Part shown: one piece after another, positions 1-64,000 of the stretch
Position numbering within the stretch: position 1 is the first letter of the stretch
How the letters are laid out: every line of letters starts with the position of its first letter
Assembly (NCBI GenBank): GCA_036630325.1
Contig: CP142729.1
Location: 1-64,000, forward strand
Origin: Vairimorpha necatrix
Taxonomy: Eukaryota
Direction: 5' to 3'
DNA: 64,000 nt
The notes under the pieces: generated by a model
Seen by the model: the letters and a program-made list of their open reading frames with translations, nothing else
Told to the model about the DNA's origin: nothing
The model's database searches: none
Position numbers and translations under genes: made by a program

Positions 1-1840
1 ACCTAACCTACCTACCTACCTAACCTACCTAACCTACCTACCTAACCTACCTACCTACCTAACCTACCTACCTAACCTACCTACCTACCTACCTAACCTA
101 CCTACCTAACCTACCTAACCTACCTAACCTACCTACCTAACCTACCTAACCTACCTAACCTACCTAACCTAACCTAACCTACCTACCTACCTAACCTACC
201 TACCTACCTACCTAACCTACCTAACCTAACCTACCTAACCTAACCTACCTACCTAACCTACCTAACCTACCTAACCTACCTAACCTAACCTACCTACCTA
301 ACCTACCTAACCTAACCTACCTAACCTACCTAACCTACCTAACCTAACCTACCTAACCTAACCTACCTAACCTACCTAACCTAACCTACCTAACCTACCT
401 AACCTACCTACCTAACCTACCTACCTAACCTACCTAACCTAACCTACCTAACCTACCTAACCTACCTAACCTAACCTACCTACCTAACCTACCTACCTAA
501 CCTACCTAACCTACCTAACCTACCTACCTAACCTACCTACCTAACCTACCTAACCTACCTAACCTAACCTACCTAACCTACCTAACCTACCTACCTAACC
601 TACCTAACCTACCTACCTAACCTACCTAACCTAACCTACCTACCTACCTACCTAACCTACCTACCTACCTAACCTAACCTACCTAACCTACCTACCTAAC
701 CTAACCTACCTAACCTACCTACCTACCTAACCTACCTACCTAACCTACCTAACCTACCTACCTAACCTACCTAACCTACCTACCTACCTAACCTACCTAA
801 CCTACCTACCTACCTACCTACCTACCTAACCTACCTAACCTACCTACCTAACCTACCTAACCTACCTAACCTACCTAACCTACCTACCTACCTACCTACC
901 TACCTAACCTACCTACCTACCTAACCTACCTAACCTACCTAACCTACCTAACCTACCTACCTACCTAACCTACCTACCTAACCTACCTACCTAACCTAAC
1001 CTACCTAACCTAACCTACCTACCTACCTAACCTACCTAACCTACCTACCTACCTAACCTACCTAACCTAACCTACCTACCTAACCTACCTAACCTACCTA
1101 ACCTACCTACCTAACCTAACCTAACCTACCTACCTAACCTAACCTACCTACCTAACCTACCTAACCTACCTAACCTACCTAACCTACCTACCTAACCTAC
1201 CTACCTACCTAACCTACCTACCTAACCTAACCTACCTAACCTACCTAACCTACCTAACCTACCTACCTAACCACCACCACCTACCTAACCTACCTACCTA
1301 CCTACCTACCTAACCTACCTAACCTACCTAACCTACCTAACCTACCTAACCTACCTAACCTACCTACCTACCTACCTAACTACCTAACCTACTACCTAAA
1401 CCTACCTACCTAACCTACCTAACTCTACCTAACCTACCTAACCTACCTAACCTAACCTACACCTACCCTAACCTACCTACCTACCTACCCTACCTACCTA
1501 CCTACCCTACCTAACCTAACCTACCTACCTAACCTACCTAACCTACCTAACCTACCTAACCTAACCTAACCTAACCTAACCTACCTACCTACCTACCCTA
1601 CCTAACCTACCTACCTACCTACCTAACCTACCACCTACCTAACCTACCTACCTACCTAACCTACCCTAACCCACCTACCTACCCTACCTAACCTAACCTA
1701 CCTACCTACCTAACCTACCTCTATCTAACCTACCTAACCTACCTACCCTACCTAACCTACCTAACCTAACCACCCTACCTACCCTACCTACCTACCTACC
1801 TACCTACCTAACTACCTACCTACCTAACATACAAACCTAA
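1..1840 (-). repeat. Terminal telomeric array of mixed TTAGG/TAGG units (CCTAA/CCTA on + strand)
   Basis: Continuous CCTA/CCTAA units from base 1, with the C-rich strand at the 5' end as expected for a left chromosome end. Pure to ~1270, then variant units (CCA, CCCTA, CTA) to ~1840. Confidence 0.95.
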
Positions 1841-2002
1841 CACGTAAGCTTTTAGCCCTCAAACCTTCGTGAATATTTTGTTTAAAAAATTTATTAGTTA
1901 AATCAATATGTAACTAAAATAAATAAAAATTGAAAATTTGTTGATAAAATTTATCTAACTATCTTTATAATTCAATTATTTTTTTTCAGATTAATGATTA
2001 TA

Positions 2003-5000
2003 TGTTATACATTTATTTAATAGGAAAGTTCAACCCTAACATCCCCCTCCAGACGTGTAGTCTCACGTTACAAGCTTCTAATTTATCATTTTATAATCTT
2101 TTAGGTCATAATGTCGTTTTTTAATGTATCTTTTGCTATCAGTCCTTACAATATAAGAATCATTCTCACACTTTCCCATTATTTTACCAACACTTGTAAA
2201 TCTTATTTTCATACATTTCATCTATTTACCCCAAGTTTTCTCTTCTTGCGATTCTCAAAGCCTGATCTACTTCAAATTTATCTCTTTCCTTTGTTTAAAA
2301 TTACTTGCATACACACCCTTTTTAACGTTTTCAATAAAGACTTCTTTTCCTTGTTCTTTACATGCTTCCATTGGTGTACATTTTATCGCTGTGTGTAAAA
2401 TGTTATAATAGGTTCTTAGCTTGTTCTAGTTTTTACTCTGGGTTTCCTTCTTTTTATTTAATCAATGATTCCCTTATTGTTCAAATACATCGTTCAATTT
2501 TCCATTGCTCTTATGAGCTTCTAAACCTACTTTCCATTGCATAATTCCGTTTTCTTAACACCAAGTTACAAACTTCTCACTGAGAAATTTCTTACCGTTA
2601 TCCGAAATATTCATCTGGGCATCCATCTTCATTTATCAAATATCCTAAAATTTTCGTATTAACATCACTTCCTCTATTTTCCATTTTTGCGCCCTATACT
2701 TTTCTTCTAAGTAGTCAATCCCTAATAGCAGGTATTTTTTGTTTTCCTCGATAACAATTACGTGTAAAGCTACTTTTTCTAATTTCTTAAATATAGTTAC
2801 AAAATTGCAACCTCCAGTCGTTTTTCTGTTATTAATGCACTATATTCCACAATTTTTTAGCGTTGTGGATATCAGGTCAAATAGCTGGTCAGTACAATCT
2901 TTGTTTTTCCTTATAATAAGGTCTTTTTCACTTCACGATGATTTAATTCCTCATGAACTCTGCGAATTTCTGTTCTCATTTATTTTTTTGTGTTGTATTT
3001 AATAATTTCTATTGTTGAGAACTTCCAATAGTTTTTGCCTTCTCTTTTAACCATGCGCTTTTTTTCTTTCCATTTAATTTGTTTTTGGTGCGTTTATCTC
3101 TTTCGCCTTTTCAATTACTTCGTTATTTTTAAATTGTCTACTAAGAGCATCCACATACATCATCAATTCTGTTTTTACATATTCAATAGTAAAATCGAAC
3201 TCTTGTATATATTCTATCCATCTCTTAATTATGTAATTATTAAAAAACGGTTTGTTTCTAATCTCGGCCATTCCTTTATGATTTGTCATTTATTGAAATT
3301 TTCTTCCCCCAAATCTGACTCGAATTTCTTTATTTCAAATAACACTGCCAACATCTCTTTTTCACTAATCGTATACTTTTTAGCTGTTGGTGTTAGCATT
3401 TTTGATGCCCATTGTATTAGAATCTACCTATCTTCCTTGTCTTCTTGCAGAAGTATAACTCCAATTCCCTTATCGCATGCACACGTTCTTACTCTAAATA
3501 TTTTTTTATCTATCTTCTATTTTTAATTTTTTCACATCCTTTAAATCCTCTTTGATATCCATAAAAGCTCTTTCCATATCTTGGGACCATTTTCATTTAC
3601 TATCTTTTTTTAGTGCTCTTGTAAGAAGCGCTGACCGATAAGCATAATGATGAATAAAATCTCTTAACCAGCCTGCCCGCTCCTCAACACTTCTAAGATC
3701 TTTTATGTTGTTAGGCTTTCTGTATTCTAATGTCTACTCCTATATATTTTTTCGGTTTAATGTCTTCTCAGTTAATTGTTACTCCAAGTAGTTTTTCTTC
3801 TCCTAATTTATATTGTATCTTTCTTGAGTTTACTTTTAATCCACATTCATTAAATTTTCGAATTACTTGTTTTAAAAAATTTTCTTGTATATTACTATCT
3901 CATGCATAAATAATAAAATCCATGTACACCTCAACACTCTTGCCTCTAAACTTATCTAAAACTCCGTTCATCACTCTTTGCATAATATGGGGAGCATTTT
4001 TTAATTTTTTACCATGCCATTCCATTCGTAAACTCTACCATTTATCTTAAAAGCTGTCTTATGTTTGTAAGCTCTCTCAATTTCTATATGATAGAATCTT
4101 TCCTTTAGGTCTATAACCATAAATACTTTAGAACCTTGCGTTGCTTTAATATGTCTCTAATCAATGGCAAATCATACGGATCTTTTTATTCCAGTTCATT
4201 ATAAGCCATCAAATTGCTTCTCAATTGTACTTTACCATTTGGTTTTTCTATGGGCTTTATTAGGCTTTTCCATTTGCTCTTTGTCTTTCTGATAATACCT
4301 CTACTTTCTAATAAATTAATATACTTTTCTAACTTTTCTCGGAGTTTATAAGGAATATTTTGTTTCTTTTGCACTACTTTTACTCATTGTTTTGTTTTAA
4401 AAGAACATTTTATCCCTGTTAAGTATTTTCTTTTCCCTCTGTCTTTTCACAATACCTCGAAAATTTTCCTTCTAATTCTTCATATTTATTAATATTTTTT
4501 CTTCTTTTATCTTGGTTTGTATTTTTTACATAAAAACTGTTTCTTGAGTTCTCTCTTTTTACCTCCACTGGTAGTCTCAATTTAAAATCAATTCATTTTT
4601 AATATTTTCATTTTACTTTTCCACAAATGCCAAAATATTTAACACTTTTATTTTCATTATTCTCTTCCTGTCTTCCTTTACGCTCCATACAACCTCTAGC
4701 TATATGTATAATTCTCCCACATATAAACCAATGTTTTTCTTCTCGTCTTTGATATTGAAAGTATCTTCCTGACACTGCTACAGTCCTAGTCAGTTATCCT
4801 TTCATCTTCTTTTTAATTTTTCCTTCATACCCTCTACCATATCTTCTAGTTCTCTACTCCTTATTTTTTCCTTGTTCTTATTCTCTTCCTCTTCAATAAC
4901 TAATTTATCAATTTCATCAATAATATTATTCCAATTAATCATAATGATTAAATTTTTATCAATAATAAAATCCTGAAGCTCAGAATTTACTTGTTTTATC

Positions 5001-5171
5001 GACTGCTTCGTTGTCTCATCTTTTTCTTTCTGCATTCTGATGATTGCTTCTACTCTCTGAGCTTCTTTTAGTAATTTTATCTTCTCTTAAACACAGGTCT
5101 CACTTGTTACCCTTTCGTCTTTTGTGTTTGCCATGTTATACATTTATTTAATAAAAGGTTCAACTTTAACA
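2003..5171 (-). mobile_element. Ty3/gypsy LTR retrotransposon, decayed, with 38-39 bp LTRs (copy A)
   Basis: LTRs at 2003-2041 and 5134-5171 (TGTTA...TAACA). 5-bp TSD TTATA at 1998-2002 and 5172-5176. PPT GGAGGGGGA (2050-2042) and PBS-like TGGCAAAC after the 5' LTR. Domain order gag-RT-RNaseH-integrase. Confidence 0.92.
2055..5134 (-). pseudogene. gag-pol pseudogene (Zn knuckle, reverse transcriptase, RNase H, integrase) with many stops and frameshifts
   Basis: Minus-strand fragments: FICGRIIHIARGC (knuckle); IPYKLREKLEKYINLLESRGIIR..IKPIEKPNGKVQL and EVYMD (RT); CDKGIGVILLQ, EKEMLAV, TNHK, RWIEYIQEFDFTIEY (RNase H); ISDNGKKF (integrase core). Confidence 0.9.
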
Positions 5172-8100
5172 TTATAATTAAAACACAAAGTATTTTTGGT
5201 GTAATTTTGCGAATAAATTTATGTAATAATATATTGTAAAAGTATGAAATTACTTCTTTAATTTGTAATATATTTCATTGTAAAAAAAAGTCATTTTTGT
5301 GTTTTAACATATTTCTTACTGGAAATATTCGTATTATACTAAAAAAAAATATTTTAGGGAATTATACAAATAACTTAAATCTCGAATGCTGTATTAACGC
5401 ATATATACAGACACAAAAGCTTATACTCTTGAGGAAAGCTTATGATAATCACTTTGAATAAAAAAATTTGATCATTATTCATAGAAAGTAAAAGGACGTA
5501 ACAATTTGTTAACATTAAGGAAAGATTCCAGTGTTTGTTTGAAAATACAATACTTATAACTAATTACATTTGTATATTTCAGTATAAAATTATGTTATAT
5601 TAAAATAGATCAATAGAAGTACTTAAGATTTATCAGATTAATATGATTTAATTAATTTTTATAAAATAAAATATTTTCGCAAAAATTTGTTCTTTTGAAT
5701 TTTTTATGAATATTTATATCTACTTGGCTGCTGCATAGGATGAGGCTTCTTCTAATGTACAATTCTATTTATCTATGTATTTGAACTGTCCAAAAAGTCT
5801 TTTAATATTACAAATGTTATTGTGTTTATTATTTATGTTCTCTTTGGGATTAATTTTTTATGGTAGAAAATATAATATTTTAAAAAAAAGAGGGAGTGAA
5901 GTTATTGGATAATTGAAAAATACATCCTATAAAAAATATATTTGATATGTGATCATAATGCCCAGGATATGTTTTGTTTGTACTTATAAATTTTCTTTTA
6001 TAACCGTAAGATTTACTTCATGCTTGATCTTCATATAATTTCAATTATGAAGAGAACTAGTTTGATATATTTTATAACCAGTTAAAATTGTTAAATTTTT
6101 GCGTAAAAAATTGCGAATAGTTTAAAAGTAACCTATCATTATCTATAAAAATGTTTTACATAATGTGTTATGTTTAAATGTTATTTTTTATGAATAAAAG
6201 TATTCATGTATTATTAAAAAATTTTAATTTTTTTATTAAATCATTAGATTGATTTCATTCTTTAAAAATCAAAATGTTTATTCCAAAAAAATTCATAAAG
6301 ATTTTTTTGTTTTCATATTTAGAATTTAATTTATCAATATATTATTATATTTTTTTAATCAATTAATATTTAAATTAAATTAAATTTTATAATTATTAGA
6401 AATCGTCTACTGCATCTATATTTATAATGTAATCGGGGTAATGCATTAAAATATTTTCTGTCATTTTTAAAGATAAGATTTGTTTTTTAATTTATATGTT
6501 CTTACATTAAATTTTTCTTAAATTTATATAAATATTTATTAATTAGTTGCATTGGGTTTGTTTATACTTTTTATTAACCCTTCAAGCTCTTATTGATTTA
6601 TATTTTTTTAATTCTTCGGTTAGTGTAAAATATTTGTTAATAAATTTACCAATTCTGTATTTGTTTTGTTTTAATTTTATCATAATTATAGTATTAATAA
6701 TAAATACGTGGAATATATGATGTTTACTAGAAAAATTCAAATGAAGAAATACGAAATTTATTTCCAGCCTACTTTTGTGTATAAATTTACAATTTGTATA
6801 AATATTGATTATCTTATCATTTGAAATGTATTTAATATGTTTTCTGACCATTATTAGATTTATTTCTTAATTATTTATCATTATTTTCATTGAAATAATT
6901 TTTTGTTTTGATATTTTATAATTTTTTTACAGTCTATAACCAAAAATTTCAAAATACTGTTGTAATAAATGATAACAGAATGAAATGTCGTTTGTTGTGT
7001 TCCTCTATATATGTTTATATTTTATTTTCGTTGTATGTCTTTATGTTTCTTTGAGACTTTACTTTTTATAAATGAATTTTCTTGATATTATGTGGTTTAT
7101 ATAAGCTACATTTTTATAATAATTTTAAAAACTTAAGTTAAGCATAAAAAAATGAGTTTTTAGATATAAAGAACATTTTAATGCTTCCTTGCGATAAATA
7201 GTATTTAATGTTTTACCATAAGAATAATTTAAATCATTTTTAAAACTTTATGAAATAATGATTGTAATTTAATATTTTTAATCTACAATTTTCTAAAACC
7301 CTCCGAGATATGGTTTCTTTTGAAATACAAATATATAAAAATTTTTAATAGATTATTTTTAGTATTTTTATAAATTTTTCGTTATTGAATCATATGTTTC
7401 TCGTGTAGGTTGTATATATCATCATGTTTAATATCTAGGTGTAATATATTGCATTTTAAATTTTCGATTGATACATTATTTTTAAAAAAAGATAAAGATG
7501 TTATATGTTCTAAAACTATTACTTATACTAATCAGTCGTATGTGTATTATTATGAGCGAAATTTGAAAATATAAAATTTTATAATGATCAAAAAATATTA
7601 TTTTCGTTATAGTGGTTGAGACTTCGCGCTTCAAAAGTCGTAAAAATTTAATTGTATAAAAATTTTCTTCTTTTCACTTATCTAGAATTTACTTTAACGT
7701 TTAGTTTGAATATTTTTTATAACTATTCTAGATATTAACATTAATTTTCAAAACGAGTTTTAGTCCAATACGTTTTTTTTTAAAAAAAGTTATCCTACTA
7801 CTTTAAATATATTTTTTTTTAATTATTTTTGTAATATTAACCTCAAATATCATTATTGAAATTGCATTTCGAAATATATTAGTTTTTTCAAAGATTTTTA
7901 TTGGCATTATTTTATTTTACTTGTAGGTCAATCTTTGTGTATTAAAAATTTATATTGAAGTATAACTTTTCTTGACCTTTTCATACTTAGAATTAATCTA
8001 ACGCATTTTATTGAACTATACAATATATAATATCAAAATTAAATTTCAATTTTTCTTCAAAAATATTGACTATAACAGTTATATAAAATTTTTGATTCAA

Positions 8101-11100
8101 AAAATTTAAATATCTGATAATTATAAGACAAAGAACAAAATTTTTTATTTTATAAGAGGAATTTTTAAGTTTTTCTTTTAACTAATAATATTTCATTTTT
8201 ATGCTAAATAATATAAATTTTTTGTTTTTATTTAAATATGTGTAAATGAATTCTTATATATTCTAAAAATTTAATTTCTTAAGAATACTTGTAAATTTCT
8301 CAAACTAACGATATATAAATATTATTTAGGTGTTTTTTCTAAGATTCTTATTTGTTTTCCCGAAGTATTATCATATTGTTAATATTTAATATATGCAATT
8401 CAAACTTTTCGAATTTTTTTATTTTTTTGTAAATAATCTTGAAAACGTCCAGGTGAAATATTATATAGTATTATAGTTAAGAAATACTTATTCTAAATTA
8501 ACGTGTTTTTATAAGTTTTTTAATTTAAATTAAGCAAGTGTTAATCATTTTATATTATGTTATTACTCTTTATATTATTTTAATTTATTTTCTGCTTAAA
8601 TATATAAATTTTGAAAATTATATTCCGTTAGCGTGTAACTATGGCATAAAAGATTATTTTATAAATATAGCATTTCATAATTAATTTTTTTATTGTTATT
8701 AAATGTATTGGATTTATATGCATTTCTATTCTACTCCCCTCATTATTTTTGTTTTATTTTTTTGAGATATGCGACGCCTTTTTCAAAATCTCGAACCCAT
8801 TTTACAGCAACCTTATATTAAATTGTATGAGCTATTGTTTTTATTTAATTATTCATAATTGAAAATAAACTTATTATTTCTTATTATATTATAATATGGA
8901 AAATATATTTAAGTAGGGGTTCCCTAGGATTTTTAAAATCAATTACATAAATGTCGTTTCTAAGTAAAATTCTTTTTACTGTTGCTGAAAGATTTTAAAA
9001 TGAATAGGTTTTATTTTATATTGTTAATTTAAATAATTTTCATCAATTCTTCTAATTATAATTAAATAAATGATTTTCTAATGATTATATAATTTTACGA
9101 TAATTGTTGATTGAATTTTAAATTTTTTTTTCTTTCGTAAATGAACTTTTTTATAATATTTCGATCTTCATACGTAAATTTTAATCTAAATATTATATAA
9201 AAATATTATACTTTACGGATTTAGAAGGTATTATATATAACAAAAGAGCAATTCTTAAATATATAACCGATAGATATTTGAATTGTTTTATTTTTTTATT
9301 TCAATTAATAATAAAATAATATATTTTTATAAATATGATAAAAGTATTAATGATTTTACTTTTTAGAATTTTTTGGTCATAATTTCTAATTTTGTGTGGT
9401 CAATATGATTGTAAACAACAAATTAATATTTGTGACAATTGTTTTTTACCAACTTCGATTTCAAAAGTCTACAATGTTTTATAATTGAAACTTCTTTAGA
9501 ATTCTATAAACCAAAAAAATGTAATATACGAGGTCAATCTTAATTAGTTAAAACTTTTATATACTTTTTGTTCTCGTTTTTTTAACATTAGTAATTATTA
9601 TACTTAATAACGTGTACATATTGGTCATATATAAATATAATATAGTTGATTTTTTAGTATAATTTTCTTTTATGAAATCGTCTGATATGTTCTAAAGAAT
9701 TGAAAAACTTCATTGCTTGTTTTAATTGTATTTAAATTATACTATATGCAATATTCGGATTTATTTTTGTTTATCTTGGCGGAGATTTAAATATTAGAAC
9801 AGTGTATTTCATCTAATATCTTGATCGTACATCTTTATTTTGAATTCTTATGTATTTATCTTACTAAGCAATTTGTATGAATCATATGTATATCTTTTCT
9901 TTATAATCCCTTTACTATCTAGTTATAATAAATGAATATTATTTGTATCACTTCTAAAACAGTGCTATATTGATCGTAAAAGAAATTTTATTTGTTTGCT
10001 TTCGTATTTATACCAAATGAAAAAGCGAAAGATCAAATTTAAATTATCTTGTTATTACCTACGTTGTAAATTTAGATAGATTGTAGAGTTCGTTTTAAAA
10101 ATATTTTTTCTTTTAACCAATATGCTCCTTTTTATTTTTTCTTTATTTCTCTGTTCTTCATAGATAAAACTTTGAAGACTAAAAATATTTTACTATTAAT
10201 AACTTTATGATTATGTACTTGCTTCATAGATATTCCTTGCCCTTCATACACAAACTTTTTTTTTAAATTTTATTTTTATTGTAATCATTTTTTAGCCACG
10301 TAAGTTAAAGGTTAATTATTTTGCATGGATAAACACATATTGTAAATTTTTCATTTTTTGTTGTATTATTGATGTGTTGGAACGTTGTTGGTGAATATTT
10401 GACAGAGTAAACTTTGAAAACTGTCCTTATGATGTAATCGTTATTACACACTTCCATAAAACCTTTGTATTTAGTTTATCAAGTTTTGGTTTTATAACAT
10501 TTATTTAAATACTTTAATGCATATACCAAAATTATTTTAGATAGATTTATAATCTTATTTCTTGTATATAAATATGTCCTAATTTATTCAACAAATATAT
10601 TGTTAGACTAAATTATATGTCTTAATTGATTGTTATATAGTGTCAGACATTTCTTGTAATTAAATCACTCAATGATTGTGTTTTAATTTCTTTTTGAAAG
10701 AATCTAATTTACTTGTTTTCAAAAATATGTTTTTACCTTGCAAAAAGAAGTAAATATTGCGTTTAATTAACGTATTTGTCCAAAGCCGAATTAATATGTT
10801 TAACTTTACTTCAATTTTTTATTTTTATGTCGATTCTGCACATAATGCGTTTCATAATTATTTTATATACAGTAAATTATATACTTACGTACTCATATGA
10901 AAAGACAAATAAATCTAAATTTCTTAAAATATTAATTATACAGATACATACGTTGGCAACCTCTAAAAAAAATGTACTAAATTGTGCAAGAAATAATTTT
11001 CGAAATAACAATTATAATATATATTCAGATGTGTGAGGCTGCAGACCTGCACTGACGAATCTTGTTTATAATTAAATAATGATTATTGGTGCTGTCAATA

Positions 11101-11459
11101 TCTCAGAGCATTGTAAATAAACATTAGACATGTTTGACATTCACAAACTAAAAGTAAGACAAGTGCATGTCACATGAAGTACTACTAATTCAGTAGAACT
11201 TCGGTTTCATGTTTGTTTGATTACATCTCAAAGAGTTTGACAGTTAATCTGATTGACTATTTAAACGGAATTTACCCCTGACCTACAATTCCGATGAGCA
11301 GCAAAACAAACAAATAATATAAATCAATATGTAAATTTAGACTCATCACTTCAACTTCGGATCAGGCTTCATGCCGGATATAAGATGTGTAGATACTCCC
11401 TAAAGAAAAAAAAATTATTAATTTGTCATATATTTATTTCTTGTTTTTATGTTTAATTC

Positions 11460-13429
11460 TTAGGTATTACCCGGGAGTTGGCCATTCCTCAGATAGCATT
11501 CTATAATGCTTCTCCCGGGTATTAAAGTTTTATTATAATGCAAGTTGTATTATTAAATCTGCCTCCTTGGGCTTTATCTTTCCTCTTCTAAGGATGCATT
11601 GATTGATACTGCTTATTTCTAGACTCCTCTGTTCTTATTGACATATTTTGGTGGGGGTAAAAATAAAAAGAAAATATTTATAGAAAAATAAATTCTAAAA
11701 ATTCATTTGGAGGGAAAATATAATAATGTGGCAAATAATACCACATACTACCTCCTGCAAAAAATCAGCAAATTAGAATGCGGATTCCTCCGAAATCATC
11801 AAATAGTTCTTTTCGCCGTTTCCTAGTAATAGCTGGGTTGGATATTCTAAACCTCAAATCAAGGTATGAGTTTAACTTATCACATTTAAGCTTCTCAGAT
11901 TCGCCCTTTACTCCATATCTACATATGCTAAATTGCATCTGCTGCATTTTATTTTTGAGGCAATGTTTTCTGAAAGTTCCAAGATTTTTTTTTTATTCTG
12001 ATAACTATCATATTTAGATGTTGCCAAATCTTTTACCTGTTGATGGTTATCTTTAATTTTATCAGGAGGCTTGCTTCTTCCTTTGTTATTTATTTTAATA
12101 TTTTTGAATATATATCATCTGATGGTATCGTATTCCCTGTCCTTTTCACAAAGTCAACAATATTAATTAAGACTTTAGCTGGAAGATTGTCTATTTTTTA
12201 TTCAAATTCCTTTTAATACAATTATCTATATTATTTATTCTTTCATTTATACATTTCTGTTTATTGATGATTTTATTTTCTTTTTGTTTCTGTTTTAATA
12301 GGCAGTCGGTTTTTATGTTTTTCATCCAATTCATCGTTAGGGATTTTTTTTATCATTAACGATTTTCCTTTTTTTTTTATTTCTCAATCGTGGGCTTTTG
12401 GTTTTCGTAGACGACAATCTCGTGTAGCATGTGATCTTGCTCGATGTATACAGCACCACTTATCACTTTTAAAGTATCTTCCTGTTTCTTCAGGTCTTTT
12501 ATAATTCTCTTTCTTAGATATAAATTGAGATATTCGTGTCCCTTCCAGTTTCGTCTGTAAAATTATATTTCTTCTAGATCTTGTGAATATTTTAATAGCT
12601 CGTCCATTCTCTTGTTTTTCATTCCTGATTTTAAAACTTCAATGGCAGTTGATCTGCCTAATCCTCTCTCAAAAATCTGTTTCAATCTAACATCAAATTT
12701 CTTTTTCGATAGGTTCATAGATAATCTGTATATTTCAATCATCGACTCTATTTTCTCATAGTAATCTGCTATACTTCTATAATTTACCTGTTTTACAGTT
12801 TCCATCTCTGTTAATAATAGCAGCATCATTTTTTGGATATCTAAATTCTAGTAGTTCTTTTTTTTGTTTTTTGAAGCTTTTCTTATTTAGCTTATCTTTC
12901 ACCTTAGAATCTTCAATCAAAGAATGGTAGATGAGTCTTATCTGCTCATCAGTCCATTTATTGGCCGTTCCTAGCTCTTTAAACAGCTCGAGATGCTTTA
13001 TGGTATAGTCTCGTTTTACAGTTTTCAATTTTTTCTTTAACCACTATTGTAGTTCCTTCTATGGTTTTATCAAATGTGGTATATGCTTCATCATCATTTT
13101 GTTTCTCAGTATTATTACTTTTTTCTAATACTAATGAGCTCATTGAGGTATTACCCGGGAGTTGGCTGCTCCTCAGTATTCATTCTATAATGCTTCTGCC
13201 GGGTATTAAAGTTTTATTATAATTAAAGTTGTATTATTAAATCTGCCTCTCTGGGCTTTATCTTCCTCTTCTGGGGATGCAGTGATTGATACTGCTGATT
13301 TCTAGACTCCTCTGTTCTTCTTGACATATTTTGGTGGGGGCAAAAATAAAAAGAAAATATTTATAGAAAAATAAATTCTAGAAAATTCATTTGGAGGGAA
13401 AATATAATAATGTGGTAAATAATACCACA
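11460..13429 (-). mobile_element. Non-autonomous (gag-only) LTR retrotransposon with ~286-bp LTRs
   Basis: Direct repeats at 11460-11745 and 13144-13429 (T[G/T]AGG...CCACA). 5-bp TSD AATTC at 11455-11459 and 13430-13434. Purine-rich GGAGGTAGTA next to the 3' LTR. Confidence 0.9.
12400..13143 (-). pseudogene. Frameshifted gag-like gene with a C-x2-H-x4-H-x4-C knuckle
   Basis: ATG at 13143, directly after the 5' LTR. ORF pieces 12777-13028 and 12563-12829, followed by KWCCIHRARSHATRDC at ~12465-12415. Confidence 0.7.
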
Positions 13430-13554
13430 AATTCATATTTAATATGGAAAAATATAGTTTATTCCAGAAAATAACATAATAAATACCATTGTTATAATAT
13501 ATATAAATAATCTTTATAAATATATAAAACATAATTATTATTATTATTCTAATA

Positions 13555-13770
13555 AAAATGAATTAATACGGGATATGCTAATGGTGTTTTATATTCTAGT
13601 ATATTCTTAATAGGTTCCGCATTAGCATCTCCTGTTTGTAGGCAGCTTCACGGCTCTTAGTCCTTTTTAAATCGGAACCTTCACACCTCTTTTGTAGTCT
13701 ATTGGAATGCTTTAGTTTGTCTTCTGTTAATCATCTTGATGTACGCTATTAAATTCTTAGAGTATTTGAT
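13555..13770 (-). mobile_element. 3' fragment of RLE-type non-LTR retrotransposon (family II), degenerate
   Basis: Similar to 31473-31775 (gcattagcatctcctgtttgta ... atcatcttgatgtacgct). Confidence 0.7.
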
Positions 13771-13936
13771 AGTTTAACCTATTTTTTATATTATATAACA
13801 CAACAATATTACTATTAGATTATTTTTTTATTCAAATATATATATATATATATATCTTTTTATTATACTCTATAAGTTATCTTATTTAAATTTTTAATAT
13901 ATCATTTTTGTTTAATCATAATATATTTAAAATATT

Positions 13937-15087
13937 GGTTAAATTGCGATGTTACCCCCCCCCCCCACCCCTAAAAAAATAAAAAAAAGGGGGAAAAATA
14001 AAAAAAGGGGAAAAAATAAAAAAAAGGGGAAAAAATAAAAAAAAGGGGGAAACAAAAAGGAATAAAATTATACCCCTAAAACTAACATCAAAAATTTTAA
14101 TAAATTAATATACCAAAAATAGGAATTAATTACATTTCTTCTTGAAAAAAATATATTAAAGGTATCAATATGCAATAAGTGCATGACACCCATGACCAAA
14201 ATTAGAAATAATTTGGACAAATATCGTTGTTACTTACGACGAAATGGGAGAAAATGCTCAAACAAAGGTAACATTTACAAAGAAAGCATTTTTAAAAGTT
14301 CTAGATTAGATATCGAAGATCTTTTAATTTAGCTGTGTGAATGGTTTAAGGTGTAAGCAATGTTTCGGCTACTATCGAAATGGATATAGATAGTAGTACC
14401 GTATCTCGCTAGTTTACGCGTTTTAATAACGCTGTATTCTTATCCTATTTCAACTACCTTCAAAACAAAACCATAGGAGGTTTAAATTACGTAGTTAAAA
14501 TAGACGAGACATTGCTTGTTAAAAGTAAAAACCATAACAGTAGAATCCTTCAATACAAGTTTGGGCCGTTGGTGGAGTTGTACGAGGAGACAGCAATTCT
14601 TTTTTTTCAAAATTGTTAAAAATCGATCAAGAACTACTCTTGTCGATTTAATAAAACGAAAAATCGCACCTGGATCTACAATTATTACTGATTGTTGGCG
14701 GGGGTATAAAGGGGTTTCGGAACTATGTCTGGATTATAACTATTTACATTTAACTGTAAATCATAGCCAAAATTTTGTAAATCCAACAACAGGCGCCCAC
14801 ACCCAAACAATTGAGGGAATGTGGTCTGTAATTAAAAGGGAATTGCGCAAAGAAGGAACAAGCCATGGTTCTTTAATGAATCTCATTCGAAAACTTTATA
14901 TAGCTCGTTTTAAGTTAATTTATAGAGAATCACTACTTGAAAAAATGTTATGTTTTTTGAGATTGATAATATATCATTTTTAAATTACGATTTAGGGCCC
15001 GAATTTGATTTTGAATTGATTGAATAAATTTTGTTTCCCCCTTTTTTTTATTTTTTTAGGGGTGGGGGGTAACATCGCAATTTAACC
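13937..15087 (+). mobile_element. Merlin (IS1595/ISXO2-like) DNA transposon 1
   Basis: TIRs GGTTAAATTGCGATGTTACCCCCC and its reverse complement. 8-bp TSD AAAATATT at 13929-13936 and 15088-15095. Empty site with a single AAAATATT at 43161-43168 in copy B. Confidence 0.95.
14140..14983 (+). pseudogene. Merlin DDE transposase pseudogene
   Basis: The C-terminal frame has IITDCWRGY, HLTVNHSQNFVNPTTGAHTQTIEGMWS. The upstream Zn-ribbon and KIDET regions are broken by stops and frameshifts. Start coordinate is approximate. Confidence 0.88.
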
Positions 15088-18000
15088 AAAATATTTTTTT
15101 TAAATATTTTCCTTAAATGAAGATAATTTCAGATCCCTAAATAAATAATTTTAAATATTACAAAAAGATTAGTTTTATTAAATATAATAGACAAGATTAA
15201 TATGAACCTTACATCGATAAAAAATATTAGGTTCTACAAGGCTTGATCTGATGATTTATCCTTCATTTAGTATTTATTGTAATATAATCCGTTGTTTTAA
15301 TTATCTTTATTATTAAAAAAAGCAAACTTCATTACCGACAAACAAATTACTACACACCTTCTTTTACATGGCCAACATGTTTTTTCTAAATATATTTTTT
15401 TTTTCACTAAACTCTAGATTTTTACTGATATATATATATAAAATAATCATTCTCATACTTTATAGAAATTTATATCATATATACGTTTTTATAATATATT
15501 ATTTTATTAAACTCATTTAATTATTCATTATAATAGAATATAAGTCTTTAATATGGTTAATATAATGTTCTAATTATTTATGACTTTACATTTAAAATAT
15601 TTTGTTCTACTGATTCATCTTAATTATAACTGTAAACAGTTTATATGATAATACACTATCTATTTATTACTAATATATTATCTAAACTTGAATGTTTACT
15701 AATAAAGACTTTCAAAGCTGATATAGAAGCTTTGTCAGCATGCTATTACAATGTAATTTTCGAGAAAAATATACTATTATCATCATTTAGTGTATGCACA
15801 AACTTTCAAATTTTATTATATGCTAAATTTCTTATCTAATAATTTCGCTTTTCGATTGAAATAAATTTTTCGTAAATGTTAATGATCCTTCATTAGATAT
15901 TATTTCTAGACATTCTTTATTTTGCTCATTATATTACTCTCTTCCTAATTTTTATTTTTTTCAATGTAAAATAAGAGAGAACCATTACATAGAATTTTGT
16001 TAACAATAAATTTAACCTCATACGTTTAGTGAAGTAGTTTATTGATAAATACCAATTTGAATTCTCATACAAACTAAAGAAAGTACATATTATACAATTT
16101 TTTCGTTTCAGAACAAGTGTTTTTATCTATCTTTATATTACATCGTCAAGATTCACTGCTGATAAGAAACTAAGATTTAAATAATTTCTAAATTGCTAAA
16201 CAATGTACAATATTAACTTACAAGAATGTCACTTATCATTACATGAATCTTTTACGCGACTTCTAACATTTCTAATATTCGATCCTGCTTTCTACGGACT
16301 TCTTTGACCACCAGTTATTTGAATTTTAAAAATGGGGATATAGAATCGTATAAAAGAAAAGATGATGCTCCTAGATAAATTCTTCTAATCGTAAATTCAC
16401 CATTAACAAATTTCATTAAACACTGCATCAGTAATGTTTTTTTAAAAAACTGGCCTCTCTTTGAATACACGGTCGATGTAAACATCAATTTTATTTCTAG
16501 TTGTAAGTGAAGTTGTTCATTAATAGTAAAGTTCTATTTTTGTATTTTTTTAAGCTCATTGTTATATAAAATTTATTAATGATTTCCAAAAAAAACTTCG
16601 TCGTGCGGAGAACAAAAAAGTTTTTTCAAAAAAAGTAAATCTTAATAGTCATTATGGAAAGGGCTTAGTTACAATAATTTTTTCTAGCGACGTTAATCTT
16701 AAACAAAAAGGACTGGATATTCATTTTATATATCATAAGTATTTTCAAAATGTTCTACATATTCAGTGTCTACTACAAAAATTAAAAATTTAAAAATAGT
16801 TTTTAAAAGCTACTTTATACAATATTACTTATTATTTTTTATACAATAATCATCTCTAATTTATATAAGGAACATTCGTTTTCAGTTTATTAATACTCTA
16901 TATGTAAATTTTCCTTATATTACACTATTGATTATAAATTGTAAAAAAAAACGAAAAGTTTTATGTTTTGAACATAATATTTTTGATCCATTCTATATAT
17001 ATTGCTGATGCAAGTTTTAATACAAATTTTTTAACTTAAAAATTTCTACATACATAGTTTTATGTCTAAAATGCAAGTTGTCTTGATTTTTAAAGAGTGT
17101 ATTAGATTCACATCATTTTAACGCTTGTATTATCTTTTTAATATAGGTACGTTTCTTGTCATTTAAAAATAATAATTGAAAAATATAAATATTTCAAATT
17201 ATTATATTTTATATAATTTATTTTTTGAGTAAGAATTTATCTTATTTTTGATTTTACACAGATACATTGAATCATGTTGCTTTACTTAATATTCTAAGCT
17301 TATAACAAGTTGATCATATTAATTCGACATGAATTATACGTATTAAGCGTATTTCACTTAGGTTTTATAAGGTAATTTTCATATTTATTTCTTGTCTAGA
17401 TTTTATCCACAACTGAGATTTATTAAAACAATATATCTCTATTAAAGAAACAGTACCATTCCAATCTAAAAATATATAAAGATTATCAAATGTGTAACCT
17501 TATGTTTTGTTATACGATAGAGGATTAGGTTCGGATTTACGAAAAAAACAAATAACAATGACAGTATTGCTATTTTAAAAATGATATATGTGTTCCTTGT
17601 TCTTTATACGAGGAATGTAAGCTATTGATTAATCTAAAATAAATGTTGGACTGTTTTTCAAAGAAAATGTTTCTTTTATTTTGTAAATATTAATTTCTCG
17701 CATATATATATTTTCGCCTTTAATATTATAAATGGCTTGAACATAACATCAAAATTTTTATTGTAAGAAATGACATTTCGATAATCTTTCATCTAGGGAT
17801 TTGTTTTTCTGCCAAATTAAAATTGTGTACGGAATTTGGTTTTAGAAATTAGAAATAAGGATGAAACGAGTTAATTTGTTCTATGCATTGTTTATTTTGT
17901 GTCAAATATTTTTAAAGTAACTTATAATAAATATAATGTCTTTTTCCTTTTTTATAGAACATAAATAAAATATGTGCATTTTTATAAAAATTTAATTTAC

Positions 18001-18836
18001 AACCAAATCAATCCCAGGAAGGTTCAGTCAAAATTTATGTCTGCAATTATTAAATCCATGGTATAATATCTAATGTGAAGAATAATGATGATTTAGTGTA
18101 CAGTTTTATAACTATTTTAAGATCTATAATCTTTTTATTTGTTTTCTTTTCTAAACAATATATCTTTCTCTTCTCTATTTGAATTGTGTATGATTCTGAT
18201 AGTCTAATTATTTGCAAACAGAAAGTATATCTATTAGGGGGTGTAATTCGAAAATATATCTATTCAATTGTTTTTTAAAAAGGTTATATTCAAATGATCA
18301 TTCACCCCATACTATGAAAAATATTTTCATCTCTGGAATATTCAAAAAATATAGTATCCCAAAATAAAATTTTTCCATTGTTAAGATTATATAATTTTAC
18401 AATAAAATGTTAACGTAATGAAATCTAAACATATCAAATATTAAATTGCGGAATTATATCACTCTATTGTATATATGTTGTAAAAAATGATTTTATTTAT
18501 ATTCAAATGCACAAATAATTATAATCTCGTGTTTCTGACTTTATATTTCCTTTATTTTTCAACTTTTGTTCATTTTACTATCTTAAATAACTAATTATTT
18601 GTCTTCTATTTTTGGTTTTGTAAGTCAAAATTACTATATCAGTCCTACAGAATATTAATAATAGTACATTTACACTGACATTATATTTTTAGAATCTATA
18701 AGATACGTAAATTTTCTTTTTTAATTTGTCTTTTATTTTTTTTTAAGTTTTTGGACATCTGTCTTGACCAAGAGAACAATGATTTGATTGTATACAATAT
18801 TTAATTTTTTTTAATTTGGTTCTTTACTATAATTTG

Positions 18837-20083
18837 GGTTAAGTTCTCGACTTACCCCCCCCCCCACCCCTAAAAAAAATAAAAAAAAATAAAAAAGGGG
18901 GGAAAAATAAAAAAAAGGGGAAAAAATAAAAAAAGGGGAAAAAATAAAAGAAATAAAAAATTTGACCCATAATGAGAATTAAAGAATTTAGAAAACTCAT
19001 CTATAAAAAAAATGAGTTAATGCAATTTTTAATTGCAAAAAACATTTTGAGGGTCCCTATGTGCAATAAATGCAATATACCAATGACTCAAAATCGGACC
19101 AACACTGAAAACTATCGTTGTTATTCAAGGCGTGATGGTAAAAAATGTTCTAACAAAGGAACCATAATGAAACAAAGCGTTTTTAAGAACTCAAAATTGC
19201 CTATTGAGGATCTTTTAATATTGCTTTGCGAATGGGTAAAGGGTTCAAGTAATTTGGCCGCCACGTTAGAACTTGATATAGGTAAATGTACGGTATCAAG
19301 ATGGTTTACGCGTTTTAATAACGCCGTGTACGTCTCTTATTCAACATATATAAACAATCAAACGATTGGCGGCGTCGGTTGTATTGTTGAAATTGATGAA
19401 ACTTTACTTGTAAAAAGTAAAAACCATGCGGGAAGGGTTCTTCAATATCAAGTATGGGCAGTTGGAGGCGTTGTGAGAGGAAATGCAAATTCTTTTTTCT
19501 TTGAGATCGTAGAAAATAGAACAAGAGCTACTCTTGTTGAATTAATTACAAGAAAAATTGCTCCGGGGACCACAATTGTGACAGATTGTTGGCGTGGATA
19601 TTGTGATATTCAAACAATCTGTGTAGAATATGAGTATCTACATTTGACTGTGAATCACAGCCAAAATTTTGTTGATAATATAACTGGTTCATACTCAGAC
19701 TATAGAGGGAATGTGGTCGGTTATTAAAAGAGAACTAAGAAAAGGAGGAACTAGTCATGGTACTATTATGAATCTTGTAAGAAAGATTTACATTAACAGA
19801 TTCAAATTAATATATCGTGAAAATCTATTGGATAAAATGTTAGAATTTTTTCAAATAGGTAATTTTAGTATTGTAGCTTATGATATTATTCCTGAAATAG
19901 ACTTTACAATTGTGGAATAATTTTTTTTGTTTTTTTTGGGGGGTAAGGGGGGTTAAGTCGAGAATTAAACGTTTTTTTATTTTTTTTTATTTTTTCCCCT
20001 TTTTTTATTTTTTCCCCTTTTTTTATTTTTTCCCCTTTTTTTATTTTTTTTGGGGTGGGGGGGGGTAAGTCGAGAACTTAACC
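18837..20083 (+). mobile_element. Merlin (IS1595/ISXO2-like) DNA transposon 2
   Basis: TIRs GGTTAAGTTCTCGACTTACCCCCC plus inverted subterminal A/G repeats. 8-bp TSD ATAATTTG at 18829-18836 and 20084-20091. Empty site at 46890-46897 in copy B. Confidence 0.96.
18972..19920 (+). pseudogene. Merlin DDE transposase (DDE_Tnp_IS1595-like), near intact with a single frameshift at ~19689
   Basis: ORFs 18972-19727 and 19711-19920. N-terminal CxxC..C..C ribbon, VEIDET, IVTDCWRGY, HLTVNHS. The sequence act ggt t cat act cag act ata gag gga atg tgg is TG[A]HTQTIEGMW lacking 2 nt. Confidence 0.92.
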
Positions 20084-21254
20084 ATAATTTGTTTATTCTT
20101 TTTACATACAAAATATTTTTTCTTTATTAATTAATCGATATTTTTATAATCAGGAACAAACATAATTTCTTATTATATACTATTAAAAACGTTATTGTTC
20201 ATTATGTTTAGTCTGTACGAATAAAATATATGATGTAATTGATTCTAGGTTATTTAATTCTTTTATACATAGATACATCTGATTGTTGCAATAAATATGA
20301 ACTTATTAATATGATTTTTATTTCTTAGAATATTATGTATATTTATATTAAGCACTTGCCATGTTTATAATATCTACACGTATCTTAGTAAAAATTTATA
20401 AATTTTGTTGGCATTTTGAATTTCTAGTATCATTTAATTTTTATTTTATTTTATATATAGACTTCGAGGCTGATTTACGCCCTAAAGAAGGAATATTGTT
20501 GTTTTCTTTAATGTGTTCATTTTTTCTGCGCTTTTCGATCCTTAATGTTTAATTTTTCTTAGTCTTTCACTAAAAGTTTCTTGTTTAAGTAAAATGCTAA
20601 TGACTAATTGGAGATATTTAAAACACAAGAAACATTTGTTGAAAAAATCTTTATATGTCAACATTACATATATATATACCTGCTCATTTTGCCAAGTAAA
20701 GTCAATGATTTCTTTAGTCTATCTATGTGCCAGTCAATAATGGCTAATACTCAGGGCAGGGCACGTCTCAGTATGCAAATGACTCGTCACATATAGATTA
20801 TTCAATTATGTAGTATTAATGGAAATCTGTTTAAAATAAAAATTTCTTGAATCATCTAGTTCGGTTGTTTAGATAAATATCTCCAAAACAATGTATTTAA
20901 CAGTGTTTGTTGAATAAACGATTAAACTAATTTTTTATGTTTCTCTAGTATATATACTAACTTTACTTTTTTTGCAAGCGATAGATATAATTATAATTTT
21001 TCAATCGCAAAAAATAATAAGTCTACTTTTAAAGTTTTGTGCTTACAATACTGTTTATTCTGAATTTTAATAATAGATTATTTTCGTCTTGTCGATATTA
21101 TTATCTCTTCTTAAATATATATATACATATACAAATACATCTCTTCTTAATAATTAGTTAGTCGTTTAAAATGTCAAGAATAATTACTTTCAAGCCTTCA
21201 TGATATAGCTAAGTTCTTTTGTAATGATCTATTTTGGGGTGATTAATTTCCTCA

Positions 21255-21695
21255 GTTAATTATCATGATTTTCTTCTTCATTTTATTACATTTGTATATA
21301 TACTTGTCATTTCTGAAAAATCTAAAATTTAAATCTCTAAAATTATTAATTATTCATTAAATACTAATTATTTTTTCATAATTTTCTTTTCTGTCTTATT
21401 GTATATATATATATATGTATATAGAATTTTCCTTATTTTAAAAATGAAAATTCTAAAACTCTAAAATTCAAAATTATTGCAATTTAGACAAATATTTTTC
21501 ATGATTTTTATCAACTTTTTATTTTTTATAAATGTGTATATATTCTTTTTATCAATAAAGAAAGAAAATCAAATTATGTCATTTTAGATAATTTTTTTTT
21601 CATGATTTTATTCTTATTCTTGGTGTTTGAATATATATACTTGTCATCCTTAAAAAATTAAAAACTTGGAAGTTCAAAAAACAAAATTTTGACTT
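21255..21695. repeat. Degenerate ~100-125 bp tandem repeat, about 4 units
   Basis: Recurrent tcat(g/a)attt..., gtatatatac(t)tgtcat and aaaatt motifs at ~21264, 21377, 21500 and 21601. Paralog at ~48050-48485. Confidence 0.55.
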
Positions 21696-22389
21696 ATAGC
21701 CTATATTTACTTTAAAATTTCAAATTTTTGGCGAGGAGAAGAGAAAATGATATTAAACATAAACTCAAAAGAAATTGAGTTAAAAATCCAATTGATATAG
21801 GGTATTTCTACTCACTTAACTATTACCGAATACTTGCGCTTCACTATCTCCGACGTAACCATTTAGATTTGATGAGAATATTTTTATATAAAGCCTCTAA
21901 TCGCGTCATTAAATCGATAAATATATTAAAATGAAGATTTTAAAAACTCAGTATAGATTTATCGCATTAATATAATGTCTATATAAAAATAAATCATCTA
22001 GATCTAAGATATCTCTTTCTCTTACACAGAACACTAAAAGCAACTTTTTTAAACTTTTGGTCACTAATGAAATAATTGAACAGATCTCCATCTTATACTA
22101 ATCTTGTTTGTATAAAAACAAACTTCATAAATTTCTACATCAAGAGTGCAATAATTGGCTTTTAGATCCTTATAAAATACACAGTCATGGTATTTTGAAA
22201 CACAGAATGACAAATTATATGTATTTAAATTCGAATTGTGAATATATTTCAGAAATTACTAATCAATTCATTTCAAGAATTACTTTCATAATATTTGTTT
22301 AGTCATTCAATTTGAAATATTATATTTAGTGACGTCTGTATGCCCAACAGCATCTATTTCTACACAGCGAATATAAATTTTAATTTTAT

Positions 22390-22456
22390 TGCCACCGGGA
22401 ATCGAACCTTGGACCTTCGATATCAAATCAAGGTGCAACCATTCTGCCAAGCACAC
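22390..22456 (-). pseudogene. tRNA-like relic (tRNA pseudogene or SINE head)
   Basis: The minus strand has an A-box TGGCAGAATGG and a B-box GGTTCGATTCCC at tRNA spacing. The anticodon arm and acceptor stem are imperfect. Confidence 0.6.
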
Positions 22457-23210
22457 GTATTTTAATTTTGTTATCCTTTAAGAAAACCAATTATATTTTC
22501 AACTTCCTTTAATTTTTTGTTTTCTTTCTATACATAAAGAAAAATTTCAAATTAGTCAGATTGAAAGATCATTAAACGATTTAACCAAATAATAAACAAT
22601 TTACAATATTAGTTCTATGCTTTCTTTTGGGAAATTAAATTATATAAGATTATCTTGATCCAAATATACCTTTCTAATATATATATACTTGTTATACTAA
22701 AAAATAATAAACATTTTACACGGCAAAAACAAGTATATGTCCTAATTATATACAAAATACTTTCATATGTGACCGCACATTTTAAGATTTAGTGGCATCG
22801 TATTTCAATCTCTCTATTATATCTGGTAATTTTGTTATTCTTATTTTCCATACCCTCTAAAGTAAATTTTTTTAAATAATTTTTTCAACAAGTTAAAACT
22901 GTCATTTGTAAATATATGTTTAATATGTATTTGATCTGCTACAACTTTATATGAACTACATTCTTTTAAGAATTTAAACTAAAAAATAATAAAAACATAT
23001 TTATGTGATTTAACTAATATTCTTTATTGAGATTTTGTTTTTTCTTAGATACTGTGATGTACATTACTACTACACATGGACAGATGTCAAAAATATGTCA
23101 ACCGTTTCGGATGGCATGTCAAGTTGGGTCACACAATAAAACGAAAGTTGCATGGTCGTTACTACATTCGTAAGTACGCCATTGTTTTTTTAGTGTTGAC
23201 AACATATATA

Positions 23211-23516
23211 AGATTTATTGAGTTAATTTATCATGTAAGTTAGATCAGCACAGTTTCCCCCGGTATCGCTCACTAGATTCGGCTCTTCATAGACTTTGGG
23301 TTTCGTGGAATTATTTATGTTTTCCAAATTCACTTTTTCAGCTTCATTCCCATTTGCCGACATCGCTTGTTCAACAGTCGCCATATTCGCTAGTGCGCTT
23401 ACAGCTCTAACCACTTCTTCTTCTTCTTCTGCATTTTTTATCGTATCTTGTTCGTCGTTCCAAAGAAATGGTCTCTGAAGTTTTCTTCATCACACAAGAC
23501 TGAATGTATGCTTCCA
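23211..23516 (-). mobile_element. 3' fragment of RLE-type non-LTR retrotransposon (family I)
   Basis: Matches ~63051-63360 (EEEVVRAVSALANMATV...SDTG; 3' end ctcaataaatct). Confidence 0.85.
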
Positions 23517-24159
23517 GAAATGTTTAGATTTCTGCAGAATGCAAATAAGATTTTAAAATATTAATATATATATGTACACAATAATAATATAATTTTGAAA
23601 TAATGAATTCCTAAACTTTTAAAATTTTACAACTGTAACTATTATTTTGGAAAAAATATTTTAGTTTGACATTACGATTGATTTTTAGTAAAAATTTAAT
23701 TAAATTTTGATTTTATTCAAAAATGTCAAGAGAATTTAAAAAATTTAAAGGCCGTATTAAATTTCAAAAAATATTATCTGGTCATCTGTTTAATTGAGTT
23801 GTTACTCTGTAGACAAAGAAAAATTAATAATAAATTTCAAATAAAGATCATTGAATAAAGAGTAATTAACATTTTTGTTTAGTTTTTAATTGTATATTTT
23901 TTAATTAATTTATTACAAAAATTTGTTTTATTTTTGCTATTAAATCTTTTGAATTCAAAATCTACGCTCTTTTCTATATTTTGTTTATTTTATATTTCCC
24001 TCCTAAAATATTAAATAAAATTTTTTTGTTTATGGGCAATGAGAAATCAAAGATTGGATTGGTGCAATAAAGAGATAAGTTAAGTTGGAATGACAAAAGA
24101 TTTGTGGAATATAGTATTATAAAAATAAGTATTACATAATTTATAATCCAAGACAGTCA

Positions 24160-24455
24160 ATTTTTTTTATGCTAGTGTAATAATCTTTATATTTTATGCT
24201 CATGATTTTTTTTATCAGCAAATGATGATTATACGAATTATATACTTTAGAAATTTGAGTACCGTTAGTTATACCAACTTCAATGGACAAGACCTTATAG
24301 CGCTTGCGCATCCCACGTGTCGCGAGAAGTTGAAAAGTTGGAATACAGATGTATACTCAAATTTCCGAAGTATTAAATTGTATAATAATCATTAGCTGAT
24401 AAATAAGATCATGAGCATAAAATAAAAAAAAATTACATTAACAGTGAAAAAACAC
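24160..24455. repeat. Long imperfect inverted repeat (fold-back/MITE-like)
   Basis: The left arm attttatgctcatgat..ttatcagc..aaatttgagta..ccaactt is mirrored by aagttgg..tactcaaattt..gctgataa..atcatgagcataaaat, around a GC-richer ~45-bp spacer. Paralog at ~50960-51255. Confidence 0.7.
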
Positions 24456-25964
24456 GGGCTGTTACAAGAATTGTAATGCAACTTTTTAGATTAATTATAT
24501 AGAAGCTCTTCCGCTACATTAGCTTTACCCAAATTTAGCTATATAATCTATTGATTGATAAACATAAGGATCACCGGTCATATATTTCTAGTCCGTAGAA
24601 AATAATGATTTTAATGATCGCATTTATACCTAATTATTGCTTAATCAAACATAAGTATGATTATTACATAATCATTGAGAAGAATGTATGCGAAAACTTC
24701 TATAGATATAAGTTTACCATTATCTGAGCAAATGTATCAGGTATTAAAAGAGATATTGGAATTAAGATCAAAATTATGAATATTAGATTATTTGGAAACA
24801 GTTTTACTTAGAATAAAGGTGTAATTTTAGACATTTCGACTTTTAAATAAATTTACTTACTAATATTATTCATAGAGCATCAGTCTGATGAATTGTGTGA
24901 TATGTGTAAACAGGAGTATTTTGATGATTATTCTAGTTTTTTTATTTTTGATATAAGAATTCAAATAGATGATTTATGAAAACTTTCAGAATGCTTATAA
25001 TTTTTTGTGTCCCTTCCATATACTGATTTAAACAAATGTGAAAATTCAAAAAGATATCATATTAAGTGTTATAACACTATATGATAAACAATGAATATTT
25101 TTAATTAGAAAGTATTTATAAATATCCCCAATTCTCAATTTGCTTTTAATTTAAAATAGATGTATAAGGGTAAAATTTTAGAAATATCGAAAACAAAATA
25201 TTAGACAAAAAAGTATTTTATAAATATATATATATTTACTAGAAATTGTTATTAATGAGGTTTCTATATAAAAGATTGTGATGACCTGATTAAAAACATT
25301 CTCATCACATTGTTTGTTTACTTCTCTTAACAAATACTTCATGTTTAAGTAATAAGACGCTATACTCCGTTATAAGAATAATCTTTCTAAAACTTCTTGT
25401 TGTTTGTTTGTTTACAAACAAACATGTAAAACTATAAATAGCGGAAAAGCCCAAAAGGCATGGTGAGCAAGAAGGATAAAGCAAACTCAATTAACAATAA
25501 ATATAATAGTTTTGAAAATGTCTTTTATCTCATCGAGACATATCTCCGCCTACGATATGTCAAAGATATACAAAAAATATCAGTTCAAAATGTTGAGTCC
25601 TTTTTACTTTTTTTGATCTACTACTGATTTAACGAGTAACATTATACGATCAGATATAAAATATTTTCTCTAATAGAAAGATACTAACATAACAATCAGA
25701 TATATATATATATATATATTTCGTTTTAATTGAAGGTGGTCTACTCATCTCCTGAACAGGTTTGTCAATATTATCATATATTGAAAGTAAGTTTTTCTAA
25801 AACTATCCTTTATTAAAAGTAATTCTGATCTCGTAAAATCATGAGATATCTTAAGATCAAGATGTTGTAACTAATTTTATAATATCCTATATTGGGTCGC
25901 AAAATTCTATGTTATACTACCATAAGATATCGTTGGAATATAGTTATATTTCGACATAAAAATA

Positions 25965-26146
25965 AATGAATCTAATTAGGGTATGCTTATTGTAATTTAT
26001 ATTTATAGTTTGACAAGGATAGGTTCCGCGTTAGCGCCTCCTGCTTGTAGGTTGCTTCTTATCTCCATAGTCCTTTCCACATCAGCTTCGTATTCTCTCC
26101 TTCATTAGTCCAGAGAAATGGTTTGTAGCGTGATCATCTGGATGTT
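25965..26146 (-). mobile_element. 3' fragment of RLE-type non-LTR retrotransposon (family II)
   Basis: Similar to 31473-31670 (gcgttagcgcctcctg, tccacatc, tagtccagagaaatg, atcatctggatgt). Confidence 0.75.
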
Positions 26147-27537
26147 ATTTAGACATAACATAATTTTTGTAAATATGACAATTCTTATTCAAGCTTATTT
26201 TTTTAGAAATTCTCATTAAATTATGCAAAAAATTATATATAATTATATAATATAAGTATCTTGATTTTGTAAGATGTTATTTATTTGAAATATGTCAATT
26301 TCTTTAATCTTATTTTCCATGCCCTCTCTTGGAAATTTTTTTTCTAAATACTTGTTGTAGCCAATTAAATCTGCCAATTTGTGAGAATATGATTGATCAG
26401 TATTTAATTAGCTACGATACTATCTACATTAAGTATGAAAATTATATTTTTTATAAAATTTCAATGTTAAATTCATATATACGTACTTATGATATTTTTC
26501 TATTATTCTTAATAGAAATTGTGTTTATTTACGATACATTTATATAATCGCTCCCTCGTATTAAATAAATAAAATATAAAATCTTCATGATATTTAAATT
26601 TCGTTTTATAAATATTAAAGTGTTGTATTTTTATACAGTATTGTTTTCCAATGGGGTATTGGTTGTTTTTTCTCCACAATTTTATTCTTTCTAATGTACC
26701 TCGATGTATTACAATAATAAGAATTCATCTTTAAATTCAAAAAATCTTTGTTATTGATTTATACACAAATTATATTCTGATTTGTTTAATTAAAAATCAT
26801 TTTATTCTATGTGTTGATACCGGCAATAATTATGCAATTGAATGTTTTAATTACATAAAAATACTTATATATTATTTGTTATTTTGAAAGTTCTATTATT
26901 TAAATACAATTATTTTTACTGCACTAATATTTATGTATATTTTTCTTGAATTTAAAGTTTTTATTTTGTACTTTTATATATATATATATATATATATGCA
27001 GATAGATACCCTTTAAAAAAAAAATTAAATCATGTATGTAATAAAGGTTTTAATTAAAATGAAAAAACTTCACAATCTAGTTACATATACTACATAAGTT
27101 ATTTTTACTAGTTTTTATGAGATGTCAATTTCTCCTTTTTTCGTGTTCATAATCTCTCTCATGTACAAATATACATCGATACTTTCCATTAGCCAAAAAA
27201 ATTAGAAATATTGCTGATACTTAAAGACTTGTATATATAATTAGATGTAATTGTAATTAAAATATAGATTGTTTCTGAAGTTTTTCAAATATTTAATCAT
27301 TATAATAAAAATTTTTACCAATTAGAATACATTTGTTAATTTTATTTTTATGTTAGAATGTTAAATCGTTAAAACGCCCACGGTTACACTAGAAACTTTT
27401 GGAATCATTCTGTTTTATAATCTTCATAATTATAACATACTTTGATTTACTTAAGAAAAAATAAATCATATAAACTAATAAGTACGCATATATATACACA
27501 CACATTCCTTGTTATCACATAAGACCGTACGATAATA

Positions 27538-28045
27538 TGCATTTTCAGCTGTTCTTAATTTTTTCATATTTTTCTAGATTTGTCTTCTTATATATATATA
27601 CAAGAAAGAGATGGAAAATTAACAAATTTCATAAAAGCTTTAAAAACAAAAAAAGATACAAAAAAGTACTTATATAACAAATATATGAATTTATATGCAT
27701 TTTCAGCTGTTCTTTTTTTTTTCATATTTTGCAAGATTTGTCTTCTTGTATATATATATATACAAGAAAGAGATGGAAAAATAACAAATCTTTTATATGG
27801 CTCAAAAACAAAAAAAGACACACAAAGTTCACTTATATAACAAATATATGAATTTATATGCATTTTCAGCTGTTCTTAATTTTTTCATATTTTGCAAGAT
27901 TTGTCTTCTTATATATATACAAGAAAGAGATGGAAAAATAACAAATCTTTTATATGGCTCAAAAACAAAAAAAGACACACAACGTTCACTTATATACCAA
28001 TAATATATATATATTTATATGTAGTCTTAGGCGTTCTAAATTTTA
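27538..28045. repeat. ~160-bp tandem satellite, 3 units plus a partial unit
   Basis: Unit starts at 27538, 27696, 27859 and 28020. Core agatttgtcttctt(at)n caagaaagagatggaaaa. Confidence 0.93.
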
Positions 28046-28667
28046 CGACGTTGTTATTTCCTTCTTATATGTTTATAAAGTTATAGTTAATATCTATAAA
28101 AAACATTTGAAATTATTTTTCTCTTAAAAATATCATCAAGAAAACCAATACTTCTAACTTGACATACATATACTATACATGTTAATTTTTTTTGTTATGA
28201 AGTAAAGTTAATTTTCTTCTTCTTTCAAGTTCATTATCCTTCTTATATATACATATATATATTTCAATTGATTTTTTAAAAAGAGTATAAGTTCTGTTTT
28301 TCTTAGTACCTCAATGATTTGAATATATTAACCAATATTTCGATACAGTATGTTCTCTTTGTTGTTAAAATACGTTATGTTAAAGCTTTTTTAATAATTT
28401 GGCTTCATAGTGTATATAGTATATTATTGTTTTATAAGTACAATTTAAAAGGTTGAATTTCTATATTTACACTATTAAAAATTATGGTTAATTCTTTGGC
28501 ACAACTTCTTCATACATCAATCATCTAAAAACTTAAAGGGCTAACAAACCATAATTAATGATCTAAATATACAAAAATATAAATAAATAGAAAATACTTT
28601 CCTCCCTTTGTTTTGCGGACTTAAATTGTTTCTTAAGTTAAGAATTGGTCTTTTTCTAAATAAAAAA

Positions 28668-28692
28668 TACCTAACATACTTACCTAACCTAC
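28668..28692 (-). repeat. Interstitial telomeric tract (degenerate)
   Basis: tacctaacatacttacctaacctac, same orientation as the terminal array. It occupies the position homologous to the longer tract at 56574. Confidence 0.75.
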
Positions 28693-28899
28693 AAGAAAAA
28701 CGATTCTCAATAAAGTTTTTTTTAGTTAACACTAAAATTGACTTAATATACAAAATTAAATTCCATCCCTTTTTTTTTTATTATATTATCATATCACTTA
28801 GTTATAAAATATACTCATAATTGTTTGACAAGTTAAATTCTTGCTTCGATTAAACTAATATAAATATTATTCAAACATACGTTGTATTTAATAAATTAT

Positions 28900-31450
28900 G
28901 ATATTATGAAAACAATGCAATATAATCTATGATCAAAGGTTCTGTCGACTAGTTTACAACTATTTATTTAGGAAACGTAATTTAAAATCTAAATAATGTA
29001 ATATTTGAGAATATATGCAATAGACCCAAGCTAAATTTTAAACTGTGTCATCTATACAGACCAGTGTTATACAAGAATTTTAAAATGTTCTACAATACTA
29101 TTCTTTGATAATAAAACTTATAAACGAATTAGTTTGGTAATGCGATATGAAAAGAAATTACTCTTTATAGGATAAATTTATAAATTTGTTTAAACTTCTA
29201 GTAAACGATCGCAAAGACAAGCATATATAACATTAGTAAAATATTTTATCTATTAATATATAAATGTAAGCTATATCTGAATCAAAAAATTTTTATTTTG
29301 TAATTTAGATTTATGAGAAGGATAATTTATTTTTACATTTTCTATAAATTTATTGTTAATTATTTCCTAGAACACATTGTTTTTTTAAATATATTTTTTT
29401 TAATTCCCATAACTTGTATCTATATAGTTATTTGTCTTTTAAATGATTTAATTAGAAAAATTTTCGGAATTTCAATATAATAAAGTTAAATAATGAGATC
29501 TTCTACTTTTTGATTCTTTGTATATACGCAGTAACGTGAACTAGAAGGTAAGATGTATTTAAATGTATAGTTGTAGTGTATCTTTTGCTATTAAAAATTT
29601 ATATGGATAACTAAAATAAATTATAAAATATAGCATATGATATTAATTTTGCTTTTTATTTTAATTTTTGTTGGATCAATCAAATTATTAAATAAGAATC
29701 TTAAATCTAAAATGTTTATCTATAGCAGTCATTTACCTATATCATCAAAAAACTAATTCTCCAAATTCTAACTACGTAGGTTTTTATATTTGTTTTTAAC
29801 TTCATCTTAAGGAAAAAAAATAAATTATCAATTGTATGCTTATCACATACTAAAGTTATATTTAAAGCACTACTTTGTGGTCTATATCATTTTATCATTA
29901 CATGAGCATATTATATTTATCTATCCTTAATATATTTATTGAATATTATATTTCTTTATGTAAGGTTTATGTTCATTACACAATGTTCATTAATGATTTA
30001 CTTCATTAAACTATTTTGTTAAACAATTAAATTCAAAAATCTTATGTCTTATTAAAGTATTAAAACTTCTTTTTAAAAATTTGAACTAATTTTTATTGTA
30101 AAAATCATAATAACAAGTTTTAGCAAACATTATTTAATTTAGATTTTAAATTATTAAGATGTAATATTTTGGATATATCATTTTATGGACCTATATCTGA
30201 GAACCGTAAAGCCGTTAATAAGTCTCTATAATTGATGGTATTTTGGAAAGCTTGAGGTGTGTCAATCATGATAGTACGCAAAAATGATTCGGTTTTATAA
30301 GAGGAATATGAATGTAGAATTTTGAATTTTTATATAACTTTAATTATAGTTTGTTGAATATGATCGCATTAACCTAAAAAAGCAATATATATATATATAT
30401 ATCTAATTATACTTATTAAATCTTTTAGTTGACATTTCTAATATTTTTCGTGATAGCTTAAACAAATCAATAAATTTCTTTTTGTAAGTAACTAGTTTTT
30501 TTTGTTTTGTGTTTTAATAAAATTTTTGATAAAAGTTATGTTTTTGAATATTATATATTCTTCAGCTTTATATATAATTTATACCATTATATTGAATTTT
30601 TATAATTTTTCTATTTTGAATCAAATAAATTTAATAAATATAAATAAGATCTTTGTGATCATATTTTAGTAACGAATTCATTTTTTAAAAATATTAAATT
30701 CACAAACAAGGCGATAATTAATAGATACTTTGCTTCTAATTGCGAAATAATTGAGTCTTAATGTGATATTGATAAAATATTAGTAGAATCAAAAAAATAA
30801 CATAACTTTAGGGCCTAAGATTTATATTTTTAGAATCTATTTAATATTCACGTTTAATTTGATGATAAGATGGATCTCAAGCAGATCTAAATATATTAAT
30901 ATTTGGGATTTGTTATTTTAATACAAAAAAAGTATTCTATCTAATTTATGTATAACCGAAATATTTGAATATATATAGACTTGTCAATAATATCAAAAGA
31001 TTAATTGTGCTACTAGAATATTTAATTTTGAATTTAATCGATTTCAGTTTGTATTATCATCGTTGTATCTTGTTGTTTATTTCTAATAAACTCTGAATTT
31101 TAAGATATTCTGTAAATTTTACATAAAATATATTATTTGGTTTAAAGAATTTATTTGATAGATGTACTAGAACAGCTTTGTTTGTCAAATCGATTATAAT
31201 TTATTGGTAGATCTAAAATATCCTTCATTAGGAATCTGTTTTATTTTATAGTTCTAACGTTATATACATAACAAAATCTGGAATTCTAAAATTCATCTTT
31301 ATTAATAATACTTTATCATAAGCATAATTTTTTACGTTAATTAAATTTATTCCGTGTCTTGTTTTATTTTTACCGTTTATTATAATATTAAATTATATTT
31401 AGTAATTCGTCTGATTCATAATTTCATTGAAATAATCTAATTATTTTGAT
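28900..31450 (-). pseudogene. Heavily decayed multigene-family relic, possibly LRR-like (block Y)
   Basis: Diverged paralog of 56900-58778. Minus-strand peptide remnants such as YKNLRS*NLEN and LTHLKLSKI. No long ORF. Confidence 0.3.
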
Positions 31451-31472
31451 AAATATTCATCTTTTTTTAATC

Positions 31473-31775
31473 AATGAATTTAATTAGAGTATGATTATTG
31501 TAGTTTATATTTATAGTTTAACAGGGGTGGGTTTCGTGTTAGCGTCTCCTGTTTGTAAATAGCATTGTGGCTCCATAGTTTTTTCCACATCGTCTTTGTC
31601 ACCTCTCATTCGGTAGTCCAGAAAAATGCTTTCTAGCGTCTTCTTTAGCGTTATCATCTGGATGTACGCTTCTACCTTCTTAGGGATTCCAAGTCTTGTT
31701 GTATATGATTTGTGGAACTTGGTCACTATATCGTCCCAAGTGATTAAGTAGGGAATTCTCTGTTATAAACCATAT
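31473..31775 (-). mobile_element. 3' fragment of RLE-type non-LTR retrotransposon (family II)
   Basis: IPYLITWDDIVTKFHKSYTTRLGIPKKVEAYIQMITLKKTLESI is homologous to the C-terminus encoded at 63081-63587. Confidence 0.85.
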
Positions 31776-32696
31776 ATTAAATCTTATTTTATATTTTTCA
31801 TTTTAGTTTATTTATGATAATAAGCTTGATCATTTATTAAATATTGAATTGTGACTAATGATATCAAATTAAACATATTAGAAGGTTCTTTTTTTTCTTA
31901 ATGATTTAATTCTTTAGTATATTTATTGATATACTTGTATTAAATTATTAAAATTTGTATATTCTACTATTTTCGTATGACTGAAATTTTTTAATAAAAA
32001 AATATTAATTTTTATATTTAAATAACTTTTACATAAAAAACTAAACTCATTTTCTAAGAAGAAAACTTAGATCTAAAAAAATTGCTTTTAATTCTAGATA
32101 ATTTTCTAATATTTATTAATTGTAAACCTTTTTGTATAAACATCATTTTTTGACTTTGAAAAATTATGCCTATAGTATGAAGTTCTAAATACTAAATTTG
32201 TAAACAATTTTCGATAAGTTTTCTTTTTAATATTTATTTTGATATATTACAAATTTTTTATAAAATTGATAGATCTTTTAGATCTTGGTATATGACTCTA
32301 TAGAACGAAGTTCAAAACAAATATTGTTCTTGTCATGTGGGGGATAAAAAATTACTAATTTATTTTTCTTTTTTAAATGTTTTCAAATAACATTTTATGT
32401 TCGAATAAAAGTGCGTAATTATAAAATTAAAAATTGATTTGCCGAAAAATTGTCATAGTATATTTTACTGTATGATTATACTTACTATTTGTTTCTTTCT
32501 ATTCTTTATTAGGCTTCTCTAGATAAATTTTTGATTAATGTTAAAGAGTCGATATATAGTCTATTTAAAGAATATAGAAAAGGTATATAATGCTTTCGGT
32601 ACAACATATTCTAATTTTGTGGCTAGAATTCAAAAATAAATTAGAATTTAGTTTTTCTCTTTTTCAAACTTTACATTTTTTAATATAACAGATACT

Positions 32697-32718
32697 CCTA
32701 CCTAACCTACCTACCTAA
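32697..32718 (-). repeat. Interstitial telomeric tract
   Basis: Perfect cctacctaacctacctacctaa, immediately followed by the same cacgtaagc junction seen at 1841. Confidence 0.9.
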
Positions 32719-32877
32719 CACGTAAGCTTTTAGCCCTCAAAACTTCTAAATATTTTGTTTAACAAATTATTCAGTTACATCAATATGTAACTAACATAAA
32801 TAAAAAATGAAACTTTTAGATAAAATTTATCTAACTATCTTTATAATTCAATTTTTTTGCTTAGATTCATGATTATA

Positions 32878-35800
32878 TGTTATACATTTATTTAATATGA
32901 AAGTTCAACCCTAAAATCCCCCACCAAACGGGTAGTCTCACGTTACAAGCTTCTAATTTTCCATTTTTATAATCTTTTAGGTAATAATGTTGTTTCTTAA
33001 TGTATCTTCATCTATCAGTCCTTACAATATAAGAATTATTCTCAGACTTTCCCCTCCTTTTATCAACATTTGTAAATCTTCCTTTCATACTTTTCATCTA
33101 TTTACCCTTGTTTTCTCTTATTGCAATTCTCACAGCCTGATCTACTTCAAATTTTTCTCTATGCCTTAATTTAAAATTACTTGAATACACACCCTTTTTA
33201 TTGTTTTCAATAAAGACTTATTTTCCTTGTTCTTTCCATGCTTCAATTGTGTTGAATTAATCGCTGTGTGTAAGAATTATTAGTTCTTACAGCTTGTTCT
33301 AGTTTTTCCTCTGGGTTTCCTTCTTTTTCATGGATCATCGATTCCCTTATTGTTCAAATACATCGTTCTATTCTTCCATTACTCCTATGAGCTTCTAAAC
33401 ATACTCTCCATTGCATAATTTCGTTTTCTTTACACCAAGTTACAAACTTCTCACTGAAAATTCTTTGCCGTTATCCGTAATATATTCATCTGGGCATCTA
33501 TTTTTCTAAAATTTTAGTAATAACATCACATCCCTTAAATTCCATCTTTGCGTGACATACTCTTGTTCTAAGTAGTCCATTCCTAATAGCACGTATCTTT
33601 CTATTTCCCCAATATCCATTACGTCATAAGCTACTTTTCTAATTTCTTAAATGCCAAAAAAAATTGCCACCTCCGATCGTTTTTCTGTTATTAATGCTAC
33701 ATACTTAACAAACTTTAGCGATGTGGTTATCTGGTCCTTCATACCTTGCCAGTACAGTCTTTGTTTTTCCTTATAATAAGTTTTTTTCACTCCTAGATGA
33801 TTTAATTCATCATGAACTCTGGAATTTCTGTCTCTTGTTAGTTCGTTGTGTAGTAGTTTTTTAATTTCTCCTGTTGAGAACTTCAAATATTTTTTACCTT
33901 CTCTTTTAACATGCGCTTTATTTCTTTTTCTTTCATCTGTTTTTGGGCCGTTTCTACTTTCGCTTTTTTACTTTCACTTCGTTTTTTTTAAATTGTCTAC
34001 TAAGAGCATCCACATACGTCATCAATTTTCCTTTTACATATTCAATAGTAAAATCGAACTCTTGTATATATTTCTATTTCTTCATTATGTAATTGTTGAA
34101 AAACGGTTTGTTTCTAATCTCGGCCAGTCCTTTATGATTTTTCATTTAATGAAATTTGCTTCCCTCAAATCGGATTCGAATTTCTTTATTCCAAATAACA
34201 CTGCCAACATCACTTTTTCATTAATCATATACCTTTTTTCTGTTGCTGTTAACATTTTTGATGCCCATTGTATCTGATTCCACTTTCCTTCTTTGTCTTC
34301 TTGCAATAGTATGGCTCAAGTTCCCGTATCGTATGCATCTGTTCTTACTCTACACATTTTTTTACTATCTACCATTTTTAATTTTTTCACATCCTTTAAA
34401 CCCTCTTTGATATCCATAAGAGCTCTTTCCATATCTTCGGACCATTCCCATTTAACATCTTTTTTTAGTGCTTCTGTAAGAAGCTCTGGCCGATAAGCAT
34501 AAAGGGAATAAAATCTGTAAACCGGCTTGCACGTCCCTCAAATCTTCTAAGATTTTTTATGTTGTTAGGCCTTCTGTATTCTAATGTCTTTTGCTTTTTA
34601 ATTTTGTTAGGTGTAATGTCTTAACCGTTAATTGATACTCCAGTAGTTTTACTTCTCCTTTATATTGTATCTTTTTTAAGTTTCTTTAAATCCACATTCG
34701 TTAAATTTTCGAATTACTTGTTTTAAAAAATTTTCTTGTATATTACTATCTCATGCATAAATAATAATATCATCCATGTACACCTCAACACTCTTGCCTC
34801 TAAACTTATCTAAAACTCCGTATATCACTCTTTGCATAATATGGGAAGCATTTTTAAATCCCTTTACCATGCCATTCCATTCGTAAACTCTATCATTTAT
34901 CTTTAAAGCTGTCTTATGTTTGTAAGTCTGTCAATTTCTATATGATAGAATCCTTCCTTTAGGTCTATAACCATAAATACTTTAGAATCTTGCGTTCCCC
35001 AATAATATCTCTAATCAATGGCAATTCATACGGATCTTTTTATTCCAGTTCATTATAAGCCATCAAATTGCTTCTCAATTTTACTTCACCATTTGGTAAT
35101 TTTATGGGCTTAATTGGGCTTATCCATTCGCTCTTTGTCCTTCTGATAATACCTCTACTTTAATAAATTAATATACTTTTCTCGATTATTATAAGAAATA
35201 TTTTTTACTTTTTTACTACTTTCACTCATTGTTTTGTTTTAAAAGAACATTTTATCCCTGTTAAGTATTTTATTTACTCTTCGTCTTTTCCTAATGCCTC
35301 AGGAAATTTAATTTCCAATTCTTCATATTTATTAATATTTTTTCTTCTTTTATCTTGGTTTGTATTTTTTACATAAAAACTGTTTCTTGAGTTCTCTCTT
35401 TCTATCTCCACTGGTAGTCTCAATTTAAAATCATTTCCTTTTAATATTTTCATTTTACTATTATCACGAATCCCAAAATATTTAACACTTTTATTTTCAT
35501 TATTCTCTTCATGTCTTCCTTTACGCTCCATACAACCTCTAGCTATATGTATAATTCTTCCACATATAAAACAATGTTTTTCTTCTCGTCTTTGATATTG
35601 AAAGTTTCTTCCTGGCACTGCTACAGTCCTAGTCAGTTTTTCTTTACTTTTCTTTTTAATTTTTCTTTCATAACATCTACCATATCTTCTAGTTCTCTAC
35701 TCTTATTTTTTCCTTGTTCTTAATCTCTTCCTCTCAACAACTAATTTATCAATTTCATCAATAATATTATTCCAATTAATCATAATGATTAAATTTTTAT

Positions 35801-36014
35801 CAAAAATAAAATCCTGAAGTTCAGAACTTACTTGTTTTATCGACTGCTTCGTTTTCACATGTTTTACATCTTTCTGCATTCCGATGATTGCTTCTACTCT
35901 CTGAGCTTCTTTTAGTAATTTTCTATCTCCTAAACACAGGTCTCACTTGTTACCCTTTCGTCTTTTGTGTTTGCCATGTTATACATTTATTTAATAGGAG
36001 GTTCAACTTTAACA
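32878..36014 (-). mobile_element. Ty3/gypsy LTR retrotransposon with 38-39 bp LTRs (copy B), decayed
   Basis: LTRs at 32878-32916 and 35977-36014, with the same TTATA TSD. CFICGRIIHIARGC knuckle, intact YMDD at ~34780-34769, and HDELNHLGVKKTY..LYWQGM integrase Zn-binding region. Confidence 0.92.
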
Positions 36015-39000
36015 TTATAATTAAAACACAAAGTATTTTTGGTGTAATTCTGCGAATAAATTTATGTAATAATATATTGTAAAAGTAGTAAATTACTTCT
36101 TTAATTTGTAATATATATTATTGTAAAAAAGGTCATTCTTGTGTTTTAAGATATTTTTTTTTACTGGAAATATTCGTATTATACTAAAAAAATAATATTT
36201 TAGGGATATTATACAAATAACTTAAATCTCGAATGATGTACTACGCATATATACAGACACAGGAGCTTATACTCTTCGGAAAGCCTATAAAAACCACTTT
36301 GAAAAAAAAATTAAATCATTATTCCAAGAAAGTAAAAGGACGTAAAAATTTGGAAACATTAAAGACTAGATTCTAGTGTTTGTTTGAAAATACAATACGA
36401 ATAACTAATTACATTTGAATATTTCATTATAAAATTATGTTATATTGCAATAGAACAATGAAAGTAACTATGATTTATTTAAATTAATATGATCTAATTT
36501 ATTTTTATAAAATAAAAAATTTTAGAAAAAAATTGTTTTTTTATATTTTGTTATTGAACAATTATATCTACTCAGCTGCTGCATAAACATGCGGCTTCTT
36601 CTAATGTAAAATCTTATTTATCTATGTATTTGCCCAACTTTTCAGGAAGTCTTTTATAATTACAATTGTTATTGTGTCTATTTTTTATGTTTTCTTTAGG
36701 ATTCAATTTTTTATGGTAGAAAATAAAAATTTTAAAAATAAGAGGGAGTGAAAATATTGGATAATTGAAAAATACATCCTATTAATAATATATTTGATTA
36801 TATGATCATAATACCATAGATATGTTTTGTTTATACTTTTATATTTTCTTTTATAACTGTTAGATTTACTTCTTGCTTGATCTTCATAAAATTTTTTATT
36901 ATGAAGAGAACTTATTTGATATTATTGATAACCAGTTAAAATTGATAAATTTTTTGCGATTAAGATATGTTGTATATTTAAAATTATTGCGTAAAAAAGG
37001 CGAATAGTTTAAAAGTAACCTATCATTATCTATGAAAATGTTTTACATAATGTGTTATGTTAAAATGTTATTTTTTATGATAAAACCAATACATGGATTA
37101 TTAAAAAACTCTAATTTTTAATTAAATCATTAGATTGTTTTCATTCTACGAAAATCAAAATGCTTATTCCAATTAAAATTCATAAATATTTTTTTGTTAA
37201 AATATTTACAATTTAATTTTTCAATTTATTATATTTTTTTTTCTCAATAAATATTTAAAGTAATATAATTTAATAATTATTAGAAATCGTCAACCGCATC
37301 TATGTTTAATATGTAATTGGGTTTATGCATTAAAATATTTTAATTAAACTTTTTTTTTTCATTATTGAAGATAAGATTTGTTTTTTAATTTATATGCTCT
37401 TACATTATATTAATCTTAAATTTATATAAATATATATTAATTAGTTGCATTGGGTTTTGTTTATACTTTTTATTAACCCTTCTTAGCTCTTATTTATTTA
37501 TATTTTTTAATTCTTCGGTTAGTGTAAATTTTTTTCAATAAAATTACTAATTCTGTATTTTTTTTTAATTTTATTTTTATCATACTTTAAAAATAATAAA
37601 TACGTGGAATATATGATGTTTACTAGAAAAATTCAAATGAAGAAATACGAAATTTATTTCCAGCCTACTTTTGTGTATAAATTTACAATTTGTATATATA
37701 TTGATTATCTTATCATTTGAAATGTATTTAATATGTTTTCTGACCATTATTAGATTTATTTCTTAATTATTTATCATTATTTTCATTGAAATAATTTTTT
37801 GTTTTGATATTTTATAATTTTTTTCAGTCTATAACCAAAAATTTCAAAATACTGTTGTAATAAATGATAACAGAATGAAATGTCGTTTGTTGTGTTCCTC
37901 TATATATGTTTATATTTTATTTTCGTTGTATGTCTTTATGTTTCTTTATGACTTTACTTTTTATAAATGAATTTTCTTGATATTATTTGGTTTATAAATG
38001 CTAAATTTTTATAATAATTTTAAAAACTTAAGTTAAGCATAAAAAATGAGTTTACAAATATGAAGAGCTTTCCAATGTTTCATTGCGATAATTAGTATTG
38101 AATGTTTACTATAAGAATAATTTAAATCATTTTTGAAATTTTTTGAAATATTGATAGTTTTTTGATAACTTTAATCTACAATTTTCTAAAACCCTCCGTG
38201 ATATGGTTTCCTTTAAAATACAAATATATAAAAATTTTTAATATTTTTATAAATTTTTCGTTATTGAATCATATGTTTTCGTGTAGGTTGTATATATCAT
38301 CATGTTTAATAATGTAGGTGTAATATATTGCATTTTAAATTTTCGATTGATACATTATTTTTAAAAAAAGATAAAGTCGTTATATGTTCTAAAACTATTA
38401 CTTATACTAATCAGTCGTATGTGTATTATTATGAGCGAAATTTGAAAATATAAAATTAAATTTAATGATCAAAAAATATTATTTTCATTATAATGGTTGA
38501 GACTTCGCGCTTCAAAAGTCGTAAAAATTTAATTGTATAAAAATTTTCTTCTTTTTACTTATCTAGAATTTTTTTTAACGTTTAGTTTGAATATTTTATA
38601 TAACTATTCTAGATGAAAATATTTATTTTCAAAACGAGTTTTAGTCCAATACGTTTTTTTTAAAAAAAATTATCCTACTACTTTAAATATATTTTCTTTT
38701 TAAAATTATTTTTGTAATATTAACCCCAATTATCTTTATTGAAATTGCATTTCGAAATATATTAGTTTTTTCAAAGATTTTTATTGGCATTATTTTATTT
38801 TACTTGTAGGTCAATCTTTGTGTATTAAAAATTTATATTGAAGTATAATTTTTCTTGACCTTTTCATACTTAGAATTAATCTAACGCATTTTATTGAACT
38901 ATACAATATATAATATCAAAATTAAATTTCAATTTTTCTTCAAAAATATTGATTATAACAGTTATATAAAATTTTTGATTCAAAAAATTTAAATATCTGA

Positions 39001-42000
39001 TAATTATAAGACACAGAACAAAATTTTTTATTTTATAAGAGGAATTTTTAAGTTTTTCTTTTAACTAATAATATTTCATTTTTATGCTAAATAATATAAA
39101 TTTTTTTTTTTATTTAAATATGTGTAAATGAATTCTTATATATTCTAAAAATTTAATTTCTTAAGAATACTTGTAAATTTTTTAAACTAACGATATATAA
39201 ATATTATTTAGGTTTTTTTTTCTAAGATTCTTATTTGTTTTCCCGAAGTATTATCATATTGTTAATATTTAATATATGCAATTCAAACTTTTCGAATTTT
39301 TTTATTTTTTTGTAAATAATCTTGAAAACGTCCAGGTGAAATATTATATAGTATTATAGTTAAGAAATACTTATTCTAAATTAACGTGTTTTTATAAGTT
39401 TTTTAATTTAAATTAAGCAAGTGTTAATCATTTTATATTATGTTATTACTCTTTATATTACTTTAAATTATTTTCTGCTTAAATATATAAATTTTGAAAA
39501 TTATATTCCGTTAGCGTGAAACTATGGCATAAAAGATTTTTTAATAAATATAGCATTTTATAATTAATTTTTTTATTGTTATTAAATGTATTGGATTTAT
39601 ATGCATTTCTATTCTACTCCCCTCATTATTTTTGTTTTATTTTTTTGAGATATGCGACGCCTTTTTCAAAATCTCGAACCCATTTTACAGCAACCTTATA
39701 TTAAATTGTATGAGCTATTGTTTTTATTTAATTATTCATAATTGAAAATAAACTTATTATTTCTTATTATATTATAATATGGAAAATATATTTAAGTAGG
39801 GGTTCCCTAGGATTTTTAAAATCAATTACATAAATGTCGTTTCTAAGTAAAATTCTTTTTACTGTTGCTGAACGATTTTACAATGAATAGGTTTTATTTT
39901 ATATTGTTAATTTAAATAATTTTCATCAATTCTTCTAATTATAATTAAATAAATGATTTTCTAATGATTATATAATTTTACGATAATTGTTGATTGAATT
40001 TTAAATTTTTTTTTCTTTCGTAAATGAACTTTTTTATAATATTTCGATCTTCATACGTAAATTTTAATCTAAATATTATATAAAAATATTATACTTTACG
40101 GATTTAGAAGGTATTATTTACAACAAAAGAGCAATTCTTAAATATTTAACCGATAGATATTTGAATTGTTTTATTTTTTTATTTCAAATAATAATAAAAT
40201 AATTTATTTTTATAAATATGATAAAAGTATTAATGATTTTACTTTTAAAAATTTTTTGGTCATAATTTCTAATTTTGTGTGGTCAATATGATTGTAAACA
40301 ACAAATTAATATTTGTGACAATTGTTTTTTACCAACTTCGGCTTCAAAAGTCTACAATGTTTTATAACTGAATCTTCTTTAGAATTCTATCAATCAAAAA
40401 AATGTAATATCCTAGGTTAATCATAATTCGTTGAAAATTTTAATATAAAATTTGTTTTCGTTTTTTTACCATTAGTAATTATTATACTTAATAACGTGTA
40501 CATTTTGGTCATATATAAATATAATATAGTTGATTTTTTAATATAATTTTCATTTATAAAATCGTCTGATATGTTCTAGATATTTAAACAACTAAAATGC
40601 AATGTTAATTGTACTTAATTAATACTATATGCAATATTGGGATTTATTTTTGTTTATCTTGGCGTAGATTTTAATATAGAAGAAAATTATATTTCATCTA
40701 ATATCTTGATCGTGTATCTTTATTTTGAATTCTTATGTATTTATAGTGCAAAACAATGTGTATGAATCATATGTATATCTTTTCTTTATAATCCAATACT
40801 ATCTAGTTATAATTAATGAATATTATTTGTATCACTTCGAAAACAGTCATACTTTGAACGTAAAATTAATTCCATTTTTTTGCTTTCGTACTTATACCAA
40901 ATGAAAAAGGGAAAGATCAAATTTAAATTATCTTGTTATTACCTACGTTGTAAATTTAGATAGATTGTAGAGTTCGTTTAAAATTTTGAAAGATATTTTT
41001 TTTCTTTCAACCAATTTGTCGTTCTTAATTTTCCTTTTTTCTCTGTTCTTCATAGATGAAACTGTGCATCCTTTAAGTTAGAAGGCTAAAAATATTTTGC
41101 TATTAATAACTTTATGATTATGTACTTGCTTCATAGATATTCCTTGCCCTTCATACACAAACTTTTTTTTTAAATTTTATTTTTATTGTAATCATTTTTT
41201 AGCCACGTAAGTTAAAGGTTAATTATTTTGCATGGATAAAAACATATTGTAAATTTTTCATTTTTTGTTGTATTATTGATGTGTTGGAACGTTGTTGGTG
41301 AATATTTGACAGAGTAAACTTTGAAAACTGTCCTTATGATGTAATCGTTATTACACACTTCCATAAAACCTTTGTATTTAGTTTATCAAGTTTTGGTATA
41401 TTTAACATTAATTTAAATGCTTTAATGCATATACATAAATTATTTTAAATAGATTTATAATCTTATTTCTTGTATATAAATATGTCCTAATTCTTTCAAC
41501 AAATATATTGTTAGACTACATTATATGTCTTAAATGATTGATATATAGTATCAGACATTTCTTGTAATTAAATCACTCAATGATTGTGTTTTAATTTCTT
41601 GTTGAAAGAATCTAATTTACTTGTTTAAAAAATATGTTTTTATCTTGCAAAAAGAAATAAATATATCGTTTAATTAACTCATTTGTCCAAAGCCGAATTA
41701 ATATGTTTAACTTTACTTCAAATTTTTATTTTTATGTCGATTCTGCACATAATGCGTTTCATAATTATTTTATATACAGCAAATTATATACTAGCGTACT
41801 CATATGAAAAGACAAATATATCTAAATTTCTTAAAATATTAATTATACAGATACATACGTTGGCAACCTCTAAAAAATGTACTAAATTGTGCAAGAAATA
41901 ATTTTCAAAATAACAATATTAATATTTTCTTCAGATGTGTGAGGCTGCAGACCTGCACTGACGAATCTTGTTTATAATTATACAATGATTATTGGTACTG

Positions 42001-42366
42001 TCAAACGTCTAAGAGTATTGTAAATAAACATTTGACATGTTTGACATTTACAAACTAAAAGTAAGAAAAGTGCATGTCACATGAAGTACTACTAATTCAG
42101 TAGAACTTCGGTTTCATGTTTGTTTGTTTACATCTCAAAGAGTTTGACAGTTAATCTAATTGACTATTTAAACGGAATTTACCCCTGACCTACAATTCCG
42201 ATGAGCAGCAAAACAAACAAATAATATAAATCAATATGTTAGTTTAGACTCACCACTTCAACTTCGGATCAGGCTTCATGCCGGATATAAGATGTGTAGA
42301 TACTCCATAAAGAAAAAAAAATTATTAATTTGTCATATATTTATTTCTTGTTTTTATGTTTAATTC

Positions 42367-42651
42367 TGAGGTATTACACGGGAGTTGGCCGTTCCTCAGA
42401 TAGCATTCTATAATGCTTCTCAGGGTATTAAAGTTTTATTTTAATTAAAGTTGTATCATTAAATCTGCCTCCTTGGGCTTTATCTTCCCTCTTCTGGGGA
42501 TGCATTGATTGATACTGCTGATTTCTAGACTCCTCTGTTCTTCTTGACATATTTTGGTGGGGTTTTAAATAAAAAGAAAATATTTAAAAAAAATTTAATT
42601 CTAGAAAATTCATTTGGAGAAAAATATAATAATGTGGTAAATAATACCACA
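42367..42651 (-). mobile_element. Solo LTR of the 11460-13429 element
   Basis: TGAGG...CCACA flanked by TSD AATTC (42362-42366, 42652-42656) at the homologous site. Confidence 0.93.
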
Positions 42652-42784
42652 AATTCATATTTAATATAATAAAAAATATAGTTTATTTTAGAAAATAACA
42701 TAATAAATACCATTGTTATAATATATATAAACAATCTTTACAAATAAATACAACTTAATTACTATTATGTTTTCTATTATAAAA

Positions 42785-42995
42785 AATAAATTTTTTCGGG
42801 AAATGCTAATGGTGTTTTATATTTCTAGTATATTTTGAATAGGTTACGCGTTAGCATCTCCTGTTTGTGGGCAACTTCTCGGCTTTTAGTTTTTTTCAAA
42901 TCAGAACCTTAACATCTCTTCAGTAGTCCATTGGAATGCTTCCGTTTGTCTTCTCTGTTAATCATCTTGATGTACGCTTCTACTTTCTCAGAGTA
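42785..42995 (-). mobile_element. 3' fragment of RLE-type non-LTR retrotransposon (family II), duplicate of 13555-13770
   Basis: Homologous position and sequence in copy B. Confidence 0.7.
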
Positions 42996-45900
42996 TTTGA
43001 TAGTTGAACCTTTTTTTATTTTATATAACACAACAATATAAATATTATATTATATTATATTATATTTTTATTCAAATTTATATATATCTTCTTTATTATA
43101 CTCTATAAACTATCTTATTTACTTTTTAATATATCATTTTTGTTTAATCATAATATATTTAAAATATTTTTTTTAAATATTTTCCTTAAATGAAGATAAT
43201 TTCAGATCCCTAAATAAATAATTTTAAATATTACAAAAAGATTAGTTTTATTAAATATAATAGACAAGATTAATATGAACCTTACATCGATAAAAAATAT
43301 TAGGTTCTACAAGGCTTGATCTGATGATTTATCCTTCATTTAGTATTTATTGTAATATAATCCGTTGTTTTAATTATCTTTATTATTAAAAAAAGCAAAC
43401 TTCATTACCGACAACCAAATTACTACACACCTTCTTTTACATGACCAACATGTTTTTTCTAAATATATTTTTTTTTATACTAAACTCTAGATTTTTACTG
43501 ATATATATATATATATATATAAAATAATCATTCTCATACTTTATAGAAATTTATATCATATATACGTTTTTATAATATATTATTTTATTAAACTCATTTA
43601 ATTATTCATTATAATAGAATATAAGTCTTTAATATGGTTAATATAATGTTCTAATTATTTATGACTTTACATTTAAAATATTTTGTTCTACTGATTCATC
43701 TTAATTATAACTGTAAACAGTTTATATGATAATACACTATCTATTTATTACTATTATATTATCTAAAGTTGAATGTTTACTAATAAAGACTTTTAAAGCT
43801 GATATTTAACTTTGTCTGAATCAGTGTCAATATATACTTTATATGACAGATATGTAATTGCAATCAATTACCGTATGCACAAACTTTCAAATTTTATTAT
43901 ATGCTAAATTTCTTATCTAATGAATTCGCTTTTCAATTTTTATAAATTTTTCGTAAATGTTAATGATCCTTCATTAGATATTATTTCTAGACATTCTCTT
44001 CTTTTCTCATAATATTACTCTCTTCTTAATTTTTATTTTTTTCATGTAAGAAAAGAGAGAACCATTACATAGAATTTTGTTAACAATAAATTTAACCTCA
44101 TACGTTTAGTGTAGTAGTTTAATGATAAACACTAATTTAAATTCTCATACTCTTTACAGAAGGGCATATTGTATAATTTTTTCGTTTCAGAACATATGTT
44201 TTTATCTATCTTTATATTACATCGTCAAGATTCGCTGCTGATAAGAAACTAGGATTTAAATAAGTTCTAAATTGCAAGTCCATGTACATAATTAACTTCC
44301 ACGAATGTCACTTATCATTACATAAATCTTTTACGTGACTTCTAACATTACTAAAATTCGATCCTGCTTTTTTTTAACTTCTTTGACCACAAGTTATTCG
44401 AATTTTGTCAAATGAAGATATAGAATCGTATAAAAGAAAGGAAGATGCTCCTAGATAAATCCTTCTAGTCGTAAATTCACCATTAAGAAATTTCATTAAA
44501 CACTGCATCAGTAATGTTTTCTAAAAAACTGGCCTCTTTTTGAAAACACGGTCGATGTAAACATCAATTTTATTTCTAGTTGTAAGTGAAGTTGTTCATT
44601 AATAGTAAAGTTCTATTTTTGTATTTTTTGAAGCTCATTGTTACATAAAATTTTTTAATGATTTCAAAAATAAACTTCGTCGTGCGGGGAACAAAAAAGT
44701 TTTTTCAAAAAACCTGAAATTAGAAAGTCATTGTTTTAAAGGCTTGGTTACCATGTTTTTTTAATTAGTTTCGTTAATCTATAAGATAAAGGACTGGATA
44801 TCATTTTATATCTCATAAATATTTACAAAATGTTCTACATATTCATTGTCTACTACAAAAAATATAATTTTAAAATTTAATATTAAAAGCTACTTTATAC
44901 AGAATTACTTATTATTTTTTATATAATATATCTCTAATTTGTATAGAACATTAGTTTTTAGTTTATTAATACTCTATATGTAAACTTTCCTTATATTACA
45001 CTCTTGATTATGTTTCTGTTCGAAAAAGAGTTTGTTATTTTGTTTTGAACATAATATTTTTTTATCCACTCTATATATATATTGCTATGCAAAATTTATA
45101 TTCAAATTCATTAACTTAAAAATTTCTACATAGATAGTTTTATGCCTATAATGCAAGTTGTTTTTGATTTTTACGAGTGTGTTAGTTTTGCATCATTTTG
45201 ATCCTTGTATTATATTTTTATTGTAGATCCGTTTTTGTCATTTACAAATAATAATTGAAAAATATAAATACTTCAAATTATTATATTTTAACATAATGTA
45301 TTTTTAACTAAGAATTATTCTTATTTTTAATTTTACACAGATACCTTGAATTAAGCGGTTTTACTAATATTCTAACCTTAAAACAAGTTGATTATATTAA
45401 TTCGACATGTATTATACGTATTAAGCGTATTTCATCTAGGTTTTATAAGGTAACTTCAATATTACTTAAGATCTAGACTTTATCTACAACTGATATTTAT
45501 TAAAACAATACATCTCTATTATAGAAACAGTACAATATTCAAACTAACAATTCATAAAGATTATCAAATGTGTAACCTTATGTTTTGTTATACAATAGAA
45601 GATAGGTTAGAATTTACAAAACAAAAAAAACAATGACAGTATTACTAATTTAGTAATGATACAATAGAACCTTGTCCTTTAAACGAGGAAATAAGCTATG
45701 ATTCTTTTTTATAAATATTGGACTGTTTTTCAAAGAAATTGTTTCTTTTATTTTGTAAAAATTAATTTCTCGCCTTTAATATTATAAATGGCTTAACCAT
45801 ATTATCCAATTGTTTTTGTAAAAAACAACATTTCGATAATCTTTCACCTAGGGATTTGTTTTTCTGCCAAAAAAAAATTAGTGTACGGAATTTGCTTTTA

Positions 45901-48900
45901 GAAATTAGAAATAAGGGCGAAACAAGTTAATTGGTTTTTTCTGCATAATTTTTTGTCAAAATATTTTTAAAGTAACTTATAATGTGAATATAATGTCAAT
46001 TTACTTTTTTTTTTATAGAACATAAATAAAATATGTGCATTTTTTATAAAAATTAAATTTGCAACCAAATCAATCCCATGAAGGTTCAGTCAAAATTTAT
46101 GTCTGGAATTATTAAATCCATTGTATAATATCTAATGTAAACGAATAAATTTGATTTAGCGTACAGTTTTATAACTATTTTTTGATCTGTAATCTTTTTA
46201 TTTGTTTTCTTTTCTATTATATTTATCGTACTCTTCTCTATTTGAAATATAAATGATTTAGATATTCTAATTATTTGCAAACAGAAAGTATATCTATTAG
46301 GGGGTGTGATTCAAAAATATATCTATTCAATTGTTTTTTAGAAAGGTTATATTTAAATGAGCATTCATCCCATCTTATGAAAAATATTTTCATCACTGGA
46401 ATATTCAAAAAATATAGTATCCCAAAATGAAATTTTTTCACTGTAAAGATTATATAATCTCACAATAAAATGTTGACGTAATTAAATCTAAACATATCAA
46501 ATATTAAATTGCGGAATTATATTACTCTATTGTATATATGTTGTAAAAAAATGATTTTATTTTTAATCAAAATCACAAATAATTATAATTTCGTTATTTC
46601 CACTGTTTTTTTTTTTATTTCTTAACTTTTGTTTATTTTATAATCATTTATAACTGAAAATTTCTCTTATTTTTTTTTTATTGTAGGTCAAAATTACTTT
46701 AATCCACCCTATAAAATATTAATAATTATATCTTTTTACTGACATTATATTTATAGAATATATAAGATACGTAAATTCTATTTTTTAATTTGTCATTTAT
46801 TTTTTTTAGGTTTTTAGCATTATCTTGACAAAGAGAACAAAGGTTTGATTGTTTACAATACTTACTTTTTATTGATTTGGTTCTTTACTATAATTTGTTT
46901 ATTCTTTTTGCATACGAAATATTTTTTATTTATTAATTAATCGATATTGTTCATAACTGAGAAACAAATATATTTTCTTATTATATATCATTTAAAACGT
47001 TATCGTTAATTTTAGTAAGTCTGTAAGAATAAAATTTATTTGACTTGATTCTGGGGTATTCATTCTTTTATACATAGATACATCTGATTGTTGCAATAAA
47101 TATGAATTTATTACCAAGATTTTTATTTCTTAGTATATTTATGTATATTTATATTAAGCGGTTGGCATCTTAATCATATCTACACATATCTTAGTAAAAA
47201 TTTATAAATTGTGTTGGCATTTTAAATTTCTAGTACCATATAATTTTTATTTTATTTTAATAAAAACTTCGAAGTTGATTTACGCCCTAAATAAGGAATA
47301 TTGTTGTTTTCTTTTAAATTGTTCATTTCTGTGCTTTTCGATCCTTAATATTTAATCTTTCCTAGTCTTTCAATAAAAGTGTCTTGTTTATGTAAAATGC
47401 TAATGACTAATTGGAATTATTTAAAACACAAAAAACATTTGTTATTTAAATCTTTATTTGTCTTTATTACATATATATACCTGCTCATTTTGCCATATAA
47501 AGTCAATCATTTCTTCAGTCTATCGATGTGCCAGTCAATAATAGCTAATCCTCAGGGCAGGCCACGTCTCAGTGTGCAAATAATTTATCACACATAGATT
47601 ATTCAATTATGTAGTATTAATTGGAATCTGTTCGAAATAAAATTTTTTTTAATTATCTAAGTTCGGGTATATGATAAATTTTTCGAAAACAATGTTTTTA
47701 ACAATGTTTTATATAAACGATTAAACTAATTAAAGTTGTTTCTCTATTATACATACTAACTTTACTTTGTTTGCAAGCGATAGATATAATTATAATTTTT
47801 CAATCGCATAGAATATTAAGTCTACTTTTGAAGTTTTTACTTATAATACTGTTATTCTTAATTTTAATGATATTATTTTTGTCTTGTCGATATTATTATC
47901 TCTTCTTAAATATATATACATATACAAATACATCTCTTTCTAATACTTAATTGGTCGTTTAAAATGTCAAAAGAAATCACTTTAAAGCCTTCATGATATA
48001 GCTAAATTCTTTTGTGATGAATTATTTTGGGATAATTATTTTCCTCAGTTATTTATCATGATTTTCTTCTTCATCTTATTACATTTGTATATATATTGTC
48101 AAGTTTGGAAAATCTAAAATTTAAATCTCTTAAATTAGAAATTATTTCATTTTAGACTAATTATTTTTTCATGATTTTTTTTTCTGTCTTATTGTATATA
48201 TATATATGTATATATAATTTTCCTCATTTATAAAATGAAAATTTCAAAACTCTAAAATTATGACATTTTAGACAAAAATTTTTTCATGATTTTTATCAGC
48301 TTCTTATTTTTTAAAAATGTGTATATATACTTGTCATCAATGAAAAAAGAAAATCAAAATTATGTAATTTTAGATAATTTATTTTTTCATGATTTTATTC
48401 TTATTCTTGATGTTTGAATATATATACTTGTCATCCTTGGAATATTAAAAATTTGGAAGTTCAAAAAACAAAATTTTGACTTTTAGCCTATATTTACTTT
48501 AAAATTTCATATTCTTGGCGAGTAGAAGGGAAGATGAAATATTATACATGAACTTAAAAGAAAGAGAGTTAATTATCCAATTGATATAGGGCATTTCTAA
48601 CTCTTAACTATTACCGAATACTTGCGCTGCACTATCTCCGACGTAACCATTGGGATTTGATTTGGTAAGAATTTTTTTATATACAAGCCTCTAATCGCTC
48701 ATTAAATCAATAAATATATTAAAATGAAGATTTTAAAAACTCAGTGTAGATTTATCGTTTTAATCTAGTGTCGATATTATATAAATAAATCATCTAGATC
48801 TTAGATGTGTCTTTCTCTCACACAGAACACTAAAAGCAAACTTATTAAACTTCTTTGTCATTAATGAATAATTGAACAGATCTCCATCTAATACTATATC

Positions 48901-49189
48901 TTGTTTGTATAAAAACAAACTTCATAAATTTCTACATCAAGAGTGCCATAATTGGCTTTTAGATCCCTATAATATATACAGCTATGGTATTTTGAAACAC
49001 AGAAGAACAAATTATACGTAATCAGAATTCGAATTGTGAATATATTTAAGAAATTAATGATCAATTCATTACAAGAGATACTTTTCATAATATTTGTTTA
49101 GTCTATCAATTTTGAAATAAATATTTAGTGACGTCTGTATGTCCGCGAGTAGATATCTTTATGCTTAAAATGAATTTAAATTTTTTCTT

Positions 49190-49252
49190 ACCGGGAATCG
49201 AACCTTAGACCTTCGATATCCCAAATCAAGGTGCAACCATTCTGCCAAGCAC
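49190..49252 (-). pseudogene. tRNA-like relic, duplicate of 22390-22456
   Basis: Same A-box and B-box. A 2-bp difference in the anticodon region; the 3' acceptor side is lost. Confidence 0.5.
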
Positions 49253-50009
49253 GATTATTTTAATTTTTGTTATCCTTTATGAAAACCATATATATTTTCA
49301 ACTTCCTTTAATTTTTGTTTTCTTTCTATGCATAAAGAAACATTTCATATTAGTCAGAACGAAAGATCATTAAGCGATTTAACCAAATAATAGAATAATT
49401 TACAATATTGGTTTTATGCTTTCTTATATAAAATAAGATTATATAAGATTTTCTTCGATCCGAATATACATTTCTAATATATATACATGTTATACTAAAA
49501 AATAATATACATTTTACACGGCAAAAACGAGTATATATCCTATATTATATACAAAATACTTTCATATGTGATCGCAAATTTTATGATGAACTGGCATCTA
49601 TTTCAATATCTCTATAATATCTGGCAATTTTGTTATTCTTATTTTCCATACCCTCTAAAGTAAATTTTTTTAAATAATTTTTTCAACAAAGTTAAAACTG
49701 TCATTTGTAAGAATATGATTAATATGTATTTGATCTGCTACAACTATATATGAACTACATCCTTTTAATAATTTCGACTACAAAATAATAAAAACATATT
49801 TATGTGATTTAACTAATATTCTTTATTGAGATTTTGTTTTTCTTAAATACTGTGATGTACATTACTACAACACATGGACAGATGTCAAAAATATGTCAAC
49901 CGTTTCGGATGGCATGTCAAGTTGGGTCACACAATCAAACGAAAGTTGCATGGTCGTTACTACATTCGTAAGTACGCCAATGTTTGTGTTTAGTGTTGAC
50001 AACATATAA

Positions 50010-50312
50010 AAAATTTATTAGCTTTATTTATCATTAAAGTTAGATTAGCACAGTTTATCTTGGTATCGTCACTAGATTCGGCTTTTCATAGACTTTGGTT
50101 TATGTGGAATTATTTATGTTTTTCAACTCCAAATTTTTAGCTTCATTCTCCTATACCGACATCGCTTGTTCAACAGTCGCCATATTCGCTAGTGCGTTTA
50201 CAGCTCTAACCACTTCTTCTTCTCCTGCAAAATCTTTATCATATCTTATTCTTCGTTCCAAAGAGATGGACTCTGGAGTTTTCTTCATCACATTAGACTG
50301 AATGTATGCTTT
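50010..50312 (-). mobile_element. 3' fragment of RLE-type non-LTR retrotransposon (family I), duplicate of 23211-23516
   Basis: EAYIQSNVMKKTPESISLERR..GEEEVVRAV on the minus strand. Confidence 0.82.
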
Positions 50313-52764
50313 TAGAAATGTTTAGATTTCTGCAGAATGCAAATAAGATTCTAAAATATTAATATATATTTACACAATAATTATATAGTTTAGAAATAAT
50401 GAATTCCTAAACTTTTAAAATTTTACAACTGTAACTATTATTTTAGAAAAAATATTTTAGTTTGACATTACGATTGATTTTTAGTAAAAATTTAATTAAA
50501 TTTTGAATTTCTTCAAAAAAAGCAAGAGAATTTAAAAAATTTAAAGGCCGTATTGTATTTCAAAAAATATTATCTGGTCATCTTTTTAATTGAGTTGTTA
50601 CTCTGTAGACAAAGAAAAATTAATAATAAATTTCAAAACAAGATCATTGAATAAAGAGTAATTAACATTTTTGTTTAGTTTTTGATTGTATAATTTTTAA
50701 TTAATTTATAAAGTAAAATTTGTTTTATTTTTGCTATTAAATCCTTTAAATTCAAAATCTACGCTCTTTTCTATATTTTGTTTATTTTAAATTTCCCTCC
50801 TAAAATATTAAATAAAATTTTTTTGTTTATGGGCAATGAGAAATCAAAGATTGGATTGGTGCAATAAAGAGATAAGACAAGTTTGGAATGACAATGAAGT
50901 TTTGTGAAATTAATACTACTATAAATAGAGTATTATACAATATTACATCACAAGACAGTCAATTTTTTTTCTGCTAGTGTAATAAACTCGATATTTTATG
51001 TTTATATTCTTTTTTAAGCTGAAAATGATGATACGAATTATATACTTCAGAATTTTGAGTACCGTTAGTTATACCAACTTCAATGGACAAGACCTTATAG
51101 CGCTTGCGCATCCCACGTGTCGCGAGAAGTTGAAAAGTTGGAATACAGATGTATACTCAAATTTCCGAAGTATTAAATTGTATAATAATCATTAGCTGAT
51201 AAATAAGATCATGAGCATAAAATAAAAAAAAATTACATTAACAGTGAAAAAACACGGGCTGTTACAAGAATTGTAATGCAACTTTTTAGATTAATTATAT
51301 AGAAGCTCTTCCGCTACATTAGCTTTACCCAAATTTAGCTATATAATCTATTGATTGATAAACATAAGGATCACCGGTCATATATTTCTAGTCCGTAGAA
51401 AATAATGATTTTAATGATCGCATTTATACCTAATTATTGCTTAATCAAACATAAGTATGATTATTACATAATCATTGAGAAGAATGTATGCGAAAACTTC
51501 TATAGATATAAGTTTACCATTATCTGAGCAAATGTATCAGGTATTAAAAGAGATATTGGAATTAAGATCAAAATTATGAATATTAGATTATTTGGAAACA
51601 GTTTTACTTAGAATAAAGGTGTAATTTTAGACATTTCGACTTTTAAATAAATTTACTTACTAATATTATTCATAGAGCATCAGTCTGATGAATTGTGTGA
51701 TATGTGTAAACAGGAGTATTTTGATGATTATTCTAGTTTTTTTATTTTTGATATAAGAATTCAAATAGATGATTTATGAAAACTTTCAGAATGCTTATAA
51801 TTTTTTGTGTCCCTTCCATATACTGATTTAAACAAATGTGAAAATTCAAAAAGATATCATATTAAGTGTTATAACACTATATGATAAACAATGAATATTT
51901 TTAATTAGAAAGTATTTATAAATATCCCCAATTCTCAATTTGCTTTTAATTTAAAATAGATGTATAAGGGTAAAATTTTAGAAATATCGAAAACAAAATA
52001 TTAGACAAAAAAGTATTTTATAAATATATATATATTTACTAGAAATTGTTATTAATGAGGTTTCTATATAAAAGATTGTGATGACCTGATTAAAAACATT
52101 CTCATCACATTGTTTGTTTACTTCTCTTAACAAATACTTCATGTTTAAGTAATAAGACGCTATACTCCGTTATAAGAATAATCTTTCTAAAACTTCTTGT
52201 TGTTTGTTTGTTTACAAACAAACATGTAAAACTATAAATAGCGGAAAAGCCCAAAAGGCATGGTGAGCAAGAAGGATAAAGCAAACTCAATTAACAATAA
52301 ATATAATAGTTTTGAAAATGTCTTTTATCTCATCGAGACATATCTCCGCCTACGATATGTCAAAGATATACAAAAAATATCAGTTCAAAATGTTGAGTCC
52401 TTTTTACTTTTTTTGATCTACTACTGATTTAACGAGTAACATTATACGATCAGATATAAAATATTTTCTCTAATAGAAAGATACTAACATAACAATCAGA
52501 TATATATATATATATATATTTCGTTTTAATTGAAGGTGGTCTACTCATCTCCTGAACAGGTTTGTCAATATTATCATATATTGAAAGTAAGTTTTTCTAA
52601 AACTATCCTTTATTAAAAGTAATTCTGATCTCGTAAAATCATGAGATATCTTAAGATCAAGATGTTGTAACTAATTTTATAATATCCTATATTGGGTCGC
52701 AAAATTCTATGTTATACTACCATAAGATATCGTTGGAATATAGTTATATTTCGACATAAAAATA

Positions 52765-52946
52765 AATGAATCTAATTAGGGTATGCTTATTGTAATTTAT
52801 ATTTATAGTTTGACAAGGATAGGTTCCGCGTTAGCGCCTCCTGCTTGTAGGTTGCTTCTTATCTCCATAGTCCTTTCCACATCAGCTTCGTATTCTCTCC
52901 TTCATTAGTCCAGAGAAATGGTTTGTAGCGTGATCATCTGGATGTT
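52765..52946 (-). mobile_element. 3' fragment of RLE-type non-LTR retrotransposon (family II), identical duplicate of 25965-26146
   Basis: Lies inside the identical tract at offset 26800. Confidence 0.75.
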
Positions 52947-54337
52947 ATTTAGACATAACATAATTTTTGTAAATATGACAATTCTTATTCAAGCTTATTT
53001 TTTTAGAAATTCTCATTAAATTATGCAAAAAATTATATATAATTATATAATATAAGTATCTTGATTTTGTAAGATGTTATTTATTTGAAATATGTCAATT
53101 TCTTTAATCTTATTTTCCATGCCCTCTCTTGGAAATTTTTTTTCTAAATACTTGTTGTAGCCAATTAAATCTGCCAATTTGTGAGAATATGATTGATCAG
53201 TATTTAATTAGCTACGATACTATCTACATTAAGTATGAAAATTATATTTTTTATAAAATTTCAATGTTAAATTCATATATACGTACTTATGATATTTTTC
53301 TATTATTCTTAATAGAAATTGTGTTTATTTACGATACATTTATATAATCGCTCCCTCGTATTAAATAAATAAAATATAAAATCTTCATGATATTTAAATT
53401 TCGTTTTATAAATATTAAAGTGTTGTATTTTTATACAGTATTGTTTTCCAATGGGGTATTGGTTGTTTTTTCTCCACAATTTTATTCTTTCTAATGTACC
53501 TCGATGTATTACAATAATAAGAATTCATCTTTAAATTCAAAAAATCTTTGTTATTGATTTATACACAAATTATATTCTGATTTGTTTAATTAAAAATCAT
53601 TTTATTCTATGTGTTGATACCGGCAATAATTATGCAATTGAATGTTTTAATTACATAAAAATACTTATATATTATTTGTTATTTTGAAAGTTCTATTATT
53701 TAAATACAATTATTTTTACTGCACTAATATTTATGTATATTTTTCTTGAATTTAAAGTTTTTATTTTGTACTTTTATATATATATATATATATATATGCA
53801 GATAGATACCCTTTAAAAAAAAAATTAAATCATGTATGTAATAAAGGTTTTAATTAAAATGAAAAAACTTCACAATCTAGTTACATATACTACATAAGTT
53901 ATTTTTACTAGTTTTTATGAGATGTCAATTTCTCCTTTTTTCGTGTTCATAATCTCTCTCATGTACAAATATACATCGATACTTTCCATTAGCCAAAAAA
54001 ATTAGAAATATTGCTGATACTTAAAGACTTGTATATATAATTAGATGTAATTGTAATTAAAATATAGATTGTTTCTGAAGTTTTTCAAATATTTAATCAT
54101 TATAATAAAAATTTTTACCAATTAGAATACATTTGTTAATTTTATTTTTATGTTAGAATGTTAAATCGTTAAAACGCCCACGGTTACACTAGAAACTTTT
54201 GGAATCATTCTGTTTTATAATCTTCATAATTATAACATACTTTGATTTACTTAAGAAAAAATAAATCATATAAACTAATAAGTACGCATATATATACACA
54301 CACATTCCTTGTTATCACATAAGACCGTACGATAATA

Positions 54338-55960
54338 TGCATTTTCAGCTGTTCTTAATTTTTTCATATTTTTCTAGATTTGTCTTCTTATATATATATA
54401 CAAGAAAGAGATGGAAAATTAACAAATTTCATAAAAGCTTTAAAAACAAAAAAAGATACACAAAAAGTACTTGTATAACAATAATGTGTATTTATATGTA
54501 GTCTTAGATGTTCTTAATTTTTTCATATTTTTCGAGATTTGTCTTCTTATATATATATATATACAAGAAGGAGATGGAAAAATGCCAAATTTCATAAATG
54601 CTTTAAAAACAAAAATAGATATTCAAAAAGTACTTGTATTACAATAATGTGTATTAATATGCATTTTCAGCTGTTCTTAATTTTTTCATATTTTGCAAGA
54701 TTTGTCTTCTTATATATATATATACAGGAAGGAGATGAAAAAATAACAAATCTTTTAAATCGCTCAAAAACAAATAAAGATACTCAAGTGTCACTTATAT
54801 AACAATAATATAGATTTATATGTAGTCTTAGATGTTCTTAATTTTATATATTTTTCGAGATTTGTCTTCTTATATATATATATACAAGAATAAGATGGAA
54901 AAAATAACAAATTCCATAAATGCTTTAAAAACAAAAAAAGATACACAAAAAGTACTTGTAAAACAATAATATGAATTTATATGTAGTCTGAGATGTACTT
55001 AATTTTTGTATATTTTTCAAGATCTGTCTTCTTATATATATACAAGAAGGAGATGAAAATTATCAAATTTCTTAAAAGCTTTAAAAACAAATAAAGAAAC
55101 ACAAAAAGTACCTGTATAACTATAATATGAATTTATAAGCATTTTCAGAAGTTCTTAATTTTTTCATATTTTTCAAGATTTGTCTTCTTATATACATATA
55201 TACAAGAAGGAGATGAAAAATTATCAAATTTCTTAAAAGCTTTAAAAACAAATAAAGAAACACAAAAAGTACCTGTTTAACTATAATATGAATTTATATG
55301 TAGTCTGAGATGTACTTAATTTTTTTATATTTTTCAAGATCTGTCTTCTTATATACATATATACAAGAAAGAGATGGGAAAAATCAAATTTCATAAATGC
55401 TTTAAAAACAATTAAAGTACCCAGGTGTCACTTATATAACAATAATATGAATTTATAAGCATTTTCAGAAGTTCTTAATTTTTTCATATTTTTCAAGATT
55501 TGTCTTCTTATATATATATACAAGAAAGAGATGAAAAATGGCAAATTTCATAAATGCTTTAAAAACAATTAAAGTACCCAGGTGTCACTTATATAACAAT
55601 AATATGAATTTATAGACATTTTCAGAAGTTCTTAATTTTTTCATATTTTTCAAGATTTGTCTTCTTATATACATATATACAAGAAGGAGATGAAAAATGG
55701 CAAATTTCATAAATGCTTTAAAAACAATTAAAGTACCCAGGTGTCACTTATATAACAATAATATGAATTTATAAGCATTTTCAGAAGTTCTTAATTTTTT
55801 CATATTTTTCAAGATTTGTCTTCTTATATACATATATACAAGAAGGAGATGAAAAATGGCAAATTTCATAAATGCTTAAAAAACAAAAAAAGATACACCA
55901 AAAGAAACTTATATAACAATAATATAGATTTATATGTAGTCTTAGATGTTCTAAATTTTA
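54338..55960. repeat. ~160-bp tandem satellite, 10 units plus a partial unit
   Basis: Unit starts at ~54338, 54497, 54660, 54821, 54982, 55138, 55299, 55458, 55616, 55774 and 55935. Confidence 0.95.
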
Positions 55961-56573
55961 AACATTGTTATTTCCTTCTTATATGTTTATCAAGTTATAG
56001 TTACTTATCTATAAAAAACATTTAAAATTATTTTTCTTTTAAAAATATCATCAAGAAAACCAATACTTCTTACTTTACATACATATACTATACATGTTAA
56101 TTTTTTTGTTTAGAAGTAAAGTTAATTTTCTTCTTCTTTCAAGTTCATTATCCTTCTTATATATACATATACATCTTTACAATTGATTTTTTAAATAGAG
56201 TATAAGTTCTGTGTACCCCAATGATTTGAATATATTAACCAATATTCAGATACAGTATGTTTCTGTTTGTTGTTAAAATACGTTATGTAGGGCTTTTTTT
56301 AATAATTTAGCTTCTTAGTGTATATAGTATATTATTGTTTTATAATTACAATTTAAAGGTTAAATTTCTACATTTACACTATTAAAATTATGGTTATTTA
56401 TTGACACAACTTCTTCATACATCGGTCATTTAAAAACTCAAAGGCCTAACAAACCATAATTGATGATCTAAATATACAAAAATATAAATAAATAGAAAAT
56501 ACTTTGCATTGCTTTGTTTTGCGGACTTAAATTGTTTCTTGAGTTAAGAATCGGTCTTTTCTAAATAAAAAAA

Positions 56574-56632
56574 TACCTAACCTACCACCTATACTACCTA
56601 ACCTACCTACCAACCTACCACCTCAACCTAAA
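56574..56632 (-). repeat. Interstitial telomeric tract (degenerate)
   Basis: tacctaacctaccacctatactacctaacctacctaccaacctaccacctcaacctaaa: CCTA/CCTAA/CCA units in the terminal orientation. Confidence 0.88.
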
Positions 56633-56899
56633 CTAAATTAGCCGTATCTCTTATTTAATGGCATTACGTTTGAGTTTAAAAAATTCCCAATTAAATTTGT
56701 CCTGAAAGACGTACTTATACTATAAACAATTTGTTATTTAAAGTGTTATCTTTAATTCGATCAAAACTATAATTACTATCATTTTTAAAAGTAAGATTTA
56801 GAGTTTAATGCAAAATTATAAAAAAATACCTTTGATCATATGATTGTATTCATTAATAATGATATTATATCATTCATTGCACTATAATATATTTTAGAA

Positions 56900-58778
56900 G
56901 TGTCTATCAGAGAGTTTTAATCTAATTCTTTTATAAAAAATATTTGAATTATAACAAAATAATGTATATTTGAGTATATATGCAATAGACCCAAGCTAAA
57001 TTTCGTACTAAGTCATCTATACAGAACAGAGTTATAAAAAAATTACAAAAGGTTCTGCAATACTATCCTTCGATAATAAAACTTTAATAAGTATTAGTTC
57101 GGTAAGGCAACACGCAAATAAAATAGAATTTTTTAGGATTCAATTGTAAGATTTGTTAGGAACTCCCAGTATACGATTTTAAGGGATTCAGATATAACAT
57201 GTGTAAAATATTAAATCTATTAATATATAAATAAAATTATATCGACATATCATATTAATTTATTATATTTTTTGAGTTTTATAGTCGTAACGTAATGCAT
57301 TATTATATTTTCAAATTAATGTATAGTTTTATTTTTCCGGTAAACACAATGATTTTTAGTATATAATTTTTTTTACTTTCTATAACCTGTATCTATCAAA
57401 TCATTCGTCATTTTGATAATTCAAATTCTTAACAAATAAATTTCATTATAATAGATAGCCAATTTTTGAGATTGTTTATGTTTTGATTCTTTGTATATGC
57501 TCAGCAACGAAAAAAGAAGGTAAGATGTATATAAATGTAAATTGTATTATCTCTTTAATTTTTTTGAAATTTTATGGATAACAAAAATAATTTGTAAAAT
57601 GAATTTTATGGTATTAATATTGCATTTTATTTTATATTTTGCTGGATACATTAAATTATCTAATAAAAAGTAGATATGTTAAATATTTATCTATAGCATT
57701 CATTTACCTATCTAAACATTTAACCAACCATCCAAACATTGCCTACGTAAGTATTTTTTTTTGTTCTTGAACATCTTCTTAACGAATATTTAAAATTTTC
57801 AATAATATGTATATTCCACACACTAAAGAAAAATTAAATATACTTCTTTGTTCTCTACACTACTCTATATTTAATCAGATATTGTATTAATCTTCAAATG
57901 AGTCTTAAATTCATATATCTTTAATATACTGTTCATGTTCACTATGCAATATTCATTAATGATTTAGTCCATTACAAATTTTTAATTAACATTAATATAT
58001 AAATATCTATAATTTATTAAAGAATTGCAGCCTTTATTTTCATATTTGAACTAGTTCTTTTCTAAAAAATACCATTTACATGTATGGCTTAACGCTATTG
58101 TATTTGCGATTTTATGAATATTAAGATACAATATTTAAGATCTAGTATTTTCTGAACCTGGATCAGGGTGCCGTAAAGTCGTGAATACAGATATATAATT
58201 TATAGGATTTTGAAAAGCCTAGGATGTGTCAGTCCTCATAGTACAAAAAAATGTTTCGGTCATATAAGAGGGAGATAAATGTAGAGATTAGAATTTTAAT
58301 TGAACTTTAGTATAAGGTTTGTTAAATATAATCGATTTGTTACAAAAATACAATCCATTACATCTAATTAAATTTGTTAAATCTTTAGACTTACATTTCT
58401 AATATTTTTCTTGATATCATGATTAAGAAAATAAATTTCTTTTCTGAGTAACAATTTATTTTTGTTTTGTGTTGATATTAAATTTATAAAAAATAAAATG
58501 TATTTTTTATTATAGATTTTCTTGTTTTATATATAATTTATAGAATTATAATGGGTTTTATATAATATTTTATAAATTTGAATCAAATAAATTAATATAA
58601 TATATAAGAGGGGGTTTGTAATTTACATTTTAGTAGCAGATTCATTTTTTGGATAAAAAATATGCACAAGAAGGCGAATAAAGATTAATAGTGATGTTTA
58701 TTCAGAAATAGTTGTGTGTTAATGTGATATTTATAGAAAATTATTTAAACAAAAAAAATAACATAATTTAAGGCTTAT
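56900..58778 (-). pseudogene. Decayed paralog of block Y (possibly LRR-like), truncated at a mini-LTR element
   Basis: Shared anchors with ~29000-30810 (tgcaatagacccaagctaaa; agaaggtaagatgtat; ataagagg..aatgtaga; aaaaaaataacataa). Confidence 0.3.
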
Positions 58779-59525
58779 TGTTAAAGATAAATGTATGTGA
58801 AGGGTTAATTTATAAAATATATATTCTCAACATCCCGCGCTGAATTTACAACTAAGTATTTTATATATTTGTTCTCTTAACTCGCTCACTACTTGGCTCT
58901 CATAATAATAGTGCAATTTTATTCAACAGACCATGGGCTGCTTTATTCTTTTGCATCTTAATATCTTCTCTAGTTTTAGTCTTTACAGTTCTTTCTTTTC
59001 CTGTTAAAATAAATTTCATCGATGGGCATGTGATTATTTTTACACATGTCTTCTTAACATTGAAAGCGTGATTTTATCCATCTAATCGATTATTTATTTA
59101 CAACACAATTTTTTTGTTGTTTTTCTTCTCTTTTTAAATCTCTCTGGATTTTGAATACTGGTGGTTCAGCTATCTTGCCACGATAGCTTTAATATAAATG
59201 GTGAGATTACCACTACACTCAATCTCGACAATTATGATACCAGATCTTATTGTAGTCAAAACTGTTATAACATAGCATTTCATAGCTAATCTAAGTCTTC
59301 ACCTATGCAAGTCCCTCGACTGATGCAAGGCATCACCTTCTCTTCTGTATGACATCCAACACCCCAATCTGTCATATACTGCATTTTTTTTACGTCTCAT
59401 GCCTCGGCGGAACTTACAACCTTTTCTTTTGTTTAAGTTTGGGTTCGATCGTTTTTTTTATTGTCCACCATGTTAAAGATAATTGTAAGTTAAGGGTTAA
59501 ATTTATTAAATATATATTCTCAACA
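58779..59525 (-). mobile_element. TRIM-like miniature LTR element with 54-55 bp LTRs
   Basis: Direct repeats tgttaaagataa...atattctcaaca at 58779-58832 and 59471-59525. PBS-like TGGTGGAC on the minus strand and PPT-like GCGCGGGA. The 638-bp interior has no recognisable domain, and there is no TSD. Confidence 0.75.
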
Positions 59526-62500
59526 AAAAATGATATAAATTTTAATATTAGCAGTAAAAAAAAATAAGTAATATCTATTAGCGATGTTAGTTTTCACTAA
59601 ATCAAGAAAAGTACAAATTCGTATGTTTATTTGATTTCATACATCGTATATTTATTTTATAAGTTTATTTTTTAAACTCATTCTGCAGTCATAATGTCTT
59701 ATCTTAAAAAACATTAAAATCATATATTTGGAGGACAGATAGTCCGGACGAATTAGATTATCCTCTTGACATCTATAACATGATAATTCCGAAACAATGG
59801 GTTTGAATTAAATATGAATACATTTGAATTTACGAATATGTGCACAAATAAAACGAAGACTTTAATAACGCATTTTTATCTAAAGCAAACATATAAAATC
59901 AAGAAATGTAATATTAAAATAAACATTATTTGTTCTATATTATTAATAGATATGTATAATACATTTTTCTATTAATTTTCAATTTCCATCTCATATGATT
60001 TTTAGATTTTCCTATAGTATTTGGGGCATTTACTTTATTATTTCTTTATGTTTTTAATTAAACTTTAAATGTGTACAAGAACAGCTATTTCGATTTTACG
60101 CATGTTTTACTTATCATATATATGATGTAAAATTTTTCATCGTTGGTCTTGCTATTTTGGTTAAAAACAATATAAGTAATATTTTTTAACGTCAAAACAA
60201 TTGTACTCATTTTGTTTTTACTTAATTAGTTTATTTTTCATAGATAAATCTTTTTATCGTATATATATTGTTTACATAACTCATATATATTTTAAACAAA
60301 AAAATTCTGTGCACTTTGCAGACTTTTGACCAGAAAAAAGAAAATACATACGGACCAACAAACACGAAAATACAAAAAAAAAGGTTTCTCATAAAAATAA
60401 ACTTTTTAAAGCCAATTTACAGAGGAAACTAAATTTTCATTACAAAGTTCTAGTAAAATTATTATATACTATTACTATTATGATCGTTCATATTTGTTTT
60501 TTTATAAAAAGTCTTTTTTGATAATCTTTATATGCTTTTTTTTCGTTAATGAAGATAATATAAACCACAATTTTTATTATTTAAATGTCTTTCAGTTTAT
60601 ACTTTTCTTTTCATGTTGCTTTAAGATAAATACAAAAGTTTTAAATATTGTGAATTTGAAAAATATTAAACTGTCAATAATGGATCTGGTAGTTTTTGAG
60701 CTACAACGACAATTTTAAGACAAGTTTTAGTAAGAAAAGAAATAATTTAATATATATTTTTTTTGTAATTATATTAATTTCTATTTTATTTTTTTAACAA
60801 TTCCTTTTGTATATAATATTTCGATTTTTTTAAATTTACTTCTTCCCTTTTTTTATTCAAAAAAAATTAATTACTTCAATATAACTTGACGAATTCAAAT
60901 ATTTGAATGGAAATATTGAGATCTTTAAACATCACAAATTACTTATTTGATAACAACTTCTTTATCTATTCTTTGTCTATACAAGAACTTATGAATGCTT
61001 TATTGTCTATGAGGATTTATTTTCATTATTAAAAATTTTTTAGATTCAAAAAATTCATTAACATTTGAATATCATATTGTTTTGTTACTAATAAATTTTT
61101 TTTATGATTATAAACTTTTTTTTATTTGTGTTATTAAATTTATTCAATCTTACAACACTCGTAAAGGCAACATAATCTAAATACATTTAATTAGGTAATA
61201 CCTAACTTTTAAACATATTGTACCATAATTTGAATATTAAAATCATAATTATACAGCGTAATTTTTAATATCTTTTATCAACTTTAATCAGAAAATTTGA
61301 TTTTTATTCATGCATATTTATATTGATGTATTATATGACTTAATGAAGATATATTTGCCATATAATAAATTGATTTGCAAGATTTTAAATAATTTCTAGC
61401 TTCTAGTAATTTGTTTATCTGAATATGAATTTAAGTTAAATAAATTTACCATAGATATTTGAAACAATTTATCTTATGTTTTTTTATGTACTGTAGTATG
61501 TGTATAATTTATACGAGTCGACTCGTATGCATATTCTTTTCGTTGATTTAGTATCAAATAATATTAAATCTTTTATTCGGCTAATTTTTTAGCGTGATAT
61601 CTATAACGACTATCTGATGTGTCCGAATTCTCTTTATCATTGTTGCTGAATATAAGTTATGTTTTATAATACTCGATATTATTTTATTGCATAGGCTTCT
61701 TTTAAAATCTAAAATAGTTCGGACTATTGTACTCAAGTTTACATTATGAATAGTCGATTCTAATAAGTATAAACCAATTCGTAATGTGAATGTGCTCTTA
61801 TATGTTTTAAAGTTTATATTTCAAAAATTTCTCTATATTTAGAACTTTATATGATACTGCATACTATATTTTTAAAAAAAACGGCTACTATCAACATTAT
61901 ACTTGGTCTTCTAATTGGTACTTATATAGATTTATTATTATAGTTAATTTACTATACTTTTAAAATCTATTTTTGATATTTATTTAATAATGCGACATAT
62001 TTATTATGTATTTTTAAATTTTTATTGTTTTTAGTTTAATGATAAAATAGTATTTTAATTTATTAATTTTTTAGGTTTTATGTCTTTTTTATATTGACAA
62101 TACATATTGTAAATATTTGATTATAATTTTACTTTGAAGTGTATAAAATGTTCATTGTTTAGGGTATAAGTCATATGAGCATTGTTATTCTATTACTTTG
62201 TGTTTATATATATATATATATGAGATAATCATATTTTATCATATGAAATATATAATTGAAATGAAAAAGAATTAGTAGTACCTTAAGTTGAGAAAAAAAA
62301 TAAATAATAAGTTGTTCAGTAAAACATGTGTTTTAAATCTGAAAATTTATAATAAACACCGTTTGTATGTAAAATATTTCTTGACTTAGAAATTCTAAGT
62401 ATTTGTTTTAAAAAAAATTAATATAACGAAAATTTTTTTTTATATGAAATGTAGTAATCTATTCATTGTGTTTCTAAAGTTTCAACTTTTAAAATTTTAT

Positions 62501-62684
62501 TTAATTTCTAATACATTAATTTCTTAAATAACAAAAGAAAGTAATTGAGAAGATTATTTTTATAAATTTTCCTGAATCAAAATAAAAAAATAACAACTTA
62601 TAGGTTTTTCTAGAAAAGTCCTAACTTATTTCAAATTAATTTGTAAGAAAGTTTTTTTTTATACAAAGAAAATATGCATAATAA

Positions 62685-63020
62685 AATTAATTTATGTATG
62701 CTAGTGTTGTTTATCCTTCTAATTAAACAAGAATATGATTTGAGTTGGCGTCTTCTGCTTGTAGGAAGCATCCGCTCTATGGTCCTTTCAACATCAGCTT
62801 CGTCTCCTTGAATTAGTAATTTCAGAGATACGCATTCTTTCATCTTCTTTAGCTTGATCGTCTAGATATAAGCTTGTACTGTCTTAGGGATTCTAAGTCA
62901 CTTGTAAAAGATTTGTAAAACTTAGTCACTATACCGTCGCAGGTGATTATGTAGGGGATTATTTCTGTTTTAAAACCATACTAAGCACAGTTCGTTTGTA
63001 AGAACATCGTATTTCTATAC
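62685..63020 (-). mobile_element. 3' fragment of RLE-type non-LTR retrotransposon (family II), degenerate
   Basis: KYDVLTNEL..KTEIIPYIITCDGIVTKF..QAYI on the minus strand, followed by GDEADVERTIE. Confidence 0.8.
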
Positions 63021-63045
63021 TTATCGGTTTAAAGGAGATATTAAA

Positions 63046-63587
63046 CTTAAAAGATTTATTGAGTTAATTTTCAATTATGTTTAGATATTCATAGCACAGC
63101 TTTCCCCGGTATCGCTCATGGGATTCAGCTCTTCACAGACTTTGGTTTCTGTGGAATTATTAATGTTTTCCAACTTCACTTTAGCAGCTTCATTCCCCTT
63201 TGCCGACACCACTTCTTTAACAGTCGCCATATTCGCTAGTGCGCTTACAGCTCTAGCCACTTCTTCTTCTCCTGCATCCTCCTGATCGTATCCTCGTCGT
63301 CGTTCCAAAGAGATGGACTCTAGAGTCTTCTTCATCACAATAGACTGGATATATGCTTCCAGGTAGGGTTGGATTTCTAGCTCCCTGATGTACTTTCTGT
63401 GATATTTGGTCACCACTCCATCCCATGTCATTACATAAGGAACTATTCTTGTCCGGGATTTATGTATTAGTCCCAGTTCATTTGCAAGAAGGTCATATTT
63501 TCTTAGTTTTTCATTCTCAACTATAGTAAGTCGATCCTGGTTGGTTATACCAACTTCAACTATTAAAATTTCTTTCTTCTTCTTGTC
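63046..63587 (-). mobile_element. Young 5'-truncated RLE-type non-LTR retrotransposon (family I; R2/R4/NeSL-like group) with an open C-terminal frame
   Basis: Open frame ILIVEVGITNQDRLTIVENEKLRKYDLLANELG..IVPYVMTWDG.. to the stop at 63081 (restriction-like endonuclease E...KxxKY motif). 14-bp TSD AAGGAGATATTAAA at 63032-63045 and 63588-63601. Confidence 0.9.
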
Positions 63588-64000
63588 AAGGAGATATTAA
63601 ATATATATATATATATATAAATTATATTTTTAAAACAAGAAAATATAATTTAAGTAGTTTTATTGACGCGATTATAGGAATAAATGTCCGAATTATCTAT
63701 TTTCTCGTTTAAAATTTTTTTCATACAGTTAAAAAGCTGGATGTTGTTTGTTTAATTATGCGTTGTGTCAATATATCATGTTTAAGCTAATTTAGATAGA
63801 TAAAATATATAGTGTAGTGAAAAACTCAAAAATAACAGGCAATAGAGATAAAAAAATTTTACCTCAGTATTATTATTATAAATGTTGCACATAATTTTCT
63901 AATATCATTAGAAATACAAAAATTTATAAAATCATTTGTACAAGCGTGGTAGGTGTAATTTTAAGTAACTAAAAAAAGCCTTAAGCAAGTCTTAAGACAA

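Follow-up and report, generated by a model that had tools for sequence, protein, structure and literature searches.

What writes a chromosome end in which two repeat units of unequal length are mixed without a period, and can one telomerase template account for it? The window considered here, by which we mean the whole stretch of 64,000 nucleotides that was analysed, is the leftmost part of contig C4 in a Vairimorpha necatrix genome of 15,005,441 bases in 12 contigs. The species, an insect parasite, is by description tetraploid, with four pseudo-haplotypes (PMC10759460). Microsporidian SSU rRNA genes are present in the genome, the five that were scored being all internal; the window itself holds no rRNA gene, and no RNA family reaches the Rfam cut-offs in it. 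Throughout, S denotes CCTA (TAGG on the G-rich strand) and L denotes CCTAA (TTAGG).

Architecture of the left end of contig C4

The telomeric features of the window are the following.

1 to 1270, minus strand: distal telomere, TAGG (166) and TTAGG (121) on the G-rich strand, in aperiodic and anti-correlated order
1271 to 1840, minus strand: proximal degenerate telomere, both units, interspersed with ~20 variant tokens (among them a G gained, a G lost or an A lost)
1841 to 1864, plus strand: telomere-subtelomere junction motif CACGTAAGCTTTTAGCCCTC, of which most telomeric ends in the genome have a similar version
28680 to 28693, plus strand: short internal telomere-like relic
32711 to 32723, plus strand: internal telomere-junction copy with which a duplicated subtelomeric block opens (3217-3508, for instance, recurs at 34073-34364)
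56570 to 56635, plus strand: degenerate telomere-like tract, internal, from a family of subtelomeric repeats, not regarded as a template candidate

An earlier note on this DNA had described the distal ~1.27 kb as made of CCTA and CCTAA alone, and indeed positions 2-1270 resolve into 287 units without remainder, 166 S and 121 L, the first letters outside this scheme appearing at 1271. Its run lengths, up to about 6 for CCTA and mostly 1-3 for CCTAA, are likewise borne out, S runs of one to six units numbering 55, 27, 11, 3, 0 and 2, and L runs of one to three units 79, 18 and 2. The extent it gave to the telomere, 1 to 1270, holds for the clean two-unit zone, but degenerate telomere goes on to 1840. 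The dominance it ascribed to a nine-base alternation of the two units was slightly overstated. Neighbour pairs in 2-1270 (LS 98, SL 98, SS 68, LL 22) comprise 196 unlike neighbours in 286, against 140.0 ± 8.2 and a maximum of 171 in 10,000 shuffles, and alternation thus exceeds chance; strict alternation over at least two periods, however, covers 172 of the 287 units, with a longest stretch of 9 units. The 9-mer is therefore the commonest block of the window without being a period, and the 4-mer is the commoner unit.

Inward of the junction, the subtelomere is built of duplicated blocks, transposase fragments and telomere relics. Large blocks occur twice within 1841-58800, at a spacing of ~27-31 kb and with internal telomere relics at their borders, and a tandem repeat of ~160 bases, in ~3 copies at 27535-28000 and ~10 copies at 54335-55959, lies each time shortly before such a relic. 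The fragments at 14504-14983 and 18966-19727 belong to IS1595/ISXO2-like DDE transposases (PF12762), which we take to be Merlin-type.

Unit order across the chromosome ends

Is the mixture peculiar to this end? We fetched all 24 contig ends of the assembly, each represented by a single consensus sequence rather than by single molecules. The mixed array caps 21 of them over ~1.1-3.7 kb each, with the G-rich strand oriented towards the chromosome end, while C8-left, C3-right and C11-right are without a terminal telomere in the assembly. These three ends carry a junction-type telomere relic 14-50 kb inward (G000:C3:1417392, C8:15451, C11:965331). On the 21 capped ends we counted 6,251 TAGG, 4,154 TTAGG and 574 other tokens, TAGG thus amounting to 60% of units (60.5% on left and 59.6% on right ends).

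The tabulation of unit-to-unit transitions that the earlier note had proposed was carried out on 54 uninterrupted clean segments of at least 30 units each, 7,532 units in all, and revealed a biased, anti-correlated order. In the pooled segments, an L is succeeded by another L in 624 of 2,985 cases (0.209) and an S by an L in 2,346 of 4,493 (0.522). P(L|L) is below P(L|S) at each of the 20 ends that had clean units in sufficient number; C3-left was too degenerate for scoring. The chain is close to first order in these segments (G = 753 from order 0 to order 1, then 14.5 and 13.7); TAGG run lengths decay geometrically, up to 10, and TTAGG runs do not exceed 6.

This order bears directly on the number of templates involved. 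Two telomerase RNAs, either paralogues or haplotype alleles, could in principle write TAGG and TTAGG on the same ends, as the earlier note had envisaged with two co-expressed templates. Systems with two RNAs are known from the plants Capsicum and Vestia (PMC12133305) and from Zygosaccharomyces sapae (PMC8211666), and the four pseudo-haplotypes of V. necatrix (PMC10759460) are represented in the genome searched here by one haploid set. Yet if the two RNAs were chosen independently, any processivity p >= 0 would give P(L|L) >= P(L|S); a lower frequency of TTAGG behind TTAGG than behind TAGG, as observed (0.21 vs 0.52), is beyond the reach of independent action. Even the best-fitting mixture of this kind predicts 442 LLL and 1,036 SLS among 7,167 triplets, where 156 and 1,819 are observed; under a free first-order chain, 125 and 1,776 are expected. 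A pair of RNAs would be viable only where each enzyme favours the ends made by the other, and we regard it as improbable. As unit order contradicts the independent mixing of two templates, it points to one template, used position-dependently.

Could the order instead have been copied, the array spreading from end to end by recombination in the manner of a satellite, without telomerase? One pair of ends would fit such a process: C9-left (L038) and C2-right (L043) are identical over 227 proximal units, or 1,134 bases, variants included, and diverge distally, which is compatible either with a recent exchange between ends or with assembly from shared reads. The internal junction copies held by the subtelomeres would fit as well. 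Among the consensus ends, however, order differs from one to the next, contrary to the identical order that the earlier note had considered: the longest common run between end pairs has a median of 18 units, compared to 19 in Markov simulations, and apart from C9-left and C2-right the largest shared run is 30 units, where the simulations reach 28. Within the window, the longest internal repeat spans 15 units, with ~18 expected by chance; the distal part of the array is the cleanest, and the gene for the telomerase reverse transcriptase (TERT) is intact. The lack of a shared order, together with the clean distal zone, makes copying without telomerase very improbable.

A second way of dismissing the mixture, also raised by the earlier note, would be to take the true repeat as pure TTAGG and TAGG as the product of base-calling or assembly errors. 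In its favour, the passages available of two papers give the pentamer alone for V. necatrix (PMC10759460, PMC12449221), and our ends are assembly consensus rather than raw reads. At the level of the assembly, such errors would have to delete one T from 60% of units, equally on left and right ends, and in strong dependence on the previous unit; they would also have to explain how two ends agree over 1,134 bases, and a composite telomere was independently reported for Nosema muscidifuracis, in 28 table rows (PMC11592040). Given the strand symmetry, the context dependence, the long exact agreement between two ends and the separate finding of the mix in a relative, an artefact is scarcely credible.

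The deviations from the two canonical units have an order of their own. Variants make up 21% of tokens in the first 250 bases beside the junction and fall to <1% at 1,250-2,000 bases (C2-right being omitted as a duplicate), though a few ends show a renewed rise at their tips. The commonest variant token is CCTAC, seen 123 times on 16 ends alongside 8,020 canonical units. In this commonest variant, an extra G before TAGG, TAGG comes next in 55 of 81 cases, but it can equally be explained as a T-to-G change within TTAGG. Errors in the G run concentrate at TAGG-TAGG joints (156 of 2,891, 5.4%), compared to 0.7-1.3% at the other three joints (22 of 2,966, 40 of 2,978 and 9 of 847).

Taken together, the array is with high probability a real telomere made by telomerase, given its terminal position at 21 of 24 ends, an order that differs per end, the concentration of variants at the junction, and an intact TERT. 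The latter is encoded on C3, in an open frame of 912 amino acids that contains a single Telomerase_RBD match and also bears RVT_1, both domains (PF12009 and PF00078) exceeding the Pfam cut-offs. The protein matches an NCBI entry labelled Vairimorpha necatrix TERT at 100% and is 55% identical to the TERT of V. ceranae.

A proposed compound template and the search for its RNA

How, then, could one enzyme write both units? The other proposal of the earlier note, a single telomerase RNA with a compound template that is aligned in several registers, is probably correct: the unit order fits it, while the corresponding locus was not found in the genome. In the mechanism that we favour, one telomerase RNA would carry a short compound template with a TAGG unit immediately followed by a TTAGG unit, which in the simplest case would have originated from an ancestral TTAGG template by the loss of one A from one copy. 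TERT would add just one or two units per engagement, after which the DNA end would pair anew over a few bases, several registers being available to it. An end in TTAGG would mostly take the register that gives TAGG (79%); after TAGG, synthesis would either move onward to TTAGG (52%) or slip back and rewrite TAGG (48%). Such register choice and slip-back would yield geometric TAGG runs, few TTAGG runs, and an order unique to each end.

A rare error type offers a closer view of the template. Where TTAG, lacking one G, is followed by TAGG, the next letters are TT 31 times out of 32, over 16 ends, whereas after a normal TTAGG-TAGG they are TT in 1,533 cases and TA in 1,417 (52% TT); the 32 cases are partly tandem or common to several ends, and hence partly non-independent. 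The simplest reading is that the template is able to write G-TAGG-TTAG in one pass, and hence contains CUAACCUAC: after mis-annealing by one base, TAGG-TTAG would be read through. Not all cases can be put down to mere duplication of an S-L stretch, since 8 of the 32 are preceded by an L-type unit. The simple slip-back model, on its part, requires an extra assumption, as read-through in 31 of 32 cases exceeds the 52% seen after ordinary TAGG. More generally, the positions of errors suggest where re-annealing occurs. We would thus expect a template containing 5'-CUAACCUAC-3' plus at least one further C at an end, the core of which would read CUAACCUAC or CUACCUAAC in TERT-bound RNA; its permutation cannot be fixed by unit statistics.

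The main competitor of the compound template is a single telomerase RNA with a plain TTAGG (CUAACCUAA-type) template, on which TERT skips one T, mainly on the alignment-side copy. The same anti-correlated order could arise in this way, the order as such proving only the position-dependent use of one template. In Encephalitozoon and Ordospora, the repeat is TTAGG (PMC11592040, PMC12449221), stalling, stuttering and misincorporation have been named as sources of telomere heterogeneity (PMC8211666), and the different TAGG shares of relatives, 60% here vs 81% in N. muscidifuracis, would be explicable by altered enzyme kinetics; moreover, TTTAGG, the opposite error, does occur (27 times). However, skipping would have to prevail, giving 60% of units, while TTTAGG amounts to only ~0.3%, and the TTAG-TAGG-TT cases are most simply understood with TAGG itself templated. 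Plain-template sites were also sought in the genome, either of the form CCTAACCTAA or beginning with CCCC/GGGG, and no convincing one emerged. We consider a plain template rather unlikely, though a serious competitor.

What such an RNA gene might look like is indicated by other non-coding RNAs of this genome: U6 (C7:716642, minus strand; L178), U2 (C2:258563; L179) and RNase MRP (C1:1141738; L180) start directly after GGGG/CCCC and end at a T run, as is likewise described for Encephalitozoon and Nosema (PMC5499648). The non-telomeric template locus that the earlier note had suggested seeking did not emerge. The search covered 14 patterns at non-telomeric sites of one haploid set, as perfect matches with four-letter CCCC/GGGG starts, behind a flank filter able to miss sites and with three ends lacking their tips; for one pattern 100 of 133 matches were listed, and for two further patterns 20 of 69 were examined. 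Among the matches listed, about 150 template-like sites (115 + 20 + 13) include no credible telomerase RNA locus. The 115 distinct non-telomeric matches to at least 9 bases of the circular 9-mer lie in open frames (31), in repeats (69), these two classes overlapping, or in neither (29), and none of the 29 has a convincing layout for a non-coding RNA; the additional 20 and 13 sites gave nothing. At Rfam, 10 candidate loci had no match, and 6 others a single chance match.

Seven candidates were followed, of which six were rejected and one is unsupported. A 12-base match in a predicted helix of ~16 bp (G000:C5:921844, minus strand; L061:1400-1530) lies antisense within UTP21, with a fold z of about -1.5, and the residues encoded there are not conserved in three relatives, one of them in a V. 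bombi cluster. Another 12-base match (C8:724213) is antisense inside a frame of 1,106 amino acids. An 11-base match (C1:968349) is located between two dispersed repeat ends, which form its apparent closing helix, in a broken duplicate gene copy. In this region of C1 (L175:636-6213), directly ahead of a large conserved gene, a THUMP-like gene has been duplicated in tandem together with its neighbour; the copies have diverged, and nested insertions break that of the neighbour. A search with the THUMP-like neighbour of the candidate gave no relative. The 9-base match at C5:1052574 (minus strand), despite a fold z of -3.9, belongs to a repeat family with 17 matches; C6:470999 (minus strand; fold z -0.5) is the end of a retroelement-like frame, and C1:911782 (minus strand) a transposon end. 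The seventh, C8:58543 (L065:1495-1508), is a perfect telomere match of 14 bases at 18% G+C, without an upstream CCC/GGG start motif, which could be bound by a protein of the telomere type, or else be a relic. A TATA-like run and a GGG lie close by on its minus strand.

The failure to find the locus weighs mildly against the compound-template explanation. With a negative, non-exhaustive search of one haploid set, it is from unit order and error spectrum that we infer the compound template.

Relation to known telomeres

How far does the composite telomere extend beyond this genome? Fourteen public runs, two of them bee metagenomes, held 45-48% of 149 words sampled from window positions 1-2400, and six RNA runs held 30-34%; in the same interval, 58% of 31-mer positions are canonical with at least two S units. 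Three of the four runs aligned to SSU rRNA (X4, a bee metagenome, X7 and X11) had deep, close, non-identical Nosematid rRNA, while X1 had none. X4 contained two different Nosematid SSU rRNA types (L281:1400-2900), and X1, the run with the most telomere words, no Nosematid rRNA. In JGI metagenomes, a 36-base mixed pattern had no matches, and a 22-base pattern had 14, all 14 of which are short interstitial, microsatellite-like tracts; mixed words are thus not telomere-specific. A wider occurrence of the composite in the clade, as read from public-run words that are not placed on a telomere, is only a lead. We would put forward tentatively that the composite is the common state of the Vairimorpha/Nosema clade, including bee parasites, that repeat finders have mis-called it as TTAGG, and that one compound, multi-register template writes it, with the core CUAACCUAC legible from the error spectrum; its RNA would either have a split template or share sequence with a gene or repeat, in place of a regular stand-alone gene in intergenic DNA. 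If true, microsporidia would thereby have their first known telomerase RNA: in the literature searched, with subscription journals mostly outside it, none was found, and the word stem 'telomer' is absent from the available passages of a survey of Encephalitozoon and Nosema non-coding RNAs (PMC5499648).

A composite TAGG/TTAGG telomere has already been published for N. muscidifuracis, and V. necatrix is a further case. Since the phenomenon is published and mixed telomeres are familiar, the surprise is modest. To this we add statistics over all ends, a predicted template core and a set of loci that were excluded, and we reject mixing by two independently acting templates. The pentamer given for V. 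necatrix in two papers is thereby corrected, and the N. muscidifuracis composite is no one-off. In addition, unit order and error spectrum constrain the telomerase mechanism and supply a concrete sequence to seek in TERT-bound RNA, and sister species with differing TAGG shares provide a natural snapshot of repeat change without a second RNA gene.

Within the microsporidia, N. muscidifuracis is the closest counterpart. Its telomere mixes TAGG and TTAGG with a rare TAGGG of 1.5% (PMC11592040), and the sums that we computed from Table S4 of that paper are 11,951 TAGG vs 2,792 TTAGG. Both species have the two units interspersed, with a TAGG majority, a rare TAGGG, similar tract lengths and a Nosematid host genome; here, too, TTAGG stands among the commoner TAGG in a Nosema/Vairimorpha species, with a rare third form (CCTAC, 123 on 16 ends). 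They differ in the TAGG share by count, 81% there and 60% here (6,251 vs 4,154). In its available passages, PMC11592040 calls the composite unreported in other microsporidia, names TTAGG, on short-read data, as the candidate repeat of N. ceranae, and contains no analysis of unit order, the word 'telomerase' being absent from its main text. Regarding V. necatrix, the passages available of PMC10759460 and PMC12449221 give the repeat as a pentamer, and 'TAGG' as a word is absent from them; in the literature searched on Vairimorpha telomeres with TAGG, the mix is reported in PMC11592040 alone, as far as the accessible text of these sources goes.

More distant systems provide precedents for parts of the mechanism. 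For Tetrapisispora (PMC8211666), it has been proposed that a single template, whose sub-repeats allow annealing in two registers, gives rise to two unit lengths of 28 and 25 nt; there the units are long and the template is identified, whereas V. necatrix has units of 4 and 5 nt and a template that was not found. In Capsicum and Vestia (PMC12133305), RNA paralogues give two repeat types per cell, while the order in V. necatrix is anti-correlated, unlike that expected of independent templates. Encephalitozoon and Ordospora (PMC12449221, PMC10759460), with the same TERT family, have the TTAGG pentamer that is the minority unit here. Finally, Microsporidia sp. MB and Glugoides intestinalis have a 4-mer, TTAG (PMC13174016, PMC12449221), likewise shortened by one base; in these telomeres it is a G that is lost, and a single motif is described in the passages available, whereas in V. 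necatrix it is a T, and both forms coexist.

What the first reader, a model, noticed from the sequence alone, without database searches (positions are those of the whole stretch)
1841..58778. Subtelomere built from large modules joined by co-oriented telomeric repeats (telomere-X-ITS-Y-ITS-X'-ITS-Y')
Seen: every boundary of the X and X' modules (1840, 28668-28692, 32697-32718, 56574-56632) is a tract of telomeric repeat in the terminal orientation. X and X' start at the same nucleotide after the repeats. Similarity drops abruptly from high (X/X') to much lower (Y/Y') at the tracts. Known analogue: yeast Y' elements form tandem arrays separated by telomeric repeats, but these modules are 24-27 kb and show no helicase gene. 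Inference: ends grow by recombination/BIR or circle integration through telomeric repeats, with each ITS a fossil chromosome end. X would act as a telomere-bounded mobile cassette.
Basis: partly seen in the sequence, partly recalled or inferred. Interest (0 to 1): 0.85.

Follow-up and report, generated by a model that had tools for sequence, protein, structure and literature searches.

The report
Chromosome end built on fossil telomeres
This is the gene-free end of a microsporidian parasite chromosome, where a 24-27 kb block occurs twice and every block boundary carries a short leftover of telomere repeat, a layout long known from yeast and human chromosome ends.

Summary
The window starts with 1,840 nt of composite (TTAGG/TAGG)n telomere. 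X (1841-28667) and X' (32719-56573) are direct copies, 92.3% identical. They start at the same nucleotide after telomere repeat and end at the same nucleotide before it. The only internal telomere-like tracts are 28668-28692, 32697-32718 and 56574-56632. All sit on module boundaries and all are co-oriented with the terminal tract. Identity falls to 69% (Y/Y') directly behind them.

New here:
- The taxon is a microsporidian of the Nosema/Vairimorpha clade.
- Every recognisable domain belongs to a transposon; no host gene was found.
- The X/X' length difference comes from two Merlin-type transposon insertions with 8-bp target duplications, an LTR element reduced to a solo LTR in X', and a 160-bp minisatellite (3 versus 10 copies).
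- X/X' identity is a mosaic of 86-100%. It includes a perfectly identical 3,407-bp tract, which points to recent gene conversion.

Best reading: each tract is a fossil telomere, and terminal segments were added distally onto eroded ends. X is kept similar by recombination; Y is not.

The layout matches yeast and human subtelomeres, so this is a new member of a known kind.

The parts
1..1840 (+). Terminal telomere, with the C-rich strand on +. It is a composite of 4-nt CCTA and 5-nt CCTAA units (TAGG/TTAGG on the G strand). The distal ~1260 nt are perfect and the proximal ~580 nt are degenerate.
   Evidence: 228 CCTA, 154 CCTAA and 20 variant units.
1841..28667 (+). Module X (26,827 nt), non-coding and full of transposon remains.
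   Evidence: Self-BLAST, boundary alignments, Pfam scan.
2099..4479 (-). Degenerate Ty3/gypsy pol remnant in X, with its 3' end towards the telomere. The coding end lies about 258 nt from the telomere junction.
   Evidence: tblastn of P0176, P0164 and P0171.
11462..13429 (+). Small LTR element in X. The LTRs are 11462-11745 and 13146-13429 (92.6% alike), and the flanking direct repeat is AATTC. In X' the same site holds a solo LTR.
13937..15087 (+). Merlin-type (IS1595/ISXO2 DDE) DNA transposon, broken ORF, 8-bp target duplication AAAATATT. The site is empty in X' at about 43161-43168.
   Evidence: Pfam PF12762 E=2.6e-14; junctions.
18837..20083 (+). Merlin-type DNA transposon with an open 251-aa frame (18972-19727), terminal inverted repeats and 18-nt subterminal repeats. 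The 8-bp target duplication is ATAATTTG. The site is empty in X'.
24254..27660 (+). A 3,407-nt tract identical, without gap or mismatch, to X' 51054-54460. It ends inside the first minisatellite unit.
27535..28077 (+). 157-161-nt minisatellite, about 3 copies in X.
28668..28692 (+). ITS1: a degenerate 25-nt telomere-like tract in terminal orientation, at the X|Y boundary.
28693..32696 (+). Module Y (4.0 kb). 28733-30817 is about 70% like Y' 56692-58777. The rest has no partner in Y' except a LINE-like 3' fragment at 31514-31756 (-).
32697..32718 (+). ITS2: a perfect 22-nt telomere tract in terminal orientation, directly before the first nucleotide of X'.
32719..56573 (+). Module X' (23,855 nt), the proximal copy of X.
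32936..35582 (-). Degenerate Ty3/gypsy pol in X' (gag zinc knuckle, RT, RNase H, integrase). It is nearly all in one frame but has many stops. Its end lies 217 nt from the X' start.
   Evidence: Pfam hits PF00078, PF17919 and PF17921, translation, tblastn.
42367..42651 (+). Solo LTR in X' with the same flanking AATTC as the full element in X.
54335..55959 (+). The same minisatellite expanded to about 10 copies in X'.
56574..56632 (+). ITS3: a degenerate 59-nt telomere-like tract in terminal orientation, at the X'|Y' boundary. It aligns to ITS1 with two gaps.
56633..64000 (+). Module Y' and what follows it. Similarity to Y runs to 58777. LINE-like RT 3' fragments lie at 62891-62980 and 63237-63587 (-). 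No further telomere-like tract occurs up to the window end.

Best explanation
This is a real subtelomere of a microsporidian of the Nosema/Vairimorpha clade, built by distal addition of terminal segments onto eroded telomeres.

Each internal tract is what remains of the telomere that once capped the module on its right.

1. An X-type block came to lie distal to the telomere of a Y-type end. That telomere is the ancestor of ITS1 and ITS3.
2. Much later, the end tel-X'-ITS3-Y' lost all but 22 nt of its telomere. It then received the terminal ~31 kb (tel-X-ITS1-Y) of a paralogous end, which left ITS2 at the join.

My odds for the joining step:
- About 45%: recombination-dependent copying primed in telomere repeat (break-induced replication from the short telomere into an internal tract of the donor).
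- About 30%: end joining of a broken terminal fragment to the short telomere.
- About 10%: integration of a circle through telomere repeat.

Since then X and X' have continued to exchange sequence by gene conversion, and Y and Y' have not. This is why similarity falls from about 92% to about 69% exactly at the tracts. X carries no machinery of its own, so its spread is passive.

Shown: positions, orientation, shared boundaries, mosaic identity, transposon insertions after the duplication. Inferred: every mechanistic step, the donor, and that X sits on many ends.
For: **Boundaries and tracts**
- Boundaries and orientation are as described.
- 4 of 4 internal matches to the 10-mer CCTAACCTAC lie at the three boundaries on the + strand. 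The expectation is 0.07.
- X and X' share both end nucleotides.
- ITS2 has the same length as, and differs at 3 positions from, the basal 22 nt of the live telomere at X.

**Exchange between the copies**
- X/X' identity is 92.3% against 68.6% for Y/Y'.
- X/X' identity is a mosaic of 0.86-1.00 per kb.
- One ungapped run of 3,407 identical nt lies among 1,931 differences.

**Real evolutionary divergence rather than an assembly duplicate**
- Two Merlin-type insertions in X have 8-bp target duplications and clean empty sites in X'.
- A full LTR element in X corresponds to a solo LTR with the same flanks in X'.
- The minisatellite has 3 versus 10 copies.
- Together these account for 2,939 of the 2,972-nt length difference.

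**Taxon**
- The named best hits are Vairimorpha necatrix (94% identity over 61% of the Merlin ORF) and Vairimorpha apis (73-78%).

**Literature (passages only)**
- PMC11592040 reports, for Nosema muscidifuracis, a composite TAGG/TTAGG telomere. It also reports ~20-kb subtelomeres conserved directly next to the repeats (27 sequences in two clades) and a GC content of 22.6%. The window matches these features.
Against: - No read-level support was obtained. Neither the joins nor the existence of other X copies was tested here.
- The X-start 23-mer was absent from metagenome contigs and genome contigs.
- The homology available for strand invasion is short (22-59 nt).
- BIR needs a donor that already has a telomere-like tract at the right end of Y. 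No such donor was seen.
- Y' shows no tract up to the window end.
- The right end of Y shows no homology to the right end of X, so nothing hints at the donor's structure.
- The unit proportions in this telomere are 58% TAGG and 39% TTAGG by unit count. The paper gives 75.3% TAGG, so the species assignment is not proven.
- The figure and supplement of that paper that show the boundaries could not be read.
Confidence: 0.7

Rival explanations
1. In-place tandem duplication. The X+Y unit of this same end (sister chromatid or homologue) was duplicated once, by unequal exchange or by fusion of a broken sister fragment to the short telomere. No other chromosome end was involved. X was later homogenised and Y was not.
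For: Both copies have identical X start and X end nucleotides and the same X-tract-Y order. Gene conversion between the two copies is evident. Y/Y' similarity starts 41 and 60 nt behind the tracts, so it is positional.
Against: Y/Y' at 68.6% is far older than even the most diverged 1-kb bins of X/X' at 0.86. Y 30818-32696 has no counterpart after Y' 58777, apart from a dispersed LINE fragment. Homogenisation would have had to cover all 24 kb of X and stop exactly at the tract.
Confidence: 0.15
2. Assembly artefact: two contig ends or haplotypes were joined falsely at the telomere repeat, or a repeat was mis-threaded.
For: Genomes of this clade are polyploid and assembled as several haplotypes (passages of PMC10759460 and PMC10133504, the latter with a manual merging step). 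A 3.4-kb identical tract could in principle mislead an assembler.
Against: - The join tract is only 22 nt and is flanked by unique sequence on both sides, far below any overlap an assembler uses. A false join of a telomere-bearing contig should carry a long tract.
- X and X' differ at 1,931 positions and by four structural events with clean transposon signatures, so they are not one collapsed or doubled copy.
- Both older tracts are degenerate, as expected of aged sequence.
Confidence: 0.08
3. X is a giant RNA-mediated telomere-attaching element. On this reading it works like the Penelope-like/Athena 'Terminons' of rotifers, or like telomere-specific retrotransposons, copied onto G-overhangs through a 3' stretch of C-strand repeat.
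For: Co-oriented short telomere tracts lie at the proximal end of each 24-27 kb unit, which is the geometry such elements leave (recalled, not from a call). X contains reverse-transcriptase remains.
Against: The only RT remains are a stop-riddled Ty3/gypsy pol and LINE-like 3' fragments. All are on the minus strand, opposite to what an X transcript ending in C-strand repeat would need. 0 of 140 frames matched a Penelope-type RT or GIY-YIG domain. The geometry follows equally from any distal addition.
Confidence: 0.03
4. The internal tracts are unrelated to old chromosome ends. They would be telomerase insertions at repaired breaks or chance microsatellites.
For: Two-unit matches alone are not very rare: 0.61 expected, with a maximum of 4 in 300 simulations. 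Similar composite tracts occur in unrelated DNA (L001 and L002).
Against: 3 of 3 module boundaries carry a tract and no tract lies elsewhere in 62 kb. All have one orientation. ITS2 abuts the same nucleotide as the live telomere does at X.
Confidence: 0.02

Closest known systems
Yeast (Saccharomyces) Y' subtelomeric elements in tandem arrays separated by short TG1-3 tracts. Details are recalled. The general statement that subtelomeric telomere-like tracts divide yeast and human subtelomeres is in a passage of PMC6410037.
   Same: A long block lies directly next to the terminal repeats. Further copies lie behind short, co-oriented telomere tracts. The copies are homogenised by recombination. 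Spread through telomere-repeat homology or circles has been proposed.
   Different: - X is 24-27 kb rather than 5-7 kb.
- It has no helicase ORF and no intact host gene.
- X and X' are separated by a 4-kb Y with tracts on both sides rather than by a tract alone.
- It comes from a different phylum with a different repeat.
Human subtelomeric duplicons (SRE blocks) with internal telomere-like sequence islands at block boundaries. Passages of PMC4032850. Flint 1997 and Ambrosini 2007 are known only as cited in PMC6410037.
   Same: Large, roughly 90% identical blocks. Degenerate co-oriented telomere-like tracts at boundaries. Sequence next to an internal tract resembles sequence next to terminal tracts. 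The architecture is a mosaic.
   Different: Whether X is shared among many ends was not testable here. There are no CpG-rich or CTCF-type repeat arrays. The content is transposon debris in a genome of about 23% GC.
Conserved ~20-kb subtelomeres and composite TAGG/TTAGG telomere of Nosema muscidifuracis (PMC11592040, passages).
   Same: A composite 4/5-nt telomere, a conserved block that starts directly at the repeats, a block size of about 20 kb or more, and GC of about 23%.
   Different: The passages read describe no internal telomere tracts, no tandem second copy and no gene-conversion mosaic. The word 'interstitial' occurs 0 times in the main text. Sequence identity with that genome could not be tested, and its supplement was unreadable.
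Encephalitozoon chromosome ends: TTAGG repeats, then TARE tandem repeats, then rRNA genes, then subtelomeres (PMC10158259, passages).
   Same: The same phylum, the TTAGG unit, and repeat-rich ends shared between chromosomes.
   Different: No rRNA gene or any Rfam family is found in the 64 kb. There are no TARE arrays next to the telomere. The blocks are far larger and hold internal telomere tracts.

Membership tests
Subtelomeric duplicons bounded by internal telomere-like tracts (human/yeast type architecture) | Large duplicated blocks of roughly 90% identity or more, next to a terminal telomere | tested here: met
   X/X' span about 24-27 kb at 92.3% substitution identity. X starts at nt 1841, directly after the telomere.
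Subtelomeric duplicons bounded by internal telomere-like tracts (human/yeast type architecture) | Telomere-like tracts at block boundaries, co-oriented with the terminal tract | tested here: met
   3 of 3 boundaries carry a tract. 4 of 4 internal 10-mer matches are on the + strand.
Subtelomeric duplicons bounded by internal telomere-like tracts (human/yeast type architecture) | Blocks shared among several chromosome ends | not testable with these tools
Pattern scans of two collections found nothing related. Only a published statement for a species with matching features is available.
Yeast Y' element family | Helicase-encoding ORF | tested here: not met
   0 of 140 frames of at least 58 aa hit a helicase domain in Pfam.
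Yeast Y' element family | Copies joined head to tail by a telomere tract alone | tested here: not met
   A 4.0-kb Y with tracts on both sides separates X and X'.
Terminon / Athena-type telomere-attaching retroelements | Penelope-like reverse transcriptase on the strand that ends in C-strand telomere repeat | tested here: not met
   The only RT remains are Ty3/gypsy and LINE-like, and all are on the minus strand.
Nosema muscidifuracis-type conserved subtelomere | Composite TAGG/TTAGG telomere followed at once by a conserved block of about 20 kb | tested here: inconclusive
   The composite telomere (228 + 154 units) and the block are present. The unit proportions differ from the published 75.3% TAGG, and no sequence comparison was possible.
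Autonomous giant transposon (any class) | An own transposase, recombinase or RT spanning the unit, with target-site duplication at the unit ends | tested here: not met
   The only open transposase belongs to a 1.2-kb Merlin-type insertion that is absent from X'. The ends of X are telomere tracts, not target-site duplications.

The most novel reading that the evidence does not exclude
Chromosome ends of this polyploid, probably asexual parasite may be maintained partly by an ALT-like, recombination-based route. In it, short internal telomere tracts would act as docking sites that let a ~25-kb gene-free cassette (X) be copied from end to end and kept uniform. The 3.4-kb identical tract would be a footprint of ongoing exchange. 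The telomere at every end would then sit on the same retrotransposon 3' end.
Probability: 0.25. Interest if true: 0.6.

Novelty: new member of a known kind. Interest (0 to 1): 0.4.

Why it matters
Microsporidian genome papers describe chromosome ends mostly as telomere plus repeats or rRNA genes. In the texts I could search, internal telomere tracts at block boundaries are not mentioned for this phylum:
- A search for 'microsporidia' plus 'interstitial telomeric' gave 2 papers. By title and abstract start, one concerns rDNA and transposable elements and the other butterfly chromosomes.
- The word 'interstitial' occurs 0 times in PMC11592040, PMC10158259 and PMC13174016.

A clean example with datable internal markers could serve as a small model of how subtelomeres grow and stay uniform in a reduced, polyploid eukaryote. 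The markers are transposon insertions, a solo LTR and conversion tracts. It would also help those who assemble and check such chromosome ends. It does not change the general picture, which was drawn from yeast and human.

Tried and rejected
- **Whole genome.** None is held.
- **Read support.**
  - The look-up of sequencing runs listed two coded runs holding shares of 0.52 and 0.13 of the sampled words.
Nothing can be said from reads.
- **Alternative genetic codes.** Ciliate-type codes open many frames, as they would in any AT-rich DNA. I dropped this once transposon domains and microsporidian hits appeared under the standard code.
- **RNA genes.** There were no Rfam matches and no tRNAs in the 64 kb.
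- **Pattern scans of public collections.**
  - The X-start 23-mer gave 0 hits in metagenome contigs and 0 in genome contigs.
  - A 31-nt piece of the composite telomere gave one hit in each collection (L001, L002). Both have GC-rich unrelated flanks and say nothing about X.
- **Earlier findings of this scan.** Three look-ups returned nothing.
- **Is the right end of Y an old X right end?** A shared ATACT before each tract suggested this, but local alignment scores (40 and 43) lay within the shuffles (mean about 37, maximum 52-55). I rejected the idea.
- **LTR pair of the gypsy remnant.** Only a ~41-nt motif is shared between its 5' and 3' sides. It therefore stays open whether the telomere junction is the true LTR end or a break within it.
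- **Homologue searches.** A 'longer' search with the integrase fragment found nothing. The RT fragment search supplied P0176 for mapping.
- **Supplement of PMC11592040.** Only 155 characters were readable and no search term was found.
- **Literature search on yeast Y'.** It failed on syntax and was not repeated, so the Y' details are recalled.

Full report
**What is there**

The window begins with 1,840 nt of telomere, C-rich strand on +.
- It parses into 228 CCTA and 154 CCTAA units plus 20 variants.
- It is perfect for about 1,260 nt and degenerate in the 580 nt nearest the chromosome body.
- The rest of the window has 18-31% GC.
- Under the standard code only 2 ATG-started ORFs reach 150 aa.

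**Taxon**

- The open 251-aa frame at 18972-19724 is an IS1595/ISXO2-type DDE transposase (Pfam PF12762). Its best named relative is a Vairimorpha necatrix protein, at 94% identity over 61% of the query.
- The frame at 63084-63596 is the C-terminus of a ~1,150-aa reverse transcriptase family. Its named members are from Vairimorpha apis (73-78% identity) and Hamiltosporidium. None of the 107 hits was named V. necatrix.
- The window is therefore a microsporidian chromosome end of the Nosema/Vairimorpha clade.
- Passages of PMC11592040 describe three features for Nosema muscidifuracis:
  - a composite TAGG/TTAGG telomere, called unreported elsewhere in microsporidia;
  - ~20-kb subtelomeres conserved directly next to the repeats (27 sequences in two clades);
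  - a GC content of 22.6%.
- The window fits these features, but the unit proportions differ. Here TAGG makes up 58% of units, against 75.3% in the paper, which may count differently.
- No sequence comparison was possible, so I treat the species as likely, not shown.
- V. necatrix is reported with a plain 5-mer repeat and 28.3% GC (PMC10759460 passages; PMC12449221 passages).

- Self-BLAST gives 41 HSPs of at least 150 nt, none inverted.
- X (1841-28667) and X' (32719-56573) are collinear direct copies.
- Both start at the same nucleotide after CCTAA. Both end at the same nucleotide before a telomere-like tract.
- The only telomere-like tracts outside the terminus are 28668-28692 (degenerate, 25 nt), 32697-32718 (perfect, 22 nt) and 56574-56632 (degenerate, 59 nt).
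- The 10-mer CCTAACCTAC matches 4 times internally. All 4 matches are on + and all lie in these tracts, against 0.07 expected per shuffle.
- A looser two-unit pattern is less striking: 4 observed, 0.61 expected, maximum 4 in 300 simulations.
- Identity is 92.3% over X/X' and 92.3% in the last 620 nt of X. It is 68.6% over Y/Y' (28693-30817 versus 56633-58777).
- The Y/Y' similarity starts 41 and 60 nt behind the tracts, so it is positional rather than a shared transposon.

**Content of the modules**

I scanned 140 stop-to-stop frames of at least 58 aa against Pfam. Hits that reach Pfam's own cut-off, or that tblastn confirms, are all transposon domains: the IS1595 DDE domain, reverse transcriptase, RNase H and the integrase zinc domain. 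Three further weak matches at E of 0.002-0.008, below the cut-offs, I take as chance. No helicase appeared. There is no Rfam family and no tRNA.

- **Gypsy remnant.**
  - The distal ~4 kb of X and X' is one stop-riddled Ty3/gypsy element on the minus strand.
  - Its pol maps to 35582-32936 in X' and 4479-2099 in X.
  - It ends 217 and 258 nt from the telomere junction.
  - Only a ~41-nt motif links its two sides, so it stays open whether the telomere sits on the true LTR end or on a break.
- **LINE-like fragments.** 3' fragments lie at 23440-23571, 31514-31756, 50187-50345, 62891-62980 and 63237-63587, all on the minus strand.

**Why X and X' differ in length**

X is 26,827 nt and X' is 23,855 nt, a difference of 2,972.
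- X carries two Merlin-type transposons, at 13937-15087 and 18837-20083. Each has an 8-bp target duplication and a clean empty site in X'.
- X carries a small LTR element at 11462-13429 with AATTC on both flanks. X' has a solo LTR with the same flanks at 42367-42651.
- A 157-161-nt minisatellite has about 3 copies in X and about 10 in X'.
- These four events account for 2,939 nt of the difference.
- They are ordinary evolutionary changes after the duplication, which argues strongly against a doubled or collapsed assembly.

**Mosaic identity**

- Per-kb identity of X/X' runs from 0.86 to 1.00 with no gradient from the telomere.
- There are 1,931 differences in total.
- One ungapped run of 3,407 nt (24254-27660 = 51054-54460) has none. 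It is flanked by sequence with about 10-14% differences and ends inside the first minisatellite unit.
- A second stretch, about 8.0-9.25 kb, has only 1-2% differences.
- I read these as gene-conversion tracts of different ages. It is my inference that the minisatellite may be where the last event started.

**How it most likely arose**

- At a left chromosome end the top strand carries the C-rich repeat. All three internal tracts have this sense, so each belongs, as a former cap, to the module on its right.
- ITS2 is colinear with the basal 22 nt of the live telomere at X, with three substitutions and no gap.
- The X-tract-Y junction has the same nucleotides in both copies, so two joining events suffice:
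  1. An old event put an X-type block distal to a Y-type end.
  2. A later event put tel-X-ITS1-Y onto the eroded telomere of X'.
- Y/Y' is much older than X/X'. Either the donor of the second event was a paralogous end, or X has been homogenised throughout, or both. The conversion tracts show that homogenisation does occur.
- The joining chemistry is not resolved. Candidates are BIR primed in telomere repeat, end joining of a broken terminal fragment to a short telomere, or circle integration.
- The right end of Y gives no clue. The window ends before a possible tract at the right of Y' could be seen.

**Rivals**

- **In-place duplication of X+Y (0.15).** It fits the shared boundaries. It fits poorly with the age gap and with the unmatched right half of Y.
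- **Assembly mis-join (0.08).** It is unlikely because the join tract is 22 nt between unique flanks and the copies are well diverged.
- **RNA-mediated Terminon-like element (0.03).** It is disfavoured because all RT remains are dead and on the wrong strand.
- **Tracts unrelated to old ends (0.02).** This does not explain 3 of 3 boundaries, the single orientation and the shared junction nucleotide.

**Comparison with what is known**

- Passages of PMC4032850 show internal telomere-like islands at boundaries of human subtelomeric repeat blocks. The sequence next to them resembles subterminal sequence.
- Yeast Y' arrays, Y' circles and rotifer Terminons are recalled from memory, not from a call.
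- The present case works like these but is not a Y' element, since it has no helicase and is not directly tandem. It is not a Terminon either.
- For microsporidia I found no description of internal telomere tracts at block boundaries (search; 'interstitial' 0 times in the main texts searched). The figure and supplement of PMC11592040, which I could not read, may bear on this.

**Verdict**

This is a new member of a known kind, of moderate interest. The most useful additions are the gene-conversion mosaic and the internal transposon markers. What remains open is read-level confirmation and the census of X and Y copies at the other ends.

Noticed in passing
window 18837-20083: A Merlin-type (IS1595 DDE) DNA transposon that looks intact. 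It has an open 251-aa frame, an 8-bp target duplication, inverted ends and 18-nt subterminal repeats, and it is absent from the empty site in X'. Part of its protein is 94% identical to a Vairimorpha necatrix protein. This suggests recent activity, or transfer between species of the clade.
   Followed up: partly
window 2099-4479, 23440-23571, 31514-31756, 62891-62980, 63237-63587 (with X' copies 32936-35582 and 50187-50345): Every retroelement remnant found (one gypsy and four independent LINE-like 3' fragments) lies on the minus strand, with its 3' end towards the telomere. Five of five could still be chance (about 0.06 two-sided).
   Followed up: no
window 1260-1840: The basal ~580 nt of the telomere carry variant units (8 CCTAC-type units, plus CCCTA, CCACC and others). 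The distal 1,260 nt are pure CCTA/CCTAA in an irregular order. Runs of the 4-nt unit reach six and runs of the 5-nt unit reach five, which suggests variable template use by telomerase.
   Followed up: no
window 1841-64000: No host protein-coding gene, tRNA or rRNA gene was recognised within 62 kb of the telomere. This contrasts with Encephalitozoon ends, where rRNA genes follow the telomere-associated repeats.
   Followed up: partly
window 27535-28077 and 54335-55959: A 157-161-nt minisatellite lies about 600 nt distal to the X-side tracts, with 3 versus 10 copies. The perfect-identity tract stops inside its first unit.
   Followed up: partly
L001 1-1233: A 1,233-nt metagenome contig whose two ends repeat each other (about 1-130 = 1104-1233), so it is probably circular. 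It holds a ~190-nt composite TTAGG/TAGG tract framed by CCGGCCGGG-type inverted motifs and is unrelated to the window.
   Followed up: no
L002 1940-2035: An archaeal MAG contig with about 95 nt of the same composite TTAGG/TAGG repeat in an intergenic stretch. This shows that such tracts occur outside telomeres.
   Followed up: no

Follow-up and report, generated by a model that had tools for sequence, protein, structure and literature searches.

A probable decayed copy of a miniaturised microsporidian Ty3/gypsy retrotransposon with 38-bp LTRs at a contig end of Vairimorpha necatrix

The element in the window

The element at positions 2003 to 5171 of the window (the whole 64,000-nucleotide stretch of V. 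necatrix DNA that was analysed) is, with a probability that we put at roughly 80%, a dead, decayed copy of a miniaturised microsporidian Ty3/gypsy retrotransposon with a 38-bp LTR. This kind of element has 38-bp TG..CA LTRs, a PBS for tRNA-Arg, a polypurine tract (PPT), a 5-bp TSD placed at A-N5-T, and a single frame without a protease. The window is the left end of contig C4 in a genome of 15.0 Mb and 12 contigs, and it opens with a mixed TAGG/TTAGG telomere at 1-1835 on the minus strand, made up of 233 TAGG, 159 TTAGG and 10 other units. The element lies about 170 bp from this telomere.

Direct repeats that read TGTTA..TAACA on the plus strand, 39 bp long at 2003-2041 and 38 bp long at 5134-5171, are flanked by TTATA at 1998-2002 on the telomere side and 5172-5176 on the inner side, which confirms the repeats and perfect 5-bp TSD proposed in the initial annotation. 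Two random local 5-mers would match by chance with p ~0.005, and the same element ends recur in independent insertions. The two repeats are 4 mismatches and 1 indel apart; the longer one is the 38-bp family LTR plus one base, and most duplicated copies share that extra base. The element itself runs on the minus strand, with the 5' LTR at 5134-5171 and the 3' LTR at 2003-2041. An adjacent PPT and a TGG-initiated PBS had also been described, and both adjoin the repeats, the PBS at 5133-5121 next to the 5' LTR and within the gag frame, the PPT at 2050-2042 directly before the 3' LTR. The PBS matches tRNA-Arg(ACG) plus CCA at 12 of 13 bases in the window copy and at 13 of 13 in an independent insertion of the same family (L018) and in copies of a sister family, whereas the next-best non-Arg tRNA among the 33 tRNA types of the genome that were tested matches at 8-9 of 13. 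Just upstream of the PPT, at 2051-2064 on the minus strand, stands a 14-nt motif that is conserved throughout the clade and, by eye, is also present in retro L of Anncaliia algerae. Motif plus PPT gave 149 matches in the genome and 0 in the control, which amounts to at least 149 3' ends of the clade in 15 Mb.

The enclosed gag, reverse transcriptase (RT), RNase H and integrase are all present and in order, as tblastn and alignment to a sister copy show, but the frames are broken and the copy is dead: we count 19 stops and 10 frame changes across 12 aligned pieces, and the longest stop-free stretch is 94 aa. On the minus strand, Gag occupies 4731-5143, with its ATG at 5143-5141 inside the 5' LTR and a second in-frame ATG at 5134-5132, and is followed by a degraded CCHC zinc knuckle (4689-4730), a linker (4476-4688), and broken RT (3512-4475), RNase H (3150-3507) and integrase with HHCC and DDE core (2090-2975). 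The knuckle was placed by mapping from the sister copy, RT and RNase H by Pfam on the sister plus such mapping, and the integrase by tblastn and landmarks from the sister, in which Pfam finds rve and Integrase_H2C2. In the alignment to the sister copy, the domains of the window copy start at 5143 (Gag), 4730 (knuckle), ~4475 (RT), ~3500 (RNase H) and ~2975 (integrase). Pfam run on four short frames of the window itself returned nothing informative. Among named homologues, which carry annotations as 17.6-, opus- and Tf2-like Pol, proteins of Nosema and Vairimorpha come closest, so that the host belongs to this group of microsporidia.

These features are those of Ty3/gypsy elements: TG..CA ends with a 5-bp TSD, a PPT adjoining the 3' LTR, and a Pol order of RT, RNase H and integrase. 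The ends also fit the TGTTRNR..YNYAACA form given in a passage of PMC3601003. Ty1/copia is ruled out, the integrase not preceding RT, and RT groups with Ty3/gypsy in that it is nested among protease-bearing microsporidian families, in a tree that has no named reference elements. Because an aspartic protease is absent between Gag and RT, the element is a derived variant of Ty3/gypsy rather than a typical member.

A young sister family is 67% identical in DNA to the window copy (2025 of 3006 columns). It has at least 40 dispersed copies that are 98-100% alike (40 of 230 candidates scored), and a stop-free frame of 1003-1011 aa is kept in 15 of these 40. Sister and window copy differ at codon positions 1/2/3 by 0.26/0.22/0.56, a third-position excess from which we infer that the window lineage was once under protein selection. 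These long frames, together with that excess, rule out a TRIM or other non-autonomous element without coding capacity.

Coding region, LTR content and proposed replication cycle

The clade encodes one frame that starts in the LTR and runs through Gag, knuckle, RT, RNase H and integrase. Pfam aspartic proteases were found in 10 of 12 family representatives, several of them below the curated cut-off, and in none of the 38- and 49-bp families; the D[ST]G motif occurs in 19 of 20 representatives of other families and in 0 of 22 clade proteins. According to a passage of PMC3248453, proteases are the fastest-evolving domain and are often missed by profiles. The linker between knuckle and RT measures ~40 aa in the sister and ~70 codons in the window copy, where three frames hold no D[ST]G, and judged by its length a 40-aa linker leaves no room for a missed protease. 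Across 18 homologues the linker varies in both length and sequence and has no visible conserved cleavage site. All 10 longer-LTR families tested in the genome retain a protease and a longer Gag. The initial annotation had called for an RT phylogeny, and our RT-RNase H tree (48 rows picked by likeness to the sister, built by quick search with SH-aLRT in place of bootstrap and a midpoint root) places the window copy within a single branch that unites the 23 protease-less rows (SH-aLRT 100) and is sister to the families with 57-87-bp LTRs (98). Within that branch, the window copy groups with the sister family and two Nosema granulosis proteins (99). Protease-bearing families are present in every genome where the clade was seen in context, and a scan of metagenomes gave one distant locus.

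Gag is short as well, at ~140 aa with ~125 aa before the knuckle, versus ~200 aa in the sister clade (the 57-87-bp families), and this comparison suggests that it is too short for a two-domain capsid. The predicted structure (pLDDT 88) has three helices and one 55-residue helix, followed by the CCHC knuckle. As to which half of the capsid may remain, the Atlas yields Retrotrans_gag clusters at 0.84 for Gag, which is a lead only, and a profile aligns the conserved Gag helix to the C-terminal part of HIV capsid, a match that was helped by the knuckle. Fold searches with the Gag model and with its helical core returned no capsid among the matches listed; an unrelated helical bundle scored best, with Z of 6.8 (rmsd 2.6 over 74 aligned positions) and 6.3 (rmsd 2.7 over 74), and Foldseek gave no Gag match at E<=0.001 in PDB or BFVD. 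When Gag was compared by hhalign with those of the other families, the sister clade included, only the knuckle was in common. A profile search of the representatives was swamped by zinc knuckles and matched the whole Gag in 16 of 150 rows; in those 16, no protease was seen by eye past the knuckle where the sequence extended that far. A spliced Gag-only RNA was considered and rejected, as the only GTAAGT sits in the integrase part in both families tested.

The 38-bp 5' LTR holds, besides the integrase end, a pyrimidine run (nt 14-19), ATTAAA (20-25), AATAAA (24-29) and an in-frame ATG (29-31), and the gag frame begins inside it and reads on through the PBS. In the other families, whose LTRs measure 49-350 bp, 39 of 39 rows, representing 38 insertions, have an in-frame ATG within the LTR or on its final base. 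Passages of PMC2803860 describe microsporidian genes as having 5'UTRs of <7 nt, a CCC motif immediately before the start codon, an AT-rich signal farther upstream and loose 3' processing. Together with the ATG inside the LTR, they agree with the earlier suggestion that the element suits a host with very short promoters and UTRs. Overlapping TATA-like and AATAAA signals had been proposed as well; the stretch is better read as a start region plus a poly(A) signal, and TATTAAA is unlikely to be a TATA box because it sits 4-10 nt ahead of the ATG, on the downstream side of the C-run. Pol II would start at about LTR nt 18-28, leaving <=~20 nt for R and U5, and a start just after the C-run would give a U3 of ~17-27 nt. 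In Sire and MMTV, R measures 10-11 nt (from a passage of PMC3601003). Neither the LTR nor the sequence before the PPT folds into a hairpin better than its shuffles do (z -0.4 to 0.7).

In the cycle that we propose, Pol II would initiate within the 5' LTR, right behind the C-run, in the manner of host genes with near-zero 5'UTRs, and the RNA would either end after ATTAAA/AATAAA in the 3' LTR or read through it. tRNA-Arg would prime a minus strong-stop DNA of <=~20 nt, which would jump to the 3' copy, the PPT would prime the plus strand, and integrase would insert the product, with the element's own RT and integrase doing the work. At <=20 nt, the strong-stop DNA would be unusually short and close in size to the RT footprint, and its transfer is the step that the proposed cycle leaves unexplained. 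As for maturation, we lean slightly towards RT and integrase acting within a polyprotein that is uncut, or trimmed by the host, and held on the RNA by the Gag remnant. The uncut polyprotein is favoured because RT, RNase H and integrase are conserved while the linker is free to vary and Gag has diverged from those of possible helpers.

A rather less probable account is that the element is partly non-autonomous, supplying its own RT and integrase and borrowing a protease, and perhaps a capsid, from co-resident protease-bearing Ty3/gypsy families. Such borrowing is made plausible by the helpers that are present, since at least 10 protease-bearing families with long frames and identical LTRs occur in the genome, and Ty3 NC and IN are released by proteolysis (a passage of PMC5371799). 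A single frame would also yield Gag and Pol in a 1:1 ratio, and the Gag end has no canonical GTAAGT donor nearby. Against this, the variable linker of the 18 homologues offers no visible conserved site at which a borrowed protease would cut, RT, RNase H and integrase are under strong selection, and a likeness to the sister clade's Gag that is limited to the knuckle makes co-assembly with a helper Gag less likely. The fullest form of the uncut-polyprotein reading, which we put forward only tentatively, is a self-sufficient element without protease or capsid shell, in which an uncut polyprotein would bind RNA through a coiled coil and the knuckle, strong-stop DNA would be <=20 nt, and a 38-bp LTR, near the lower limit for such a cycle, would also escape loss through LTR-LTR recombination.

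Target sites bear on the idea, which we consider doubtful, that so short an LTR cannot be a complete promoter and takes an AT-rich upstream element from its insertion site. An A before and a T after the TSD (A-N5-T) are found in 30 of 30 sister copies and in 7 of 7 copies of the 49-bp family, versus 6 of 31 in other families and a background of 12-20% for A/T flanks, and sister TSDs are 91% AT. Such a target leaves a TATA-like heptamer ~30 nt before the ATG; moreover, 13-14 nt precede the C-run, where LTRs of 49-87 bp carry an AT-rich tract, and the AAATTT-like or A-rich signal of host genes likewise lies upstream of CCC (PMC2803860, in the passages cited above). The preference for AT is nevertheless symmetric over 15 nt (0.82 upstream, 0.84 downstream), as integrase alone would give, and the 49-bp family follows the same rule in 7 of 7 copies despite having its own AT tract. 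With the flanks symmetric, a one-sided capture of promoters is rejected, and the preference does not demonstrate promoter borrowing.

Independent insertions and dispersal over chromosome ends

That the LTRs are truly short, and that the sister family recently amplified, is evident from insertions elsewhere in the genome. Two old, independent insertions of the window copy's own family (L018 and L115) have the same ends and their own TSDs, and L119 and L121 are probably independent insertions with the same ends as well, their flanks having been compared by eye. A search with the sister LTR gave 83 matches in the genome versus 0 in the control. All 30 of the sister copies whose ends were checked (30 of 40) carry a 38-bp LTR and a perfect 5-bp TSD, and these insertions have 22 different TSDs and unrelated flanks, which upholds the claim that the element integrated with its short LTRs. 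The LTR pair is identical in 26 of the 30, and in two sister copies one and the same variant base occurs in either LTR, which is what rebuilding by reverse transcription would produce. Three unpaired or odd LTR matches that were examined all abut a PBS or PPT; none is a solo LTR. The initial annotation had also named ways in which it could fail. Relatives with long LTRs were one, and related copies with full-length frames have 38-bp LTRs; homology reaching past the repeats was another, and in 30 of 30 independent insertions of the sister family the similarity goes no further than the ends of the repeats.

It is very improbable that the repeats result from the erosion of longer LTRs, or that the element arose by deletion. 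Such an origin would fit the age of the window copy, whose repeats differ at 5 positions, and the LTRs of 57-350 bp that other families in the genome have; yet PBS and PPT lie flush against the repeats, the LTRs of young sister copies with frames of 1003-1011 aa are likewise 38 bp long and directly bordered by TSDs, and the end check of 30 sister copies refutes it.

The family of the window copy has at least 44 DNA matches, at least 28 of them near full length (40 of 199 candidates scored). At 20 of the 24 contig ends one copy, 20 in all, is found no more than 4 kb from the end, always pointing outward to the telomere and 160-229 nt from the repeat array, and four inner copies are likewise followed by telomere repeats. 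Both flanks and the TSD are common to 27 of the 28 full-length copies listed, mostly with the same extra base in the 3' LTR. Across these 27, the downstream 150 nt are 0.81-1.00 identical, as is the upstream 1 kb in 26, with 0.67 in the remaining one. A TSD shared in this way points to one insertion event rather than 27. The window holds a second copy of this same insertion at 32878-36014 on the minus strand, 87% identical and set in a tandem repeat of the subtelomeric block, with a 22-nt telomere relic preceding it at 32697-32718. Subtelomeric copies are 84-100% alike (median 87%), and the nearest neighbour among them switches along the element, as in patchy gene conversion. Differences among the 27 are flat over codon positions 1/2/3 (0.13/0.12/0.12), which indicates neutral decay, and none of the 28 copies listed has a long frame (65-188 aa). 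One old insertion thus died and then multiplied with its subtelomeric block by DNA recombination. The position and orientation of the end copies might suggest that the family instead targets telomeres. This is refuted by the flanks and TSD that these copies have in common, by the extra LTR base that most of them share, by the switching neighbours and flat codon-position divergence, and by independent own-family copies and a sister family that lie in the interior, no independent insertions having been found in telomere repeats.

Comparable blocks are known elsewhere. Yeast Y' elements form mosaic blocks at chromosome ends, with tandem units split by telomere repeats. Subtelomeric segmental duplications of Encephalitozoon cuniculi, as described in part of PMC4704409, are likewise mosaic blocks common to chromosome ends. 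Unlike in either, the outermost piece of the block here is a dead retrotransposon.

Comparison with known elements

TRIMs and other short non-autonomous LTR elements have very short repeats, a PBS and a PPT and encode nothing, whereas the window clade codes for RT, RNase H and integrase, which are under selection. DIRS elements and LINEs, taken as working analogies, replicate without a protease, and the ORF1p of LINEs pairs a coiled coil with CCHC knuckles; DIRS elements use a tyrosine recombinase and leave no TSD, and LINEs have no LTRs. The window clade differs from both in its DDE integrase and true LTRs. Ty3 of Saccharomyces cerevisiae differs in its LTRs of ~340 bp, in the frameshift between gag and pol, in having a protease and in its two-domain capsid. 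It is similar in domain order, tRNA priming, two strand transfers and a single zinc knuckle (passages of PMC5371799).

The longer-LTR microsporidian families of the same genome, unlike the window clade, retain a protease and a longer Gag in 10 of 10 cases. Nbr elements of Nosema bombycis belong with the single-polyprotein Ty3/gypsy groups. The microsporidian groups of this kind, as passages of PMC4202319 describe them, resemble the window clade in having one gag-pol frame, the order RT-RNase H-integrase, a tRNA PBS, a PPT, a 5-bp TSD and an ATG inside the LTR. The same paper (Parisot 2014) tabulates, without comment, retro L of An. algerae, with a 50-bp LTR, a length of 3127 bp and an ORF from nt 32. 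Retro L resembles the window clade in its single ORF from inside the LTR and, by eye, in having two LTRs, a TGG PBS, a zinc knuckle and then RT with no protease between them, and, ahead of the PPT, the same motif; the window copy differs in that its LTR is 38 bp long and has no AT-rich tract before the C-run. In the main text of Parisot 2014 the single polyprotein is noted and the word 'protease' is absent, and LTR length is undiscussed in its passages on these elements and the first part of its Results (PMC4202319). An. algerae retro S, listed there with a '45-bp' LTR, was rejected as a shorter precedent, its LTR being ~81 nt by eye in the sequence file.

Our search of mostly open-access literature turned up no paper that treats such short LTRs or the loss of the protease in elements of this kind. 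At a default minimum of 100 bp, LTR finders would miss the clade. It matters as a lower bound on LTR content, with integrase ends, promoter, start codon and poly(A) signal in the 38 bp of a family that recently multiplied, and as a natural system in which two textbook needs of replication, the cutting of Gag-Pol by its own protease and a two-domain capsid, can be tested. What is new against the known elements is an LTR of 38 bp, below the 50-bp precedent, in a protease-less clade with a shrunken Gag, a microsporidian variant of Ty3/gypsy.

Terminal structures of the LTR elements

Immediately before the polypurine tract (PPT) of the window copy lies a 14-nt motif (2051-2064), which is conserved across the protease-less families at coding as well as non-coding positions. 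Genome-wide, 149 matches to this motif with a PPT were found, compared with 0 in the control, and by eye retro L of Anncaliia algerae also carries it. The motif could form a 4-bp stem, but this was not significant against shuffled sequences. In other families (L061-L140), primer-binding sites matched by eye the 3' ends of tRNA-Pro(AGG), Ala(AGC), Ser(AGA/TGA), and Leu(TAA).

LTR termini also varied, with TA in place of CA in a 49-bp family (copies L098, L099, L103, and L109) and AA in place of CA in an 87-bp family (L086, L095, and L096), all with perfect target-site duplications. The LTR of An. algerae retro S measures by eye approximately 81 nt in the sequence file, whereas Supplementary Table S1 of PMC4202319 gives 45 bp. 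Among 83 LTR matches of the young 38-bp sister family, no solo LTR was seen, and the three unpaired or odd matches inspected individually each adjoin a primer-binding site or PPT. Repeats of only 38 bp may not be long enough to support LTR-LTR recombination. One young copy of this family (G000:C2:1174105-1180326, LTR spacing 6.2 kb) apparently contains a nested 49-bp-family element, and both families therefore appear to have been recently active.

Other mobile-element traces

A Merlin/ISXO2-type transposase frame is found at 18972-19727 (+; Pfam DDE_Tnp_IS1595, E 1e-7), with a similar remnant at 14504-14980 (+). By eye, a 171-aa frame at 63084-63596 (-) looks similar to the endonuclease-bearing end of non-LTR retrotransposons.

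Telomere and subtelomeric repeats

By unit count, the telomere (1-1835) consists of irregularly interspersed TAGG (233) and TTAGG (159) units. Microsporidian telomere repeats are given as TTAGGG, TTAGG, and TTAG in passages of PMC13174016, where TAGG is not among them. A subtelomeric unit of ~31 kb is tandemly repeated (1841-28045 and 32719-54846, piecewise identity 87-93%), and tandem arrays of a ~160-bp unit (27535-28077 and 54333-55998) differ in copy number between the two block copies. A 22-nt telomere relic (32697-32718) accompanies the tandem unit, and inner element copies on contigs C3 and C7 are likewise followed by telomere relics. Tandem subtelomeric units with a telomere relic make this V. 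necatrix arrangement similar to yeast Y' arrays.
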